Positions 1 to 64,000 of a DNA stretch of 64,000 bases are shown here, piece by piece. The DNA is from Anaeramoeba ignava BMAN (taxonomy: Eukaryota > Protista > Anaeramoebae). The position numbers were made by a program, and so were the translations under genes. The notes beneath the pieces are model-generated. The model made no database searches. It was not told the origin of the DNA and saw only the letters and a program-made list of their open reading frames with translations. The DNA lies in NCBI GenBank assembly GCA_028826165.1, contig JAPDFW010000074.1, positions 248,001 to 312,000 on the forward strand, given 5' to 3'. The stretch's first letter is position 1. Every line of letters starts with the position of its first letter.

Positions 1-2760
1 AGATCCAAAAAATCGAGTCTAAAATAGCTTGAACTTATGTCCAAATAAGTTAAATTGCGCATCTCATCAAAAAAAGAATCTGAGAAGAAAGTGGTTGATA
101 AATCACTTGATTTCGCGCTTGATAATTCAAGTTTCTTTAATTGCGAGAGGTTGTGGAATTGCAACGGATCAAACGAGCAACCAGATAAATTAAGAGAAGT
201 TAAATTTGGCATTTTTTCAAAAAGTGGATTAAAATTTGTTTGCGAAAAACTTGAATGAAGATATAATTCAGTGATATTTTCAAAAACATCCAGTTTGCTC
301 CATTGCAATATTTGTTCTGAATCAAGATGAAATCTTTCCAGTGATAAAACCTGTAGATTTGTGAGATTTGCGATTTGGGGAAATAAGTTAAAAGTTGCAT
401 AATCTCTTAATTTTGTTAATTTAAGTGAAGTTAAGTTTGTACATGATTTCAAAAACAAAAATTCATCGTGTTGAGAAATTAGTTGATCATCTTCCATCAC
501 CAATTCCTTTATTGAGGATTCCTCGAGCAAATTGCAAGCGCAATCAAACCATATTTTAGGTGGTCTGTGCATATTTAAATATTGTAAATTCTTGCAATTT
601 AGTAACGGTGATAAACAATCTTTTTCAATTGAGTTCATGCAACTTGATAAATAAATTTGTTTCAAAAAATTATTCTTTGAAATTTTTGTTAGTTCTTGTT
701 TTGTTGGTTTTGAAACTTGTATTGTTCTCACAAGAAATGGATCCAATGCCAATCTTGCCCATTTTTTACAAACTAAAGCAATTGATTTTAAATTGTAATG
801 TGGAATAAAACCGAATATGTATTGAATAATCTTTTTAAACAATCAAAAACAAAAAAAAAACAAAGATTGAAATATTATTATTAAATCCAAGTCAATTATA
901 TTAATTATTAAATTATATTTATACTTCTTCTGGAAGTAATTCATTGATTAGTGAAGTTTCGTTATCAATAAAATCACTTATTGAATTTTCCATTTCTATA
1001 TTTTCATTTTCTATGCAATCTGCGTTTGAAATTTCTTTAAATTCGTAAATTGGATTTTGGATAATTTGTTTATTTAAATCAATATGATTTTTATTTAAAT
1101 TATTTTCCATTTCCATTTCCATTTCCATTTCAATTTCCATTTCAATTTGATTTTGATTTTTATTTTGATTTAAATTATTTTCCATTTCAATTTGATTTTC
1201 AATTTGATTTTGATTTTCATTTTCAATTTGATTTTGATTTTCATTTTGAATTTGAATTTGATTTAAATTATTTTCAATTTGGTTTTCATTTTGATTTTGA
1301 ATTTCATTTTCAATTTGATTTTCAATTTGATTTTGATTTTCATTTTCATTTTCATTTTCATTTTGATTTTCAATTTCAATTTGATTTAAATTATTTTCAA
1401 TTTGATTTTGATTTTGATTTTGATTTTGATTTTCAATTTCAATTTCAATTTCATTTTGATTTTGAATTTCAATTTGATTTTCAATTTGATTTTCAATTTG
1501 ATTTTGAATTTGATTTTCAATTTGATTTTGAATTTGATTTTGATTTTGATTTTCAATTTGATTTTGAATTTGATTTTCAATTTCAATTTGATTTAAATTA
1601 TTTTCAATTTGATTTTGATTTTGATTTTCAATTTGATTTTGATTTTCAATTTGATTTTCATTTTCAATTTGATTTTGAATTTGATTTTGATTTTCAATTT
1701 CAATTTGATTTTGAATTTGATTTTCAATTTGATTTTCAATTTCAATTTGATTTTGGTTTTCAATTTCATTTTGATTTTGATTTTCAATTTGATTTTCAAT
1801 TTGATTTTCAATTTGATTTTCAATTTCAATTTGATTTTGAATTTCATTTTCAATTTGAATTTGATTTTGATTTTGAATTTGATTTAAATTATTTTCAATT
1901 TGGTTTTCATTTTGATTTTGAATTTCATTTTCATTTTGATTTTCATTTTGATTTTCATTTTGATTTTGATTTTCAATTTCATTTTCATTTTCATTTTGAT
2001 TTTCATTTTCATTTTCAATTTGATTTTGATTTTCAATTTGATTTTCATTTTCAATTTGATTTTGAATTTGAATTTGATTTTGATTTTCAATTTGATTTTG
2101 ATTTTGATTTTGAATTTGATTTTGATTTTGATTTAGATTTTGAATTTGATTTTCATTTTGATTTTGATTTTGATTTTGGTTTTCAATTTCATTTTGATTT
2201 TGATTTTCAATTTGATTTTCATTTTGAATTTGATTTAAATTATTTTCAATTTCAATTTGATTTTGAATTTCATTTTCATTTTGATTTTCATTTTGATTTT
2301 GATTTTCAATTTCATTTTCATTTTCAATTTGATTTTCATTTTGATTTTGATTTTCATTTTCATTTTCATTTTCAATTTGATTTTGATTTTCATTTTGATT
2401 TTCATTTTCAATTTGATTTTCATTTTGATTTTGATTTTCATTTTCATTTTCATTTTCAATTTGATTTTGATTTTGATTTTGATTTTCATTTTCAATTTGA
2501 TTTTGAATTTGATTTTGATTTTCAATTTCAATTTGATTTTGAATTTGATTTTGAATTTGATTTTCATTTTGATTTAAATTATTTTCAATTTGATTTTGAT
2601 TTTGATTTTGATTTTGATTTTGAATTTGATTTTGATTTTGATTTTGATTTTGGTTTTGATTTTGATTTAGATTTTGATTTTGATTTTGATTTTCATTTTC
2701 ATTTTGATTTTGATTTTGATTTTGAATTTGATTTAAATTATTTTCATTTAAATCATTCAT
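1..2760 (-). CDS. F-box/leucine-rich-repeat protein with very long N/Q/E/I low-complexity N-terminus (exon 1 2760-925, intron 924-831, exon 2 830-<1; runs off the window)
   Basis: ORF 919..2760 ends LLPEE|GT. A phase-0 GT-AG intron joins it to [28 protein letters not shown], an F-box consensus. The same frame reads [19 protein letters not shown] (LRR-like) at the window edge. Confidence 0.8.
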
Positions 2761-2857
2761 TAAAAGAAAAAAGAAAAAAGAAAAAAATGAAATTTATTTT
2801 TTTTCATTTTTTTTTTAAATTTTTTTTATTAAATTTTTTTGGAAAATCAAAATAAAA

Positions 2858-3103
2858 ATGAACACAAATGAAACAACTGAAACTGTTTTAAGAAATAATG
2901 AAAAACAAGATTTAGAAGATAAAGATGAATCAACATTAATTCAAAAATTAGAATCAAGTGACGATTATGATCCAATTCTTTCACCAAAAAAAGCAATTAA
3001 AAACATGAATTTTTGTTTAGCACAAAAAATAATTATTTTTTTTGCATTTTTAAGTGTGATTATTTTTATAATAGTTATTGCAATTAGAGCACTTATGGAA
3101 TAA
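2858..3103 (+). CDS. Small protein with C-terminal transmembrane helix, function unknown
   Basis: 81-aa ORF with hydrophobic C-terminus IIIFFAFLSVIIFIIVIAI; TCATTTT motif upstream of the ATG. Confidence 0.6.
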   Translation: MNTNETTETVLRNNEKQDLEDKDESTLIQKLESSDDYDPILSPKKAIKNMNFCLAQKIIIFFAFLSVIIFIIVIAIRALME

Positions 3104-3207
3104 AAGAAAATTTTGAATTAATTTTGAATTGAAAAATTTTTTTTTAAATTGAAAAATTCTTTTAAAAAAAAAAAAAACGGAAAAAAATTTATTTATTAAT
3201 TAATTTA

Positions 3208-6200
3208 TTAATTAAGATCTGTTGATAAAATTTCAACTGATAATTTTTCAAATCTATCAAGAAGAAAACTTTTAAATTCATTAAATTTTTCAGATGATTT
3301 TAAATAAAATGGTGGATCATTTGAAAGTTCAAGAAGAATATTAATAACAGGTTTTCCCATTTGAGAAGGAAAAGCAAAAGCCATATCAACAATACCATCA
3401 ACAAGATCTCTTACATTTAATTCACTTGTTTCTGTAATTAATAAATCTCTAACTTTATCTGGAATCATCATTGAAACATGAAGACTTTTTTATTAAAATT
3501 AAAATTCATTTTGAAAATTAAAATTAAAATTAAAATTCATTTTGAAAATTAAAATCAATATTAATATTAAAATTAAAATTCATTTTGAAAATTATAATTA
3601 AAATTAAAATTAAAATTATAATTAAAATTATAATTAAAATTATAATTAAAATTAAAATTAATATTGAAATTAAAATTATAATTAAAATTATAATTAAAAT
3701 TAAAATTCATTTTGAAAATTAAAATTAAAATTCATTTTGAAAATTATAATTAAAATTCATTTTGAAAATTAAAATCAATATTAATATTAAAAAGATTTAC
3801 GCTTGAGGAGTTGGATATTTTTTAGCAAGATAACCACAAAAACGAGTTGCAAAAATAAATTTTTCATTATCATTAAGTAATTCAGGTATAAAATCAAAAC
3901 AAACATGAATTGAAGGAATATGTTCAACAGCAAGTTCAAGAGCATCTCTTGAATACATTTGAAAATGAACCAATTTAACAAGAACAGAATCTTCAATAAA
4001 CATATTATGAATAAATTGAAAAACTTTAATCATTGATTCATTAATTTCTGAAACAAAATCAATATTTTCTGAATTTTTTTGTTCATTCATTTTTTTTGCA
4101 TTTAAAATAACTTCAATAAGTGATTGAAAAACTAAACTGTTTTGTATTAAAATTGTTGTTTCTAATTGCTCTTTTTTATCTTCTTTCCCTGTACCTTCTA
4201 TTATTGATACTTCTCTCATCATTTTTTGTGATCCTGATAAATATTGCCATAATATTTCTAAAATAATTCCAACAATAAATGGATTTCTAAAAATTTCTCC
4301 TTCTCGGAAACAATCAAAAATTATTAATGGATTTTTCATTAAATCATCATTTCTTATTTTGTGATTTGCTCTTTGATATTTTTTAAATTAAATAATTTAA
4401 AATTTTATAAATATTTTTATAATTTAAAATTTTATATTTAATTTTATAAATAATTTTATAAATAATCTACTTCTTGTTTGATTGAAGTTCATTCACTAAA
4501 TAAACTGATGCTTCCAATGAAAAAAGATCAAAATGAACTCTCCAAATTTTTGCTAAATATTTTTCAATTTCTTTTTGAAATTGTTTGTTGAATGAAATTT
4601 TTGATTGTTGATTCGGATAAAATAAAATTAAAGAAATTAAAGAAGAAATTATAACATCTTTTGTTTCTTTAAATAAGGAAATTGGTTGAATCAAATAATT
4701 TTCAAGAACTTTTAAAAGAAATGAAAATGATGAATATAGTAAAAAAATTTTAGATATTTTTTGTTTTTAAATTTAAAAAAAAATAATGAAGAAAATATCA
4801 TACAAGAAATTACTAAAAGTGGATTTTGAAAAGCATAATCAATATCTAAAATTGTTTTAATTGTTTGTGTTGAAAAGTCATTATCATTTTTTTGGAAAAG
4901 TTTATAAACAGAAAAGGAATCATGATTTGAAGTTTTAAGTAAAAAATTTTTTCGAAGAAGTTCTTCAACTCCAAACAAATAAGGAAATAAAGATAAAGCT
5001 TTAGAAGACATTCTCGAGAATAAAATTTCAAAAGATTCATGGTTTTGATTCATTAATTTTGTATTTAACCAAAATATAACTTGTGCAAATGGAAGCGAAT
5101 TGATAAAATTATTTGAATATCCAAGTTTTGAAATTTCTTTTCGAATGTTTGTTTGATTTTTGTTTGATTCGAAAGAACAAAGATAATAAAGAAAGAGAAC
5201 CTGTGATGCAGTAAAATCATGAGAAGAAGATTGTTCGAATTCTTGTAGAATAACTGATTCAGGAATTCGAGATGATATTTGCTTAAAAATACTTTGATTT
5301 TGATTTTAAATTTTAAATTTTAAATTTTGGATTTTGAATTTTGAAAATACCTTTGAATATATCGATCAATAACATCTATAAACCATAAATTAACAGGAAA
5401 TTTTGATAATTGAATCTTTTTCACAATCCAATTAGAAACATCAACAGCATTTTGTGCAAATGGATGATTTAATAATAAACGAATAACTTTAAATTCAAAA
5501 GCATCTTCTTGAGAAGAAATTGTAGTAGAAACATCCTAATAAAAAAGAAATGGAAAAAGAAATTTCAATTTAATTTAATTTAATTTAATTTGATTTAATT
5601 TACAATCTTATCTAAAAATTTTATGAATCCCTTTTGAGTAATATATTCTTTGCTAAATAAATTTTGTGAAATAAACACTTTCCCAAATTCAATTAAATCT
5701 TGTTCAAGAATTCCTGCTCCAATTATAGATGATTGAGGTTTTTTCTCAATTAATTGTTGAGTTTCTTGAGATAAAAGAGAACGAATAATTTTGATAACTT
5801 CCTGATATTTTTCATGATGAAAATAAAGAGCAGTGCAAATAAGTACATCAGGACATTCTCCATAATCTAATAAATATGAAATTGTATTTCTAAATTCATT
5901 TCTATCAATCAATCCCCACATTCTACAATTTAATACTAAGAAACATAGAATTAACTCAGAAGTTCTTTGAAATATTTAAATTAAAAATTAAAAATTAAAA
6001 ATTAAAAATGATCTTTTTTTTTTTCTACCTTCTTGAAAAACCAACTAAACTTGGAGTTATTAAATCAATAATTTCAATTAATTTGTGACGATTTAAAATG
6101 ATAATTGAGGAGAAAATTGCTCTGCAAAAAACTGAAAATTGAAAACAAAAATCTCCAATTTCAGTTCCAGAATTTGCATTTTTAGTGGATTGAAAAACTG

Positions 6201-7268
6201 AATCTAAAATATTATTAATGAATTTTGTAAAAAGTTCTTTTCTTTCTGGAAATTGTAAATTTTGAGTAGAAATTGTATGTATTTTAGTATTTTGAATTGA
6301 ATTTTCTTCCTTTGTCATTGCTTGAATAAGTTTAACAATCCAAGAATATTTCGAATCCAAAAGAATTTGTGATAAAAAGAAGAGCTAGAAATGCAAATAT
6401 AAATATTTTAAATATAAATATAAATATTTTAAATATAAATATAAATACTTCATCATGTAATAAATTAATTGTAATATAAAAAATTGAATCAGGCCATATT
6501 TGTAAATCAAGATATAATTTTCGAAGATCTCTTTTTTGGGATTCATCACAACAAGTTTCTGCAATGTATTCTACAATCCTTTGCAGTATTGTTGATTGTT
6601 TTTTTGTATAACTTTCATTGAATTGAACTTCTTTGATTAATCTTTCAATTTCAAGAATATCAAATTTAGAATTAATACTGATGATAACTGAGAAAAAAAT
6701 TGAACATTCTGGATTTGATAACAAAAGAAAAGATTTGATTATATTATGAATTGAGAGATTTAAACGAAGAAATATAGTACAAAGCATCAAGCTTGATTCT
6801 CTAAGAAATAATTTTTCATTTAATATTTGAACTTTATTATTTCCTTTAAAAAGTGATCCTAATTCTGAGGCAACTAATCTAAAATAATTTAAATTTGATT
6901 TAAACAGAAATTTGATTTAAATTAAAATAATTTGACAAATACAAAATTTGTTCTTCAGGATTAGAGCTAATAAATTTATCTAAAATATCTTCTTCAATTT
7001 CAATTTCAATTTCAATTTCATTTAAATTTTCATTTTCAATTTCATTTTCATTTTCAAATTTAGATTGAAAATTTTTATAAGAAAAACAATTTGAGATTTT
7101 TTTAATATCCGTTTCAAATAATTGATTTAATAAAATTGATTCAAATTTATTATTTTCTTTTTGAAAAATATTATAAATTTTAAGATTTTCTTCTTGATTT
7201 AAATTTGTATCACAAAATTGATTAACAAGTTTAGGAAGATTTAAATCAAAATTTAAAGGATTAATCAT
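3208..7268 (-). CDS. INTS2: Integrator complex subunit 2 homologue, multi-exon (internal exon boundaries not all resolved)
   Basis: Series of same-strand ORF pieces separated by AT-rich introns. FIHNMFIEDSVLVKLVHFQMYSRDALELAVEHIPSIHVCFDFIPELL matches the conserved INTS2 C-terminal motif (KLVHFQGY...IPSMHICLDFIPEL). Confidence 0.8.
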
Positions 7269-7435
7269 TTTTTTTTTAATTATTTAAAAGAGAAAGAAAA
7301 AAAATGAATTTTAAAAAAATTGAAAAATGAAAAAATTTTTTTGACTTTGAAATGAAAAAAAAAAATTGAATTAAAAAATTTTTTGACTTTGAAAATCATT
7401 TTTCATTTTTTTCTTTTTTTTTTAAATAATTTAAA

Positions 7436-10400
7436 ATGGAATTATTTTCTGAATATCAAGATTTAAAAAAAATAGGACAAGGAACTTATGGAATTGTTTA
7501 TAAAGGTAAATTTTATTTTAAAAAAATAAATCAAAAATTTTTAAATTTAAATTTTTTTTTATTATTTATTTTTAGCTAAAAAAAAATTAACTGGAGAAAC
7601 AGTTGCTCTTAAAGATATTCGTTTAGAAAGTGAAAGTGATGGAGTTCCACCAACTGCAATAAGAGAAATATCTCTTCTTAAAGATTTAAATCATCCAAAT
7701 ATTGTTAGACTTTATGATGTTATTAGTTCGGAAAAAAAACTTACTTTAGTTTTTGAATATTTAAAACAAGATTTAAAAAAATATATTGATTCAACTATTG
7801 GTGAAATTCCTCCTATTCAAATTAAAGTATTTTTACTACTTCAAATCCAAATTTATTTATAAAATTATTTATAAAATTATTTATAAAATTAATTATAAAA
7901 TTAATTATAAAATTAAATATAAAATTATTTATAAAATTATTAATAAAATTAAATATAAAATTAATTATAAAATTATTTATAAAATTATTTATAAAATTAA
8001 TTATAAAATTATTTATAAAATTAATTATAAAATTATTTATAAAATTATTTATAAAATTATTTATTAAATTAAATATAAAATTAATTATAAAATTAAATAT
8101 AAAATTATTTATAAAATTAAATATAAAATTAATTATAAAATTAAATATAAAATTAAATATAGAATTATTTATAAAATTAATTATAAAATTATTTATTAAA
8201 ATTAAATATAAAATTAATTATAAAATTATTTATAAAATTAATTATAAAATTAATTATAAAATTAAATATAAAATTATTTATAAAATTAATTATAAAATTA
8301 ATTATAAAATTATTTATAAAATTATTTATAAAATTAAATATAAAATTATTTATAAAATTATTTATAAAATTAAATATAAAATTATTTATAAAATTATTTA
8401 TAAAATTAAATATAAAATTATTTATAAAATTATTTATAAAATTATTTATAAAATTATTTATAAAATTATTTATAAAATTAATTATAAATTAAATATAAAA
8501 TTATTTATAAAATTAAAATATAAAAATTATTTATAAAATTATTTATAAAATTATTTATTAAATTAGTTTATAAAATTAAATATAAAATTATTTATAAAAT
8601 TATTTATAAAATTATTTATAAAATTAAATATAAAATTATTTATAAAATTATTTATAAAATTATTTATAAAATTATTAATAAATTTATTATAAAATTAAAT
8701 ATAAAATTAAATATAAAAATTAAATATAAAATTATTTATAAAATTAAATATAAAATTATTTATTAAATTATTTATAAAATTATTTATAAAATTATTTATT
8801 AAATTAAATATAAAATTATTTATAAAAAAATATAAAAATATAAAATTATTTATTTTATAAAATTAAATATAAAATTATTTATAAAATTATTTATAAAATT
8901 AAATATAAAATTATTTATAAAATTAAATATAAAATTATTTATAAAATTAAATATAAAATTAATTATAAAATTAAATATAAAATTATTTATAAAATTATTT
9001 ATTAAATTATTTAGAAAATTATTTATAAAATTATTTATAAAAATTAATTATAAAATTAAATATAAAATTATTTATAAAATTAAATATAAAATTAATTATA
9101 AAATTAAATATAAAATTAAATATAAAATTATTTATAAAATTATTTATAAAATTAAATAGAAAATTATTTATAAAATTATTTATAAAATTATTTATAAAAT
9201 TATTTATAAAATTATTTATAAAATTAATTATAAAATTATTTATAAAATTATTTATAAAATTATTTATAAAACTTTTTTTAGTCTTTTTTATTCCAAATTT
9301 TAAAAGGAATTTCTTTTTGTCATGAACAAAAAGTTCTTCATCGAGATTTAAAACCACAAAATTTATTAATAAATAAAAAAGGAGAATTAAAACTTGCAGA
9401 TTTTGGATTAGCAAGAACATTTGGAATTCCTGTTGCTTCATTTTCTAAAGATGTTGTAACTCTTTGGTATAGATCACCTGATGTTTTATTAGGAAATTTA
9501 AGATATGGACCTGGTAAATTAATTCAATATTTATCTATTTATATATATATATTTATATATTTATATATTTATATATTTATCAAGTTTATATTTATATATT
9601 TATCAAGTTTATATTTATCAAGTTTATATTTATCAAGTTTATATTTATCAAGTTTATATATTTATATTTATCAAGTTTATATTTATATATTTATATATTT
9701 ATCAAGTTTATATTTATATTTATATTTATATTTATATTTATCAAGTTTATATTTATCAAGTTTATATTTATATATTTATCAAGTTTATATTTATATATTT
9801 ATCAAAGTTTATATTTATATTTATCAAGTTTATATTTATCAAGTTTATATTTATATTTATATTTATCTATTTAAATATTTATATTTATATTTATATTTAT
9901 CAAGTTTATATTTATCAAGTTTATATTTATATTTATCAAGTTTATATTTATCAAAATTATATTTATATTTTATATTTTATATTTATATTTTATATTTATA
10001 TTTATATTTTATATTTATATTTATATTTTATATTTATATTTATATTTTTATATTTAATTTATGTTTATATTTATTTTATATTTATATTTATATTTATATT
10101 TATATTTTTATATTTATATTTATATTTTATATTTTATATTTATATTTATATTTTATTTATATTTTATATTTATATTTATATTTATATTTATATTTATATT
10201 TATATTTATATTTATATTTATATTTATATTTATATTTATATTTATATTTATATTTATATTTATATTTATATTTATATTTATATTTATATTTATATTTTAT
10301 ATTTATCAAGTTTATATTTTTATATTTAATTTATAAGTTTATATTTATATTTATATTTATATTTATATTTATATTTATATTTATATTTATATATTTATAT

Positions 10401-11171
10401 TTATAATAAGTTTATATTTATATTTATATTTATATATTTATCAAGTTTATATTTATATTTATATTTATATTTATATTTATATATTTATATATTTATCAAG
10501 TTTATATTTATATATTTATATTTATATTTATATTTATATCTATATTTATATTTATATTTATATTTATATTTATATTTATATTTAATTTTATTTTAAATAT
10601 TTATATTTATATTTATATTTATATTTATATTTATATTTATATTTATATTTATATTTATATTTATATTTATATTTATATTTATATTTATATTTATATTTAT
10701 ATTTATCGAATTTAATTTTATTTTAAATATTTATATATTTGTAAAATTTTTAGCAATTGATATTTGGTCTGCAGGTTGTATTTTTGCAGAAATGTATCTT
10801 AAACAACCTTTATTTCGTGGAAGTAATCCAAAAAATCAATTAAAAAAAATATTTAAGAAACTTGGAACACCAACAAAAGATACTTGGCCATCAGTTTATC
10901 AATTAGAAGATTTTGATGAAAAAGAATTTTCAGGTTTTCCAATAAGAAATATTGAAGAAATTATTCCAAAAATAAAAGATCAAAATGCACTTGATCTTCT
11001 TTATGTATTTTTTTTTTGATTTTAATGAATTAATTTAAAATTAAATTTGGATAAAAAATTAAATTAAATTAAATTAAATTTTAATAGAGAATGCTTCAAT
11101 GTAATCCTCATAGAAGAATTAGTGCAAAAGAAGCTTTAAGTCATCCTTATTTTAATAATATGAAAAAATAA
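7436..11171 (+). CDS. Cyclin-dependent kinase, CDK5/Pho85-like (exons 7436-7505, 7576-7826, 9282-9513, 10754-11004, 11088-11171)
   Basis: Spliced translation gives [63 protein letters not shown] and [13 protein letters not shown]. All four introns are GT-AG. Confidence 0.92.
7827..9281 (+). repeat. Intronic ~12-bp AT minisatellite (ATAAAATTATTT / ATAAAATTAAAT variants) filling CDK intron 2
   Basis: Directly visible tandem repeat of about 1.4 kb between GT and AG. Confidence 0.9.
9514..10753 (+). repeat. Intronic (TATATT)n / TTTATCAAG microsatellite filling CDK intron 3
   Basis: Directly visible tandem repeat between GT and AG. Confidence 0.9.
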
Positions 11172-11259
11172 TTTTACAAAAAACAAAATCAAAATAAAGA
11201 AAAATATAAAATTAAAAAATTTTAAAAGGAAATTTTAGTAATAATATTATTTATTTTTT

Positions 11260-12384
11260 TTACCAAGAAGAAAAATCATTTAATTGATTAGAAGATTTTA
11301 AAATTTTTTTTCTTTTTGAATCAAAAAACAAATCATTTGAATTAAAAGGAAGATTTGAATTAATTATTTGTGTATAAAAAGAATCATTAACATTTCTTTT
11401 AGTTCTATCATTTTCATTTTTTAATTTTTCATTTAATTTTTCATTTGATTTTTCATTTGATTTTTCATTTGGTTTTTCATTTTCATTTGATTTTTCATTT
11501 TCATTTGGTTTCTCATTCGGATTTGAAAACCATTTTCCTTTCACTTCTAATTTTTTATCTAATTCTTTAACATCATTTTTCAAATCATTTTCAGATTGAA
11601 TAACTTTTTCAACTTCATCAAAAGGATCAAAAAAAACTTGAGTTTTTTCAATTTTAATCAATTTTTTTGGAAAGTCATTTTTATCAGTTTGAATTTTTTG
11701 AATTTGCTGAAGAACTTGGAATCCACCGACTAAAAGACCAAAAACAGTATGTTTATCATCAAGATGAGGAGCAGGAGAAAAGAGGATAAAAAATTGAGAG
11801 CGGTTTGTATTTTTGCCACTGTTTGCCATTGACAAAATTCCTTGTCGATCATGTCTTAATTTTTCATTAAATTCATCGACAAAAGGCGTACCCCAAATTG
11901 AAGAGCCACCGAAGCCATTTCCTAAGGGGTCGCCGCCTTGTACCATGAAGCCCTTGATGAGACGATGAAAAATTGTGTTATCAAAATAATTGTTTTTGCA
12001 GTGTTGAATGAAATTTTGACAGGCAAGAGGAGCAACTTCACAAAATAATTTAAAATTTAAATTTCCAAAATTAGTTTCTAAAGTAACAAATCCATTTCCT
12101 TTAACTCTTTTCATTTTCTCATGCATTTTCTGCTTGATTTCTTCAGGTAAAGGCTCATGTCGTTTGGTTGTTGTCTCCATTACACTTGATGTTAATGAAG
12201 CTGATAGTATTTTTTTGCTTGGATTTGATGAATATAATATTTCTCCTTTGCTTCTTCCATATTTTTTTTCTCCTTTTGTTTTTTGATCCTCTTTTTCTTG
12301 CTCGGTTTTTTCAAGTTCAGCAAGCGCTCTTCTCATTGTGCTTGTCATTCTTATTTTATTATATTTCTCATTAAGTTCTGTCAT
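11260..12384 (-). CDS. PPIL2: Cyclophilin-type peptidyl-prolyl isomerase, PPIL2/Cyp60-like, lacking the N-terminal U-box region
   Basis: Cyclophilin motifs FHRLIKGFMVQGGDP, LSMANSGKNTNRSQFFI and HLDDKHTVFG. The upstream SASLTSSVM segment resembles the PPIL2 linker (ASFTSTAM). Confidence 0.75.
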   Translation of the reverse strand: MTELNEKYNKIRMTSTMRRALAELEKTEQEKEDQKTKGEKKYGRSKGEILYSSNPSKKILSASLTSSVMETTTKRHEPLPEEIKQKMHEKMKRVKGNGFVTLETNFGNLNFKLFCEVAPLACQNFIQHCKNNYFDNTIFHRLIKGFMVQGGDPLGNGFGGSSIWGTPFVDEFNEKLRHDRQGILSMANSGKNTNRSQFFILFSPAPHLDDKHTVFGLLVGGFQVLQQIQKIQTDKNDFPKKLIKIEKTQVFFDPFDEVEKVIQSENDLKNDVKELDKKLEVKGKWFSNPNEKPNENEKSNENEKPNEKSNEKSNEKLNEKLKNENDRTKRNVNDSFYTQIINSNLPFNSNDLFFDSKRKKILKSSNQLNDFSSW

Positions 12385-12511
12385 TTTGAAAAAAAAAATG
12401 AAAATGAAAAAAATGAAAAATGAAAAAATGAAAAAAAATTTTTGAAATCGGAAAAAAATTTTTTAAAAATATTCTTTTTGTTTTTTAAAAAAAAAATAAA
12501 AATAATCCAAT

Positions 12512-15500
12512 TTAAAATTTTGTTAGTTTGAAAAGAGAAGAACAAATCACGATATAAAACTTTTCATTCAAAGGCAATGAAAATAAATTTCTTTCCTAAA
12601 AAAATTAAAATTAAATTTTAAATTAAATTAAAAAATTAAAAAATTTAAATTAAAAAATAATAAATACAGAAGTAATTGCTGCTTCAGTAAATTGAATAAC
12701 TTCACCTATTACTAAATTAGGTAAATTAATACTTGTTGTAATTTGAGAAATACATTCATAATCAAGAAGTGCTCTTTTTTCAATTGAACAATAAGATCCA
12801 TTTTTCAATTCAAATAATATCATTGAACCCAATTTTAATTCAGGAATTTGATTTGTTTTTTCATTTGAAATTTTCTCTAATTTAGTTTCCAATTCATTTG
12901 CCTTTTTTTGTTTTTGTTGAAATAATTCCTTGATTACATCAAATTCACTTAAAACATTAATTGGTTCTTTCATTTGATTTTCATCTCCATATAATTTTTT
13001 GATTTGATTAACAAGTGCAATTAAATGCGATCTTTCTCGCGAAATTTTTTTGAATTTTTCTTGTAATTCTTTCAATTTATTGATACGTTGATCTTTTTTT
13101 TGCATTTGATTTTCCATTTCTTGATTCTTTTTAATTGCTTCCTCTTTTTCTTTTTCAATTTGTTTCATTTTCTGATTAAATTCTTGATTTTCTCTTTTGA
13201 TTCTTTCAAATTCTTCTTGAGAAATTATATTTTTTGGAGTTTCTTGCTCTTTTTCTTTTAATTTTTTTTGTATTTCTTCAATTTCTTTGTTTTTCTCTTC
13301 TTGGATTAAATTAATTTTTTCAGTTAATTGATCAATCTTTTCTTGATTTGGTTTAATTTCATTGTTTAAATTACTAATTTGCATTTTACTTTTTACTAAT
13401 TCTTGATTTAAATTTTGTGTACTATTGATTTCTTGAGTAAGTTTTGTTTTTAATTCTTGATTTTCTCTTTTGATTCTTTCAAATTCTTCTTGAGAAGTTA
13501 GATATTTTTGAATTTCTTGATCTTTTTCTTTTAATTTTGTTTGTATTTCTTCAATTTCTTTGTTTTTCTGTTCTTGGATTAAATTAATTTTTTGAGTTAA
13601 TTGATCAATCTTTTCTTGATTTGGTTTAATTTCATTGTTTAAATTACTAATTTGCATTTTACTTTTTACTAATTCTTGATTTAAATTTTGTGTACTATTG
13701 ATTTCTTGAGTAAGTTTTGTTTTTAATTCTTGATTTTCTCTTTTTATTCTTTCAAATTCTTCTTGAGAAATTAGATATTTTTGAATTTCTTGATCTTTTT
13801 CTTTTAATTTTGTTTGTATTTCTTCAATTTCTTTGTTTTTCTGTTCTTGGATTAAATTAATTTTTTCAGTTAATTGATCAATCTTTTCTTGATTTGGCTT
13901 AATTTCATTGTTCAAATTACTAATTTGCATTCTACTTTGTTCTAATTCTTGATTTAAATTTTGAGTGTTAATATTTTCTTCATCAAGTTTTGATTTTAAT
14001 TCATCCTTTTCTTTTTTGATTTTTTGGAGTTCTTGTTGAAATTGAAGATCATCATTATCAAAACCACCAATAATAAGTTGATTTTCTTTTGGATTTTTTT
14101 GAGAAGCAATATAAACACTCATTTTAGAATCAACAATATCTAATTATAAATAAATGAATGAAAAATAAAAAAAAAGAGAAAGAGAAATATTATAATTATA
14201 ATTATAATTATAATTAAAAATATCAATAAATACTGTTAACTTCTGTTAAAGAAAGTGAAGGCAATAAATTTTCTTGATCAACTGATTGTAATTCAATTTT
14301 AAATTGTGGAACTGCTGTTTTAATAAGAATATCGCGCAGTTCTTTTGGCAAAAATTGAGAGTAATCATTCTGAAATTTTTCTCTTCTGTTGATTTCTTCT
14401 TCAAATGAATTTGCAATTGAAAAGTTTGAATTTTCAATCATTTTTTGTGTCACATTTCTATTGTAAATTTCCACCACAAAACTTTGATAGGCAATATTGA
14501 AATTTTTTTCAGCCTTGATTTTATTAAATCTTTCCAATTCATATAAAAGGGTTTGATTCATTTTCTGAACAATTTCACAAAAATTCATTTTGAAATCGGA
14601 AGTTTGCTTTATAACATCTAATAATTTTTCATGGAATTGCCTTCTTGCATCATTCACAATTTTTTTTAAAGGATTGATTTCTTGCGGATCAATTGATTTC
14701 ACTGATTTCATGTTTTCCTCCTGCAAATTGTATTTTTTTTCTAAGCTTGATATACTTAACTCTTCATAAATATTGTTTTTTAAAACGGTTTTAATATTTT
14801 CAATTTGACTTGAAATGTCCACTTTGATTGATTTAAATTGTTTTAGCATTTCTTGGAAAGAATTTTCTTGATTCGGAAATAATTTTTTAAATTCATTTAA
14901 ACCTTTTTCCCATGAAAAAACAACTTTTTTGAAGTTTCTTTTTGTTTTTTTCACATTTACAAATTCTTGTTTAAAAAAATTTGTGTTTACTTGAAATTGT
15001 TGTTTGAATTCTTGATAATTTTCTTGGAATTCCTGTTCCCAAAAATCAAACAACGTTTTCTTTGTGTTTGAAGAATGAAATTGGGATAAAATTTGGATTT
15101 TCTCTAAATTTTTGAAATCTTTTTCAATTTCTTGCGCTTCTTTTTCCCAATTCTTTCTTTTTTTGATTGCTTTTTCTAAATTTTTGAAGAAATTATAATT
15201 TGATTCGAAAAATTGTTTTGTTGTTTCATATGAATTTTGAAGAAATAAAAAGAGATTTTGTGGTAAAAAAAGTGCCATTCGAAGATTTTTAAGATTTCGA
15301 ATCTTCGTTTTAATTTGCTTTTTAAGACTTTGGAATTTTTGTAAAATTTGGATTCTTTTTTTTACTTCTGGATTATTTGCATCAATTTCTGAAAAATTTA
15401 AATCATCTTTAACTAAAAAATTAAAATCAAATAAAATCAAATAAATTTTATTTATTGATTTTTTTCTTCATTCTTACTTTCTGTTTTTTTTTGTCTGAAA

Positions 15501-15951
15501 TGATATTTTTTGTGATATTTTTCATAAGTTGAAAATTCTAATTTTTTTTGATGCAAACAAAATATAATTTCTTGATTTGGATCGTTTTGTTTTTTAATTG
15601 GCTTTTGTTTTTTGATTAAATTTTTAAAAATTAGAAAAAAAAATTTTTTTTTTGAATCATTTAAATTAATTAAATTTGAATTAAATTTAACTTGAGGTAG
15701 TTCATATTCTTGAAAAGTATTTTCTTGTAAAAGCTCTTTTTTATTATAAAGTAATCTTATTTCTGTTTTTGGAATACCAGTTTTTTGTTCTAACCAAGAT
15801 TTTAATTCAATTACTCTTTTTTTATTTTTTTATTTTTTAAAATTAAATTCGGAAAAAAATAATTAAAACAAATTTTTAATTTTTTGATTTACTTTTGATT
15901 TGGGTCAATTGTATAATTAAATTCTTTTCCAGAATCAGTAATAATTCTCAT
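12512..15951 (-). CDS. ATG11: Autophagy scaffold ATG11/FIP200(RB1CC1)-like, multi-exon
   Basis: N-terminal ubiquitin-like segment (LKSWLEQKTGIPKTEIRLLY); ATG17-like motif AYQSFVVEIYNR...EEEINRREKF...FLP; long coiled coil; C-terminal Claw-like LVIGEVIQ...ERNLFSLPLNEKFYIV completed by a final exon ending at 12512. Confidence 0.75.
13180..14000 (-). repeat. Coding tandem repeat, 273-nt (91-aa) unit, about 3 copies, in the ATG11 coiled coil
   Basis: EKIDQLT(E/Q)KINLIQE recurs at 273-nt spacing (about 13321, 13594, 13867). Confidence 0.9.
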
Positions 15952-16048
15952 ATTTAAATTTGAAAAGAAAAAAATAAAAAGGAAAAAAATGAAAAAAAAT
16001 TTAAAAAAGATTTTTTTTGATTTTCCTTTTTTTTTATTATTATTTTTT

Positions 16049-18079
16049 TCATTTGTTTTCGTTCCATAACCAAAATATTTGGAAAGGATTTAAATTAATG
16101 GAATTTGATAAATCAAAAGTATTTTTGGAAATTAAATCAAAAAAAGTGAACTTTTTGGATTGATTTTTAATTTTTTCCCATTCTTCCCAATTTGAAATTG
16201 AATTAAATTGAAAAACTTGAGGTTTTGAAGAGAAATTAGCAAGAACAATTAAAATTCCTGATAAATCATAAGCTTGCCGAATAAAAACAATTAATTCTTT
16301 TTGGATCGAATTTGGATATTGAGGAAAAAATTGATTTGAATTTGGATGAAAAGCAGGACAATTTCTTCTGATTTGCAGAAGATTTGAGAGCTGATTAAAA
16401 ATACGAGAATTTTCAGAATTTGGATCGTTGAGTTGATTTTCAATTTCTTTTTCAGAATAAGTGTGTCTATTTAAAGCACGATTATATTTTTCTTTTTGGA
16501 ATTTTTCAAAATCATTCCGAGTGCCAACCAAACTATGGAAATAAATGGCAGGAATACCTTTGAGACTCATTGTGAAAGCTTGAGAAAGAATAAATCTGGA
16601 AATGTTATTTTCCAATTTTTTTTGATTTGGATCTAATTGGAAAATAGAAGATGAACTTAAAGCATCAAGATAAACGATATTCAATTCATAAGGACTAATT
16701 GATCCATCAGAATTTTTTTTGAATGACACTTTTCCACCAAGTGATTCAACATGTTTTATGAGTTTTTCAAGTTCTTTTTGTGGGATTATCCCCTCTAAAG
16801 GACGAACCCCAATTCCATCATGAGAAGCAGTAAAATTTAAAAAAGTGCAATCATTTGGAATTTTAATTTGATTTAGTGAATTTATCCACTTGACAATTTG
16901 TTCCACATTTTCATTCAGAAGTGAATATAATAGCAAAGGTGGTAAAGGGAATTGATAACACATGTGTGCTTCTTTGTAATGTTGTTCCCCATTTTCTGTG
17001 ATTCCTAAATAGCTGATGTTTTCTTGATGAGGAACGTTTGTTTCAGTTAGAATTATTGCATTTTTGGTTTCTTCAAATAAATCAACTAAATCTCTCATAA
17101 TTTGAACAATTTGATGAACTTGAGGAAGATGGATTGATTTAGTTCCAATTTCTTTCCAAATATAAGCGATTGCATCTTTTTATTTATTCAAAGAAAAAAT
17201 TATTCAAAAAAAGATTATTCAACAAAAAATTATTACCAAGTCGGATAATTCTTGCACCTTTAATAATAAAGAATATTAATAAATCAAGGAATTCAAAAAG
17301 AACATTTGGTGAATTAAAATTTAAATCTACTTGATCATCACTTAATTTTTAAAAAAGCAAAAAAATAATAAAAAATAAATCAAAATTTTGTTCCACTTTT
17401 TTTTTTTACCTAAAAGTTGTCCAAATTAATTTTTTATCTCCAGAAATTGTTTTAAATTCGGTTAAAAGAGGAGATTGTCTTGGTCTAACAACAGAAGAAA
17501 AATCAATTTTCTCAATTTCTTGAGGAGAAAAAACATGAAAGAAATTTTCAACTTCTTTTTTTTCATTTAAGAAATCAATAAACCATTGATTTTTAGAAGA
17601 ACAATGATTTAAAACCAAATCAAAACATAAATTAATTTTTTTGCTCAATTCCAATAAATTTTCCCAGTTTGAAGAAATTTTTGGATTGATTCTTCTGTAA
17701 TCTAAATAAGAGAGTAAATGTACCAGAATTAAAACATAATTTTGAGAAAAAATTGTAATTTACCAATTATTGAAAACCCATCATCAGAAGTCCAAGGAAA
17801 AAAGGGAAGAATATGAACTGTTGAAAAAAAATGATTGATTTTTTTGTTGATTAAAAATTTTTCAAAAGTTTTGATTGTTTCTTCTTCTGGTTTTTCGATA
17901 ATATCTCCATATGTAATTAATACTGCATCTTTTTGATCCCATTTTGAATTTTGTTGATTTATTTTTTTTTTTAAAGAAAGATGATATTTTTTGGAAATTT
18001 GTTGAAGTTTTGAAAGAAATTGAGATTTTAAAGAATTATTTTTATATAAAGAAGCAATTTTTTGAGCAATTTTTTCCAT
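16049..18079 (-). CDS. GH13_18 sugar phosphorylase (sucrose/glucosylglycerate phosphorylase-like); introns 17763-17702, 17409-17341, 17236-17176
   Basis: Motifs LITYGD, VHILPFFP..SDDGF, DLVLNH, WTTFS..QVDLNF, RLDAIAY (nucleophile), TETNVPH (acid/base), ASHDGIG and PYELN are restored by three GT-AG introns. Confidence 0.9.
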
Positions 18080-18199
18080 TTCAAAAAAAAAAATGAAAAA
18101 ATTAAAAATTAAAAAAAATATTTTTCATTTTTTTCTTTATAAAATTAAATTTAATAAGAGTTAAAATTAAAATTAAATTTAAATTTAATAAGAGTTAAA

Positions 18200-20103
18200 A
18201 TGGGTGATGATTTTTACAGTTTATGGAAAAGAGCAACTATTGTTTGTGCAGTTACTTTTGGAGTATTTAACTTTGTTTTAATTGTTGATACTCTTATTTG
18301 GTATTTTTATCTTCGAAGAAAAGAGAAACCAAATTTATTACTTATAAATTATGATGATCAAAAATATAATCTTTGGCATTATATTAAGAGAGATATACGT
18401 GGTGCAAGTTTATCAACTCTTGGTAATTATATTTGTTTAATGGGTGGAACAATACGTAGAGTAAGTTAAAAATATTTAAATAAATATAAATATTATTATA
18501 ATTATAAATATAAATATAAATATAAATATAAATATAAATATAAATATAAATATAAATAAAAATATAAATATATAAATCTAAATATAAATATTTAAATAAA
18601 TATAAAAATAAAAATAAATATAAATATAAATATAAATATAAATATAAATATCAATATAAATATAAATATAAATATAAATATAAATATAAATATAATTATA
18701 AATATAATTATAAATATAAATATAAATAAATATAAATATAAATATAAATATAAATATTTATTTATAAATTCAAAATTAAAAGGCTTTTACAAATGCTTCT
18801 AATTTTGATATTCAACAAATGTGGTGGCATTCTTTAGTTTCAGTAATTGATATTACAATTTTAATTCTAGTGAATAAATATCTAGCAAGCAACACACTTG
18901 ATGATTTAGGATTTCCACAATTTTACAACAAAAAAGGATGGAAATTATCATGGAAAAAATTATGGAGAAGATTATTAATAGTATTAGGGATTGTAATAGG
19001 AACACATACAATAACACCATTACTTTATTATTTTGCATCATGTTTTAACTCAATGCATGTTTTTGATTATTCAAATACTTCTATTTATCAATCTCATGGT
19101 GTTGCTGGTGTTGTTTACTTCTTTTTTGTTCAACAAATTTGCTTTTTTATTAATGGTGTTGATGAAGAAAGTTATTGGAGAGGTTTTACTAATGCTATTT
19201 ATTCAAAAGAACAAACTTCTCGTGTTGTTATGTATTTTATTAGTGGTTGGATGTATGCTATGGACCATTCTTTAAATGGTGGTTCTTCTAATTTGGGTAG
19301 TTATGCTATGGTCGTTATGAATATTGTAGATTTCTTTTTATTTTCAATTTGAATTATAATTAAAATTCATTTATAAAATTAAAATTAAAATTAAAATCAA
19401 AATTAAAATTAAAATCAAAATTAAAATTAAAATTAAAATTAAAATTAAAATTAAAATTAAAATCAAAATTAAAATTCATTTATAAAATTAAAATTAAAAT
19501 CAAAATTAAAATTAAAATTCATTTATAAAATTAAAAATTAAAATTTGGAAAGGTTTTGGAAGGTGCAGCTTGGATGTATCTTTATAGATCAACTCGAGAT
19601 CTTGTTGGAAATTGGCTTTTACATGATATTGATGATGTAAAAAAAATAATCAATAAAAAAATAATCAAAAACAAAATTAAAAAAAACAAAACAAAAACGA
19701 AAAGCTTTTTAGTCTTTGGTTTGGAGCAACAAGCTTAGCAGGATATGGACTTCCAGGAGGACAAATTGCACCATATAAAATAGGGTGTTCAAGAGTATGG
19801 ATAGATGGGGGAGATTTTGGTACAGGAGGAAGTATTCTTTATTTGGGTCAAGATGCTTATACTTTTTTATATATTTTTCTTTTGAATAAATATGCTAAGA
19901 AAACTTTAAGAATATTAACAAATCCAAGACTTCCAAATTCTCCTTCTCATTCTTTTCTTGATTCTTCTTTTACTCAAAATGAGTTTTCAGTTAATGAAAC
20001 TACTTCTTTGGTTGATAAGAAAAAAAATTTAATTGAAAAATATATTGAAACTGATTCTTCTGATTTACAAAATGATTCAGAATTAAAAAAAAAACAAAAA
20101 TAG
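18200..20103 (+). CDS. CPBP (Abi/CAAX-protease family) intramembrane glutamic/metallo-protease, multi-exon
   Basis: Multiple TM segments with EESYWRG (EExxxR), YAMDH and LLHDIDD motifs across spliced ORF pieces. Confidence 0.65.
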
Positions 20104-20723
20104 TTTTGAATTTCAACAAAGAATTTTAAAACAAATTTTTTTAATTTTAAAGGAGAATTTAACATGAAACTTTTAACATTTAACATTTAACATTCAAAAT
20201 TAAAATTCATTTATAAAATTAAAATTAAAACTAAAATTAAAATCAAAATTAAAATTAAAATTCATTTATAAAATTAAAATTAAAATTAAAATTAAAATTG
20301 AATTAAAATTAAAATTCATTTATAAACTAAAATTAAAATTAAAATTAAAATTAAAATTAAAATTAAAATTAAAATTAAAATTAAAATTAAAATTCATTTA
20401 TAAACTAAAATTAAAATTAAAATTAAAATTAAAATCAAAATTAAAATTTAAATTAAAATCAAAATTAAAATTAAAATTAAATTTAAAATTAGAAAATGGA
20501 TTAAAAAATGGATTAGAAAATGAATTAAAAAATGAATTGGAAAATGAATTAGAAAATGAATTAAAAATTGGATTAAAAAATGGATTGGAAAATGAATTAG
20601 AAATTTTTTTTTCTCCTTTATGTTTTTTTTTCTCCTTTTTTTTTTAATAATAAAAATAAAAACAAAAAAACGTTTTTCATTTTTTTTTTCATTTTTTTTC
20701 ATTTTTTTTTCATTTTAAAATAA

Positions 20724-22115
20724 ATGGCAACAAGAAATTTAACAGTAATTTTTTTTAAACTTAGAGATTCTTTTGGAGCAGTTTATCAACAACCATTTCA
20801 AATTGATAAAGATCCTCTTATTGAAATGAATGAAATACAAAATGGAGAATTTAAACCAAATACAAAAGATGAAATTTCATTATCACTTCCTCCAAGATAT
20901 GTTGATACTGTTGAAGAAGTTCAATTTGAAATTTCTGAGATTGAAAAAAAATGTAGAACTTTATTCAATTAAAATATAATTTTTTAAGTTGAAAAAAAAG
21001 AAAAAAATATTAAGAAATTGTTTTTTAATTGAAAAATTTTGTTTGTTTTTTGTTTATTTTTTGTTTGTTTTTTTTTTAGTGGTTACTCTTGAAGATTTAC
21101 ATGGAAAACAACTTACTCCTGATTTTGAAGATGATGTTGATACTGAACAAAATATTGAAATTTTAACTGATAAAATTTCAAGAATGTTTATATCTTGTGA
21201 AAAAAAAATTAGAGAAGTAAAAATCAATCAAAAATATAAATATATATATATTTATATTATATATTTATATTTATTTTTATATTTATTTTTATATTTATTT
21301 TTATATTTATTTCAAAATTTATTTTAATATTTATTTTAAATATTTATTTCATTTATTAAGATTGGGCCAATTTCATCAATGAAACAAAAACAATTATCTT
21401 CAGAAGAAATGATGAAGAGAAATATGCAAATTTCTTTAGCAACAAAATTACAAGAATTAACAGCAAAATTTAGAAAACAACAATCATTTTATTTAAAAGG
21501 TTTAATATAATAAAAATTATTTTAATATTAATTTTAAAAGAAAAAAAGAAAGGAAATAATTCTAATTAAAATTGTTTTTTGAATTTTATTTCAAAAAGAA
21601 TTAAAAAGTCAAGAAGAAAAACATAAAAATTATTTTCCACAAACAAAAACGAATTTAATAGAAGAACCCGAATCTCAAGATGATGAAGTTATTATTAATG
21701 ATAAAGTATTTTTAAGTTCATTTTTATTATTGATGATAATTTATAATTGAAAAAATTCAATTAATATTTTGCATTTATAAATAAAAAGGGATTTACAAAC
21801 GCACAAAAATTAAAAGTAAAAACAAATATGGATATTATTAATGAAAGAGAACAAGAAATTGAAAAAATTGCACGCTCTATCAATGATTTAGCAGAAATGT
21901 TTAAAGAATTATCAATTCTTGTTATTGATCAAGGAACAATGATTGATAGAATTGATTATAATATTGAACAAGTTGTTGAAGCTGTTGAAGAAGCTCTGCA
22001 AGAAAATGAAAAAGCAAATAAATATCAAAAAAGATCAAGACTAACTTTGTGCATAATTTGCATGATTGTTGTTGTTTTCGCAATGGTTGTCGTTCTTATA
22101 ATAAGAAAATCTTAA
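20724..22115 (+). CDS. STX16: Syntaxin-16/Tlg2-type Qa SNARE, multi-exon
   Basis: N-peptide MATRNLTVIF, LPPRYVD, SNARE motif EREQEIEKIARSINDLAEMFKELSILVIDQGTMIDRIDYNIE and a C-terminal TM. Confidence 0.9.
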
Positions 22116-22347
22116 ATGAATAAAATTTTTCTTTTTTTTTTTTCTTTTAAAATTTAAATGAAGTTTCCTTTTTTTCCTTCTCTTTTTTTTATGATAATTT
22201 TAAACAAGAAAAGATTATTTTTAATTTTGATTTTGATTTTGATTATGATTATTAAATTTCTTAATTAATAAATTCAATAAATTTGGATTTGTTTGATTAA
22301 ATTTTTTGATAAATTCCTTTGTTTTTTTCTTTTCTTCATTTTGATTA

Positions 22348-24171
22348 TTAAATTTTGTTAATTAATAAATCAAATAAATTTGGATTTGTTTGATTTAATT
22401 GAAAATAATCAATTCCTCTTTTAATTTCATTAATAATTTCTTTTGTAATTTCAATTTCATCTTTAATTTGATTTGAATAAATCCAATATTCAAATATTTG
22501 AAATGATTTATCACTTAATTCACTATAATCTGTAACTTTATTTGATTTATCTTCTGTTACAGATAAAAACATTCCTCGATATAATTCACTTCTCATTATT
22601 AATATTAATTTGGGAAATTTATATTGTTTTTCTTTTCTTTCAATAATAAAATCTTTTTCATTTTCATTTTCATTTTCATTTAAATAAATTCTTTTCATTG
22701 TTTCTTCTATTTTTTCATTTGAATTTATAATTTCTTTAATTTCAGAATATAATATTGGATTTATTTTGGAATTATTTGAATAAATCATTTCAAATATTTG
22801 ATTTGATTCTTTAGTTGATTTTTTTGAAATAATTTCTTGAAGTTTTTCATTTTCATTTTCATCTTGATTTAATCTATATTTCAATATTAATTTATGAGCT
22901 TTGATTATTTCTCCATTTTCGGTTTTAAATGAAATATTACAAAATTCTTTTCTTTCAAATAATTTTATCAAATCTTCTTCAAGATTGGAAAAAGGAGAAA
23001 GGAAAGGAGAATAATAAAGAAATGATTTGAATTCTCCACAAGAAAGATGATAATTAGAAATATTTTCATTAAATCTTAATTTAGGAAGTTCAATTTGAAT
23101 TGGAATTAATTGATCATTTATATCTTCAGTTCCTAATTCACCATATTCATTACTTCCAAATCCTATTAATTTTCCTTTTGTTGTTAATATCAAAGTATGA
23201 GCATTTCCAACAGAAAACTCAAGAATAATATCATCATTTTCAAATAAAGATGATTTGATTTCAGTAAATTTATAAGTATTTTCTCCGTATTTTTTACCAA
23301 GTCCATTAAATTGATAAAATCCACATGAATAAAGTTTTCTTTTTCGATTTTGATTTTCAATCAACATTATTGAATAATAATATCCACATTGAATATCAAT
23401 TATTTTGCCTTTTGGAATATTTTGGATTTGGGTTAATTTTGTGATTTTTGGATGCTTTAATATTTTTTGTGAGAATCCAAGTTGGCCATAATAATTATCA
23501 CCACATCCAAATAATTCTTGATTTGAATTTAAAAGAAAAACATGTTTTGAAGAACTTCCTGAAAATATTTTAGAAACATTTTTCATCATTAAAATTGGTT
23601 TTTCTGTTTCTTCAAGTGTTTCAGAATCAAAACCAAGTTGACCATAATAATTTGAACCAATTCCATAAACATTTTGATTTGAAGTTAATAAATAAATTGA
23701 AAAAGCTCCAGAAACAATATCTTGAATTATTCTATCATTTATATCTTCAATTAATGATGAAATATTGATAAATTCTTTTGGATTTTCTGGATTAATATAT
23801 ATTCCTTTGGCGAATACATTTCCTTCTATTGTTAAAATAGCTTCATTGAGATAACCAACAGTTACTTTTTGAATATTTTCTTCAATTTGGATTTTTTTAG
23901 GATTTTGATATGAATTTCTTAAATATTCTATTGCTTTTCCATTTTCAAAAAGGAAAATTATTGAATAGTTTCCTGTTGAAATTTGTTTAATTTGTTTTTC
24001 ATTTTCATTTTCATTTTCATTTTCATTTTCATTTTCATTTTCATTTTCATTTTCATTTTCATTTTCATTTTCATTTTCAAATTTAAATTGAATTTGTTTT
24101 GTTATTTTTTCTGTTTCATTTTCGATAAGTTTTGGATTTTTATTTAAACCAAAAAATAAAATTTCATTCAT
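22348..24171 (-). CDS. RCC1-repeat + BTB/POZ domain protein
   Basis: RCC1 repeats (GSNYYGQLG, GDNYYGQLG, GNAHTLIL, GSNEYGELG) followed by BTB-like IKAHKLILKYR and LILIMRSELYRGMF; intronless. Confidence 0.85.
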   Translation of the reverse strand: MNEILFFGLNKNPKLIENETEKITKQIQFKFENENENENENENENENENENENENENEKQIKQISTGNYSIIFLFENGKAIEYLRNSYQNPKKIQIEENIQKVTVGYLNEAILTIEGNVFAKGIYINPENPKEFINISSLIEDINDRIIQDIVSGAFSIYLLTSNQNVYGIGSNYYGQLGFDSETLEETEKPILMMKNVSKIFSGSSSKHVFLLNSNQELFGCGDNYYGQLGFSQKILKHPKITKLTQIQNIPKGKIIDIQCGYYYSIMLIENQNRKRKLYSCGFYQFNGLGKKYGENTYKFTEIKSSLFENDDIILEFSVGNAHTLILTTKGKLIGFGSNEYGELGTEDINDQLIPIQIELPKLRFNENISNYHLSCGEFKSFLYYSPFLSPFSNLEEDLIKLFERKEFCNISFKTENGEIIKAHKLILKYRLNQDENENEKLQEIISKKSTKESNQIFEMIYSNNSKINPILYSEIKEIINSNEKIEETMKRIYLNENENENEKDFIIERKEKQYKFPKLILIMRSELYRGMFLSVTEDKSNKVTDYSELSDKSFQIFEYWIYSNQIKDEIEITKEIINEIKRGIDYFQLNQTNPNLFDLLINKI

Positions 24172-24339
24172 TTTTGAAAATAAAAAAAATGAAAAAATAA
24201 TTTTGGATTTTTGATTTTGATTTTTATTTTGATTTTAATTTTAATTTTAAAACAAATTTCCCAATTAATATTAATTCAATCAAATTCAAAAAAAAAGATA
24301 AAATTTTAATTTCAAAAAAATCAATTTCATTCCACTTTT

Positions 24340-24895
24340 ATATTTAAATCTAAAATAATAAATTAATATTTTAAACATAAAATTAAATATTAAATTATAT
24401 TTTTAAATTAATTTTTAAATTGAATATTAAATTAAATCTATTTTCATTTTTGATATTTTTATGTTAAATATTTAAATAATAAAATATTTAAATATAAAAC
24501 ATTAAATTAATATTTTAATAATAAAATTAAATATTAAATTATAATTTTAAATTAATTTATAAATTAAATATTAAATTAAATCTATTTTCATTTTTTTATA
24601 TTTATATGTTTAAATATTTAAATAATAAAATATTTAAATCTAAAACAATAAATTATTATTTTAAACATAAAATTAAATATTAAATTATATTTTTAGATTG
24701 ATTTATAAATTAAATATTAAATTAAATCTATTCTTATTTTTTATATTTTTATGTTAAATATTTAAATAATAAAATATTTAAATCTAAAACATTAAATTAA
24801 TATTTTAAACATAAAATTAAATATTAAATTATATTTTTAAATTGATTTATAAATTAAATATTAAATTAAATCTATTCTTATTTTTTATATTTACA
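24340..24895 (+). repeat. ~145-bp AT-rich satellite, about 4 units
   Basis: TATTTAAAT(C/A)TAAAA recurs at about 24341, 24485, 24631 and 24775. Confidence 0.85.
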
Positions 24896-24899
24896 AAAA

Positions 24900-25393
24900 G
24901 AAAAAAAATGTATAAATTTGAATCAAATTTTTAATTTAGATTTAATTTAGATTTAAATTAGATTTAATTAATAATTAAATTAGAAATAAAATTCTCTTTC
25001 TTTTTCTTATTAAATTATTATTAAATTATTATTAAATTATTATTAAATTATTATTAAATTTCTTTTCTTTTTTTTTTGAAAATTTAAATTAAAATTTATT
25101 TCATTAATTTAAATAGAAATTATCATTAATTAATAATAAAAAATTATTTCTAAAATATAATTTAATTTTAATTTTAAATTCATTTATTCAATTTTTTAAT
25201 TAAAAAATTAATCATTTTTTTTCTTCTTCTTTCATTCTTTTTTTCTTTCAAACAAAAACAAAAACAAAAACAAAAAAGTAAGAAAAAAAATATTTTTTAA
25301 TTAATAAACACAAAATAAACACAAAAATAAACTTATTTTATTAATTTTCTATTTATTTTTAATTCAAAAATAGTTAATAAAACAAAACAAAAA
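24900..25393 (+). promoter_or_regulatory. Conserved ~500-bp upstream module of the receptor genes (putative promoter/5' UTR)
   Basis: Near-identical block (TTTAGATTTAA repeats, AAATAGAAATTATCATTAATT, TTTCATTCTTTTTTTCTTTCAAAC, AAACACAAAATAAACACAAAAATAAAC) precedes copies A-F and begins again before G. Confidence 0.6.
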
Positions 25394-27985
25394 ATGAAAT
25401 TAATTCTTTTCTTTTCCTTTTTTCTTTTTCTTAATTATCAATATTTTCTTAATTCAATCAAATCAAAATCAAAATCAAAATCAACAAAATTCAATTTCAA
25501 CAATAATTCAAGAATTAGAAACAACAAGATTATTAACAGAAACAACAAGATATTATTCTACTCCAGATGAAGCTTGGATTTGGAATTTATTAGATCAATT
25601 TTCAGGTTCAGGATATTTTGGGCATTCTGTTTCAATTTATGAAGATGTTCTTGTTATTGGTGTTGATGGTGCAAGAAAAGCATTTATTTACAGATATAAT
25701 GGATCAATTTGGAATCAAGAACAAGTTTTGGATAAACCTTTAATTTCAAGTTTTGGGAAGTCTGTTTCAATTTATGAAGATGTTATTGTTATTGGTGCTG
25801 ATTATACAAATCAAGTATTTATTTACAGATATAATGGAACAATTTGGAATCAAGAACAAAATTTCTATGAACCTTTAATTCCATATTTTGGATGGAGTGT
25901 TTCAATTTATGAGAATGTTACTGTTATTGGAACTTATGGTGCAAATCAAGCATTTATTTACAGATATAATGGAACAAATTGGAACCAAGAAGAAAATTTG
26001 AGTGAACCTTCATATTCATATTTTGGATCTTCTGTTTCAATTTATAAAGATGTTATTGTTATTGGAGCTCCTGATGCAAGAAAAGCATATATTTACAGAT
26101 ATAATGAATCAATTTGGAATCAAGAACAAAATTTGAGTGAACCTTTAATTACAAATTTTGGATGGTCTGTTTCAATTTATGAAGATGTTATTGTTATTGG
26201 AGCTCCTGATGCAAAAAAAGCATATATTTACAGATATAATGAACCAATTTGGAATCAAGAAAAATTTTTGAGTGAATCAATTACAAATTTTGGATATTCT
26301 GTTTCAATTTATGGGAATTTTACTGTTATTGGTGCTCCTGATGTAAATAAAGTATTTGTTTATGAAGGTAGTTTCATTCCTCAAGTTAATATTGTTAATT
26401 GTTCATCTTTGTTTTCATTATTTGATTGTTATTGGGATAAAATTCAATCTTCTTTAACATTGATTTATCAAATTAATTATGGATATGATTGGATTGATAT
26501 TGATTCTCCAATTCTTGAAGATGGAAATGTTTATTATCAACAATTTAATTCTTCAATTTATGATAATATTACTGGAAATGAATATTATTCAATTCAAATC
26601 AAAGCTTGTGATATATCAACAATGAAATGTGGTGAATCTTCTTCTTTCATTAATTTAACAACAAAAATTGATTCTGTAAAAAATTTTCAATTATCAAATC
26701 CTTCAAATAATTCAATTAATGTTACTTGGGATTATCCAAATGTTCAGATAAATGAAGGAATTGCTCATCTTAATCATTACAATCTTTCTTATTTCATTCA
26801 ATCTCAACCTGATTTAATATCTTTCATTTCAGTTGATAATTCTTCACTTGATTATTTTTTGAATAATTTAGAATGTGAAAATGATTATAATATTTCAATT
26901 TGTGGATGTAGAACACATGAATGTGAAGGAGATAATAAAGGAGAAATTGTTGAATCATCAATTTCATTATTATTTGGTGAAATTACAAATTTAACATGCT
27001 CAATTTCAAATTCAATAGATATTAATTGTAATTGGAATCAACCAATTAATTGTTCAATTCCATTTTATTATAATTTAACTTATCAATCAATTTATCAAAA
27101 TGATTCAGGAAATTATCAACCAACTTCATCAAATCAACAATTTACAGTTCAAATTCCAAATCAAGAATATCAAATCAATATATCAGCATGTAATTCAAAT
27201 GGAAAATGTGGATATATTTCATCAATTTCAATTAAAACTGATAATTTAACTTCTCCAATAATTTATGAAACAATTTCTAAAATTGAAGAAATTGAATTTA
27301 ATTTCACAAAATTAACAAATGCAAAAAATTATTCAATTTCACTTGATAATGAAACAAATTGGGGAAAATTCACATCTCTTGATTTAAGTGGAAATGAAGT
27401 AATTGGAATAATAAGTGGAATATCAGGAAATATTGAATATAATATTTCAATTCGAGGATGTGTTGATTTAAATTGTGAAACTCCATATTTAGGATTACCT
27501 AGTTCAATTATTTCAACAAGAGCTAAATTAGGAAATATTACTTCATTAAATTGTAATTCATTAATTAATGGATTTGAATGTAGTTGGAATTCATTAATTT
27601 TATCAAGTGGATTAAAAGCATATTCATTTACTTATAATTCAACTTCAATTTGTTTATCAAATTTAACAACAATTTATTCAGTTTCAGGATTAAATGAAGG
27701 AGAATATTATGAAATTTCAATTTATTCATCAGCTGATTTAAATTGTTCATTTAATGAATATTCAGGAATTAATTCAACAACATCAATTACAATATCAACA
27801 ATAAATGAATCTAATAATAATTCAAAAACAACAGCAATAACTTTAGGTATAATTATTCCAATTTTAGTTATTTCAATAATTATTATTGGAATTATTTTCT
27901 ATAAAAGAAAAAAAGAAAATCAAAATCAAAAAAACAAGAAGAAAACAAAGAAGAACAAGAACTTCAAGATAATTTGGATATTTAA
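25394..27985 (+). CDS. Receptor copy A: signal peptide + 6 FG-GAP-like blades + FN3-like stalk + TM; apparent frameshifts near 25430 and near 27905
   Basis: ATG 25394 is homologous to paralogue starts but out of frame with the main ORF by one extra T. The paralogous stop (DNLDI*) at 27985 is in another frame. Confidence 0.75.
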
Positions 27986-28097
27986 TTCCAAATTCAATTT
28001 CAAATTCAATTTCAATTTCCTTCTTTTCATTTTTCTTCAATTTCAAAAATTAAAAAATTAAAATAAAAAATAAAAACAAAATTTCATTCCATTTTTA

Positions 28098-28505
28098 TAT
28101 TTAAATCTAAAACAATAAATTATTATTTTAATAATAAAATTAAATATTAAATTATATTTTTAAATTAATTTATAAATTAAATATTAAATTAAATATATTT
28201 TCATTTTTAATATTTATATGTTAAATATTTAAATAATAAAATATTTAAATCTAAAACATTAAATTATTATTTTAATAATAAAATTAAATATTAAATTATA
28301 TTTTTAAATTAATTTATAAATTAAATATTAAATTAAACTTATTTTTATTTTTTATATTTTTATGTTAAATATTTAAATAATAAAATATTTAGATATAAAA
28401 CAATAAATTATTATTTTAAACATAAAATTAAATATTAAATTATATTTTTAAATTGATTTATAAATTGAATATTAAATTAAATCTATTCTTATTTTTTATA
28501 TTTAC
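28098..28505 (+). repeat. ~145-bp AT-rich satellite, about 3 units
   Basis: Same unit as at 24340, between copies A and B. Confidence 0.8.
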
Positions 28506-28994
28506 AAAAAGAAAAAAAGATATAAATTTGAATCAAATTTTTAATTTAGATTTAATTTAGATTTAATTTAGATTTAATTAATAATTAAATTAGAAATAAA
28601 ATTCTCTTTCTTTTTCTTATTAAATTATTATTAAATTATTATTAAATTTCTTTTTCTTTTTTTTGAAGAATTTAAATTAAAATTATTTCATTAATTTAAA
28701 TAGAAATTATCATTAATTAATAATAAAAAATTATTTCTAAAATATAATTTAATTTAAATTTTAAATTCATTTATTCAATTTTTAATTAAAAATAAACATT
28801 TTTTTTTCATTTCTTCTTTTCATTCTTTTTTTTCATTCTTTTTTTCTTTCAAACAAAAACAAAAACAAAAAAGTAAGAAAAAAAATATTTTTTAATTAAT
28901 AAACACAAAATAAACACAAAAATAAACTTATTTTATTAATTTTCTATTTATTTTTAATTCAAAAATAGCAAAACAAAACAAAACAAAACAAAAA

Positions 28995-31724
28995 ATGAAA
29001 TTAATTCTTTTCTTTTCTTTTTCCTTTTTCTTAATTATTAATATTTTCTTAATTAAATCAAATCAAAATCAAAATCAAAATCAACAAAATTCAATTTCCA
29101 CAATAATTCAAGAACTAGAAACAACAAGATTATTAACAGAAACAACAAGATATTATTCTACTCCAGATGAAGCTTGGATTTGGAATTTATTAGATCAATT
29201 TTCAGGTTCAGGATATTTTGGGCATTCTGTTTCAATTTATGGAGATGTTACTGTTATTGGAACTGGTAATGCAAATCAATCATATATTTACAGATATAAT
29301 GGATCAATTTGGAATCAAGAACAAATTTTGAGTGAACCTTCAGCTTCATATTTTGGATCTTCTGTTTCAATTTATGAAGATGTTATTGTTATTGGAGCTC
29401 CTGGTGCAAATCAATCATATATTTACAGATATAATGGAACAATTTGGAATCAAGAACAAATTTTGAGTGAACCTTCAGCTTCATATTTTGGATCTCCTGT
29501 TTCAATTTATGAAGATGTTATTGTTATCGGAGCTCCTGATGCAAGAAAAGCATTTATTTACAGATATAATGGAACAAATTGGAATCAAGAAGAAAATTTG
29601 AGTGAACCTTCATATTCAAATTTTGGATTTTCTGTTTCAATTTATGAAGATGTTATTGTTATTGGAACTTATGGTGCAAATCAAGTATTTATTTACAGAT
29701 ATAATGGATCAATTTGGAATGAAGAACAAGTTTTGGATGAACCTTTAATTTCAAATTTTGGATTTTCTGTTTCAGTTTATGAAGATGTTATTGTTATTGG
29801 AACTTATGGTGCAAATCAAGCATTTATTTACAGATATAATGAATCAATTTGGAATGAAGAACAAATTTTGAGTGAACCTTCATATTCATATTTTGGATGG
29901 TCTGTTTCAATTTATGAAGATGTTATTGTTATTGGAGCTCCTAATGCAAATAAAGCATTTATTTACAGATATAATGAATCAATTTGGAATCAAGAAAAAT
30001 TTTTGAGTGAATCAGCTACAGATTTTGGGAATTCTGTTTCAATTTATGAGAATTTTACTGTTATTGGAGCTTATGTTGCAAATCAAGCATTTGTTTATGA
30101 AGGTAGTTTCATTCCCCAAGTTAATATTCTTAATTGTTCATCTTTGTTTTCATCATTTGATTGTTATTGGGATAAAATTGAATTTCCTTCAACTTTGAAA
30201 TATCAAATTAATTATGGATATGATTGGATTGATATTGATTATCCAATTCTTGAAGATGGAAATGTTTATTATCAACAATTTAATTCTTCAATTTATGATA
30301 ATATTACTGGAAATGAATATTATTCAATTCAAATCAAAGCTTGTGATATATCAACAATGAAATGTGGTGAATCTTCTTCTTTCATTAATTTAACAACAAA
30401 AATTGATTCTGTAAAAGATTTTCAATTATCAAATCCTTCAAATAATTCAATTAATGTTACTTGGAATTATCCAAATGTTCAGATCAATGAAGGAATTGCT
30501 CATCTTAATCATTACAATCTTTCTTATATCATTCAATCTCAACCTGATTTAATATCTTTCATTTCAGTTGATAATTCTTCACTTGATTATCTTTTGAATA
30601 ATTTAGAATGTGAAAATGATTATAATATTTCAATTTGTGGATGTAGAACACAAGAATGTGAAGGAGATGATAAAGGAGAAATTGTTGAATCATCAATTTC
30701 ATTATTATTTGGTGAAGTTACAAATTTAACATGTTCAATTTCAAATTCAATAGATATTAATTGTAATTGGAATCAACCAATTAATTGTTCAATTCCATTT
30801 TATTATAATTTAACTTATCAATCAATTTATCAAAATGATTCTGGAAATTATCAACCAACTTCATCAAATCAACAATTTACAGTTCAAATTCCAAATCAAG
30901 AATATCAAATCAATATATCAGCATGTAATTCAAATGGAAAATGTGGATATATTTCATCAATTTCAATTAAAACTGATAATTTAACATCTCCAATAATTTA
31001 TGAAACAATTTCTAAAATTGAAGAAATTGAATTTAATTTCACAAAATTAATAAATGCAAATAATTATTCAATTTCACTTGATAATGGAACAAATTGGGAA
31101 AAATTCACATCTCTTGATTTAAGTGGAAATGAAATAATTGGAATAATAAGTGGAATATCAGGAAATATTGAATATAATATTTCAATTCGAGGATGTGTTG
31201 ATTTAAATTGTGAAACTCCATATTTAGGATTACCTAGTTCAATTATTTCAACAAGAGCTAAATTAGGAAATATTACTTCATTAAATTGTTATTCATTAAT
31301 TAATGGATTTGAATGTAATTGGAATTCATTAATTTTATCAAGTGGATTAAAAGCATATTCATTTACTTATAATTCAACTTCAATTTGTTTATCAAATCTA
31401 ACAACAATTTATTCAGTTTCAGGATTAAATGAAGGAGAATATTATGAAATTTCAATTTATTCATCAGCTGATTTAAATTGTTCATTTAATCAATATTCAG
31501 GAATTAATTCAACAACATCAATTACAATATCAACAATAAATGAATCTAATAATAATTCAAACACAGCAGCAATAACTTTAGGTATAATTATTCCTATTAT
31601 TGTTATTTCAATAATTATTATTGGAATTATTTTCTATAAGAAGAAAAGAAGAAAACAAATTATCAAAGAAATTATCAAAGAAAACAAAGAAGAACAAGAA
31701 CTTCAAGATAATTTGGATATTTAA
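28995..31724 (+). CDS. Receptor copy B: signal peptide + 7 FG-GAP-like blades + FN3-like stalk + TM + short tail (909 aa)
   Basis: Intact ORF with seven FGxSVSIYxDVIVIG..A..A(F/Y)IYRYN...W repeats, FN3-like W/Y pattern and TM ITLGIIIPIIVISIIIIGIIF. Confidence 0.9.
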   Translation: MKLILFFSFSFFLIINIFLIKSNQNQNQNQQNSISTIIQELETTRLLTETTRYYSTPDEAWIWNLLDQFSGSGYFGHSVSIYGDVTVIGTGNANQSYIYRYNGSIWNQEQILSEPSASYFGSSVSIYEDVIVIGAPGANQSYIYRYNGTIWNQEQILSEPSASYFGSPVSIYEDVIVIGAPDARKAFIYRYNGTNWNQEENLSEPSYSNFGFSVSIYEDVIVIGTYGANQVFIYRYNGSIWNEEQVLDEPLISNFGFSVSVYEDVIVIGTYGANQAFIYRYNESIWNEEQILSEPSYSYFGWSVSIYEDVIVIGAPNANKAFIYRYNESIWNQEKFLSESATDFGNSVSIYENFTVIGAYVANQAFVYEGSFIPQVNILNCSSLFSSFDCYWDKIEFPSTLKYQINYGYDWIDIDYPILEDGNVYYQQFNSSIYDNITGNEYYSIQIKACDISTMKCGESSSFINLTTKIDSVKDFQLSNPSNNSINVTWNYPNVQINEGIAHLNHYNLSYIIQSQPDLISFISVDNSSLDYLLNNLECENDYNISICGCRTQECEGDDKGEIVESSISLLFGEVTNLTCSISNSIDINCNWNQPINCSIPFYYNLTYQSIYQNDSGNYQPTSSNQQFTVQIPNQEYQINISACNSNGKCGYISSISIKTDNLTSPIIYETISKIEEIEFNFTKLINANNYSISLDNGTNWEKFTSLDLSGNEIIGIISGISGNIEYNISIRGCVDLNCETPYLGLPSSIISTRAKLGNITSLNCYSLINGFECNWNSLILSSGLKAYSFTYNSTSICLSNLTTIYSVSGLNEGEYYEISIYSSADLNCSFNQYSGINSTTSITISTINESNNNSNTAAITLGIIIPIIVISIIIIGIIFYKKKRRKQIIKEIIKENKEEQELQDNLDI

Positions 31725-32196
31725 TTCCAAATTCAATTTCAAATTCAATTTCAATTTCCTTCTTTTCATTTTTCTTCAATTTCAATTTCAAAAATTAAAA
31801 TAAAAAATAAAAAACAAAATTTCATTCCATTTTTATATTTAAATCTAAAACAATAAATTAATATTTTAAACATAAAATTAAATATTAAATTATATTTTTA
31901 AATTAATTTATAAATTAAATATTAAATTAAATCATTATTCTTATTTTTTATATTTAAATAATAAAATATTTAAATACATTAAAAATATTTAAATTCAAAA
32001 CATTAAATTAATATTTTTAATAATAAAATTAAAATTATTAAATTATTTTATTTTTAAATTAATTTATAAATTAAATTTAAATTAAAATATTTAAATCTAA
32101 AACATTAAAAAAGAAAAAAATAAAAGTTATTTTTTAAAGAAATTTATAAATTAAAAATTTTTCTATTTTTATTTTTATTTTTATTAAATAAAAGAA

Positions 32197-35100
32197 ATGC
32201 TTGAATTTTTACAATTTTTACAAAAACATTAAATTAATATTTTGGACAAAATTAAATTTAAACAATATTTTTAAATTTAATTTATAAATTAAATATTAAA
32301 TAAATGTATTTTATTTTTTTATTTGAAGGAAAGATTTAAAAATAAAATATTTAATTCTGGAAACTAAAATGGTCATTTGAAAACAATTTAGAATTAGTTT
32401 TTCTTTAAATTAATTTATAAAGAATGTATGTTCTTTATTTGAAAAAGAAAAGTTCTTTTTAAAGAAAATTAAATTAAAAATTTTTCATTTTTATTGAATT
32501 TATTAAAAATAAAAAATTTTTACAATTTTAAAAAATTAACTAATGTTTGGATTAATGCTCAATTTTTGCTAATTTAAATATTCCTTTAAATGATTCTTTT
32601 CAAGAAAAGTTGAAGGAAGAGATTCTATTCTTTATCATCTTTCTGATAAAGGAAAATTAAAATGGTCATTTTAAAAAATTTAAATTCAGTTTTTATTTGT
32701 GTTTAAATCAAAATTAAAAATAAAATTTCAAATTAAAATTAAAATTAAAATTAAAATTAAAATTCATTTATAAAAGAATTAAAATTAAAATTAAAATTCA
32801 TTTATAAAATTAAAATTAAAATTAATATTTAAAATTCATTTATTCTTTTCAGAAAATTTAAATTTAAATTCATTTATAAAGGAAAAGTAAAATTCATTTA
32901 TAAAATAAAAATTAAAATTAAAATTCATTTATAAAATTAAAATTAAAATTAATATTAAAATAAAATTTAAATTCATTTATAAAATAAAAATTAAAATTAA
33001 AATTTAAATCAAAATTAAAATTAAAATTAAAATTAAAATTAAAATTAAAATTAAAAATTAAAATTCATTTATAAAATTAAAATCAAAATTAAAATTAAAA
33101 TAAAAATTAAAATTAAAATTAAAAATTAAAATCAAAATTAAAATTAAAATTAAAATCAAAATCAAAATTAAAATTCATTTAAAATTAAAATTAAAATTAA
33201 AATATACAATTAAAATTAAATTAAAAAATTAAAATTAAATTAAAATTAAAATTAAAATTAAAATCAAAATTAAAATTAAAATTAAAATTAAAATTAAAAT
33301 TAAAATTAAAATCAAAATTAAAATTAAAATCAAAATTAAAATTAAAATTAAAATTAAAATTCATTTATAAAATTAAAATTCAAATTAAAATTAATATTAA
33401 AATTCTTTTATAAAATTCTTTTATAAATTTCTTTTATAAAATTAAAAGAAAAATAATACGGAAATTACACATTGGCAAGATACAAAAAAAGGACAACAAA
33501 TTACAAAAGAAAGAGGAATAAAAGATAAAAAAAACAAAACAAAACAAAACCAAGGAAATAAAACACAAGTAAAAAAAGGTGACGATGAAGAAGAAAGTGA
33601 TAAAAAAAAAAGGCAAAACGAAGAAAATAAAGACGAAAATCCAGATCCAGAAATGGAAGAATTAGAAAAAAAATTTGGAAGAAGAAATCGAGGAAAATCA
33701 ACAAAACCAAATCAAAAATTCCAAAAAAAAAAGAATCAAAACAAAAAAAAACAAAATTCTAAAGAGAATTCTAGAGAAAATAGTTCGAATAACTTGAAAT
33801 TGGATGAAAAACAAAAATCAACTGATATCGATGACAAGGATTTAGATAAATTATTAAAAAAATTTATGGGAACAGGAGAATCTGATCTGTCTTTTCATCT
33901 TAGTTCAGATGATGAAGAAATTGATGAAAATGAAATTGAGGAAAAAATCGAAAAATTTCGAAAAGAAAAGGAAGAAAAAATTAAAGAAGAAGAAAAAGGC
34001 AAAAAAAAAGGAGGAGTTTTTGGGTTTTTTAAAAGTCTAGCGAGTGATTCAGAATTAACAAGAAAGGATCTGGTTCCGGTTGTTGATAAATTTCGTCTTC
34101 ATTTGATTACTAAAAATGTACCTTCAGAAATTGCACAAAAAATTTGTGAATCTATTATTGTTAATCTTGAAGGAAAAAAAATTGGGAAATTTACAAGAAC
34201 TGTTGCAGTTGTTAAGGAAGCGATTGAAGATTCCATTATGAAAATATTAACACCCAAGAAAGATATTAATATTCTAAAAAATATTGAGGAATCAAAAACA
34301 AAAGGGGTGCCTTATACAATTGTATTTTGTGGAGTGAATGGAGTTGGGAAAGTAAAAATATTCAAATATAAAAAAAATATTCAAATATAAAAAAATATTC
34401 AAATAATTTATATAAAAAAATATTTAAATATTTATAAAAGTGTCTTGCAAAAAATACTCCGATTCTACTTTATAACGGTTCAATCCAAAACGTTCAAGAT
34501 ATCAAACAAGGATCTCTAATAATGGGTGATGATTCAACTCCAAGAAAAGTCATTTCAACTACAAAAGGAAAAAGTGAAATGTTTAAAATCACTCATTCAG
34601 ATGGAAGGTTTTATATTGTTAACAACCAACACATTTTAACTCTTCAAAACAAACAAGGAAAAACCATTGATATTTCAATCCAAGATTATTTGAAAAAATC
34701 AACATTTTGGAAACAGCAATATTTCGGGTTTACAGTTCCTGTTGATTTTCAAAAACAACAAATTCAAATCAATCCTTATTCGTTTGCTTTATGGATTGCT
34801 GGCAAAAAAACACTGAATAAGGATTTTTTAAACAGGAACAAATTTATTCCAAACGAACTCAAATTCAACACAAGAAAAATTAGAATGGAATTTTTGTCTG
34901 GATTAATTGATTCAATTGGAAAAAGAGAAGTTATAAAAGATGGAGAAAAAGAAAAAGCATATTATGAATTGGATTTTGGTTCTGAAAATAAAACACTCAG
35001 AAATGATGTTGAATTCATTTGCAATTCTTTAGGATTAAAAACGCAACGTGAAGAAACAGAGAATTTAATAATTTTGGAGGAAGAAATGGAAAAAATTGAG

Positions 35101-35850
35101 AAAGCAGGAAAATCAAGAAATTGCTGTTCAAATGAAACAGACAAAAATCAAGGAGTTCATCTTTATAATTTTGCAGTTGAATCAATCGGAGAAGATGAAT
35201 ATTTTGGATTTACACTTGATGGAAATGGAAGGTTTATTTTAGGGAATTTTATCGTTACACACAACAGCACATCACTTGCCAAAATTGCGTTTTGGTTGCA
35301 ACAGAAGAAATACAGCATCATCATTGCGGCTGGAGATACTTTCCGCTCTGGAGCTGTTGAGCAGCTTCGGGTTCATGCAAAATGCTTGAATATCCCTTTG
35401 TTCGAAAGAGGATACAGGAAAGACCCAGTCAATGTTGCTGCTGCTGCAATTCGAAAAGCGCAAAGCGAGAATATTGATGTTGTTCTTGTTGACACAACTG
35501 GAAGAATGCAAGACAACGAAACGCAGATGCGCGCGTTAGTTCGTCTTGTTGAGGTCAACAATCCTGACTTACTTTTGTTTGTTGGAGAGGCTTTAGTTGG
35601 GAATGATGGTGTTGATCAATTGGTTCAATTCAATCGTTGTTTGGCTGATTATTCAAATCTTCCTAATCCTAGACTTATTGATGGTATTCTTTTGACTAAG
35701 TTTGATACTATTGATGATAAAGTTGGTGCTGCTTTATCAATGGTTTATACTTCGGGTCAACCTATTGTTTTTGTTGGAGTTGGACAAACATATCCTGATT
35801 TGAAGAAAATGGATGCAAAAGTTGTTTGCAAACTTTTGACCAAGATTTAA
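32197..35850 (+). CDS. SRPRA: Signal recognition particle receptor alpha subunit (SRP GTPase) containing an intein; 5' part garbled; intron 34352-34440
   Basis: NG-domain motifs [16 protein letters not shown]|[50 protein letters not shown] and GVGQTYPDL. Longin-like fragments MLEF(F)TIFTK at 32197 and [12 protein letters not shown] near 32370 are frameshifted. Confidence 0.85.
34441..35265 (+). mobile_element. Intein (275 aa) with degenerate LAGLIDADG endonuclease remnant, inserted in the SRalpha P-loop (GVGK/S)
   Basis: Block [14 protein letters not shown], block [10 protein letters not shown], blocks [25 protein letters not shown] followed by Ser+1. Removing it restores [15 protein letters not shown]. 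Confidence 0.95.
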
Positions 35851-35968
35851 ATCAAATTTCAAATTAAATTTCAATTCAAAAATCAAAATCAATATTTTTT
35901 TTTCTTTCAAAAATAAAAACTAAAAAAAATCTTTCTTAAATTTCCGTTTATTTTTTCCCTAATTCCCT

Positions 35969-38331
35969 TTAGAAATTATCACATAAAAAATGAATCCTTT
36001 TTGAACCATATTCTTCATATTCATTCCTTTTCAAAGAACGTTTCAAAAATTCTTCTCCATTTGTAAATTTTGAACCTCCAATCCAAGAAAGAATATCATT
36101 GTTTGTTTGAGAACTAATCAAGATATTTTGGTTTTGTGGGAAATAATAACCCAAATCTCTCTTCAATCTTTCTTCAAAACCTGGAAACATTGTCGATCCA
36201 CCTGAAAGAATAATATTCAATGATAAAATATTTTGGATTTTTGGTTCAAATAATTCCACAATTTCATAAATTGTTTCTTGAATTCCTTTTTGCTCAACAA
36301 ACGATAAATTTGGTTGAAAAAGTACTTCTGGTGTTGAAAATCTTTCTGAATTAAGAGTTATAATTTCTTCTCCAATTTTGAAATTTTTTTCACATCTCGA
36401 TGATTCTCTTGAGATCATAAGTTCCTCTTCATAATCTAAAGCAACATAACAAAGTTCCTCTTTGATTTGCTTAACAATTTCAAATTCAGATGTTGATGAG
36501 AAATAATGACCTGCTTGTTTAAGTTGTTTCACTAAATACTGAGTAAGACTTTTTCCTCCAAATTGAAAAAAATCTAATTTATAATTCGTTGAAAATTTTC
36601 CTTCATAAACTGGCAATATTTGAGTCAATCCATCCCCAATATCAACAACAAGTCCTGTTCTTCTATTCAATGCAAGAAGAGTTAATAAAGGCTGGATTTC
36701 AAATGCGATTGAAGGAAATGAAAAAGTTTCAAGGAATAGTTCAACTAATTTCTCTCTTTCTGGTTTTGATGCAAACATTGGCTCAGCAATGAGAACTGGT
36801 TCGTTTGCTGATTCCATTTTAAGTTCAGAGAAAAGAAGATGGTGATAAATTTTCTCAAGCTGATCCCAGTTTTTTACTCTTCCATTTTCGATTGGATACT
36901 CGATTCTTAATTCTTTTTTTGAAATTGCATCATTTCCAATATAATTTATTTTTTTCCGATTTGTTCCAATTAGATTCGGTAGTTTGATTTTGGGCGACAT
37001 TTCTCCTGAAAATCCTGCTTTAATTGAATTTGAACCTTGATCAATCACAATAGCATTTCCGTTTCCCATTTCCTTAATCCAAAAATTAAATTTAAATTTC
37101 AATTAATTTAAAATAAAAATAAAACCATTTCCATTTAACATTATTTTACAGATTGAGAAGGAATCTCTTTTTCAAATTGAATATAGAAATCATTTTCCAT
37201 TTCTGAAGTTTTCGAATAATCTTGAAATGTTGGAATTTCGCCATTTTCGTTGTAATCATCCATGGTATAAAACTTTGTAAACTCTTTCGCAATTTTTGAG
37301 CTTCCAATCCAATTCAAAAAATTCCGATTTTCCAAACTAACAATATTCACTTGATTTTGAGTTGATAATTCAAGCTCTTTTTTCAATCTTTCAGGAAAGC
37401 CTTGAAACAGCGTTGATCCACCAGATAAAATGATGTTCTGAAATAGCAATTGGTGATATTGAGGATCGCATTTTAAAATACTATCAGAAACTAGTTTGTG
37501 AATTGGATGATAATTCCAATCTTGCATTTTCGGTTGAAATAACAATTCGGGACAAATAAATCGAGATTGGGAAAGCGAAACAGTTTGGTAATCAGGAAGT
37601 TCATAAGATTTACTCAAATTTTCTTTTCGTGATTTTTCCATTTCCTTATCAAAATCCAAAGCAACATAGCATAATTTTTCTTTGATATCTTGCACTAATC
37701 CAATATCAGAGCTTTCATTGAGTATCGGCAAATTGACTGCCTCTGAATACATTAATTTCCTCAAAAATAAATTTAATTCATAGCCTGCAATATTTTGTTT
37801 TTGCACATTTTCAATAATTCCATTTCCATTAATAAAAGGCTCCACAATAGAAATACCGTCTCCAATATGAACAACAATTGCTGTTGAATTTCTATCGATT
37901 GAAGTTAGAATTGATTGGCAAAAATCATTCAAATGCAACGCAGGCACATTAAATGTTTCAAAAAGAATTTGACCTATTTTTTGTGATTGAATTTTTGGAT
38001 TTCGTGCGAATTCATTCACAAAAACAGGATATTTTTCAGGTTCAACACGAAGTTCATTATAATAAGCGTGATAAATTAATTTTTCATAATCATCCCAATT
38101 GTCAATGATCCCGTTTTTAATTACATAACGAAAACTAAGAAAACTTCGTTTGGATTTTATTTCATCTCCAACATATGAATCTTTATTATTAGCTCCAATC
38201 ATAACAAATTTATATTTGGGTCTCCCAACTATACTTGGAAAAACAGAACGAGGAGCGTTATCGCCAGCAAATCCTGCTTTGATATTATATGAACCGTGAT
38301 TCAGGCAAACAACTTGATTATTTTTTTCCAT
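35969..38331 (-). CDS. Actin-related protein(s): two divergent actin folds, probably one 761-aa tandem di-actin gene (exon 1 38331-37150, intron 37149-37073, exon 2 37072-35969)
   Basis: Both ORFs carry actin signatures (KAGFAGDNAPRSVFPSIVGRPK, IGDG, IKEKLCYVALDF, IILSGGST, WIG(G/S)S). A phase-0 GTAAAA...TAAG intron removes the stop and joins them in frame. Confidence 0.75.
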
Positions 38332-38385
38332 TTTAAAAAAGAAAAAATGAAAAAAATGAAATTTTCATTTTTCATTTCGAAAAAA

Positions 38386-40167
38386 ATGTCTATTCAATTT
38401 GTTCCCACTTTTGGTCCTTTGAAATATTATTTAGGCGGTTTATATGCTCCAAAAAATGAAATTAAATATAATCCTGATGATTATTTAAATTCTCTTATTC
38501 AAAGAATTGAGAAAAAAGAATCAAAAGCAATTTTAGAAACTATTTCCCAATTAATAAATGATTCTGAATTGAATTTTGACAAAATCAATATCTATGAAAT
38601 TGAATTTGTGAATTATGGAAGTTTGGAAATAATTTTCAGATTAAAATTCACTTATAAATCAAAAGAAATGTCTTTTATAATTGTTTCATCTCAACTTCCT
38701 TCTTTGATTGAAAAAGTTCATCAAGATTTTATTCACACAAAAGAGTTTCACAAACATTTCCCAAATTTAATTTTAGAAGTTTTCAATTATGATGAATTCC
38801 AACTTTCCAAATCAAAATTATCCATTTCTTTTTTTACTCAAATTGATCTTAATTTATGTAGATGTATTGCAAAAAACAAAAGCTATTCTGAAAATTGGGG
38901 AGTTTGTTATAATTATTTTTAATTTAAAATTTAAAATCAAAATTAAAAATCAAAATTAAAATCAAAATTAAAATCAAAATTAAAATTAAAATTAAAAATT
39001 AAAAAAAAAAAAATCAAAATCAAAATCAAAATCAAAATCAAAATCAAAATCAAAATCAAAATCAAAATCAAAATCAAAATCAAAATCAAAATCAAAATCA
39101 AAATCAAAATCAAAATCAAAATCAAAATCAAAATCAAAATCAAAATCAAAATTAAAATCAAAATCAAAATCAAAAAAATAAAAAAAAATCAAAATCAAAA
39201 ATCAAAATCAAAATCAAAATCAAAATCAAAAATCAAAATCAAATCAAAATAAAAAATTAAAAATCAAAATCAAAATCAAAATCAAAATTAAAATTAAAAT
39301 CAAAATTAAAATTAAAATTAAAATCAAAATCAAAATTAAAATTAAAATCAAAATCAAAATCAAAATCAAAATCAAAATCAAAATCAAAATCAAAATCAAA
39401 ATCAAAATCAAAATCAAAATAAAAATAAAAATAAAAATAAAAATCAAAATCAAAATCAAAATCAAAATAAAAATCAAAATCAAAATCAAAATCAAAATCA
39501 AAATCAAAATCAAAATAAAAATAAAAATCAAAATCAAAATCAAAATAAAAATAAAAATCAAAAAAATCAAAATCAAAATAAAAATCAAAATCAAAATCAA
39601 AATCAAAATCAAAATCAAAATCAAAATTAAAATCAAAATCAAAATTAAAATTAAAATCAAAATTAAAATCAAAATCAAAATAAAAATAAAAATCAAAATC
39701 AAAATCAAAATAAAAATCAAAATTAAAAATCAAAATCAAAATAAAAGATTTATAATCCAGAACCAATTTATAGATTTGAACCTTTTGATAATGAATTATC
39801 AGAATTCACAAAACAAATGATAATTGCTTCTTTAATTGGAACTTACAATCATAAACTCCAAAAAGGAATTTCTTGTTCAAGAGCTTCTGGTGGTGATTTT
39901 GTTCTTCTCAGAAATTTCGATTACTCTCAAAAATCTTTGAAAGAATGTTGGAGAATGATTTCTGTTAGAAATGAAATTGAAATTGATTTCCAAAATTATT
40001 GTGATTTGATTATCAAAGAATTCCAAATTTCATCTAAAATTTCAGATCAAAAAGTTATTGATGATTCTCTTAAAATTAACCATAATTCCAAAGAGGCATT
40101 TAAATTAGAAACAATTCAAAAAGGAATTGAATTAGGAAAAGAAATGAATAAAATTTGGATTAATTAA
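38386..40167 (+). CDS. Hypothetical protein, two exons (38386-38901, 39748-40167)
   Basis: A phase-0 GT-AG intron filled with (AAAATC)n joins ...SENWG|IYNPEPIYRFEPF...; TCATTT motifs precede the ATG. Confidence 0.65.
38930..39745 (+). repeat. (AAAATC/AAAATT)n intronic microsatellite
   Basis: Directly visible hexamer array. Confidence 0.9.
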
Positions 40168-40591
40168 AATTATAATTAAAATTAAAATTAAAATCAAAAT
40201 CAAAATCAAAATCAAAATCAAAATCAAAATTAAAATTAAAATTAAAATTAAAATCAAATTAAAATTAAAATCAAAATTAAAATCAAAATCAAAATCAAAA
40301 TCAAAATTAAAATTAAAATTAAAATTAAAATCAAAATCAAAATCAAAATCAAAATCAAAATCAAAATTAAAATTAAAATCAAAATCAAAATCAAAATCAA
40401 AATCAAAATCAAAATCAAAATCAAAATCAAAATTAAATTTAAAATCAAAATCAAAATCAAAATCAAAATCAAAATCAAAATCAAAATCAAAATCAAAATC
40501 AAAATCAAAATCAAAATCAAAATAAAAATCAAAATCAAAATCAAAATAAATGAAAATTAAAATTAAAAAGAAAAATTGGTTCGTTTTGATT

Positions 40592-40852
40592 TTATTTAAT
40601 TAAATCCGAAATTGAAATTGTTTCGGTTGGTTGATCAACATAATCAATAAAAACAAAATTTCCATTTAAATGAACATTTGTAGCTCCAGTTTTATTATCA
40701 TAATTTGCACCTTGATTCCAACTTCCTCCCCAACTCTTAATCTCTTTGTTTGTTCTTTTATCAACTAATGTCCATGTGTAATCTGAATGTGAATAGAAAT
40801 AACTATCATCCGAACGTTCACTTCGAACTATTTTATAATCTTTTTCAGTCAT
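40592..40852 (-). CDS. Small hypothetical protein (86 aa), likely beta-rich
   Basis: Complex-sequence ORF MTEKDYKIVRSERSDDSYFY...; TCATTTT motifs upstream on the same strand. Confidence 0.6.
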   Translation of the reverse strand: MTEKDYKIVRSERSDDSYFYSHSDYTWTLVDKRTNKEIKSWGGSWNQGANYDNKTGATNVHLNGNFVFIDYVDQPTETISISDLIK

Positions 40853-40914
40853 TTTTTTTGTTGTTTTTTTAAACAAGAAAAGAAAAAATGAAAAATAAAA
40901 AATAAAAAAATGAA

Positions 40915-41460
40915 AAATAAGAATAGATTTAATTTAATATTTAATTAATAAATTAATTTAAAAATATAATTTAATATTTAATTTTATGTTTAAAATAATA
41001 ATTTATTGTTTTAAATTTAAATATTTTATTATTTAAATATTTAACATAAAAATATAAAAAATAAGAATAGGTTTAATTTAATATTCAATTAATAAATTAA
41101 TTTAAAAATATAATTTAATATTTAATTTTATTATTAAAATAATAATTTAATGTTTTGAATTTAAATATTTTATTATTTAAATATTTAACATATAAATATA
41201 AAAATGAGAATAGATTTAATTTAATATTCAGATTTATAAATTAATTTAAAAATATAATTTAATATTTAATTTTATGTTTAAAATAATAATTTAATGTTTT
41301 AGATTTAAATATTTTATTATTTAAATATTTAACATATAAATATAAAAAATAAGAATAGATTTAATTTAATATTTAATTAATAAATTAATTTAAAAATATA
41401 ATTTTATATTTAATTTTATGTTTAAAATAATAATTTATTGTTTTAGATTTAAATATAAAA
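40915..41460 (-). repeat. ~145-bp AT-rich satellite, about 4 units (reverse orientation)
   Basis: Reverse complement of the unit at 24340, downstream of copy C. Confidence 0.8.
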
Positions 41461-41557
41461 ATTGAATGAAATTTTATTTTCTTTTTTTAATTTTTGAAAT
41501 TGAAATTGAATTTGAAATTGAAGGAAATTGAAATTGAATTTGAAATTGAATTTGGAA

Positions 41558-44294
41558 TTAAATATCCAAATCATCATGAAGTTCTTTTTCTTCTTTGTTT
41601 TCTTTGATAATTTCTTTGATAATTCGTTTTCTTCTTTTTTTCTTTTTATAGAAAATAATTCCAATAATAATTATTGAAATAATAACAATAATTGGAATAA
41701 TTATTCCTAAAGTTATTGCTGTTGTTTTTGAATTATTATTAGATTCATTTGTTGTTGATATTGTAATTGATGTTGTTGAATTAATTCCTGAATATTGATT
41801 AAATGAACAATTTAAATCAGCTGATGAATAAATTGAAATTTCATAATATTCTTCTCCTTTTAATCCTGAAGAAACTGAATAAATTGTTGTTAGATTTGTT
41901 AAACAAATTGAAGTTGAATTATAAGTAAATGAATATGCTTTTAATCCACTTGATAAAATTAATGAATTCCAATTACATACAAATCCATTAATTAATGAAT
42001 TACAAATTAATGAAGTAATATTTCCTAATTTAGCTCTTGTTGAAATAATTGAACTTGGTAATCCTAAATATGGAGTTTCACAATTTAAATCTGAACATCC
42101 TCGAATTGAAATATTATATTCAATATTTCCTGATATTCCACTTATTATTCCAATACCTTCATTTCCACTTAAATCAAGAGATGTGAATTTTTCCCAATTT
42201 GTTTCATTATTAAGTGAAATTGAATAATTATTTGCATTTGTTAATTTTGTGAAATTAAATTCAATTTCTTCAATTTTGGAAATTGTTTCATAAATTATTG
42301 GAGATGGTAAATTATCAGTTTTAATTGAAATTGATGAAATATATCCACATTTTCCATTTGAATTACATGCTGATATATTGATTTGATATTCTTGATTTGG
42401 AAATTGAACTGTAAATTGTTGATTTGATGAAGTTGGTTGATAATTTCCTGAATCATTTTGATAAATTGATTGATAAGTTAAATTATAATAAAATGGAATT
42501 GAACAATTAATTGGTTGATTCCAATTACAATTAATATCTATTGAATTTGAAATTGAACATGTTAAATTTGTAATTTCACCAAATAATAATGAAATTGATG
42601 ATTCAACAATTTCTCCTTTATCATCTCCTTCACATTCTTGTGTTCTACATCCACAAATTGAAATATTATAATCATTTTCACATTCTAAATTATTCAAAAA
42701 ATAATCAAGTGAAGAATTATCAACTGAAATGAAAGATATTAAATCAGGTTGAGATTGAATGATATAAGAAAGATTATAATGATTAAGATGAGCAATTCCT
42801 TCATTTATTTGAACATTTGGATAATCCCAAGTAACATTAATTGAATTGTTTGAAGGATTTGATAATTGAAAATCTTTTACAGAATCAATTTTTGTTGTTA
42901 AATTAATGAAAGAAGAAGATTCACCACATTTCATTGTTACATTATCACAAGCTTTGATTTGAATTGAATAATATTCATTTCCAGTAATATTATCATAAAT
43001 TGAAGAATTAAATTGTTGATAATAAACATTTCCATCTTCAAGAATTGGATAATCAATATCAATCCAATCATATCCATAATTAATTTGATAAATCAATGTT
43101 AAAGAAGATTGAATTTTATCCCAATAACAATCAAATAATGAAAACAAAGATGAACAATTAAGAATAATAACTTGGGGAATGAAACTACCTTCATAAACAA
43201 ATACTTGATTTGCAACATAAGCTCCAATAACAGTAAAATTTCCATAAATTGAAACAGAATATCCAAAATTTGAAGCTGATTCACTCAACATTTTTTCTTG
43301 ATTCCAAATTGATTCATTATATCTGTAAATAAATGCTTTTCTTTCATCAGTAGCTCCAATAACAATAACATCTTCATAAATTGAAACAGAACATCCAAAA
43401 GTTGAATATGAAGGTTCACCCAAATTTTGTTCTTCATTCCAATTTGTTCCATTATATCTGTAAATAAATGCTTGATTTGCATATAAAGTTCCAATAACAA
43501 TAACATCTTTATAAATTGAAACAGAATATCCAAAATTTGAATATGAAGGTTCACTCAAATTTTCTTCTTGATTCCAAATTGATTCATTATATCTGTAAAT
43601 AAATGCTTGGCTTGTATAATCAGTACCAATAACAATAACATCTTTATAAATTGAAACACTCCATCCAAAATATGAAATTGAAGGTTCATCCAAAACTTGT
43701 TCTTCATTCCAAATTGATTCATTATATCTGTAAATAAATGCTTGTTTTGCACCAGGAGCTCCAATAACAATAACATCTTCATAAATTGAAACACTCCATC
43801 CAAAATATTGAGCTGAAGATTCATAGAAATTTTGTTCTTGATTCCAAATTGATCCATTATATCTGTAAATAAATGCTTTTCTTGCATCAGGAGCTCCAAT
43901 AACAATAACATCTTCATAAATTGAAACAGACTTCCCAAAATTTGTAATTGATTCACTCAAAATTTTGTTCTTCATTCCAAATTGATTCATTATATCTGTA
44001 AATATATGCTTGATTTGCACCAAAAGCACCAATAACAGTAACATCTCCATAAATTGAAACAGAATGCCCAAAATATCCTGAACCTGAAAATTGATTTAAT
44101 AAATTCCAAATCCAAGCTTCATCTGGAGTAGAATAATATCTTGTTGTTTCTGTTAATAATCTTGTTGTTTCTAGTTCTTGAATTATTGTGGAAATTGAAT
44201 TTTGTTGATTTTGATTTTGATTTTGATTTGATTGAATTAAGAAAATATTAATAATTAAGAAAAAGAAAAAAGAAAAGAAAAGAATTAATTTCAT
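41558..44294 (-). CDS. Receptor copy C (7 blades) with a +1 frameshift near 43960
   Basis: ORFs 43953..44294 and 41558..44071 overlap in different frames; CAAAATTTTGAGT has one extra base versus paralogues. Confidence 0.8.
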
Positions 44295-44819
44295 TTTTGT
44301 TTTGCTTTTTTTAACTATTTTTGAATTAAAAATAAATAGAAAATTAATAAAATAAGTTTATTTTTGTGTTTATTTTGTGTTTATTAATTAAAAAAAATAT
44401 TTTTTTTCTTACTTTTTTGTTGTTGTTTTTGTTTTTGTTTGAAAGAAAAAAAGAATGAAAGAAAAAGAAAAAAATGATTATTTTTTTTATTTAATTAAAT
44501 TTGAAAAAAAAAATTTTTTTTTTTGTTTATTTTTTTAATTAAAAAATTGAATAAATGAATTTAAAATTTATTTTAAAATATATTTTAGAAATAAATTTTT
44601 ATTATTAATTAATGATAATTTCTATTTAAATTAATGAATAAATTTTAATTCAAATTTTCAAAAAAAAAGAAAAAGAAATTTAATAAGAATTTAATAAGAA
44701 TTTAATAAGAAAAAGAAAAAGAATTTTATTTCTAATTTAAATCAAAATTAAATTTAAATTAAATCTAAATTAAATCTAAATTAAAAATTGATTCAAATTT
44801 ATACATTTTTTTCTTTTTG

Positions 44820-46090
44820 TAAATATAAAAAATAAGAATAGATTTAATTTAATATTCAATTTATAAATTAATTTAAAAATATAATTTAATATTTAATTTT
44901 ATGTTTAAAATAATAATTTATTGTTTTATATTTAAATATTTTATTATTTAAATATTTAACATAAAAATATAAAAATAAGAATAGATTTAATTTAATATTT
45001 AATTTATAAATTAATTTAAAAATATAATTTAATATTTAATTTTATGTTTAAAATAATAATTTATTGTTTTATATTTAAATATTTTATTATTTAAATATTT
45101 AGCATATAAATATAAAAATGAAAATAGATTTAATTTAATATTTAATTTATAAATTAATTTGGAAATATAATTTAATATTTAATTTTATGTTTAAAATAAT
45201 AATTTAATGTTTTAGATTTAAATATTTTATTATTTAAATATTTAGCAAATAAATATAAAAATGAGAATAGATTTAATTTAATATTCAATTTATAAATTAA
45301 TTTAAAAATATAATTTAATATTTAATTTTATGTTTAAAATAATAATTTAATGTTTTAGATGTAAATATTTTATTATTTAAATATTTAACATAAAAATATG
45401 AAAAATAAGAATAGATTTAATTTAATATTTAATTTAAAAATTAATTTAAAAATATAATTTAATATTTAATTTTATTATTAAAATAATAATTTATTGTTTT
45501 AAATCTAAATATTTTATTATTTAAATATTTAGCATATAAATATAAAAATGAAAATAAATTTAATTTAATATTTAATTTATAAATTAATTCAAAATAATAA
45601 TTTAATATTTAATTTTATTATTAAAATAATAATTTGTTTTAAATCTAAATATTTTATTATTTAAATATTTAACATAAAAATATGAAAAATAAGAATAGAT
45701 TTAATTTAATATTTAATTTATAAATTAATTTAAAAATATAATTTAATATTTAATTTTATGTTTAAAATAATAATTTATTGTTTTAGATGTAAATATTTTA
45801 TTATTTAAATATTTAACATAAAAATATGAAAAATAAGAATAGATTTAATTTAATATTCAATTTATAAATTAATTTAAAAATATAATTTAATATTTAACTC
45901 TATTATTAAAATAATAATTTAATGTTTTAGATTTAAATATTTTATTATTTAAATATTTAACATATAAATATAAAAAATAAGAATAGATTTAATTTAATAT
46001 TTAATTTATAAATTAATTTAAAAATATAATTTAATATTTAATTTTATTATTAAAATAATAATTTATTGTTTTAGATTTAAATATAAAAGT
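44820..46090 (-). repeat. ~145-bp AT-rich satellite, about 9 units
   Basis: Tandem units between copies D and C. Confidence 0.85.
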
Positions 46091-46185
46091 AGAATGAAAT
46101 TTTGTTTTTTATTTTCTTGATTTTTGAAATTGAAGAAAAATGAAAAAAAGGAAATTGATTTGAAAAATGAAAATTGAATTTGGAA

Positions 46186-48921
46186 TTAAATATCCAAATT
46201 ATCTTGAAGTTCTTGTTCTTCTTTGTTTTCTTCTTGTTTTTTTGGTTTTGATTTTTTTCTTTTTTTCTTCTTATAGAAAATAATTCCAATAATAATTATT
46301 GAAATAATAACAATAATTGGAATAATTATACCTAAAGTTATTGCTGTTGTTTTTGAATTATTATTAGGTTCATTTGTTGATGATATTGTAATTGATGTTG
46401 TTGAATTAATTCCTGAATATTCATTAAATGAACAATTTAAATCAGCTGATGAATAAATTGAAATTTCATAATATTCTCCTTCATTTAATCCTGAAGAAAC
46501 TGAATAATTTGTTGTTAGATTTGTTAAGCAAATTGAAGTTGAATTATAAGTAAATGAATATGCTTTTAATCCACTTGATAAAATTAATGAATCCCAAGTA
46601 CATTCAAATCCATTAATTAATGAATTACAATTTAATGAAGTAATATTTCCTAATTTAGTTCTTGTTGAAATAATTGAACTAGGTAATCCTAAATATGGAG
46701 TTTCACAATTTAAATCTGAACATCCTCGAATTGAAATATTATATTCAATATTTCCTGATATTCCACTTATGATTCCAATTATTTCATTTCCACTTAAATT
46801 AAGAGATGTGAATTTTTCCCAATTTGTTTCATTATTAAGTGAAATTGAATAATTATTTGCATTTGTTAATTTTGTGAAATTAAATTCAATTTCTTCAATT
46901 TTGGAAATTGTTTCATAAATTATTGGAGATGTTAAATTATCAGTTTTAATTGAAATTGATGAAATATATCCACATTTTCCATTTGAATTACATGCTGATA
47001 TATTGATTTGATATTCTTGATTTGGGAATTGAACTGTAAATTGTTGATTTGATGAAGTTGATTGATAATTTCCTGAATCATTTTGATAAATTGATTGATA
47101 AGTTAAATTATAATAAAATGGAATTGAACAATTAATTGGTTGATTCCAATTACAATTAATATCTATTGAATTTGAAATTGAACATGTTAAATTTGTAATT
47201 TCACCAAATAATAATGAAATTGATGAATCAACAATTTCTCCTTTATCATCTCCTTCACATTCTTGTGTTCTACATCCACAAATTGAAATATTATAATCAT
47301 TTTCACATTCTAAATTATTCAAAAAATAATCAAGTGAAGAATTATCAACTGAAATGAAAGATATTAAATCAGGTTGAGATTGAATGAAATAAGAAAGATT
47401 ATAATGATTAAGATGAGCAATTCCTTCATTGATTTGAACATTTGGATAATCCCAAGTAACATTAATTGAATTGTTTGAAGGATTTGATAATTGAAAATCT
47501 TTTACAGAATCAATTTTTGTTGTTAAATTAATGAAAGAAGAAGATTCACCACATTTCATTGTTACATTATCACAAGCTTTGATTTGAATTGAATAATATT
47601 CATTTCCAGTAATATTATCATAAATTGAAGAATTAAATTGTTGATAATAAACATTTCCATCTTCAAGAATTGGATAATCAATATCAATCCAATCATATCC
47701 ATAATTAATTTGATATTTCAGAGTTGAAGGAAATTCAATTTTATCCCAATAACAATCAAATAATGAAAACAAAGATGAACAATTAACAATATTAACTTGA
47801 GGAATGAAACTACCTTCATAAACAAATGCTTTATTTCCATTATAAGCTCCAATAACAGTAAAATTCCCATAAATTGAAACAGACCATCCAAAATTTGTAA
47901 TTAAAGGTTCACTCAAATTTTTTTCTTGATTCCAAATTGATTCATTATATCTGTAAATAAATGCTTGATTTGCATAAGGAGCTCCAATAACAATAACATC
48001 TTCATAAATTGAAACAGAAATTCCAAAACTTGAAATTGAAGGTTTACTCAAATTTTGTTCTTCATTCCAAATTGATTCATTATATCTGTAAATAAATGCT
48101 TGATTTGCATAAGTTCCAATAACAATAACATCTTCATAAATTGAAACAGAATATCCAAAACTTGTAATTGAAGGTTCATAGAAATTTTGTTCTTCATTCC
48201 AAATTGTTCCATTATATCTGTAAATAAATGCTTGATTTGCCATAGGAGCTCCAATAACAATAACATCTTCATAAATTGAAACAGAAATTCCAAAACTTGA
48301 AATTGAAGGTTTACTCAAATTTTCTTCTTGATTCCAAATTGTTCCATTATATCTGTAAATAAATACTTGATTTGCAGCATGAGCTCCAATAACAAGAACA
48401 TTCTCATAAATTGAAACACTCCATCCAAAATATGGAATTAAAGGTTCATAGAAATTTTTTTCTTGATTCCAAATTGATTCATTATATCTGTAAATAAATG
48501 CTTGATTTGCATCATAAGCACCAATAACAATAACATCTTCATAAATTGAAACAGAATGCCCAAAATGTGAAGCTGAAGGTTTATCCAAAACTTGTTCTTG
48601 ATTCCAAATTGTTCCATTATATCTGTAAATATATGCTTTTCTTGCATTATCAGCACCAATAACAAGAACATCTTTATAAATTGAAACAGAATCTCCAAAA
48701 TTTCCTGAACCTGAAAATTGATTTAATAAATTCCAAATCCAAGCTTCATCTGGAGTAGAATAATATCTTGTTGTTTCTGTTAATAATCTTGTTGTTTCTA
48801 ATTCTTGAATTATTGTTGAAATTGAATTTTGTTGATCTTGATTTTGATTTTGATTTGATTGAATTAAGAAAATATTAATAATTAAGAAAAAGAAAAAGGA
48901 AAAGAAAAGAATTAATTTCAT
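46186..48921 (-). CDS. Receptor copy D (7 blades, 911 aa, intact)
   Basis: Full ORF with the same architecture as copy B. Confidence 0.9.
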   Translation of the reverse strand: MKLILFFSFFFFLIINIFLIQSNQNQNQDQQNSISTIIQELETTRLLTETTRYYSTPDEAWIWNLLNQFSGSGNFGDSVSIYKDVLVIGADNARKAYIYRYNGTIWNQEQVLDKPSASHFGHSVSIYEDVIVIGAYDANQAFIYRYNESIWNQEKNFYEPLIPYFGWSVSIYENVLVIGAHAANQVFIYRYNGTIWNQEENLSKPSISSFGISVSIYEDVIVIGAPMANQAFIYRYNGTIWNEEQNFYEPSITSFGYSVSIYEDVIVIGTYANQAFIYRYNESIWNEEQNLSKPSISSFGISVSIYEDVIVIGAPYANQAFIYRYNESIWNQEKNLSEPLITNFGWSVSIYGNFTVIGAYNGNKAFVYEGSFIPQVNIVNCSSLFSLFDCYWDKIEFPSTLKYQINYGYDWIDIDYPILEDGNVYYQQFNSSIYDNITGNEYYSIQIKACDNVTMKCGESSSFINLTTKIDSVKDFQLSNPSNNSINVTWDYPNVQINEGIAHLNHYNLSYFIQSQPDLISFISVDNSSLDYFLNNLECENDYNISICGCRTQECEGDDKGEIVDSSISLLFGEITNLTCSISNSIDINCNWNQPINCSIPFYYNLTYQSIYQNDSGNYQSTSSNQQFTVQFPNQEYQINISACNSNGKCGYISSISIKTDNLTSPIIYETISKIEEIEFNFTKLTNANNYSISLNNETNWEKFTSLNLSGNEIIGIISGISGNIEYNISIRGCSDLNCETPYLGLPSSIISTRTKLGNITSLNCNSLINGFECTWDSLILSSGLKAYSFTYNSTSICLTNLTTNYSVSSGLNEGEYYEISIYSSADLNCSFNEYSGINSTTSITISSTNEPNNNSKTTAITLGIIIPIIVIISIIIIGIIFYKKKKRKKSKPKKQEENKEEQELQDNLDI

Positions 48922-49627
48922 TTTTGCTTTGTTTTGTTAACTATTTTTGAATTAAAAATAAATAGAAAATTAATAAAATAAGTTTATTTTTTGTGTTTAT
49001 TTTGTGTTTATTAATTAAAAAATATTTTTTTTCTTACTTTTTTGTTTTTGTTTTTGTTTTTGTTTGAAAGAAAAAAAGAATGAAAGAAGGAAAGAAAAAA
49101 ATGATTAATTTTTTTATTTAATTAAATTTGAAAAAAAAAATTTTTTTTTTTGTTTATTTTTTTAATTAAAAAATTGAATAAATGAATTTAAAATTAAATT
49201 TAAATTATATTTTAGGAATAATTTTTTATTATTAATTAATGATAATTTCTATTTAAATTAATGAAATAAATTTTAATTTAAATTTTTCAAAAAAAAAGAA
49301 AAAGAAATTTAATAATAATTTAATAATAATTTAATAATAATTTAATAATAATTTAATAATAAAAAGAAAGAGAATTTTATTTCTAATTTAATCTAAATTA
49401 AATCTAAATTAAATCTAAATTAAAAATTGAAAAAAAAAATTTTTTTTTTTGTTTATTTTTTTAATTAAAAAATTGAATAAATGAATTTAAAATTAAATTT
49501 AAAATATATTTTAGGAATAATTTTTTATTATTAATTAATGATAATTTCTATTTAAATTAATGAAATAAATTTTAATTTAAATTTTTCAAAAAAAAAGAAA
49601 AAGAAATTTAATAATAATTTAATAATA

Positions 49628-51215
49628 TACTAAAGTAAAAAAACCGAACCATAGTAAAAAACCCGAACCAAAAAATTTTCATTTTTTTTTTCAATTTCAA
49701 AATTTTTGTTATTTTTTTTATGGAACAAGAAAGAAAGAACTTTATTAATCAACTTCTCGCCTTAAGAAAAACCAGAAAATTGAATTCAAAACCTGAAAAG
49801 GCTGTTTTTATCTATGAAGAATCGAAAAAGCAAAATTTTCCATTATCAATAAATTTCATCTCCCAAGAGTTGAATATCTCCAGTTCGCAGATAAAACGAG
49901 CCCTCAAAGCAAAAAGAGAAGGAAGAGAGATAGGTCAAAAGGGGAGACCACCAAAATTAAATCAAAAAGAACAAAAAAAATTAAAACAACAAATTGAAGA
50001 CTTAACAGACGAGGGAAAATCAATGACAATAACAGAAGTATTCAACAGTGCAAATGAAATGATTTCAAAGAGGAAAAAATACACAGAGTTAAAAGAAAAT
50101 GTGGAAATGAATCAAATTCAATCAAAACAATGGATTTATTATTTTACTAAAACAAATCAACTTAAAACTGCCACAGCTAAAGAATTGGAAACAAAACGAA
50201 GAGAGGTATCAAAAGAAGAAGTTTCATGTTTCTTTGCAATTGTCAGAAATCTTCTAGAAAAAAATGGATCTTATCAACCAAGTTTAATCATTAATGCAGA
50301 TGAAACAATGGTGAAATTAGGAAACAAAACAAAAGTACAAGTAGTAACTTCAAAAAAAAAAGAAAAACCTATAAGAGAAAGAAAACAAATTCAAAAGCAT
50401 TTGACTGCAATGTGTGGGATTTCAGCAGATGGAAAATTTTTGAAACCATTAATGATACTACCAACTAAGACCTTACCTAGAGAAACATTTGAGAAGTCAC
50501 AATCTATATATAGTTTTAATTATCATCATGGATCAAAAGGATTCATAAACAGGCCAGTTTTTGAGGATTGGATCAGAGATACATTAATTCCTTTTGTAAT
50601 TAAACAAAGAGGAGATTCATCTGAAAGGGCATTATTAATTCTTGATGGACATGTTAGTCGTGAGAGTGTAATAGCTATTGAGAGTCTCCAAAAAAATTCT
50701 ATTGATACTATCATTCTTCCAGCACATGCTTCTCATTTACTTCAACCACTTGATGTACTCCCTTTTTCGACTTTCAAAAGATTATTAGCACAGGAAAAGA
50801 ATTTAGATTCTTTAGAGGGTCTTTTAGAAGCAATTGAAAATTGTCTTCATATTGCTTTTTCTCCAAGATCTGTTCGTCAAGCTTTTTCAAGAGCAGGAAT
50901 TTTTCCTTTAGAAGAAGAGAAAATCTTAAAACATGAATTCTTGATAGAAGAGAAGAAAAAGCCTAAAGATTCCCCTCATCAAAAAAAAAGGATTGATATC
51001 AGTAATAGTTTATTGACAGATGGTTTAGTCATTGAAAAATTATTAGAAAGACAAAAAAAACTTCAAACCAAAAAGAATTCTCCAAAAAAAAGAAGAATAT
51101 CAAAAAAAAAAAGAAAATCAAAATCAAAAAAATAAATCAAATCAAAAAGAACTTTTTTTTCTTTTTTTATTTTGGTTCGGGTTTTTTACGATGGTTCGGT
51201 TTTTTTACTTTAGTA
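49628..51215 (+). mobile_element. pogo-family (Tc1/mariner superfamily) DNA transposon, 1588 bp, 46-bp TIRs, TA target-site duplication
   Basis: TIR TACTAAAGTAAAAAAACCGAACCATAGTAAAAAACCCGAACCAAAA at 49628-49673 and its reverse complement (1 mismatch) at 51170-51215. TA at 49626-27 and 51216-17; the empty site is visible in the paralogous region near 60040-60070. Confidence 0.93.
49720..51135 (+). CDS. DD35D transposase (DDE_1/CENP-B-pogo type)
   Basis: GRPPKL and N-terminal HTH-like region; INADET, LILDGH and LQPLD with 35 residues between the 2nd and 3rd Asp; basic NLS-like C-terminus. Confidence 0.92.
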   Translation: MEQERKNFINQLLALRKTRKLNSKPEKAVFIYEESKKQNFPLSINFISQELNISSSQIKRALKAKREGREIGQKGRPPKLNQKEQKKLKQQIEDLTDEGKSMTITEVFNSANEMISKRKKYTELKENVEMNQIQSKQWIYYFTKTNQLKTATAKELETKRREVSKEEVSCFFAIVRNLLEKNGSYQPSLIINADETMVKLGNKTKVQVVTSKKKEKPIRERKQIQKHLTAMCGISADGKFLKPLMILPTKTLPRETFEKSQSIYSFNYHHGSKGFINRPVFEDWIRDTLIPFVIKQRGDSSERALLILDGHVSRESVIAIESLQKNSIDTIILPAHASHLLQPLDVLPFSTFKRLLAQEKNLDSLEGLLEAIENCLHIAFSPRSVRQAFSRAGIFPLEEEKILKHEFLIEEKKKPKDSPHQKKRIDISNSLLTDGLVIEKLLERQKKLQTKKNSPKKRRISKKKRKSKSKK

Positions 51216-51339
51216 TAATTTAATAATAAAAAGAAAGAGAATTTTATTTCTAATTTAAATCTTAATTAAATCAAAATTAAATCTAAATTAAATCTAAATT
51301 AAAAATTGATTCAAATTTATATCTTTTTTTTCTTTTTGT

Positions 51340-52610
51340 AAATATAAAAAATAAGAATAGATTTAATTTAATATTTAATTTATAAATTAATTTAAAAATA
51401 TAATTTAATATTTAATTTTATTATTAAAATAATAATTTATTGTTTTAAATTTAAATATTTTATTATTTAAATATTTAACATAAAAATATAAAAAATAAGA
51501 ATAGATTTAATTTAATATTTAATTTATAAATTAATTTGGAAATATAATTTAATATTTAATTTTATGTTTAAAATAATAATTTATTGTTTTAGATGTAAAT
51601 ATTTTATTATTTAAATATTTAACACAAAAATATAAAAATAAGAATAGATTTAATTTAATATTCAATTAATAAATTAATTTGAAAATATAATTTAATATTT
51701 AATTTTATGTTTAAAATATTAATTTAATGTTTTGAATTTAAATATTTTATTATCTAAATATTTAACATAAAAATATGAAAAATAAGAATAGATTTAATTT
51801 AATATTTAATTTATAAATTAATTTAAAAATATAATTTAATAATTAATTTTATTATTAAAATAATAATTTGTTTTAAATCTAAATATTTTATTATTTAAAT
51901 ATTTTAACATATAAATATAAAAATAAGAATAGATTTAATTTAATATTCAATTTATAAATTAATTTAAAAATATAATTTAATATTTAATTTTTATGTTTAA
52001 AATAATAATTTATTGTTTTAAATCTAAATATTTTATTATTTAAATATTTAGCATATAAATATAAAAATAAGAATAAATTTAATTTAATATTTAATTTATA
52101 AATTAATTTAAAAATATAATTTAATATTTAATTTTATGTTTAAAATAATAATTTATTGTTTTAGATTTAAATATTTTATTATTTAAATATTTAACATATA
52201 AATATAAAAATAAGAATAGATTTAATTTAATATTCAATTTATAAATTAATTTAAAAATATAATTTTATATTTAATTTTATTATTAAAATAATAATTTATT
52301 GTTTTTAGATCTAAATATTTTATTATTTAAATATTTAACATATAAATATAAAAATAAGAATAGATTTAATTTAATATTTAATTTATAAATTAATTTAAAA
52401 ATATAATTTTATATTTAATTTTATTATTAAAATAATAATTTATTGTTTTAGATCTAAATATTTTATTATTTAAATATTTAACATATAAATATAAAAAATA
52501 AGAATAGATTTAATTTAATATTTAATTTATAAATTAATTTAAAATTATAATTTTATATTTAGTTTTATGTTTAAAATAATAATTTATTGTTTTAGATTTA
52601 AATATAAAAA
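51340..52610 (-). repeat. ~145-bp AT-rich satellite, about 9 units
   Basis: Tandem units downstream of copy E. Confidence 0.85.
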
Positions 52611-52722
52611 TGGAATGAAATTTTGTTTTTTATTTTTTATTTTAATTTTTGAAATTGAAATTGAAATTGAAGAAAAATGAAAAAAAGGAAATTGATTCGA
52701 AAAATGAAAATTGAAATTGGAA

Positions 52723-55459
52723 TTAAATATCTAAATTATCTTGAAGTTCTTGTTCTTCTTCGTTTTCTTTGATAATTTCTTTGATAATTTGTTTTCTTCT
52801 TTTTTTCTTCTTATATAAAATAATTCCAATAATAATTATTGAAATAACAATAATTGGAATAATTATACCTAAACTTATTGATGTTATTTTTGAATTATTA
52901 TTAGGTTCATTTATTGTTAATATTGTAATTGATGTTGATGAATTAATTCCTGAATATTCATTAAATGAACAATTTAAATCAGCTGATGAATAAATTGAAA
53001 TTTCATAATATTCTCCTTCATTTAATCCTGAAGAAACTGAATAATTTGTTGTTAAATTTGTTAAGCAAATTGAAGTTGAATTATAAGTAAATGAATATGC
53101 TTTTAATCCACTTGATAAAATTAATGAATTCCAATTACATTCAAATCCATTAATTATTGAATTACAATTTAATGAAGTAATATTTCCTAATTTAGCTCTT
53201 GTTGAAATAATTGAACTTGGTAATCCTAAATATGGAGTTTCACAATTTAAATCTGAACATCCTCGAATTGAAATATTATATTCAATATTTCCTGATATTC
53301 CACTTATGATTCCAATTACTTCATTTCCACTTAAATCAAGAGATGTGAATTTTCCCCAATTTGTTTCATTATCAAGTGAAATTGAATAATTATTTGCATT
53401 TGTTAATTTTGTGAAATTAAATTCAATTTCTTCAATTTTGGAAATTGTTTCATAAATTATTGGAGATGTTAAATTATCAGTTTTAATTGAAATTGATGAA
53501 ATATATCCACATTTTCCATTTGAATTACATGCTGATATATTGATTTGATATTCTTGATTTGGAATTTGAACTGTAAATTGTTGATTTGATGAAGTTGATT
53601 GATAATTTCCTGAATCATTTTGATAAATTGATTGATAAGTTAAATTATAATAAAATGGAATTGAACAATTAATTGGTTGATTCCAATTACAATTAATATC
53701 TATTGAATTTGAAATTGAACATGTTAAATTTGTAATTTCACCAAATAATAATGAAATTGATGATTCAACAATTTCTCCTTTATCATCTCCTTCACATTCT
53801 TGTGTTCTACATCCACAAATTGAAATATTATAATCATTTTCACATTCTAAATTATTCAAAAAATAATCAAGTGAAGAATTATCAACTGAAATGAAAGATA
53901 TTAAATCAGGTTGAGATTGAATGATATAAGAAAGATTATAATGATTAAGATGAGCAATTCCTTCATTGATTTGAACATTAGGATAATTCCAAGTAACATT
54001 AATTGAATTATTTGAAGGATTTGATAATTGAAAATCTTTTACAGAATCAATTTTTGTTATTAAATTAATAAAAGAAGAAGATTCACCACATTTCATTGTT
54101 ACATTATCACAAGCTTTGATTTGAATTGAATAATATTCATTTCCAGTAATATTATCATAAATTGAAGAATTAAATTGTTGATAATAAACATTTCCATCTT
54201 CAAGAATTGGAGAATCAATATCAATCCAATCATATCCATAATTAATTTGATATTTCAAAGTTAAAGAAGATTGAATTTTATCCCAATAACAATCAAATAA
54301 TGAAAATAAAGATGAACAATTAACAATATTAACTTGAGGAATGAAACTACCTTCATAAACAAATACTTGATTTGCAACATAAGTTCCAATAACAGTAAAA
54401 TTTCCATAAATTGAAACAGAATTCCCAAAATTTGTAGCTGATTCACTCAAAAATTTTTCTTCATTCCAAATTGATTCATTATATCTGTAAATATATGCTT
54501 TATTTGCATAACGAGCTCCAATAACAATAACATCTTCATAAATTGAAACAGAATATCCAAAATATGTAGCCGATTGATTCAAAATTTGTTCTTCATTCCA
54601 AATTGATTCATTATATCTGTAAATAAATACTTTTTTTGCAGCATAATCTCCAATAACAATAACATCTTTATAAATTGAAACACTCCATCCAAAATATGAA
54701 GCTGAAGGTTTATTCAAATTTTGTTCTTGATTCCAAATTGATTCATTATATCTGTAAATAAATGCTTTTCTTGCATAATAAGTTCCAATAACAATAACAT
54801 CTTTATAAATTGAAACAGAATCCCCAAAATATGGAATTGAAGGTTCACTCAAAACTTGTTCTTCATTCCAAATTGTTCCATTATATCTGTAAATAAATGC
54901 TTTTCTTGCATCAGAATAAGTTCCAATAACAATAACATCTTTATAAATTGAAACAGAATTCCCAAAAAATGTAATTGAAGGTTCATCCAAAACTTGTTCT
55001 TGATTCCAAATTGATTCATTATATCTGTAAATATATGTTTTACTTGCATAATCAGCACCAATAACAATAACATCTTTATAAATTGAAACAGAATTTCCAA
55101 AATATGAAGCTGAAGGTTCACTCAAAATTTGTTCTTCATTCCAAATTGATTCATTATATCTGTAAATATATGCTTGATTTGCACCAAAAGCACCAATAAC
55201 AAGAACATCTTCATAAATTGAAACAGAATCTCCAAAATATCCTGAACCTGAAAATTGATTTAATAAATTCCAAATCCAAGCTTCATCTGGAGTAGAATAA
55301 TATCTTGTTGTTTCTGTTAATAATCTTGTTGTTTCTAATTCTTGAATTATTGTTGAAATTGAATTTTGTTGATCTTGGTTTTGATCTTGATTTTGATTGA
55401 ATTAAGAAAATATTGATAATTAAGAAAAAGGAAAAGGAAAAGAAAAGAATTAATTTCAT
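52723..55459 (-). CDS. Receptor copy E (7 blades) with a +1 frameshift near 55392, just after the signal peptide
   Basis: ATG at 55459 is homologous to paralogues; CAATCAAAATCAAGAT has one extra A versus CAATCAAATCAA; the downstream ORF is open to 52723. Confidence 0.8.
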
Positions 55460-55974
55460 TTTTGTTTTGTTTTGTTAACTATATTTAAATTAAAAATAAA
55501 TAGAAAATTAATAAAATAAGTTTATTTTTGTGTTTATTTTGTGTTTATTAATTAAAAAATATTTTTTTTCTTACTTTTTTGTTTTTGTTTTTGTTTTTGT
55601 TTGAAAGAAAAAAAGAATGAAAGAAGAAAAAATGATTAATTTTTTTATTTAAAAAATTGAGAAAAAAAAATGATTATTTTTTTAATTAAAAAATTGAATA
55701 AATGAATTTAAAATTTAAATTAAAATATATTTTAGGAATAATTCTTTATTATTAATTAATGATAATTTCTATTTAAATTAATGAAATAAATTTTAATTTA
55801 AATTTTTCAAAAAAAAAAGAAAGAAAGAAATTTAATAATAATTTAATAATAATTTAATAAGAAAAAGAAAGAGAATTTTATTTCTAATTTAATTATTAAT
55901 TAAATCTAAATTAAATCTAAATTAAATCTAAATTAAAAATTTGATTCAAATTTATACATTTTTTTCTTTTTGTA

Positions 55975-56525
55975 AATATAAAAATAAGAATAGATTTAAT
56001 TTAATATTTAATTTATAAATTAATTTAAAAATATAATTTAATATTTAATTTTATGTTTAAAATAATAATTTATTGTTTTAGATGTAAATATTTTATTATT
56101 TAAATATTTAACATAAAAATATAAAAATAAGAATAGATTTAATTTAATATTTAATTTATAAATTAATTTAAAAATATAATTTAATATTTAATTCTATTAT
56201 TAAAAAAATAATTTATTGTTTTAGATTTAAATATTTTATTATTTAAATATTTAACATATAAATATAAAAATGAAAATAGATTTAATTTATATTTAATTTA
56301 TAAATTAATTTAAAAATATAATTTAATATTTAATTTTATGTTTAAAAAAATAATTTAATGTTTTAGATTTAAATATTTTATTATTTAAATATTTAACATA
56401 TAAATATAAAAAATAAGAATAGATTTAATTTAATATTCAATTTATAAATCAATTTAGAAATATAATTTAATATTTAATTTTATTATTAAAATAATAATTT
56501 AATGTTTTAGATTTAAATATAAAAG
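55975..56525 (-). repeat. ~145-bp AT-rich satellite, about 4 units
   Basis: Tandem units downstream of copy F. Confidence 0.8.
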
Positions 56526-56619
56526 TAGAATGAAATTTTGTTTTTTATTTTCTTTTTTTGAAATTGAAGAAAAATGAAAAGAAGGAAATTGATTCGAAAA
56601 ATGAAAATTGAATTTGGAA

Positions 56620-59355
56620 TTAAATATCCAAATTATCTTGAAGTTCTTGTTCTTCTTTGTTTTCTTCTTGCTTTTTTGGTTTTGATTTTTTTCTTTTTTT
56701 CTTTTTATAGAAAATAATTCCAATAATAATTATTGAAATAATAACAATAATTGGAATAATTATACCTAAAGTTATTGCTGTTGTTTTTGAATTATTATTA
56801 GGTTCATTTGTTGTTGATATTGTAATTGATGTTGTTGAATTAATTCCTGAATATTCATTAAATGAACAATTTAAATCAGCTGATGAATAAATTGAAATTT
56901 CATAATATTCTCCTTCATTTAATCCTGAAGAAACTGAATAATTTGTTGTTAAATTTGTTAAGCAAATTGAAGTTGAATTATAAGTAAATGAATATGCTTT
57001 TAATCCACTTGATAAAATTAATGAATCCCAATTACATTCAAATCCATTAATTAATGAATTACAAATTAATGAAGTAATATTTCCTAATTTAGTTCTTGTT
57101 GAAATAATTGAACTAGGTAATCCTAAATATGGTGTTTCACAATTTAAATCTGAACATCCTCGAATTGAAATATTATATTCAATATTTCCTGATATTCCAC
57201 TTATTATTCCAATACCTTCATTTCCACTTAAATCAAGAGATGTGAATTTTTCCCAATTTGTTTCATTATTAAGTGAAATTGAATAATTATTTGCATTTGT
57301 TAATTTTGTGAAATTAAATTCAATTTCTTCAATTTTGGAAATTGTTTCATAAATTATTGGAGATGTTAAATTATCAGTTTTAATTGAAATTGATGAAATA
57401 TATCCACATTTTCCATTTGAATTACATGCTGATATATTGATTTGATATTCTTGATTTGGGAATTGAACTGTAAATTGTTGATTTGATGAAGTTGGTTGAT
57501 AATTTCCTGAATCATTTTGATAAATTGATTGATAAGTTAAATTATAATAAAATGGAATTGAACAATTAATTGGTTGATTCCAATTACAATTAATATCTAT
57601 TGAATTTGAAATTGAACATGTTAAATTTGTAATTTCACCAAATAATAATGAAATTGATGATTCAACAATTTCTCCTTTATCATCTCCTTCACATTCTTGT
57701 GTTCTACATCCACAAATTGAAATATTATAATCATTTTCACATTCTAAATTATTCAAAAAATAATCAAGTGAAGAATTATCAACTGAAATGAAAGATATTA
57801 AATCAGGTTGAGATTGAATGAAATAAGAAAGATTATAATGATTAAGATGAGCAATTCCTTCATTGATTTGAACATTAGGATAATCCCAAGTAACATTAAT
57901 TGAATAATTTGAAGGATTTGATAATTGAAAATCTTTTACAGAATCAATTTTTGTTGTTAAATTAATGAAAGAAGAAGATTCACCACATTTCATTGTTACA
58001 TTATCACAAGCTTTGATTTGAATTGAATAATATTCATTTCCAGTAATATTATCATAAATTGAAGAATTAAATTGTTGATAATAAACATTTCCATCTTCAA
58101 GAATTGGAGAATCAATATCAATCCAATCATATCCATAATTAATTTGATATTTCAAAGTTAAAGAAGATTGAATTTTATCCCAATAACAATCAAATAATGA
58201 AAACAAAGATGAACAATTAACAATATTAACTTGAGGAATGAAACTACCTTCATAAACAAATGCTTTATTTGCAACATAAGCTCCAATAACAGTAAAATTC
58301 TCATAAATTGAAACAGAATATCCAAATTGTGAAGCTGATTCACTCAACATTTTTTCTTGATTCCAAATTGATTCATTATATCTGTAAATAAATGCTTTTC
58401 TTTCATCAGTAGCTCCAATAACAATAACATCTTCATAAATTGAAACAGAACATCCAAAAGTTGAATATGAAGGTTCACCCAAAACTTGTTCTTCATTCCA
58501 ATTTGTTCCATTATATCTGTAAATAAATACTTTTCTCGCATATAAAGTTCCAATAACAATAACATCTTCATAAATTGAAACAGAATATCCAAAATTTGAA
58601 GATGAAGGTTCATAGAAATTTTCTTCTCGATTCCAAATTGATTCATTATATCTGTAAATAAATGCTTGGCTTGTATAATCAGTTCCAATAACAATAACAT
58701 CTTTATAAATTGAAACACTCCATCCAAAATATGAAACAGAAGGTTCATAGAAATTTTCTTCTTGATTCCAAATTGTTCCATTATATCTGTAAATAAATGC
58801 TTTTCTTGCATCACGAGCTCCAATAACAATAACATCTTCATAAATTGAAACAGAATTCCCAAAATATGAAGCTGAAGGTCCATTCAAAATTTGTTCTTGA
58901 TTCCAAATTGATCCATTATATCTGTAAATATATGCTTTATTTGCACCAAAAGCTCCAATAACAATAACATCTTCATAAATTGAAACAGAATTCCCAAAAT
59001 TTGAAGCTGAAGGTCCATCCAAAACTTGTTCTTGATTCCAAATTGTTCCATTATATCTGTAAATATATGCTTGATTTGCACCAAAAGCACCAATAACAAG
59101 AACATCTTTATAAATTGAAACAATCCATCCAAAATATCCTGAACCTGAAAATTGATCTAATAAATTCCAAATCCAAGCTTCATCTGGAGTAGAATAATAT
59201 CTTGTTGTTTCTGTTAATAATCTTGTTGTTTCTAATTCTTGAATTATTGTGGAAATTGAATTTTGTTGATTTTGATTTTGATTTTGATTTGATTGAATTA
59301 AGAAAATATTGATAATTAAGAAAAAGGAAAAAGAAAAGAAAAGATTTAATTTCAT
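56620..59355 (-). CDS. Receptor copy F (7 blades, 911 aa, intact)
   Basis: Full ORF with the same architecture as copy B. Confidence 0.9.
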   Translation of the reverse strand: MKLNLFFSFSFFLIINIFLIQSNQNQNQNQQNSISTIIQELETTRLLTETTRYYSTPDEAWIWNLLDQFSGSGYFGWIVSIYKDVLVIGAFGANQAYIYRYNGTIWNQEQVLDGPSASNFGNSVSIYEDVIVIGAFGANKAYIYRYNGSIWNQEQILNGPSASYFGNSVSIYEDVIVIGARDARKAFIYRYNGTIWNQEENFYEPSVSYFGWSVSIYKDVIVIGTDYTSQAFIYRYNESIWNREENFYEPSSSNFGYSVSIYEDVIVIGTLYARKVFIYRYNGTNWNEEQVLGEPSYSTFGCSVSIYEDVIVIGATDERKAFIYRYNESIWNQEKMLSESASQFGYSVSIYENFTVIGAYVANKAFVYEGSFIPQVNIVNCSSLFSLFDCYWDKIQSSLTLKYQINYGYDWIDIDSPILEDGNVYYQQFNSSIYDNITGNEYYSIQIKACDNVTMKCGESSSFINLTTKIDSVKDFQLSNPSNYSINVTWDYPNVQINEGIAHLNHYNLSYFIQSQPDLISFISVDNSSLDYFLNNLECENDYNISICGCRTQECEGDDKGEIVESSISLLFGEITNLTCSISNSIDINCNWNQPINCSIPFYYNLTYQSIYQNDSGNYQPTSSNQQFTVQFPNQEYQINISACNSNGKCGYISSISIKTDNLTSPIIYETISKIEEIEFNFTKLTNANNYSISLNNETNWEKFTSLDLSGNEGIGIISGISGNIEYNISIRGCSDLNCETPYLGLPSSIISTRTKLGNITSLICNSLINGFECNWDSLILSSGLKAYSFTYNSTSICLTNLTTNYSVSSGLNEGEYYEISIYSSADLNCSFNEYSGINSTTSITISTTNEPNNNSKTTAITLGIIIPIIVIISIIIIGIIFYKKKKRKKSKPKKQEENKEEQELQDNLDI

Positions 59356-60184
59356 TTTTGTTTTGTTTTGTTTTGCTATTTTTTATTTAAATTAAAAATA
59401 AATAGAAAATTAATAAAATAAGTTTATTTTTTGTGTTTATTTTGTGTTTATTAATTAAAAAATATTTTTTTTCTTACTTTTTTGTTTTTGTTTTTGTTTG
59501 AAAGAAAAAAAGAATGAAAGAAGAAAAGAAAAAAATGATTAATTTTTTTATTTAATTAAATTTGAAAAAAAAAATTTTTTTTTTTGTTTATTTTTTTAAT
59601 TAAAAAATTGAATAAATGAATTTAAAATTAAATTTAAAATATATTTTAGGAATAATTTTTTATTATTAATTAATGATAATTTCTATTTAAATTAATGAAA
59701 TAAATTTTAATTTAAATTTTTCAAAAAAAAAGAAAAAGAAATTTAATAATAATTTAATAATAATTTAATAATAATTTAATAATAATTTAATAATAAAAAG
59801 AAAGAGAATTTTATTTCTAATTTAATCTAAATTAAATCTAAATTAAATCTAAATTAAAAATTGAAAAAAAAAATTTTTTTTTTTGTTTATTTTTTTAATT
59901 AAAAAATTGAATAAATGAATTTAAAATTAAATTTAAATTATATTTTAGGAATAATTTTTTATTATTAATTAATGATAATTTCTATTTAAATTAATGAAAT
60001 AAATTTTAATTTAAATTTTTCAAAAAAAAAAGAAAAAAGAAATTTAATAATAATTTAATAATAATTTAATAAGAAAAAGAAAAAGAATTTTATTTCTAAT
60101 TTAAATCTTAATTAAATCTAAATTAAATCTAAATTAAATCTAAATTAAAAATTGATTCAAATTTATATCTTTTTTTTCTTTTTG

Positions 60185-60870
60185 TAAATATAAAAATAAG
60201 AATAGATTTAATTTAATATTTAATTTATAAATTAATTTGGAAATATAATTTAATATTTAATTTTATGTTTAAAATAATAATTTATTGTTTTAGATTTAAA
60301 TATTTTATTATCTAAATATTTAACATAAAAATATAAAAATAAGAATAGATTTAATTTAATATTTAATTTATAAATTAATTTAAAAATATAATTTAATATT
60401 TAATTTTATTATTAAAATAATAATTTAATATTTTAGATTTAAATATTTTATTATTTAAATATTTAACAAATAAATATAAAAATAAGAATAGATTTAATTT
60501 AATATTTAATTTATAAATTAATTTAATAATTAATTCTATGTTTAATTTTATGTTTAAAATAATAATTTAATGTTTTAAATTTAAATATTTTATTATTTAA
60601 ATATTTAACAAATAAATATAAAAAAATAAGAATAGATTTAATTTAATATTTAATTATATTTTTAAATTAATTTAATAATTAATTCTATGTTTAAAATAAT
60701 AATTTATTGTTTTAGATTTAAATATTTTATTATTTAAATATTTAACATATAAATATAAAAAATAAAAATAGGTTTAATTTAATATTTAATTTATAAATTA
60801 ATTTAAAAATATAATTTAATATTTAATTTTATTATTAAAATAATAATTTATTGTTTTAGATTTAAATATA
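60185..60870 (-). repeat. ~145-bp AT-rich satellite, about 5 units
   Basis: Tandem units downstream of copy G. Confidence 0.8.
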
Positions 60871-60981
60871 AAAATAGAATGAAATTTTGTTTGTGATTTT
60901 TATTTTCTTTTTTTAATTTTTGAAATTGAAGAAAAATGAAAAGAAGGAAATTGATTCGAAAAATGAAAATTGAAATTGGAA

Positions 60982-63768
60982 TTAAATATCTAAATTATCT
61001 TGAAGTTCTTGTTCTTCTTCGTTTTCTTTGATAATTTCTTTGATAATTTGTTTTCTTCTTTTTTTCTTCTTATAGAAAATAATTCCAATAATAATTATTG
61101 AAATAATAACAATAATTGGAATAATTATACCTAAACTTATTGATGTTATTTTTGAATTATCATTAGATTCATTTGTTGATGATATTGTAATTGATGTTGA
61201 TGAATTAATTCCTGAATATTCATTAAATGAACAATTTAAATCAGCTGATGAATAAATTGAAATTTCATAATATTCTCCTTCATTTAATCCTGAAGAAACT
61301 GAATAATTTGTTGTTAAATTTGTTAAGCAAATTGAAGTTGAATTATAAGTAAATGAATATGCTTTTAATCCACTTGATAAAATTAATGAATTCCAATTAC
61401 ATTCAAATCCATTAATTAATGAATTACAAATTAATGAAGTAATATTTCCTAATTTAGCTCTTGTTGAAATAATTGAACTAGGTAATCCTAAATATGGAGT
61501 TTCACAATTTAAATCTGAACATCCTCGAATTGAAATATTATATTCAATATTTCCTGATATTCCACTTATGATTCCAATTATTTCATTTCCACTTAAATCA
61601 AGAGATGTGAATTTTCCCCAATTTGTTTCATTATTAAGTGAAATTGAATAATTATTTGCATTTGTTAATTTTGTGAAATTAAATTCAATTTCTTCAATTT
61701 TAGAAATTGTTTCATAAATTATTGGAGATGTTAAATTATCAGTTTTAATTGAAATTGATGAAATATATCCACATTTTCCATTTGAATTACATGCTGATAT
61801 ATTGATTTGATATTCTTGATTTGGGAATTGAACTGTAAATTGTTGATTTGATGAAGTTGATTGATAATTTCCTGAATCATTTTGATAAATTGATTGATAA
61901 GTTAAATTATAATAAAATGGAATTGAACAATTAATTGGTTGATTCCAATTACAATTAATATCTATTGAATTTGAAATTGAACATGTTAAATTTGTAATTT
62001 CACCAAATAATAATGAAATTGATGATTCAACAATTTCTCCTTTATCATCTCCTTCACATTCTTGTGTTCTACATCCACAAATTGAAATATTATAATCATT
62101 TTCAGATTCTAAATTATTCAAAAAATAATCAAGTGAAGAATTATCAACTGAAATGAAAGATATTAAATCAGGTTGAGATTGAATGAAATAAGAAAGATTA
62201 TAATGATTAAGATGAGCAATTCCTTCATTGATTTGAACATTTGGATAATCCCAAGTAACATTAATTGAATTATTTGAAGGATTTGATAATTGAAAATCTT
62301 TTACAGAATCAATTTTTGTTGTTAAATTAATGAAAGAAGAAGATTCACCACATTTCATTGTTACATTATCACAAGCTTTGATTTGAATTGAATAATATTC
62401 ATTTCCAGTAATATTATCATAAATTGAAGAATTAAATTGTTGATAATAAACATTTCCATCTTCAAGAATTGGAGAATCAATATCAATCCAATCATATCCA
62501 TAATTAATTTGATATTTCAGAGTTGAAGGAAATTCAATTTTATCCCAATAACAATCAAATAATGAAAACAAAGATGAACAATTAAGAATATTAACTTGGG
62601 GAATGAAACTACCTTCATAAACAAATACTTTATTTGAACCATAAGTTCCAATAACAGTAAAATTTCCATAAATTGAAACAGAATTCCCAAAATTTGTAGC
62701 TGATTCACTCAAAAATTTTTCTTGATTCCAAATTGATTCATTATATCTGTAAATATATGCTTTATTTGCATAACGAGCTCCAATAACAATAACATCTTCA
62801 TAAATTGAAACAGAATATCCAAAATATGTAGCCGATTGATTCAAAATTTGTTCTTCATTCCAAATTGATTCATTATATCTGTAAATAAATACTTTTTTTG
62901 CAGCATAATCTCCAATAACAATAACATCTTTATAAATTGAAACACTCCATCCAAAATATGAAGCTGAAGGTTCATCCAAAACTTGTTCTTCATTCCAAAT
63001 TGATTCATTATATCTGTAAATAAATGCTTTTCTTGCATAATAAGTTCCAATAACAATAACATCTTTATAAATTGAAACAGAATCCCCAAAATATGGAATT
63101 GAAGGTTCACTCAAAACTTGTTCTTCATTCCAAATTGTTCCATTATATCTGTAAATAAATGCTTTTCTTGCATCAGAATAAGTTCCAATAACAATAACAT
63201 CTTTATAAATTGAAACAGAATTCCCAAAAAATGTAATTGAAGGTTCATCCAAAACTTGTTCTTGATTCCAAATTGATCCATTATATCTGTAAATATATGC
63301 TTTACTTGCATAACGAGCTCCAATAACAATAATATCTTCATAAATTGAAACAGACTTCCCAAAATATGAAATTGAAGGTTCATCCAAAATTTGTTCTTGA
63401 TTCCAAATTGATCCATTATATCTGTAAATATATGCTTGATTTGCACCAAAAGCACCAATAACAAGAACATCTTTATAAATTGAAACAGAATCTCCAAAAT
63501 ATCCTGAACCTGAAAATTGATCTAATAAATTCCAAATCCAAGCTTCATCTGGAGTAGAATAATATCTTGTTGTTTCTGTTAATAATCTTGTTGTTTCTAA
63601 TTCTTGAATTATTGTTGAAATTGAATTTTGTTGATCTTGATTTTGATTTTGATTTTGATCTTGATTTTGATTTTGATTTTGATCTTGATTTTGATTTTGA
63701 TTTGATTGAATTAAGAAAATATTAATAATTAAGAAAAAGAAAAAAGAAAAGAAAAGAATTAATTTCAT
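60982..63768 (-). CDS. Receptor copy G (7 blades, 928 aa, intact)
   Basis: Full ORF with the same architecture and an expanded NQ/DQ tract after the signal peptide. Confidence 0.9.
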   Translation of the reverse strand: MKLILFFSFFFFLIINIFLIQSNQNQNQDQNQNQNQDQNQNQNQDQQNSISTIIQELETTRLLTETTRYYSTPDEAWIWNLLDQFSGSGYFGDSVSIYKDVLVIGAFGANQAYIYRYNGSIWNQEQILDEPSISYFGKSVSIYEDIIVIGARYASKAYIYRYNGSIWNQEQVLDEPSITFFGNSVSIYKDVIVIGTYSDARKAFIYRYNGTIWNEEQVLSEPSIPYFGDSVSIYKDVIVIGTYYARKAFIYRYNESIWNEEQVLDEPSASYFGWSVSIYKDVIVIGDYAAKKVFIYRYNESIWNEEQILNQSATYFGYSVSIYEDVIVIGARYANKAYIYRYNESIWNQEKFLSESATNFGNSVSIYGNFTVIGTYGSNKVFVYEGSFIPQVNILNCSSLFSLFDCYWDKIEFPSTLKYQINYGYDWIDIDSPILEDGNVYYQQFNSSIYDNITGNEYYSIQIKACDNVTMKCGESSSFINLTTKIDSVKDFQLSNPSNNSINVTWDYPNVQINEGIAHLNHYNLSYFIQSQPDLISFISVDNSSLDYFLNNLESENDYNISICGCRTQECEGDDKGEIVESSISLLFGEITNLTCSISNSIDINCNWNQPINCSIPFYYNLTYQSIYQNDSGNYQSTSSNQQFTVQFPNQEYQINISACNSNGKCGYISSISIKTDNLTSPIIYETISKIEEIEFNFTKLTNANNYSISLNNETNWGKFTSLDLSGNEIIGIISGISGNIEYNISIRGCSDLNCETPYLGLPSSIISTRAKLGNITSLICNSLINGFECNWNSLILSSGLKAYSFTYNSTSICLTNLTTNYSVSSGLNEGEYYEISIYSSADLNCSFNEYSGINSSTSITISSTNESNDNSKITSISLGIIIPIIVIISIIIIGIIFYKKKKRRKQIIKEIIKENEEEQELQDNLDI

Positions 63769-64000
63769 TTTTGTTTTGTTTTGTTTTGCTATTTTTTATT
63801 TAAATTAAAAATAAATAGAAAATTAATAAAATAAGTTTATTTTTGTGTTTATTTGTGTTTATTTATTAAAAAATATTTTTTTTCTTACTTTTTTGTTTTT
63901 GTTTTTGTTTTTGTTTGAAAGAAAAAAAGAATGAAAGAAGAAGAAAAAAATGATTAATTTTTTATTTAATTAAAAAATTGAGAAAAAAAAATGATTATTT

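Follow-up and report, generated by a model that had tools for sequence, protein, structure and literature searches.

An expanded family of candidate surface receptors with a hypervariable FG-GAP_2 propeller head and a constant FN3 stalk in Anaeramoeba ignava

Results

The genome of A. ignava encodes what looks like an undescribed, inherited receptor repertoire for a variety of external targets, for example bacteria. We analysed a window of 64,000 nt that carries seven paralogues, G1 to G7, all found where the original prediction had placed them and sharing an architecture of signal peptide, FG-GAP_2 propeller, five FN3 domains, transmembrane (TM) helix and short tail. The simple tandem array that had been proposed does not hold, as G1 (25394..27985) and G2 (28995..31724) lie on the forward strand and G3 (41558..44294), G4 (46186..48921), G5 (52723..55459), G6 (56620..59355) and G7 (60982..63768) on the reverse strand, with about 9.8 kb of unrelated genes between the two groups and a DDE transposon splitting G4 from G5. 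Four of the seven, G2 (909 aa), G4 (911 aa; P0002, our reference copy), G6 (911 aa) and G7 (928 aa), are uninterrupted ORFs, whereas the other three are frameshifted as assembled. The frameshifts, of one base each, are found in the leader (about 25407-25430) and tail (about 27912-27935) of G1, at the boundary of blades 1 and 2 of G3 (about 43950-43970) and in the leader of G5 (about 55383-55402); all sit at homopolymer runs and may reflect either assembly error or pseudogenes. G1 has six blades owing to a 135-nt deletion.

Every copy in the window is flanked on both sides by a 143/144-bp AT-rich satellite, present as unstranded arrays upstream of G1 (24340..24892, 3.8 copies), between G1 and G2 (28097..28504, 2.8 copies), downstream of G3 (40902..41456, 3.9 copies), between G3 and G4 (44821..46084, 8.8 copies), downstream of G5 (51339..52605, 8.8 copies), between G5 and G6 (55973..56520, 3.8 copies) and between G6 and G7 (60185..60869, 4.8 copies), and as a single copy near 31936, downstream of G2. 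The DDE_1 transposon between G4 and G5 (49584..51259, forward strand; transposase ORF 49720-51135) has 90-nt inverted repeats that are 78% complementary and is probably a passenger.

Across the seven genes we counted 48 FG-anchored blades of 44-46 aa, in agreement with the claimed length of about 45 aa. The FG-GAP_2 model (PF14312) matched at 100-127 bits against a gathering cut-off of 23, in seven stretches per head (G1 and the G3 ORF have six each), and a closed seven-bladed propeller, the fold originally proposed, was predicted by AlphaFold (pLDDT 97.7, pTM 0.94). The closest solved folds to the head model are integrin-alpha heads (Z 35.9, rmsd 2.5-2.7), and a sequence search of the PDB gave weak matches only. 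In G4 the head spans 47803..48738 on the reverse strand, with FG codons starting at 48699, 48564, 48429, 48294, 48159, 48027 and 47892; the other heads lie at 25578-26378 (G1), 29178-30113 (G2), 44111-43178 (G3, seven blades), 55275-54340 (G5, seven blades), 59172-58237 (G6) and 63537-62602 (G7). The AB loop has two residues in every blade.

The stalk of G4 (46345..47802, reverse strand) comprises five FN3-like domains under purifying selection and is followed by the TM helix, a basic stop-transfer stretch and the short tail (46186..46344, reverse strand); the corresponding parts of G2, on the forward strand, are 30114-31568 for the stalk and 31569-31724 for TM and tail. Two tail types alternate among the copies. 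The G4 tail ends in an acidic-hydrophobic motif (D/N-L-D-I), and no catalytic domain was found in it. A tail this short and free of any enzyme points to capture that leads on to uptake or trafficking, and less to direct signalling.

Amino acid identity among the seven paralogues is 76% in the head and 96% in both leader and stalk, which are near-invariant as claimed, whereas TM and tail, at 82%, are not. Alignment and entropy of the blades placed the variable residues listed in the original prediction at fixed blade positions. Across 29 loci, entropy reaches 3.1 bits at FG+1, 2.6 at FG-1 and 2.6-2.7 at IG+2 and IG+3, against 0-0.3 bits at the framework positions F, G, S, Y, YRYN and W, and sites above 2 bits number 33 of 308 in the head and 2 of 477 in the stalk. 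Each 135-nt blade of the G4 head has four hypervariable, positively selected codons (FG-1, FG+1, IG+2 and IG+3), and 195 distinct top-face signatures were counted among 214 blades of the family. These sites map to the FG-GAP/cage end of the blades, as had been expected, where top-face assignment follows DSSP topology and the published cage motif; the outer strand D, off the top face, also carries a few sites that are selected or toggle. FG-GAP_2 propellers in general, those of bacteria among them, vary at fixed positions; special to the A. ignava family are the measured selection, the blade shuffling and the size of the expansion.

In the seven genes, pN and pS were 0.135 and 0.042 in the head and 0.019 and 0.035 in the stalk, so that synonymous divergence is alike in the two parts and head pN is seven times stalk pN. 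For the top loops, with loop classes set by topology, NG86 ratios were 8.8 (CI 4.5-29.6) in five window genes and 4.35 (3.2-6.1) in 28 loci. Base composition at four-fold sites is 97.6% AT, and neutrality alone pushes NG86 upward here: neutral AT-biased simulations gave 1.1-1.75 for the top loops, and about 1.5 for the stalk, where 0.57-0.76 was observed. MG94 with an equilibrium of 97.6% AT returned 3-6 for the top face and 0.34-0.45 for the stalk. In our own implementation of the likelihood, M2a was preferred over M1a and neutrality rejected at all seven blade positions (2dlnL 40-93, omega 3.0-4.6), compared with 2dlnL of 0.3-9.1 in stalk windows; recombination can inflate site-model tests of this kind, an effect that weighs less on the pairwise estimates, which need no tree. 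The codon analyses covered 28 loci plus G1 and G3 of one A. ignava strain, and a long-blade subfamily was compared as protein only. The top-face signal survives the controls for AT bias, and dN/dS is well above 1 and concentrated at top-face sites, the outcome on which the original prediction depended.

Internal blades are interchangeable between positions: for blades 2-6 the mean distance is 20.7 nt at the same position, 21.3 nt at different positions and 18.7 nt within a gene, and near-identical blade pairs are mostly neighbours. The genes are mosaics, with a significant incompatibility-distance test in the heads (p 0.0005), detected MaxChi breakpoints, and head and stalk trees that reject each other in the AU test. 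Since the variable codons are mostly NNT, mutagenesis of the kind performed by diversity-generating retroelements was considered. A target of this kind is ruled out by framework adenines, synonymous ones included, that are near-invariant across the 48 blades, and such mutagenesis is also disfavoured by head pS being about equal to stalk pS; no reverse transcriptase was found among the window ORFs scanned.

Genome-wide, a large family was recovered: close members number about 75 and wider ones at least 150, spread over many contigs, the first FN3 domain being common to at least 150 loci. We observe an expanded family of well over 100 genes in an anaerobic amoeba, with a head that varies on one face and a constant stalk. 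The EukProt A. ignava set, the names of which suggest derivation from transcripts, also contains distant members, and no member was found outside A. ignava. Our paper searches found no description of the propeller-FN3 family. In the Anaeramoeba genome paper, recognition by receptors is given as an open factor behind symbiosome specificity, the family is left undescribed and FG-GAP is mentioned only for three transfer candidates in the supplement (PMC11550330).

Discussion

We favour, with a probability of roughly 60%, a germline, lineage-specific birth-and-death repertoire of single-pass surface receptors or adhesins, probably for microbial surfaces. Many paralogues, omega above 1 on the top face, purifying selection elsewhere and recombination were all found, as in birth-and-death families. 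A prokaryote-type FG-GAP_2 propeller, whose prokaryotic origin we infer, would be carried on a glycosylated FN3 stalk and present about four freely exchangeable residues per blade on the cage-motif face (rich in Tyr, Asn, Gly, Asp, Ser and Trp), which would give each protein a putative binding surface made up of about 28 variable residues. Over evolutionary time, diversity may arise in three ways: by duplication of gene units that the satellite brackets, by unequal crossing-over and gene conversion among the 135-nt blade repeats, which are nearly identical both within a gene and from one gene to another, and by diversifying selection on top-face codons. Surface location and ligand binding are predicted, and the most likely targets would be varied bacterial surface structures of prey, symbionts or pathogens.

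Positive selection by itself cannot separate a receptor from a target, and the foremost alternative, although unlikely, is that these proteins form a coat or adhesin with one shared job, the exposed face of which diversifies to escape viruses, parasitic bacteria or predators. The constant stalk and short tail would fit this explanation, as would the Legionellales symbiont with Dot/Icm hosted by A. pumila. However, the variation is centred on cage-motif positions, a contact face in integrins, where it binds the beta subunit; 39% of it is aromatic, and the bottom loops, which are also exposed, are near neutral (NG86 1.1, 28 loci), whereas under escape one would sooner expect scattered changes or a preference for charged residues.

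Less probable still is self/non-self or mating-type recognition between amoebae in the manner of TgrB1/TgrC1, either homophilic or through heterophilic pairs. The single-pass repeat-stalk architecture, the recombination and the gene birth and death do resemble Dictyostelium tgr loci (PMC12745789). As a rule, however, allorecognition depends on one or two loci with polymorphic alleles, while the diversity here lies among more than 100 paralogues on many contigs of one genome. No social stage is known in Anaeramoeba.

Variation within the lifetime of a lineage is comparably improbable. On this reading, the family would be an actively recombining, clonally varied repertoire of a unicellular eukaryote, whose 135-nt blade cassettes move between copies bracketed by the satellite and choose the bacteria eaten or admitted to the symbiosome, a form of anticipatory recognition on a propeller scaffold. 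Slightly more doubtful is a VSG- or VLR-like version, in which one or few copies are expressed and rewritten by conversion from an archive including frameshifted copies, with the satellite, taken at 144 bp, as recombination boundary. While mosaic heads, interchangeable blades, frameshifted copies and the satellite around every window copy are consistent with it, all seven copies have full-length bodies and near-identical full upstream flanks, no arrays of free blade cassettes were seen, and several distant members occur together in one transcript-derived set. Furthermore, the satellite occurs throughout the genome (556 candidates), and around 21 other family loci a search out to 1.5 kb did not find it. 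We found no sign of somatic assembly from cassettes.

A neutral by-product of relaxed constraint on tolerant loops and conversion in an AT-rich genome, or of polishing artefacts in a nanopore R9 assembly corrected with Pilon, is very improbable despite the base composition and upward NG86 bias noted above, as the ratios are several-fold above the simulated neutral range, the excess recurs at the same four codons of every blade, codons rich in GC are frequent at FG+1 (TGG in 32 of 214 blades), and nanopore errors are homopolymer indels rather than codon-specific substitutions.

How free-living protists discriminate prey, symbionts and pathogens is largely unknown, and the proposed germline repertoire is a concrete, testable candidate. 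The small, stable head with its defined set of about 28 variable residues may also be regarded as a natural scaffold for variable binders. In addition, recently amplified FG-GAP propellers, reported from prokaryotes, are now extended to a eukaryote.

Comparison with known systems

With integrin alpha the family shares a seven-bladed FG-GAP propeller, an elongated beta-sandwich stalk and one TM helix, and its hypervariable sites are the integrin cage-motif positions, where FG and G are kept and the cage aromatics and Pro vary. Identity with integrin alpha is nonetheless rejected, as the heads have no DxDxDG calcium loops between strands 1 and 2, GFFKR is absent from all seven tails and an FN3 stalk replaces the thigh and calf legs; near-identical blades, hypervariable cage positions and more than 100 paralogues further set the family apart. 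A search for integrin beta (PF00362) gave no match in the genome, although the control searches gave none either; no Anaeramoeba gene appears in the PANTHER integrin-beta row, and alpha5beta1 is reported missing.

Prokaryotic and phage FG-GAP_2 proteins (PF14312) belong to the same Pfam family and share its framework and high internal blade identity, and in bacterial heads the same four positions vary with a similar Tyr bias. The closest outside heads come from a phage-like contig and a Phycisphaerales contig. Compared with these proteins, the A. ignava blades are shortened from about 56 to 45 aa, with most of the BC loop lost in all seven, lack the conserved Asp at FG-2 and are fused to an FN3 stalk specific to A. 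ignava. Highly repetitive FG-GAP propellers have been reported, in a survey, only from archaea and bacteria (PMC9218822).

The Dictyostelium tgr genes, whose known role is allorecognition through allelic polymorphism, are likewise a large amoebal family of single-pass, repeat-stalk proteins shaped by duplication, recombination and birth and death. Their stalk, however, consists of Ig-like IPT/TIG repeats, unlike a propeller with FN3 domains. Lamprey VLRs, TALEs and other repeat-based binders also combine shuffling with a constant framework in which each repeat varies at a few residues on one face, whereas the A. ignava head is a closed toroid of a fixed seven repeats encoded by germline paralogues. 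Propeller lectins of innate immunity are soluble proteins whose sugar-binding pockets lie between the blades, whereas the A. ignava heads are predicted to be membrane-bound and vary on the central top face. Tachylectin-2, PVL and the VCBS supercluster are related propellers that often bind carbohydrates (PMC8023676), and positive selection has been reported for coral tachylectin-2 (PMC2880987).

Results

The prediction of seven intronless paralogues in this stretch (20% GC) stood as to number, with G1 (25394-27985) and G2 (28995-31724) on the forward strand and G3 (44294-41558), G4 (48921-46186), G5 (55459-52723), G6 (59355-56620) and G7 (63768-60982) on the reverse strand, together encoding 48 blades of 44-46 aa, but only G2, G4, G6 and G7 are uninterrupted ORFs as assembled. 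One-base indels at homopolymer runs interrupt G1 (two), G3 and G5, and G1 is short of one 135-nt blade. Since the Anaeramoeba ignava assembly derives from nanopore R9 data, with Racon, Nanopolish and Pilon used for polishing (PMC11550330), these indels are plausibly assembly errors.

Pfam detected seven FG-GAP_2 repeats and fn3. In the full-length predicted model, an N-terminal hydrophobic helix precedes a seven-blade head (pLDDT 92-98), which is followed by five beta-sandwich domains and then a TM helix. Modelled alone, the head reached pLDDT 97.7 and pTM 0.94, in agreement with the propeller fold originally proposed; its best structural matches were integrin-alpha heads (Z 35.9, rmsd 2.5-2.7, 307 residues), with WD40 propellers ranking just below. 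The tails, of about 30 residues, contain neither an enzyme nor GFFKR, and 37 of 69 family proteins terminate in D/N-L-D-hydrophobic. An N-glycosylation sequon lies in the stretch between strands C and D (CD loop region) of 173 of 183 blades.

Identity among G1-G7 is 96% in the leader, 76% in the head, 96% in the stalk and 82% in the TM and tail, so that the constancy claimed for leader and stalk holds but that of the TM region does not fully. Within the head, variation is concentrated at fixed sites, as had been claimed: across 29 loci, entropy peaks in every blade at the residue after FG (FG+1, 3.1 bits) and at FG-1, IG+2 and IG+3 (2.6-2.7 bits). These four sites yield 195 distinct signatures among 214 blades and consist of Tyr (27%), Asn (12%), Gly (9%), Asp (9%), Ser (8%) and Trp (5%), with aromatics in all amounting to 39%. 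In integrins, the FG-GAP/cage face binds both the beta subunit and ligand. In the predicted model, DSSP assigns the four sites to the point where the DA loop ends and strand A begins and to the BC loop, and they coincide with positions of the integrin FG-GAP/cage motif, which lies at the other end of the blade from the calcium loops (PMC3192720; PMC8023676). Because bacterial and metagenomic FG-GAP_2 heads vary at the same four sites with a similar Tyr bias, fixed-site variability alone is a trait of the FG-GAP_2 family.

Selection was assessed against the base composition. Among G1-G7, pS of the head (0.042) nearly equals that of the stalk (0.035), whereas pN differs sevenfold (0.135 vs 0.019). 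Since four-fold sites are 97.6% AT, neutral evolution was simulated under this bias, giving NG86 dN/dS ratios of 1.05-1.75. Observed ratios for the top loops were far higher: five window genes gave 8.8 (CI 4.5-29.6) and 28 loci gave 4.35 (3.2-6.1). The bottom loops (28 loci) stood at 1.1 and the stalk at 0.57-0.76; even without choosing sites, the whole head gave 3.5 and 2.2. Tree-free MG94 estimates put the top loops at 3-6, the strands near 1 and the stalk at 0.34-0.45. The site model with positive selection (M2a) was preferred over M1a in all seven blade alignments (2dlnL 40-93, omega 3.0-4.6), as against 2dlnL of 0.3-9.1 in six stalk windows; recombination can inflate this test, and the pairwise results are concordant with it. 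FG-1, FG+1 and the BC-loop tip were flagged in all seven alignments. Some strand-D positions were flagged as well.

The family genes are mosaics. G5 and G7 match exactly in blades 3 and 5, with 11 nt differing in blade 2; G3 and G6 share an identical blade 6 while blades 1-3 are 15-21 nt apart; and the nearest relative of G4 is G7 over the first FN3 domain and G6 over the tail. Incompatibility grows with distance (p 0.0005 for heads, 0.0015 for stalks), MaxChi detected breakpoints (15 tests, nominal), and head and stalk trees mutually reject each other. Blades 1 and 7 stay position-specific; for about half of blades 2-6 the nearest neighbour occupies a different position (distance 21.3 nt to other positions vs 20.7 to the same position and 18.7 within the same gene). 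Adjacent blades make up seven of nine near-identical intragenic pairs, as unequal crossing-over predicts. DGR-type mutagenesis is ruled out by the invariant framework adenines.

Upstream flanks of the copies are 78-97% identical. A 143/144-bp satellite (example unit 51361-51504, about 3% GC, near nucleosome length) flanks both sides of all seven copies in constant orientation relative to the gene and brackets three loci elsewhere (L006-L008). As it is dispersed genome-wide in short arrays (556 candidates, 92-99% identity) and no copy turned up close to 21 other family members, we only suggest that it could be a duplication substrate. The window also holds a DDE_1 transposon with inverted repeats (49584-51259), which has a near-identical but broken copy on another contig (C71).

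Neighbouring genes include an RCC1-BTB gene upstream of G1 (22348-24171); elsewhere, the predicted protein P0048 joins a family member to RCC1-BTB, a fusion that may be a gene-model artefact. An SRP receptor alpha gene (33653-35850; SRP54_N and GTPase) carries a Hint/homing-endonuclease intein at the P-loop, its frame being interrupted by a short AT-rich intron-like stretch directly before the first Cys of the intein. Two actin-fold ORFs adjoin each other on the reverse strand at 35969-38331, and a sucrose-phosphorylase-like (GH13) gene that is split into at least two pieces (16049-18079) is likely a bacterial transfer.

Genome-wide, at least 150 loci (184 candidates) match the first FN3 domain, at least about 74 of them at ≥73% identity, and there are at least 1010 candidate FG-GAP_2 repeats. 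Stalk length varies from a single FN3 domain to more than 20. The P0121-P0152 set includes proteins with double heads, several with GPI-signal-like hydrophobic tails, and a second subfamily with 56-aa blades; P0126 and its relatives, named 'integrin alpha-l' at source, have the same stalk. All 19 strong stalk matches looked up were from A. ignava, and no A. flamelloides protein was among the named or checked hits. The EukProt set contains several distant family members under transcript-like names, an indirect sign of expression in the wider family; of the window copies checked, none was in that set.

Discussion

The head is likely of prokaryotic origin. Its nearest relatives outside A. ignava lie on a Phycisphaerales contig and a phage-like 33-kb metagenomic contig, the latter encoding a repetitive FG-GAP_2 propeller (L031:5001-6758) with near-identical blade frameworks and the same variable sites. 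That contig also carries dUTPase, ribonucleotide reductase and a PD-(D/E)XK nuclease. Blades of the window subfamily measure 45 aa, compared with about 56 aa in prokaryotes and the other subfamily, each blade having lost the greater part of the BC loop. Short blades of different proteins share 58% identity, as against 42% between short blades and long ones of A. ignava. The pattern is consistent with a single shortened blade having been re-amplified, as is known to happen in propellers (PMC9218822).

A diversifying propeller-FN3 surface family is real and well supported, and from its features we infer recognition of microbial surfaces, to which we assign a probability of roughly 0.62. That the variation instead serves evasion seems unlikely, and a role in self recognition more unlikely still; clonal or somatic variation of the VLR or VSG kind is a slimmer prospect than either. 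A neutral or artefactual origin is very improbable. None of the results that would have contradicted the original proposal was seen: the variable sites are not scattered, top-loop omega exceeds 1 and a propeller is predicted.

The family is not integrin alpha, as calcium loops, legs and GFFKR are all absent; a search for integrin beta gave no match, with controls equally silent. Our literature search found no paper describing the A. ignava propeller-FN3 family; in the supplement to the genome paper, FG-GAP transfer candidates number three for A. ignava and zero for A. flamelloides (PMC11550330). Recognition of microbial surfaces would place it beside germline recognition repertoires shaped by birth-and-death and diversifying selection, which work similarly, and its nearest amoebal parallel is Dictyostelium tgr (PMC12745789).

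Follow-up and report, generated by a model that had tools for sequence, protein, structure and literature searches.

Can one codon boundary of a nuclear gene carry both a spliceosomal intron and an intein in the same allele, and if it does, did the two meet there by chance? A gene of the protist Anaeramoeba ignava BMAN raises this question. It lies in the window analyzed here, a stretch of 64,000 nt of contig JAPDFW010000074.1 (positions 248,001 to 312,000), and all coordinates below are window positions on the forward strand. An original prediction, made from the letters of the window alone, had placed an intron directly before the first codon of an intein in the P-loop of the signal recognition particle (SRP) receptor subunit alpha (SRalpha), and had proposed that this intron may have arisen by break repair when the intein homed. 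It had also pointed, correctly, to Anaeramoeba. The origin of new spliceosomal introns is a long-open question, for which break repair is one of the leading models, with few natural cases in which the site of the break is known.

The SRalpha gene is interrupted twice at one codon boundary

The host gene encodes the SRalpha of A. ignava. Its best matches are the SRalpha proteins of many eukaryotes, and both the SRP54_N domain (Pfam PF02881) and the SRP54-type GTPase domain (PF00448) are found in the protein, in line with the predicted host. As the spliced product, the searches used the deposited protein, and pieces of the window entered them one exon at a time. The N-extein exon (33449..34351, + strand), equivalent to residues 2-302 of the protein deposited at NCBI, begins with a charged linker, continues through the SRP54_N helical bundle into the first half of the Walker A motif, and ends in FCGVNGVGK, with the codons of GVNGVGK at 34331-34351; it shows 54% identity to the SRalpha of A. 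flamelloides, up to GVNGTGK. The exon is followed by an 89-nt spliceosomal GT-AG intron in phase 0 (34352..34440, + strand) and by a class-1 intein of 275 aa of the PI-SceI/VMA type (34441..35265, + strand), which extends from Cys1 (TGT, 34441) to a His-Asn pair ending at 35265. The C-extein (35266..35850, + strand) opens with Ser+1 (AGC, 35266), supplies the rest of the Walker A motif (STSLAK) and contains the GTPase domain (PF00448, E 4e-45), with the stop codon at 35848-35850. All of the boundaries called in the original prediction, from GVNGVGK to the last base of the intein, are correct to the base. The exteins share 67-69% identity with the SRalpha of other eukaryotes and are free of other defects.

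A search of the A. ignava genome found SRalpha to be single-copy, with SRP54 at a separate locus, and both the RNA and the protein splicing steps must therefore work. The deposited SRalpha model has an imperfect 5' end, given that the SRX domain (PF04086) is absent from the deposited protein. When the N-termini of A. flamelloides and Marchantia SRalpha were used in a tblastn search, they matched an SRX-like coding fragment (SRalpha N-terminal domain) upstream of the deposited gene model (32358..32405, + strand), a match of 16 residues that may belong to the gene.

The 89 nt have the properties of an A. ignava intron. Their first dinucleotide, at 34352-34353, is the sole GT and their last, at 34439-34440, the sole AG; the 5' site (GTAAAA) resembles those of other introns of this species; and there are stop codons in all three frames. 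The A+T content is 94.4%, as compared with 60-71% in the flanking exons, and the published value for A. ignava introns is 91.9% (PMC11550330). Removing the intron restores the frame and joins GVNGVGK to the codon of Cys1, and the deposited protein uses the identical exon junction, the intron having been removed in the deposited coding sequence. Frame and deposited coding sequence thus agree with a phase-0 intron that abuts Cys1, an arrangement that would call for two successive splicing steps, as predicted. Read-through of the intron follows an open reading frame (33653..34390) that closes at 34388-34390, the very stop foreseen for intron retention. RNA-seq reads for BMAN were mapped by the authors of the genome (PMC11550330). 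Skipping of the intein at the RNA level was considered and rejected, as no AG stands directly before the Ser+1 codon and the nearest AG, inside that codon, shifts the frame.

The intein is predicted to splice and its endonuclease is probably inactive

The SRalpha intein matches the Hom_end_hint family (PF05203, E 2.4e-19), while its match to the endonuclease family Hom_end (PF05204) is borderline, scoring 21.4 bits where the cut-off is 21.1. A family alignment with 31 relatives shows conservation of splicing blocks A, B, F and G, and Cys1 aligns with Cys1 of these relatives and of PI-SceI. The alignment also places the block-B His within NNQH, a further conserved block of 12 residues, and the terminal VTHN followed by Ser+1, all of which are present. 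Judged from these residues, it is a canonical class-1 intein inserted between the Lys and the Ser of the Walker A motif. Protein splicing of the SRalpha precursor is predicted from the conserved residues together with the status of the host as the only SRalpha gene; for three other Anaeramoeba inteins, splicing was shown by Gallot-Lavallée et al. (PNAS 2023; PMC10710043), who also expressed another A. ignava intein with a few flanking extein residues in E. coli.

The endonuclease domain of the intein, by contrast, is degenerate. LAGLIDADG motif 2 is a ten-residue stretch that corresponds to FLAGLIDSDG in PI-SceI. Motif 1, ALWIAGK, was compared by eye with LWIGDG, motif 1 of PI-SceI. The equivalents of Asp218 and Asp326, the catalytic residues of PI-SceI, are Gly and Ile in the SRalpha intein, and the canonical LAGLIDADG catalytic aspartates are missing in all members of the family alignment. 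Because both catalytic aspartates are substituted, the SRalpha endonuclease is probably inactive, which leaves largely moot the earlier suggestion that the intron constrains the spread of the intein.

Whether this allele had been catalogued was left as a query by the original prediction, and the answer is yes. An NCBI entry named [quoted passage not shown] describes the same gene, the same intein and the same splice model, so for annotation the SRalpha intein itself is not new. The text of the 2023 paper counts 103 inteins in this A. ignava strain, describes their homing between the P-loops of non-homologous proteins, and already reports introns at or near A. ignava intein sites (PMC10710043). 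Its main text describes these introns at sites that lack the intein, in a different paralogue, and treats them as barriers to homing; that main text makes no mention of an intron and an intein at one codon boundary in one allele, of SRalpha and SRP54 as a pair, of a bias to the upstream side only, or of the peak after the lysine across the genome, all of which are described here. New relative to this record are the single copy, the species comparison, the SRP54 intron, the enrichment at junctions, the post-lysine peak and the intron family.

The intein belongs to a family that occupies many P-loops

At least 35 copies of this intein family are present in the A. ignava genome, nearly all of them inserted at this K|[S/T] boundary in the P-loops of unrelated NTPases. 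Inteins of the same genome located in IF2, RecQ, AAA and MCM genes score higher against the SRalpha intein of A. ignava than do the SRalpha inteins of Carpediemonas and of a metagenomic eukaryote. Because the SRalpha intein is closer to these in-genome copies than to its counterparts in the SRalpha of other eukaryotes, its most likely route of arrival is spread within the genome, from one P-loop to another. A quick intein tree groups it weakly with the IF2 intein, the tree as a whole being poorly resolved. We note separately that a shared amino-acid composition driven by A+T content could inflate intein similarity within a genome.

Other species differ at this site. The SRalpha of A. flamelloides is one uninterrupted open reading frame with neither intron nor intein, Marchantia SRalpha has no intron at the Walker A site, and the eight intein sites common to A. 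ignava and A. flamelloides in the text of the 2023 paper do not include SRalpha (PMC10710043). Carpediemonas membranifera (KAG9391648.1) and a JGI metagenomic eukaryote carry an intein in SRalpha at the identical site (GVNGVGK|C...HN|STSLAK), but unlike in A. ignava both genes are single uninterrupted open reading frames, with the intein and without the intron. These two inteins share about 25-30% identity with the A. ignava family and are absent from the top 12 matches when the A. ignava SRalpha intein is compared. The low identity and the absence from these matches suggest that the site was invaded independently in A. ignava and in the lineages of Carpediemonas and the JGI eukaryote.

Introns concentrate upstream of inteins and after the Walker A lysine

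If introns had no relation to inteins, few should lie next to them. Among about 32 related A. ignava inteins, nine have an intron within 40 nt upstream, as compared with 1.4 expected (p 5e-6, or 3e-4 when SMC paralogues are collapsed), while none of the same inteins has one within 40 nt downstream. Enrichment of introns at intein boundaries, which the original prediction had proposed to test, is thus present among these inteins on the upstream side. An intron sits exactly at the N-terminal junction in two of the roughly 32, SRalpha and one MCM gene, where 0.035 would be expected (p about 6e-4). Two further ideas were set aside. An apparent Gly-Lys duplication around introns located 5 nt upstream of the intein in a RecQ-like gene and an MCM gene was rejected as a mark of insertion, because read-through will always give Gly-Lys where a phase-1 intron interrupts a Gly codon and carries the local 5' consensus G|GTAAR. 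Movement of intron and intein between genes as a unit is unsupported: the SRalpha and MCM inteins, both with an intron exactly at the junction, do not pair in the quick tree, and intron-bearing inteins are scattered across its poorly resolved branches.

The position is also occupied by introns in genes that have no intein. SRP54, the intein-free paralogue of SRalpha in the same genome, is interrupted by a phase-0 intron at exactly the same position, K|T (GLQGSGK|TTT). In a genome-wide pattern scan, from which about 24 of 61 matches were removed as glycine loops of protein kinases (GxGxxGKV) without an intron, about 20 P-loop genes have an intron that starts, with GTAA, immediately behind the Walker A lysine. 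The neighboring positions gave none at +2 and +3 and three at +6; at +1 the matches are ordinary Ser codons (AGT), where an intron is indistinguishable from coding sequence. Nine of the roughly 20 post-lysine introns belong to Rab-like paralogues, which may all have inherited a single old intron. Since introns are strongly overrepresented at intein N-junctions and shortly before them, and since the post-lysine position is a hot spot in intein-free P-loop genes, the boundary shared by the SRalpha intron and intein is not due to chance. The same data show that the post-lysine position is a general intron hot spot and not one special to the SRalpha intein.

The SRalpha intron resembles introns of unrelated genes

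The intron holds three copies of the 15-mer that the original prediction had picked out, at 34354, 34373 and 34391; Tandem Repeats Finder describes the same region as an A+T-rich unit of 18 nt in 2.8 copies with 97% match. More than 180 matches to the intron occur in the genome, several of which are introns of unrelated genes and many of which are long tandem arrays. The 87-nt intron of one unrelated gene (L088) is collinear with it nearly end to end, and the intron of another (L089) begins in the same way, with GT and then three copies of the 15-mer. This similarity places the SRalpha intron in a dispersed family of introns built from repeats, and it resembles many ordinary A. ignava introns. 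The few copies that we inspected showed neither target-site duplications nor the conserved termini typical of a mobile element, and the SRalpha intron sequence bears no mark of donor origin or of filler from a homing event. A 5-nt direct repeat (AAAGT) across both ends of the intron was not counted, being nearly forced by the Lys codon, the GT, the AG and the TGT in A-rich sequence.

Origin of the shared boundary

Taken together, these results lead us to conclude, at a probability of roughly 0.7, that the single-copy SRalpha gene needs removal first of an intron and then of an intein at one boundary that the two do not share by chance, with break repair as the most likely link between them. 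The spliceosome would remove the 89-nt A+T-rich, phase-0 intron between the codon of the Walker A lysine and the next codon, and the intein would then excise after translation through Cys1, the block-B His, the terminal His-Asn and Ser+1, ligating GVNGVGK to STSLAK and restoring the GTP-binding loop. Both elements would have arisen in the A. ignava lineage after its split from A. flamelloides. Promiscuous homing endonucleases may have produced double-strand breaks at the Lys|Ser/Thr boundary, and repair of such breaks may have captured dispersed A+T-rich repeat DNA, which in A. ignava could be spliced as an intron; in SRalpha, the capture would have taken place at the upstream, non-homologous side of an ectopic homing event. 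An ancestral intron in intein-less orthologues, named by the original prediction as the result that would speak against a common origin, did not turn up: neither the intein-less A. flamelloides gene nor Marchantia SRalpha has an intron at the site. The hot spot, however, extends to intein-free SRP54 and about 20 P-loop genes.

A separate point against the break-repair link concerns the enzymes: no member of the family keeps the canonical catalytic aspartates needed for breaks.

A later and independent gain of the intron, in which the intein was fixed first and a dispersed, repeat-built and possibly introner-like intron landed at Lys|Cys for reasons unrelated to homing, such as an insertion preference for A-rich P-loop codons, is possible though we consider it doubtful. 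The near-collinear intron of L088, the shared start in L089 and the more than 180 genome matches all suit it, as do the more than 30,000 introns of A. ignava (bioRxiv 10.64898/2026.04.11.717937) and the SRalpha inteins of other eukaryotes that have no intron. It accounts poorly for an exact-junction landing seen twice in the intein family against 0.035 expected and for the clustering of introns upstream but not downstream of intein junctions, and the few copies inspected lack the ends and target-site duplications of a mobile element.

The reverse order appears unlikely. Here, a post-lysine intron like that of SRP54 would have existed before the intein, which was then placed between intron and Ser codon without an intact exon-exon target, for example with A+T-rich intron repeats or microhomology as an upstream anchor. 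An intron at exactly this boundary is indeed seen in SRP54 and in about 18 further P-loop genes without an intein, and low-complexity repeats common to introns could supply homology. However, the A. flamelloides orthologue has no intron at the site, and an intron placed there deprives any endonuclease of the upstream half of its target, which is the reason behind both the published view of introns as homing barriers, as given in the text of the 2023 paper (PMC10710043), and the mutual exclusion of intron and intein in Bathycoccus PRP8 (PMC3749507).

Finally, a non-working arrangement, with the 89 nt as a disruptive insertion or assembly error in a pseudogene or in a gene expressed from another start, would fit the imperfect 5' end of a deposited model without SRX domain but is highly improbable for the only SRalpha gene of the genome, whose exteins are well conserved and otherwise intact, whose insertion is bounded by its sole GT and sole AG with exact restoration of the frame, whose intein keeps all splicing residues, and from which the public annotation splices out the 89 nt.

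Break repair at homing, our preferred reading, can be extended tentatively to the whole genome. P-loop homing endonucleases might be a general generator of spliceosomal introns in A. ignava, leaving post-lysine phase-0 introns in dozens of intein-free NTPase genes and N-junction introns in SRalpha and one MCM gene; we regard this extension as speculative. If true, it would offer a natural and datable system for intron gain by site-specific DNA breaks. In SRalpha the likely site of the break can be placed to the base, as it is the insertion point of the intein in the Walker A motif, and the accumulation of introns at this insertion point and beside inteins makes the model testable through a comparison between A. 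ignava, A. flamelloides and A. pumila, the last of which has almost no introns.

Comparison with known systems

The best solved relative of the SRalpha intein is PI-SceI, the VMA1 intein of Saccharomyces (PDB 1VDE, 1DFA, 1LWS). The two have in common the Hom_end_hint domain, the N- and C-terminal splicing blocks, both LAGLIDADG motifs (motif 1 as aligned by eye) and the terminal His-Asn. They differ in length (275 aa in SRalpha, 454 aa in PI-SceI), in the DNA-recognition insert, which is missing from the SRalpha intein, and in the host site, a GTPase P-loop in one case and the V-ATPase A subunit in the other.

Intron gain through repair of double-strand breaks and through introner-like families are established models of intron origin. 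The SRalpha intron recalls both, being short, built from a dispersed repeat and similar to introns in unrelated genes, and it recalls the break-repair model further in lying at a site where endonuclease breaks are expected. The SRalpha sequence offers no demonstrable break, filler junction or target-site duplication, and the likeness is one of possible mechanism rather than of membership.

A precedent for the arrangement itself is PRP8 of Bathycoccus, a nuclear gene in which one codon is the site of both a spliceosomal intron and an intein, as in SRalpha (Monier et al., 2013; PMC3749507). In Bathycoccus, intron and intein are mutually exclusive between populations, whereas in A. ignava SRalpha both are found in one allele and would be removed in succession, pointing to a single codon boundary of a working essential gene as a place that can host the two together.

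An intron and an intein share one codon boundary in SRalpha

The SRP receptor alpha subunit (SRalpha) is encoded on the plus strand of the window at 33449-35850. Its upstream exon, in which Pfam recognizes SRP54_N, closes with the GVNGVGK codons (34331-34351) and is followed by an intron of 89 bases (34352-34440) that begins with GT and ends with AG, the only GT and the only AG within it. The intron is 94.4% A+T, versus 60-71% in the adjoining coding sequence, and all three of its reading frames contain stops; unspliced read-through from the upstream exon meets a stop at 34388-34390. TGT is the first codon after the AG and opens a 469-codon frame that runs to the stop codon at 35848-35850. Residues 1-275 of this frame match Hom_end_hint (E 2.4e-19) and Hom_end (21.4 bits, for a cut-off of 21.1), and the remainder is an SRP54-type GTPase domain (E 4e-45). 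The intein ends with His-Asn at 35265, after which Ser-Thr-Ser-Leu-Ala-Lys completes the Walker A motif. The original prediction of this arrangement is borne out in every detail, from junction, intein and coordinates to the stop of the retained intron, and the three 15-mer copies described in the intron lie at 34354, 34373 and 34391.

That prediction left it uncertain whether the allele was catalogued. It is: the top database match is a 771-residue NCBI protein named as an intein-containing precursor, and since its sequence runs across the same junction, the depositors removed the 89-nt intron exactly. The joined product used as a query is the stored database protein, that is, the deposited splice model. 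A. ignava BMAN has a genome of 80.65% A+T and introns of 91.86% A+T, and its authors mapped RNA-seq (PMC11550330).

The true 5' exons of SRalpha are probably mis-modelled. The deposited model lacks an SRX domain and opens with a single Met that is joined to position 33449. An SRX-domain-like fragment (32358-32405, plus strand) lies about 1 kb before the start of that model; canonical splice sites were looked for around it and not found, and a degenerate second copy lies near 32655-32680. The space from 32700 to 33420, between this fragment and the first exon of the model, is occupied by a long (AAAAT)/(AAATT)-type microsatellite with scattered ttcatttataaaa units, which would fall within a large intron should the fragment prove to be an exon. 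Both neighbours look ordinary: an intron-less actin-related protein gene (35969-37102, minus strand) and the 3' end of a gene whose repeat-rich product carries a membrane anchor at its C-terminus (31000-31723, plus strand).

Splicing appears functional and the endonuclease degenerate

A six-frame search of the whole 42.8-Mb assembly with the C-extein found the window's locus as the sole SRalpha locus, and also matched the distant paralogue SRP54. SRalpha proteins of other eukaryotes share 67-69% identity with the exteins. Aligned with 31 relatives, the intein still shows Cys1, the block-B histidine, blocks F and G and its terminal His-Asn. From the single locus, the extein identity and the conserved splicing residues, we infer that RNA splicing and protein splicing are both likely to be functional.

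The endonuclease part, judged by its sequence, looks dead. The closest solved structure is PI-SceI, to whose second LAGLIDADG motif that of the SRalpha intein aligns, with Ile in place of the catalytic Asp326. In the first motif, compared by eye with that of PI-SceI, Gly occupies the position of Asp218. Catalytic-Asp substitutions are likewise found across the whole intein family of the genome.

A family of inteins in phosphate-binding loops

Searching the genome with the SRalpha intein yielded 83 matching segments. The N-junction was mapped for 35 copies, nearly all of them inserted at the Lys / Ser-or-Thr boundary of Walker A, in hosts comprising IF2/eIF5B, EF1A-like GTPases, RecQ-like helicases, MCMs, SMCs, Lon, ABC transporters, dynein, an XPB-like helicase, and RFC-like and AAA proteins. 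Some copies occupy other phosphate loops, either behind the Asp-Lys of the P-type ATPase phosphorylation motif (DK|TGT) or immediately ahead of the catalytic Cys of CDC14-like phosphatases (VH|C...HN|CKAGLGRTG); these non-Walker-A sites include L019 and L020 (C55:173787, C102:21399) and L034, L038 and L041 (C71:1075983, C1:1735875, C102:152372). In the inteins at L020, L023, L026 and L027, the stretch between aligned Cys1 and His-Asn has a number of bases not divisible by three, as might result from an internal intron, a frameshift or decay.

Outside the genome, the closest relatives are inteins of metagenomic helicases, AAA ATPases, DnaB, thymidine kinase and a kinesin. Searching 1.8 billion representatives without a profile turned up two further SRalpha proteins with an intein at the identical site, from Carpediemonas membranifera and a JGI eukaryotic contig; each gene is a single uninterrupted ORF and therefore has no intron at the junction. 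Neither intein ranks among the top 12 matches of the A. ignava SRalpha intein, both are outscored by in-genome IF2, RecQ, AAA and MCM inteins, and in a quick tree the SRalpha intein paired weakly with that of IF2. These scores and this pairing suggest that the SRalpha site of A. ignava was invaded independently, through intragenomic spread (P-loop hopping); within-genome similarity could be inflated by common A+T-driven composition.

Introns cluster at and upstream of intein N-junctions

The original prediction called for a genome-wide look at introns beside intein boundaries, which proved to be enriched on one side. Among about 32 inteins (near-identical gene duplicates collapsed), introns lie 0 nt upstream of Cys1 in SRalpha and in an MCM gene (L003/L087, C71:951732-952897, minus strand), 5 nt upstream in a RecQ-like helicase and another MCM, 20 nt in one SMC paralogue, 23 nt in two others, 32 nt in the XPB-like helicase and 38 nt in dynein. 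The first MCM carries an intron of about 318 nt, rich in (AAAATC)n, exactly between GDPGTGK and the intein Cys1. As matched background we measured how far downstream of the same inteins the first in-frame stop occurs, which gives 1.08 interruptions per kb, an upper bound for introns. Against 1.4 expected within 40 nt upstream we observed 9 (p 5e-6), or 7 with the SMC paralogues collapsed (p 3e-4), and exact-junction introns number 2 against 0.035 (p 6e-4). On the downstream side, the first 40 nt after the C-junction hold no intron in any of these genes, and the closest introns lie at 57-66 nt, which makes the upstream-to-downstream ratio 9 to 0 (sign test p 0.004).

The boundary also carries introns where there is no intein. 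In the intein-free SRP54, a phase-0 intron of about 120 nt separates GLQGSGK from TTTCSK precisely at the homologous boundary (L052, C35, about 440374-440520), with at least two further introns nearby. We scanned the A. ignava genome for the codon pattern G-x4-G-K followed directly by GTAA, and with GTAA shifted downstream. Position 0 gave 61 matches (30 for the reversed-pattern control) and an intron in about 20 P-loop genes; some 24 of the 61 were kinase glycine loops read as GKV and some 17 were noise. Shifts of 1, 2, 3 and 6 bases gave 15, 6, 7 and 19 matches (controls 37, 14, 25 and 23), with P-loop gene introns at none of the +2 and +3 matches and in three genes at +6; at +1, introns are indistinguishable from AGT Ser codons. 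The roughly 20 genes, in nine of which intron and downstream exon were read directly, encode nine Rab-like GTPases, an Arf, a G-alpha, three GPPGTGK AAA+ proteins, a DEAD-box helicase, SRP54, two others and both intein hosts. This peak makes the exact intein insertion point an intron hot spot of the A. ignava genome whether an intein is present or absent, although the Rab-like cases may all go back to one old intron. The association of introns is thus non-random both for intein N-junctions and for the post-lysine boundary.

The SRalpha intron belongs to a dispersed repeat

Tandem Repeats Finder resolves the intron into 2.8 copies of an 18-nt unit, and more than 180 genomic places match it at 73-86% identity. 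Six of ten inspected matches are introns of unrelated genes, and further matches are long tandem arrays. One matching intron (L089, C139:57400-57850) opens with GT and then three copies of the SRalpha-intron 15-mer; another, of 87 nt (L088, C121:97300-97750), aligns collinearly with the SRalpha intron over nearly its whole length, scoring about 7 SD above shuffles. Both, like the introns at L091 (C138:87200-87650), L096 (C64:1324850-1325500) and L097 (C82:778350-778850), are made of the same ATATTCAAA-containing unit. These matches to unrelated introns identify the SRalpha intron as made of a dispersed repeat that often forms introns here, and the ATATTCAAA-containing introns may constitute an introner-like family, the inspected copies of which displayed neither conserved termini nor target-site duplications.

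Origin of the shared boundary

The A. flamelloides SRalpha gene (KAJ3435171.1) is a single 2034-nt ORF that lacks intein and intron alike, in agreement with the eight intein sites that the text of PMC10710043 gives as common to both Anaeramoeba species, which exclude SRalpha. In Marchantia SRalpha the P-loop is uninterrupted and an intron lies 18 nt further downstream. An ancestral intron at the boundary in intein-less orthologues, which the original prediction named as the case against a common origin of the two elements, was found in neither species. Both elements arose on the A. ignava branch.

We favor a break-repair origin, in which endonuclease-made breaks would have been repaired with capture of repeat DNA that splicing then removes; in SRalpha, capture would have taken place during ectopic homing, on its non-homologous, upstream side. 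Such an origin would explain the exact position, the upstream bias, the intein-free cases and the repeat nature of the intron. The absence of the catalytic aspartates from every family member is a real difficulty for models that need these enzymes to cut. One rival starts from an older post-lysine intron, beside which the intein would have been placed later. In another, in keeping with the more than 180 matches, a member of a common intron family would have inserted at SRalpha later and for unrelated reasons.

Comparison with known systems

The intein, its host and the gene model were already known, and a general connection of introns with intein sites in Anaeramoeba has been reported: the text of Gallot-Lavallée et al. 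(2023; PMC10710043) reports 103 inteins in strain BMAN, their spread among P-loops of non-homologous proteins, and introns near intein sites in A. ignava MCM genes. That text does not discuss an intron and an intein at one boundary in one allele. Our analysis adds the documented coexistence of both at one codon boundary, with a second case in an MCM gene, the SRalpha/SRP54 contrast, the upstream-only intron enrichment, the peak of post-lysine introns across the genome and the finding that the SRalpha intron belongs to a repeat family. The upstream bias may be general: in the legend of the conservation figure of Goodwin et al. (2006; PMC1635734), introns lie 3, 8 and 17 alignment positions upstream of RNA-polymerase inteins in P. 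nodorum, C. reinhardtii and B. dendrobatidis. In Bathycoccus, intron and intein are mutually exclusive (PMC3749507), whereas A. ignava SRalpha carries both at one codon boundary.
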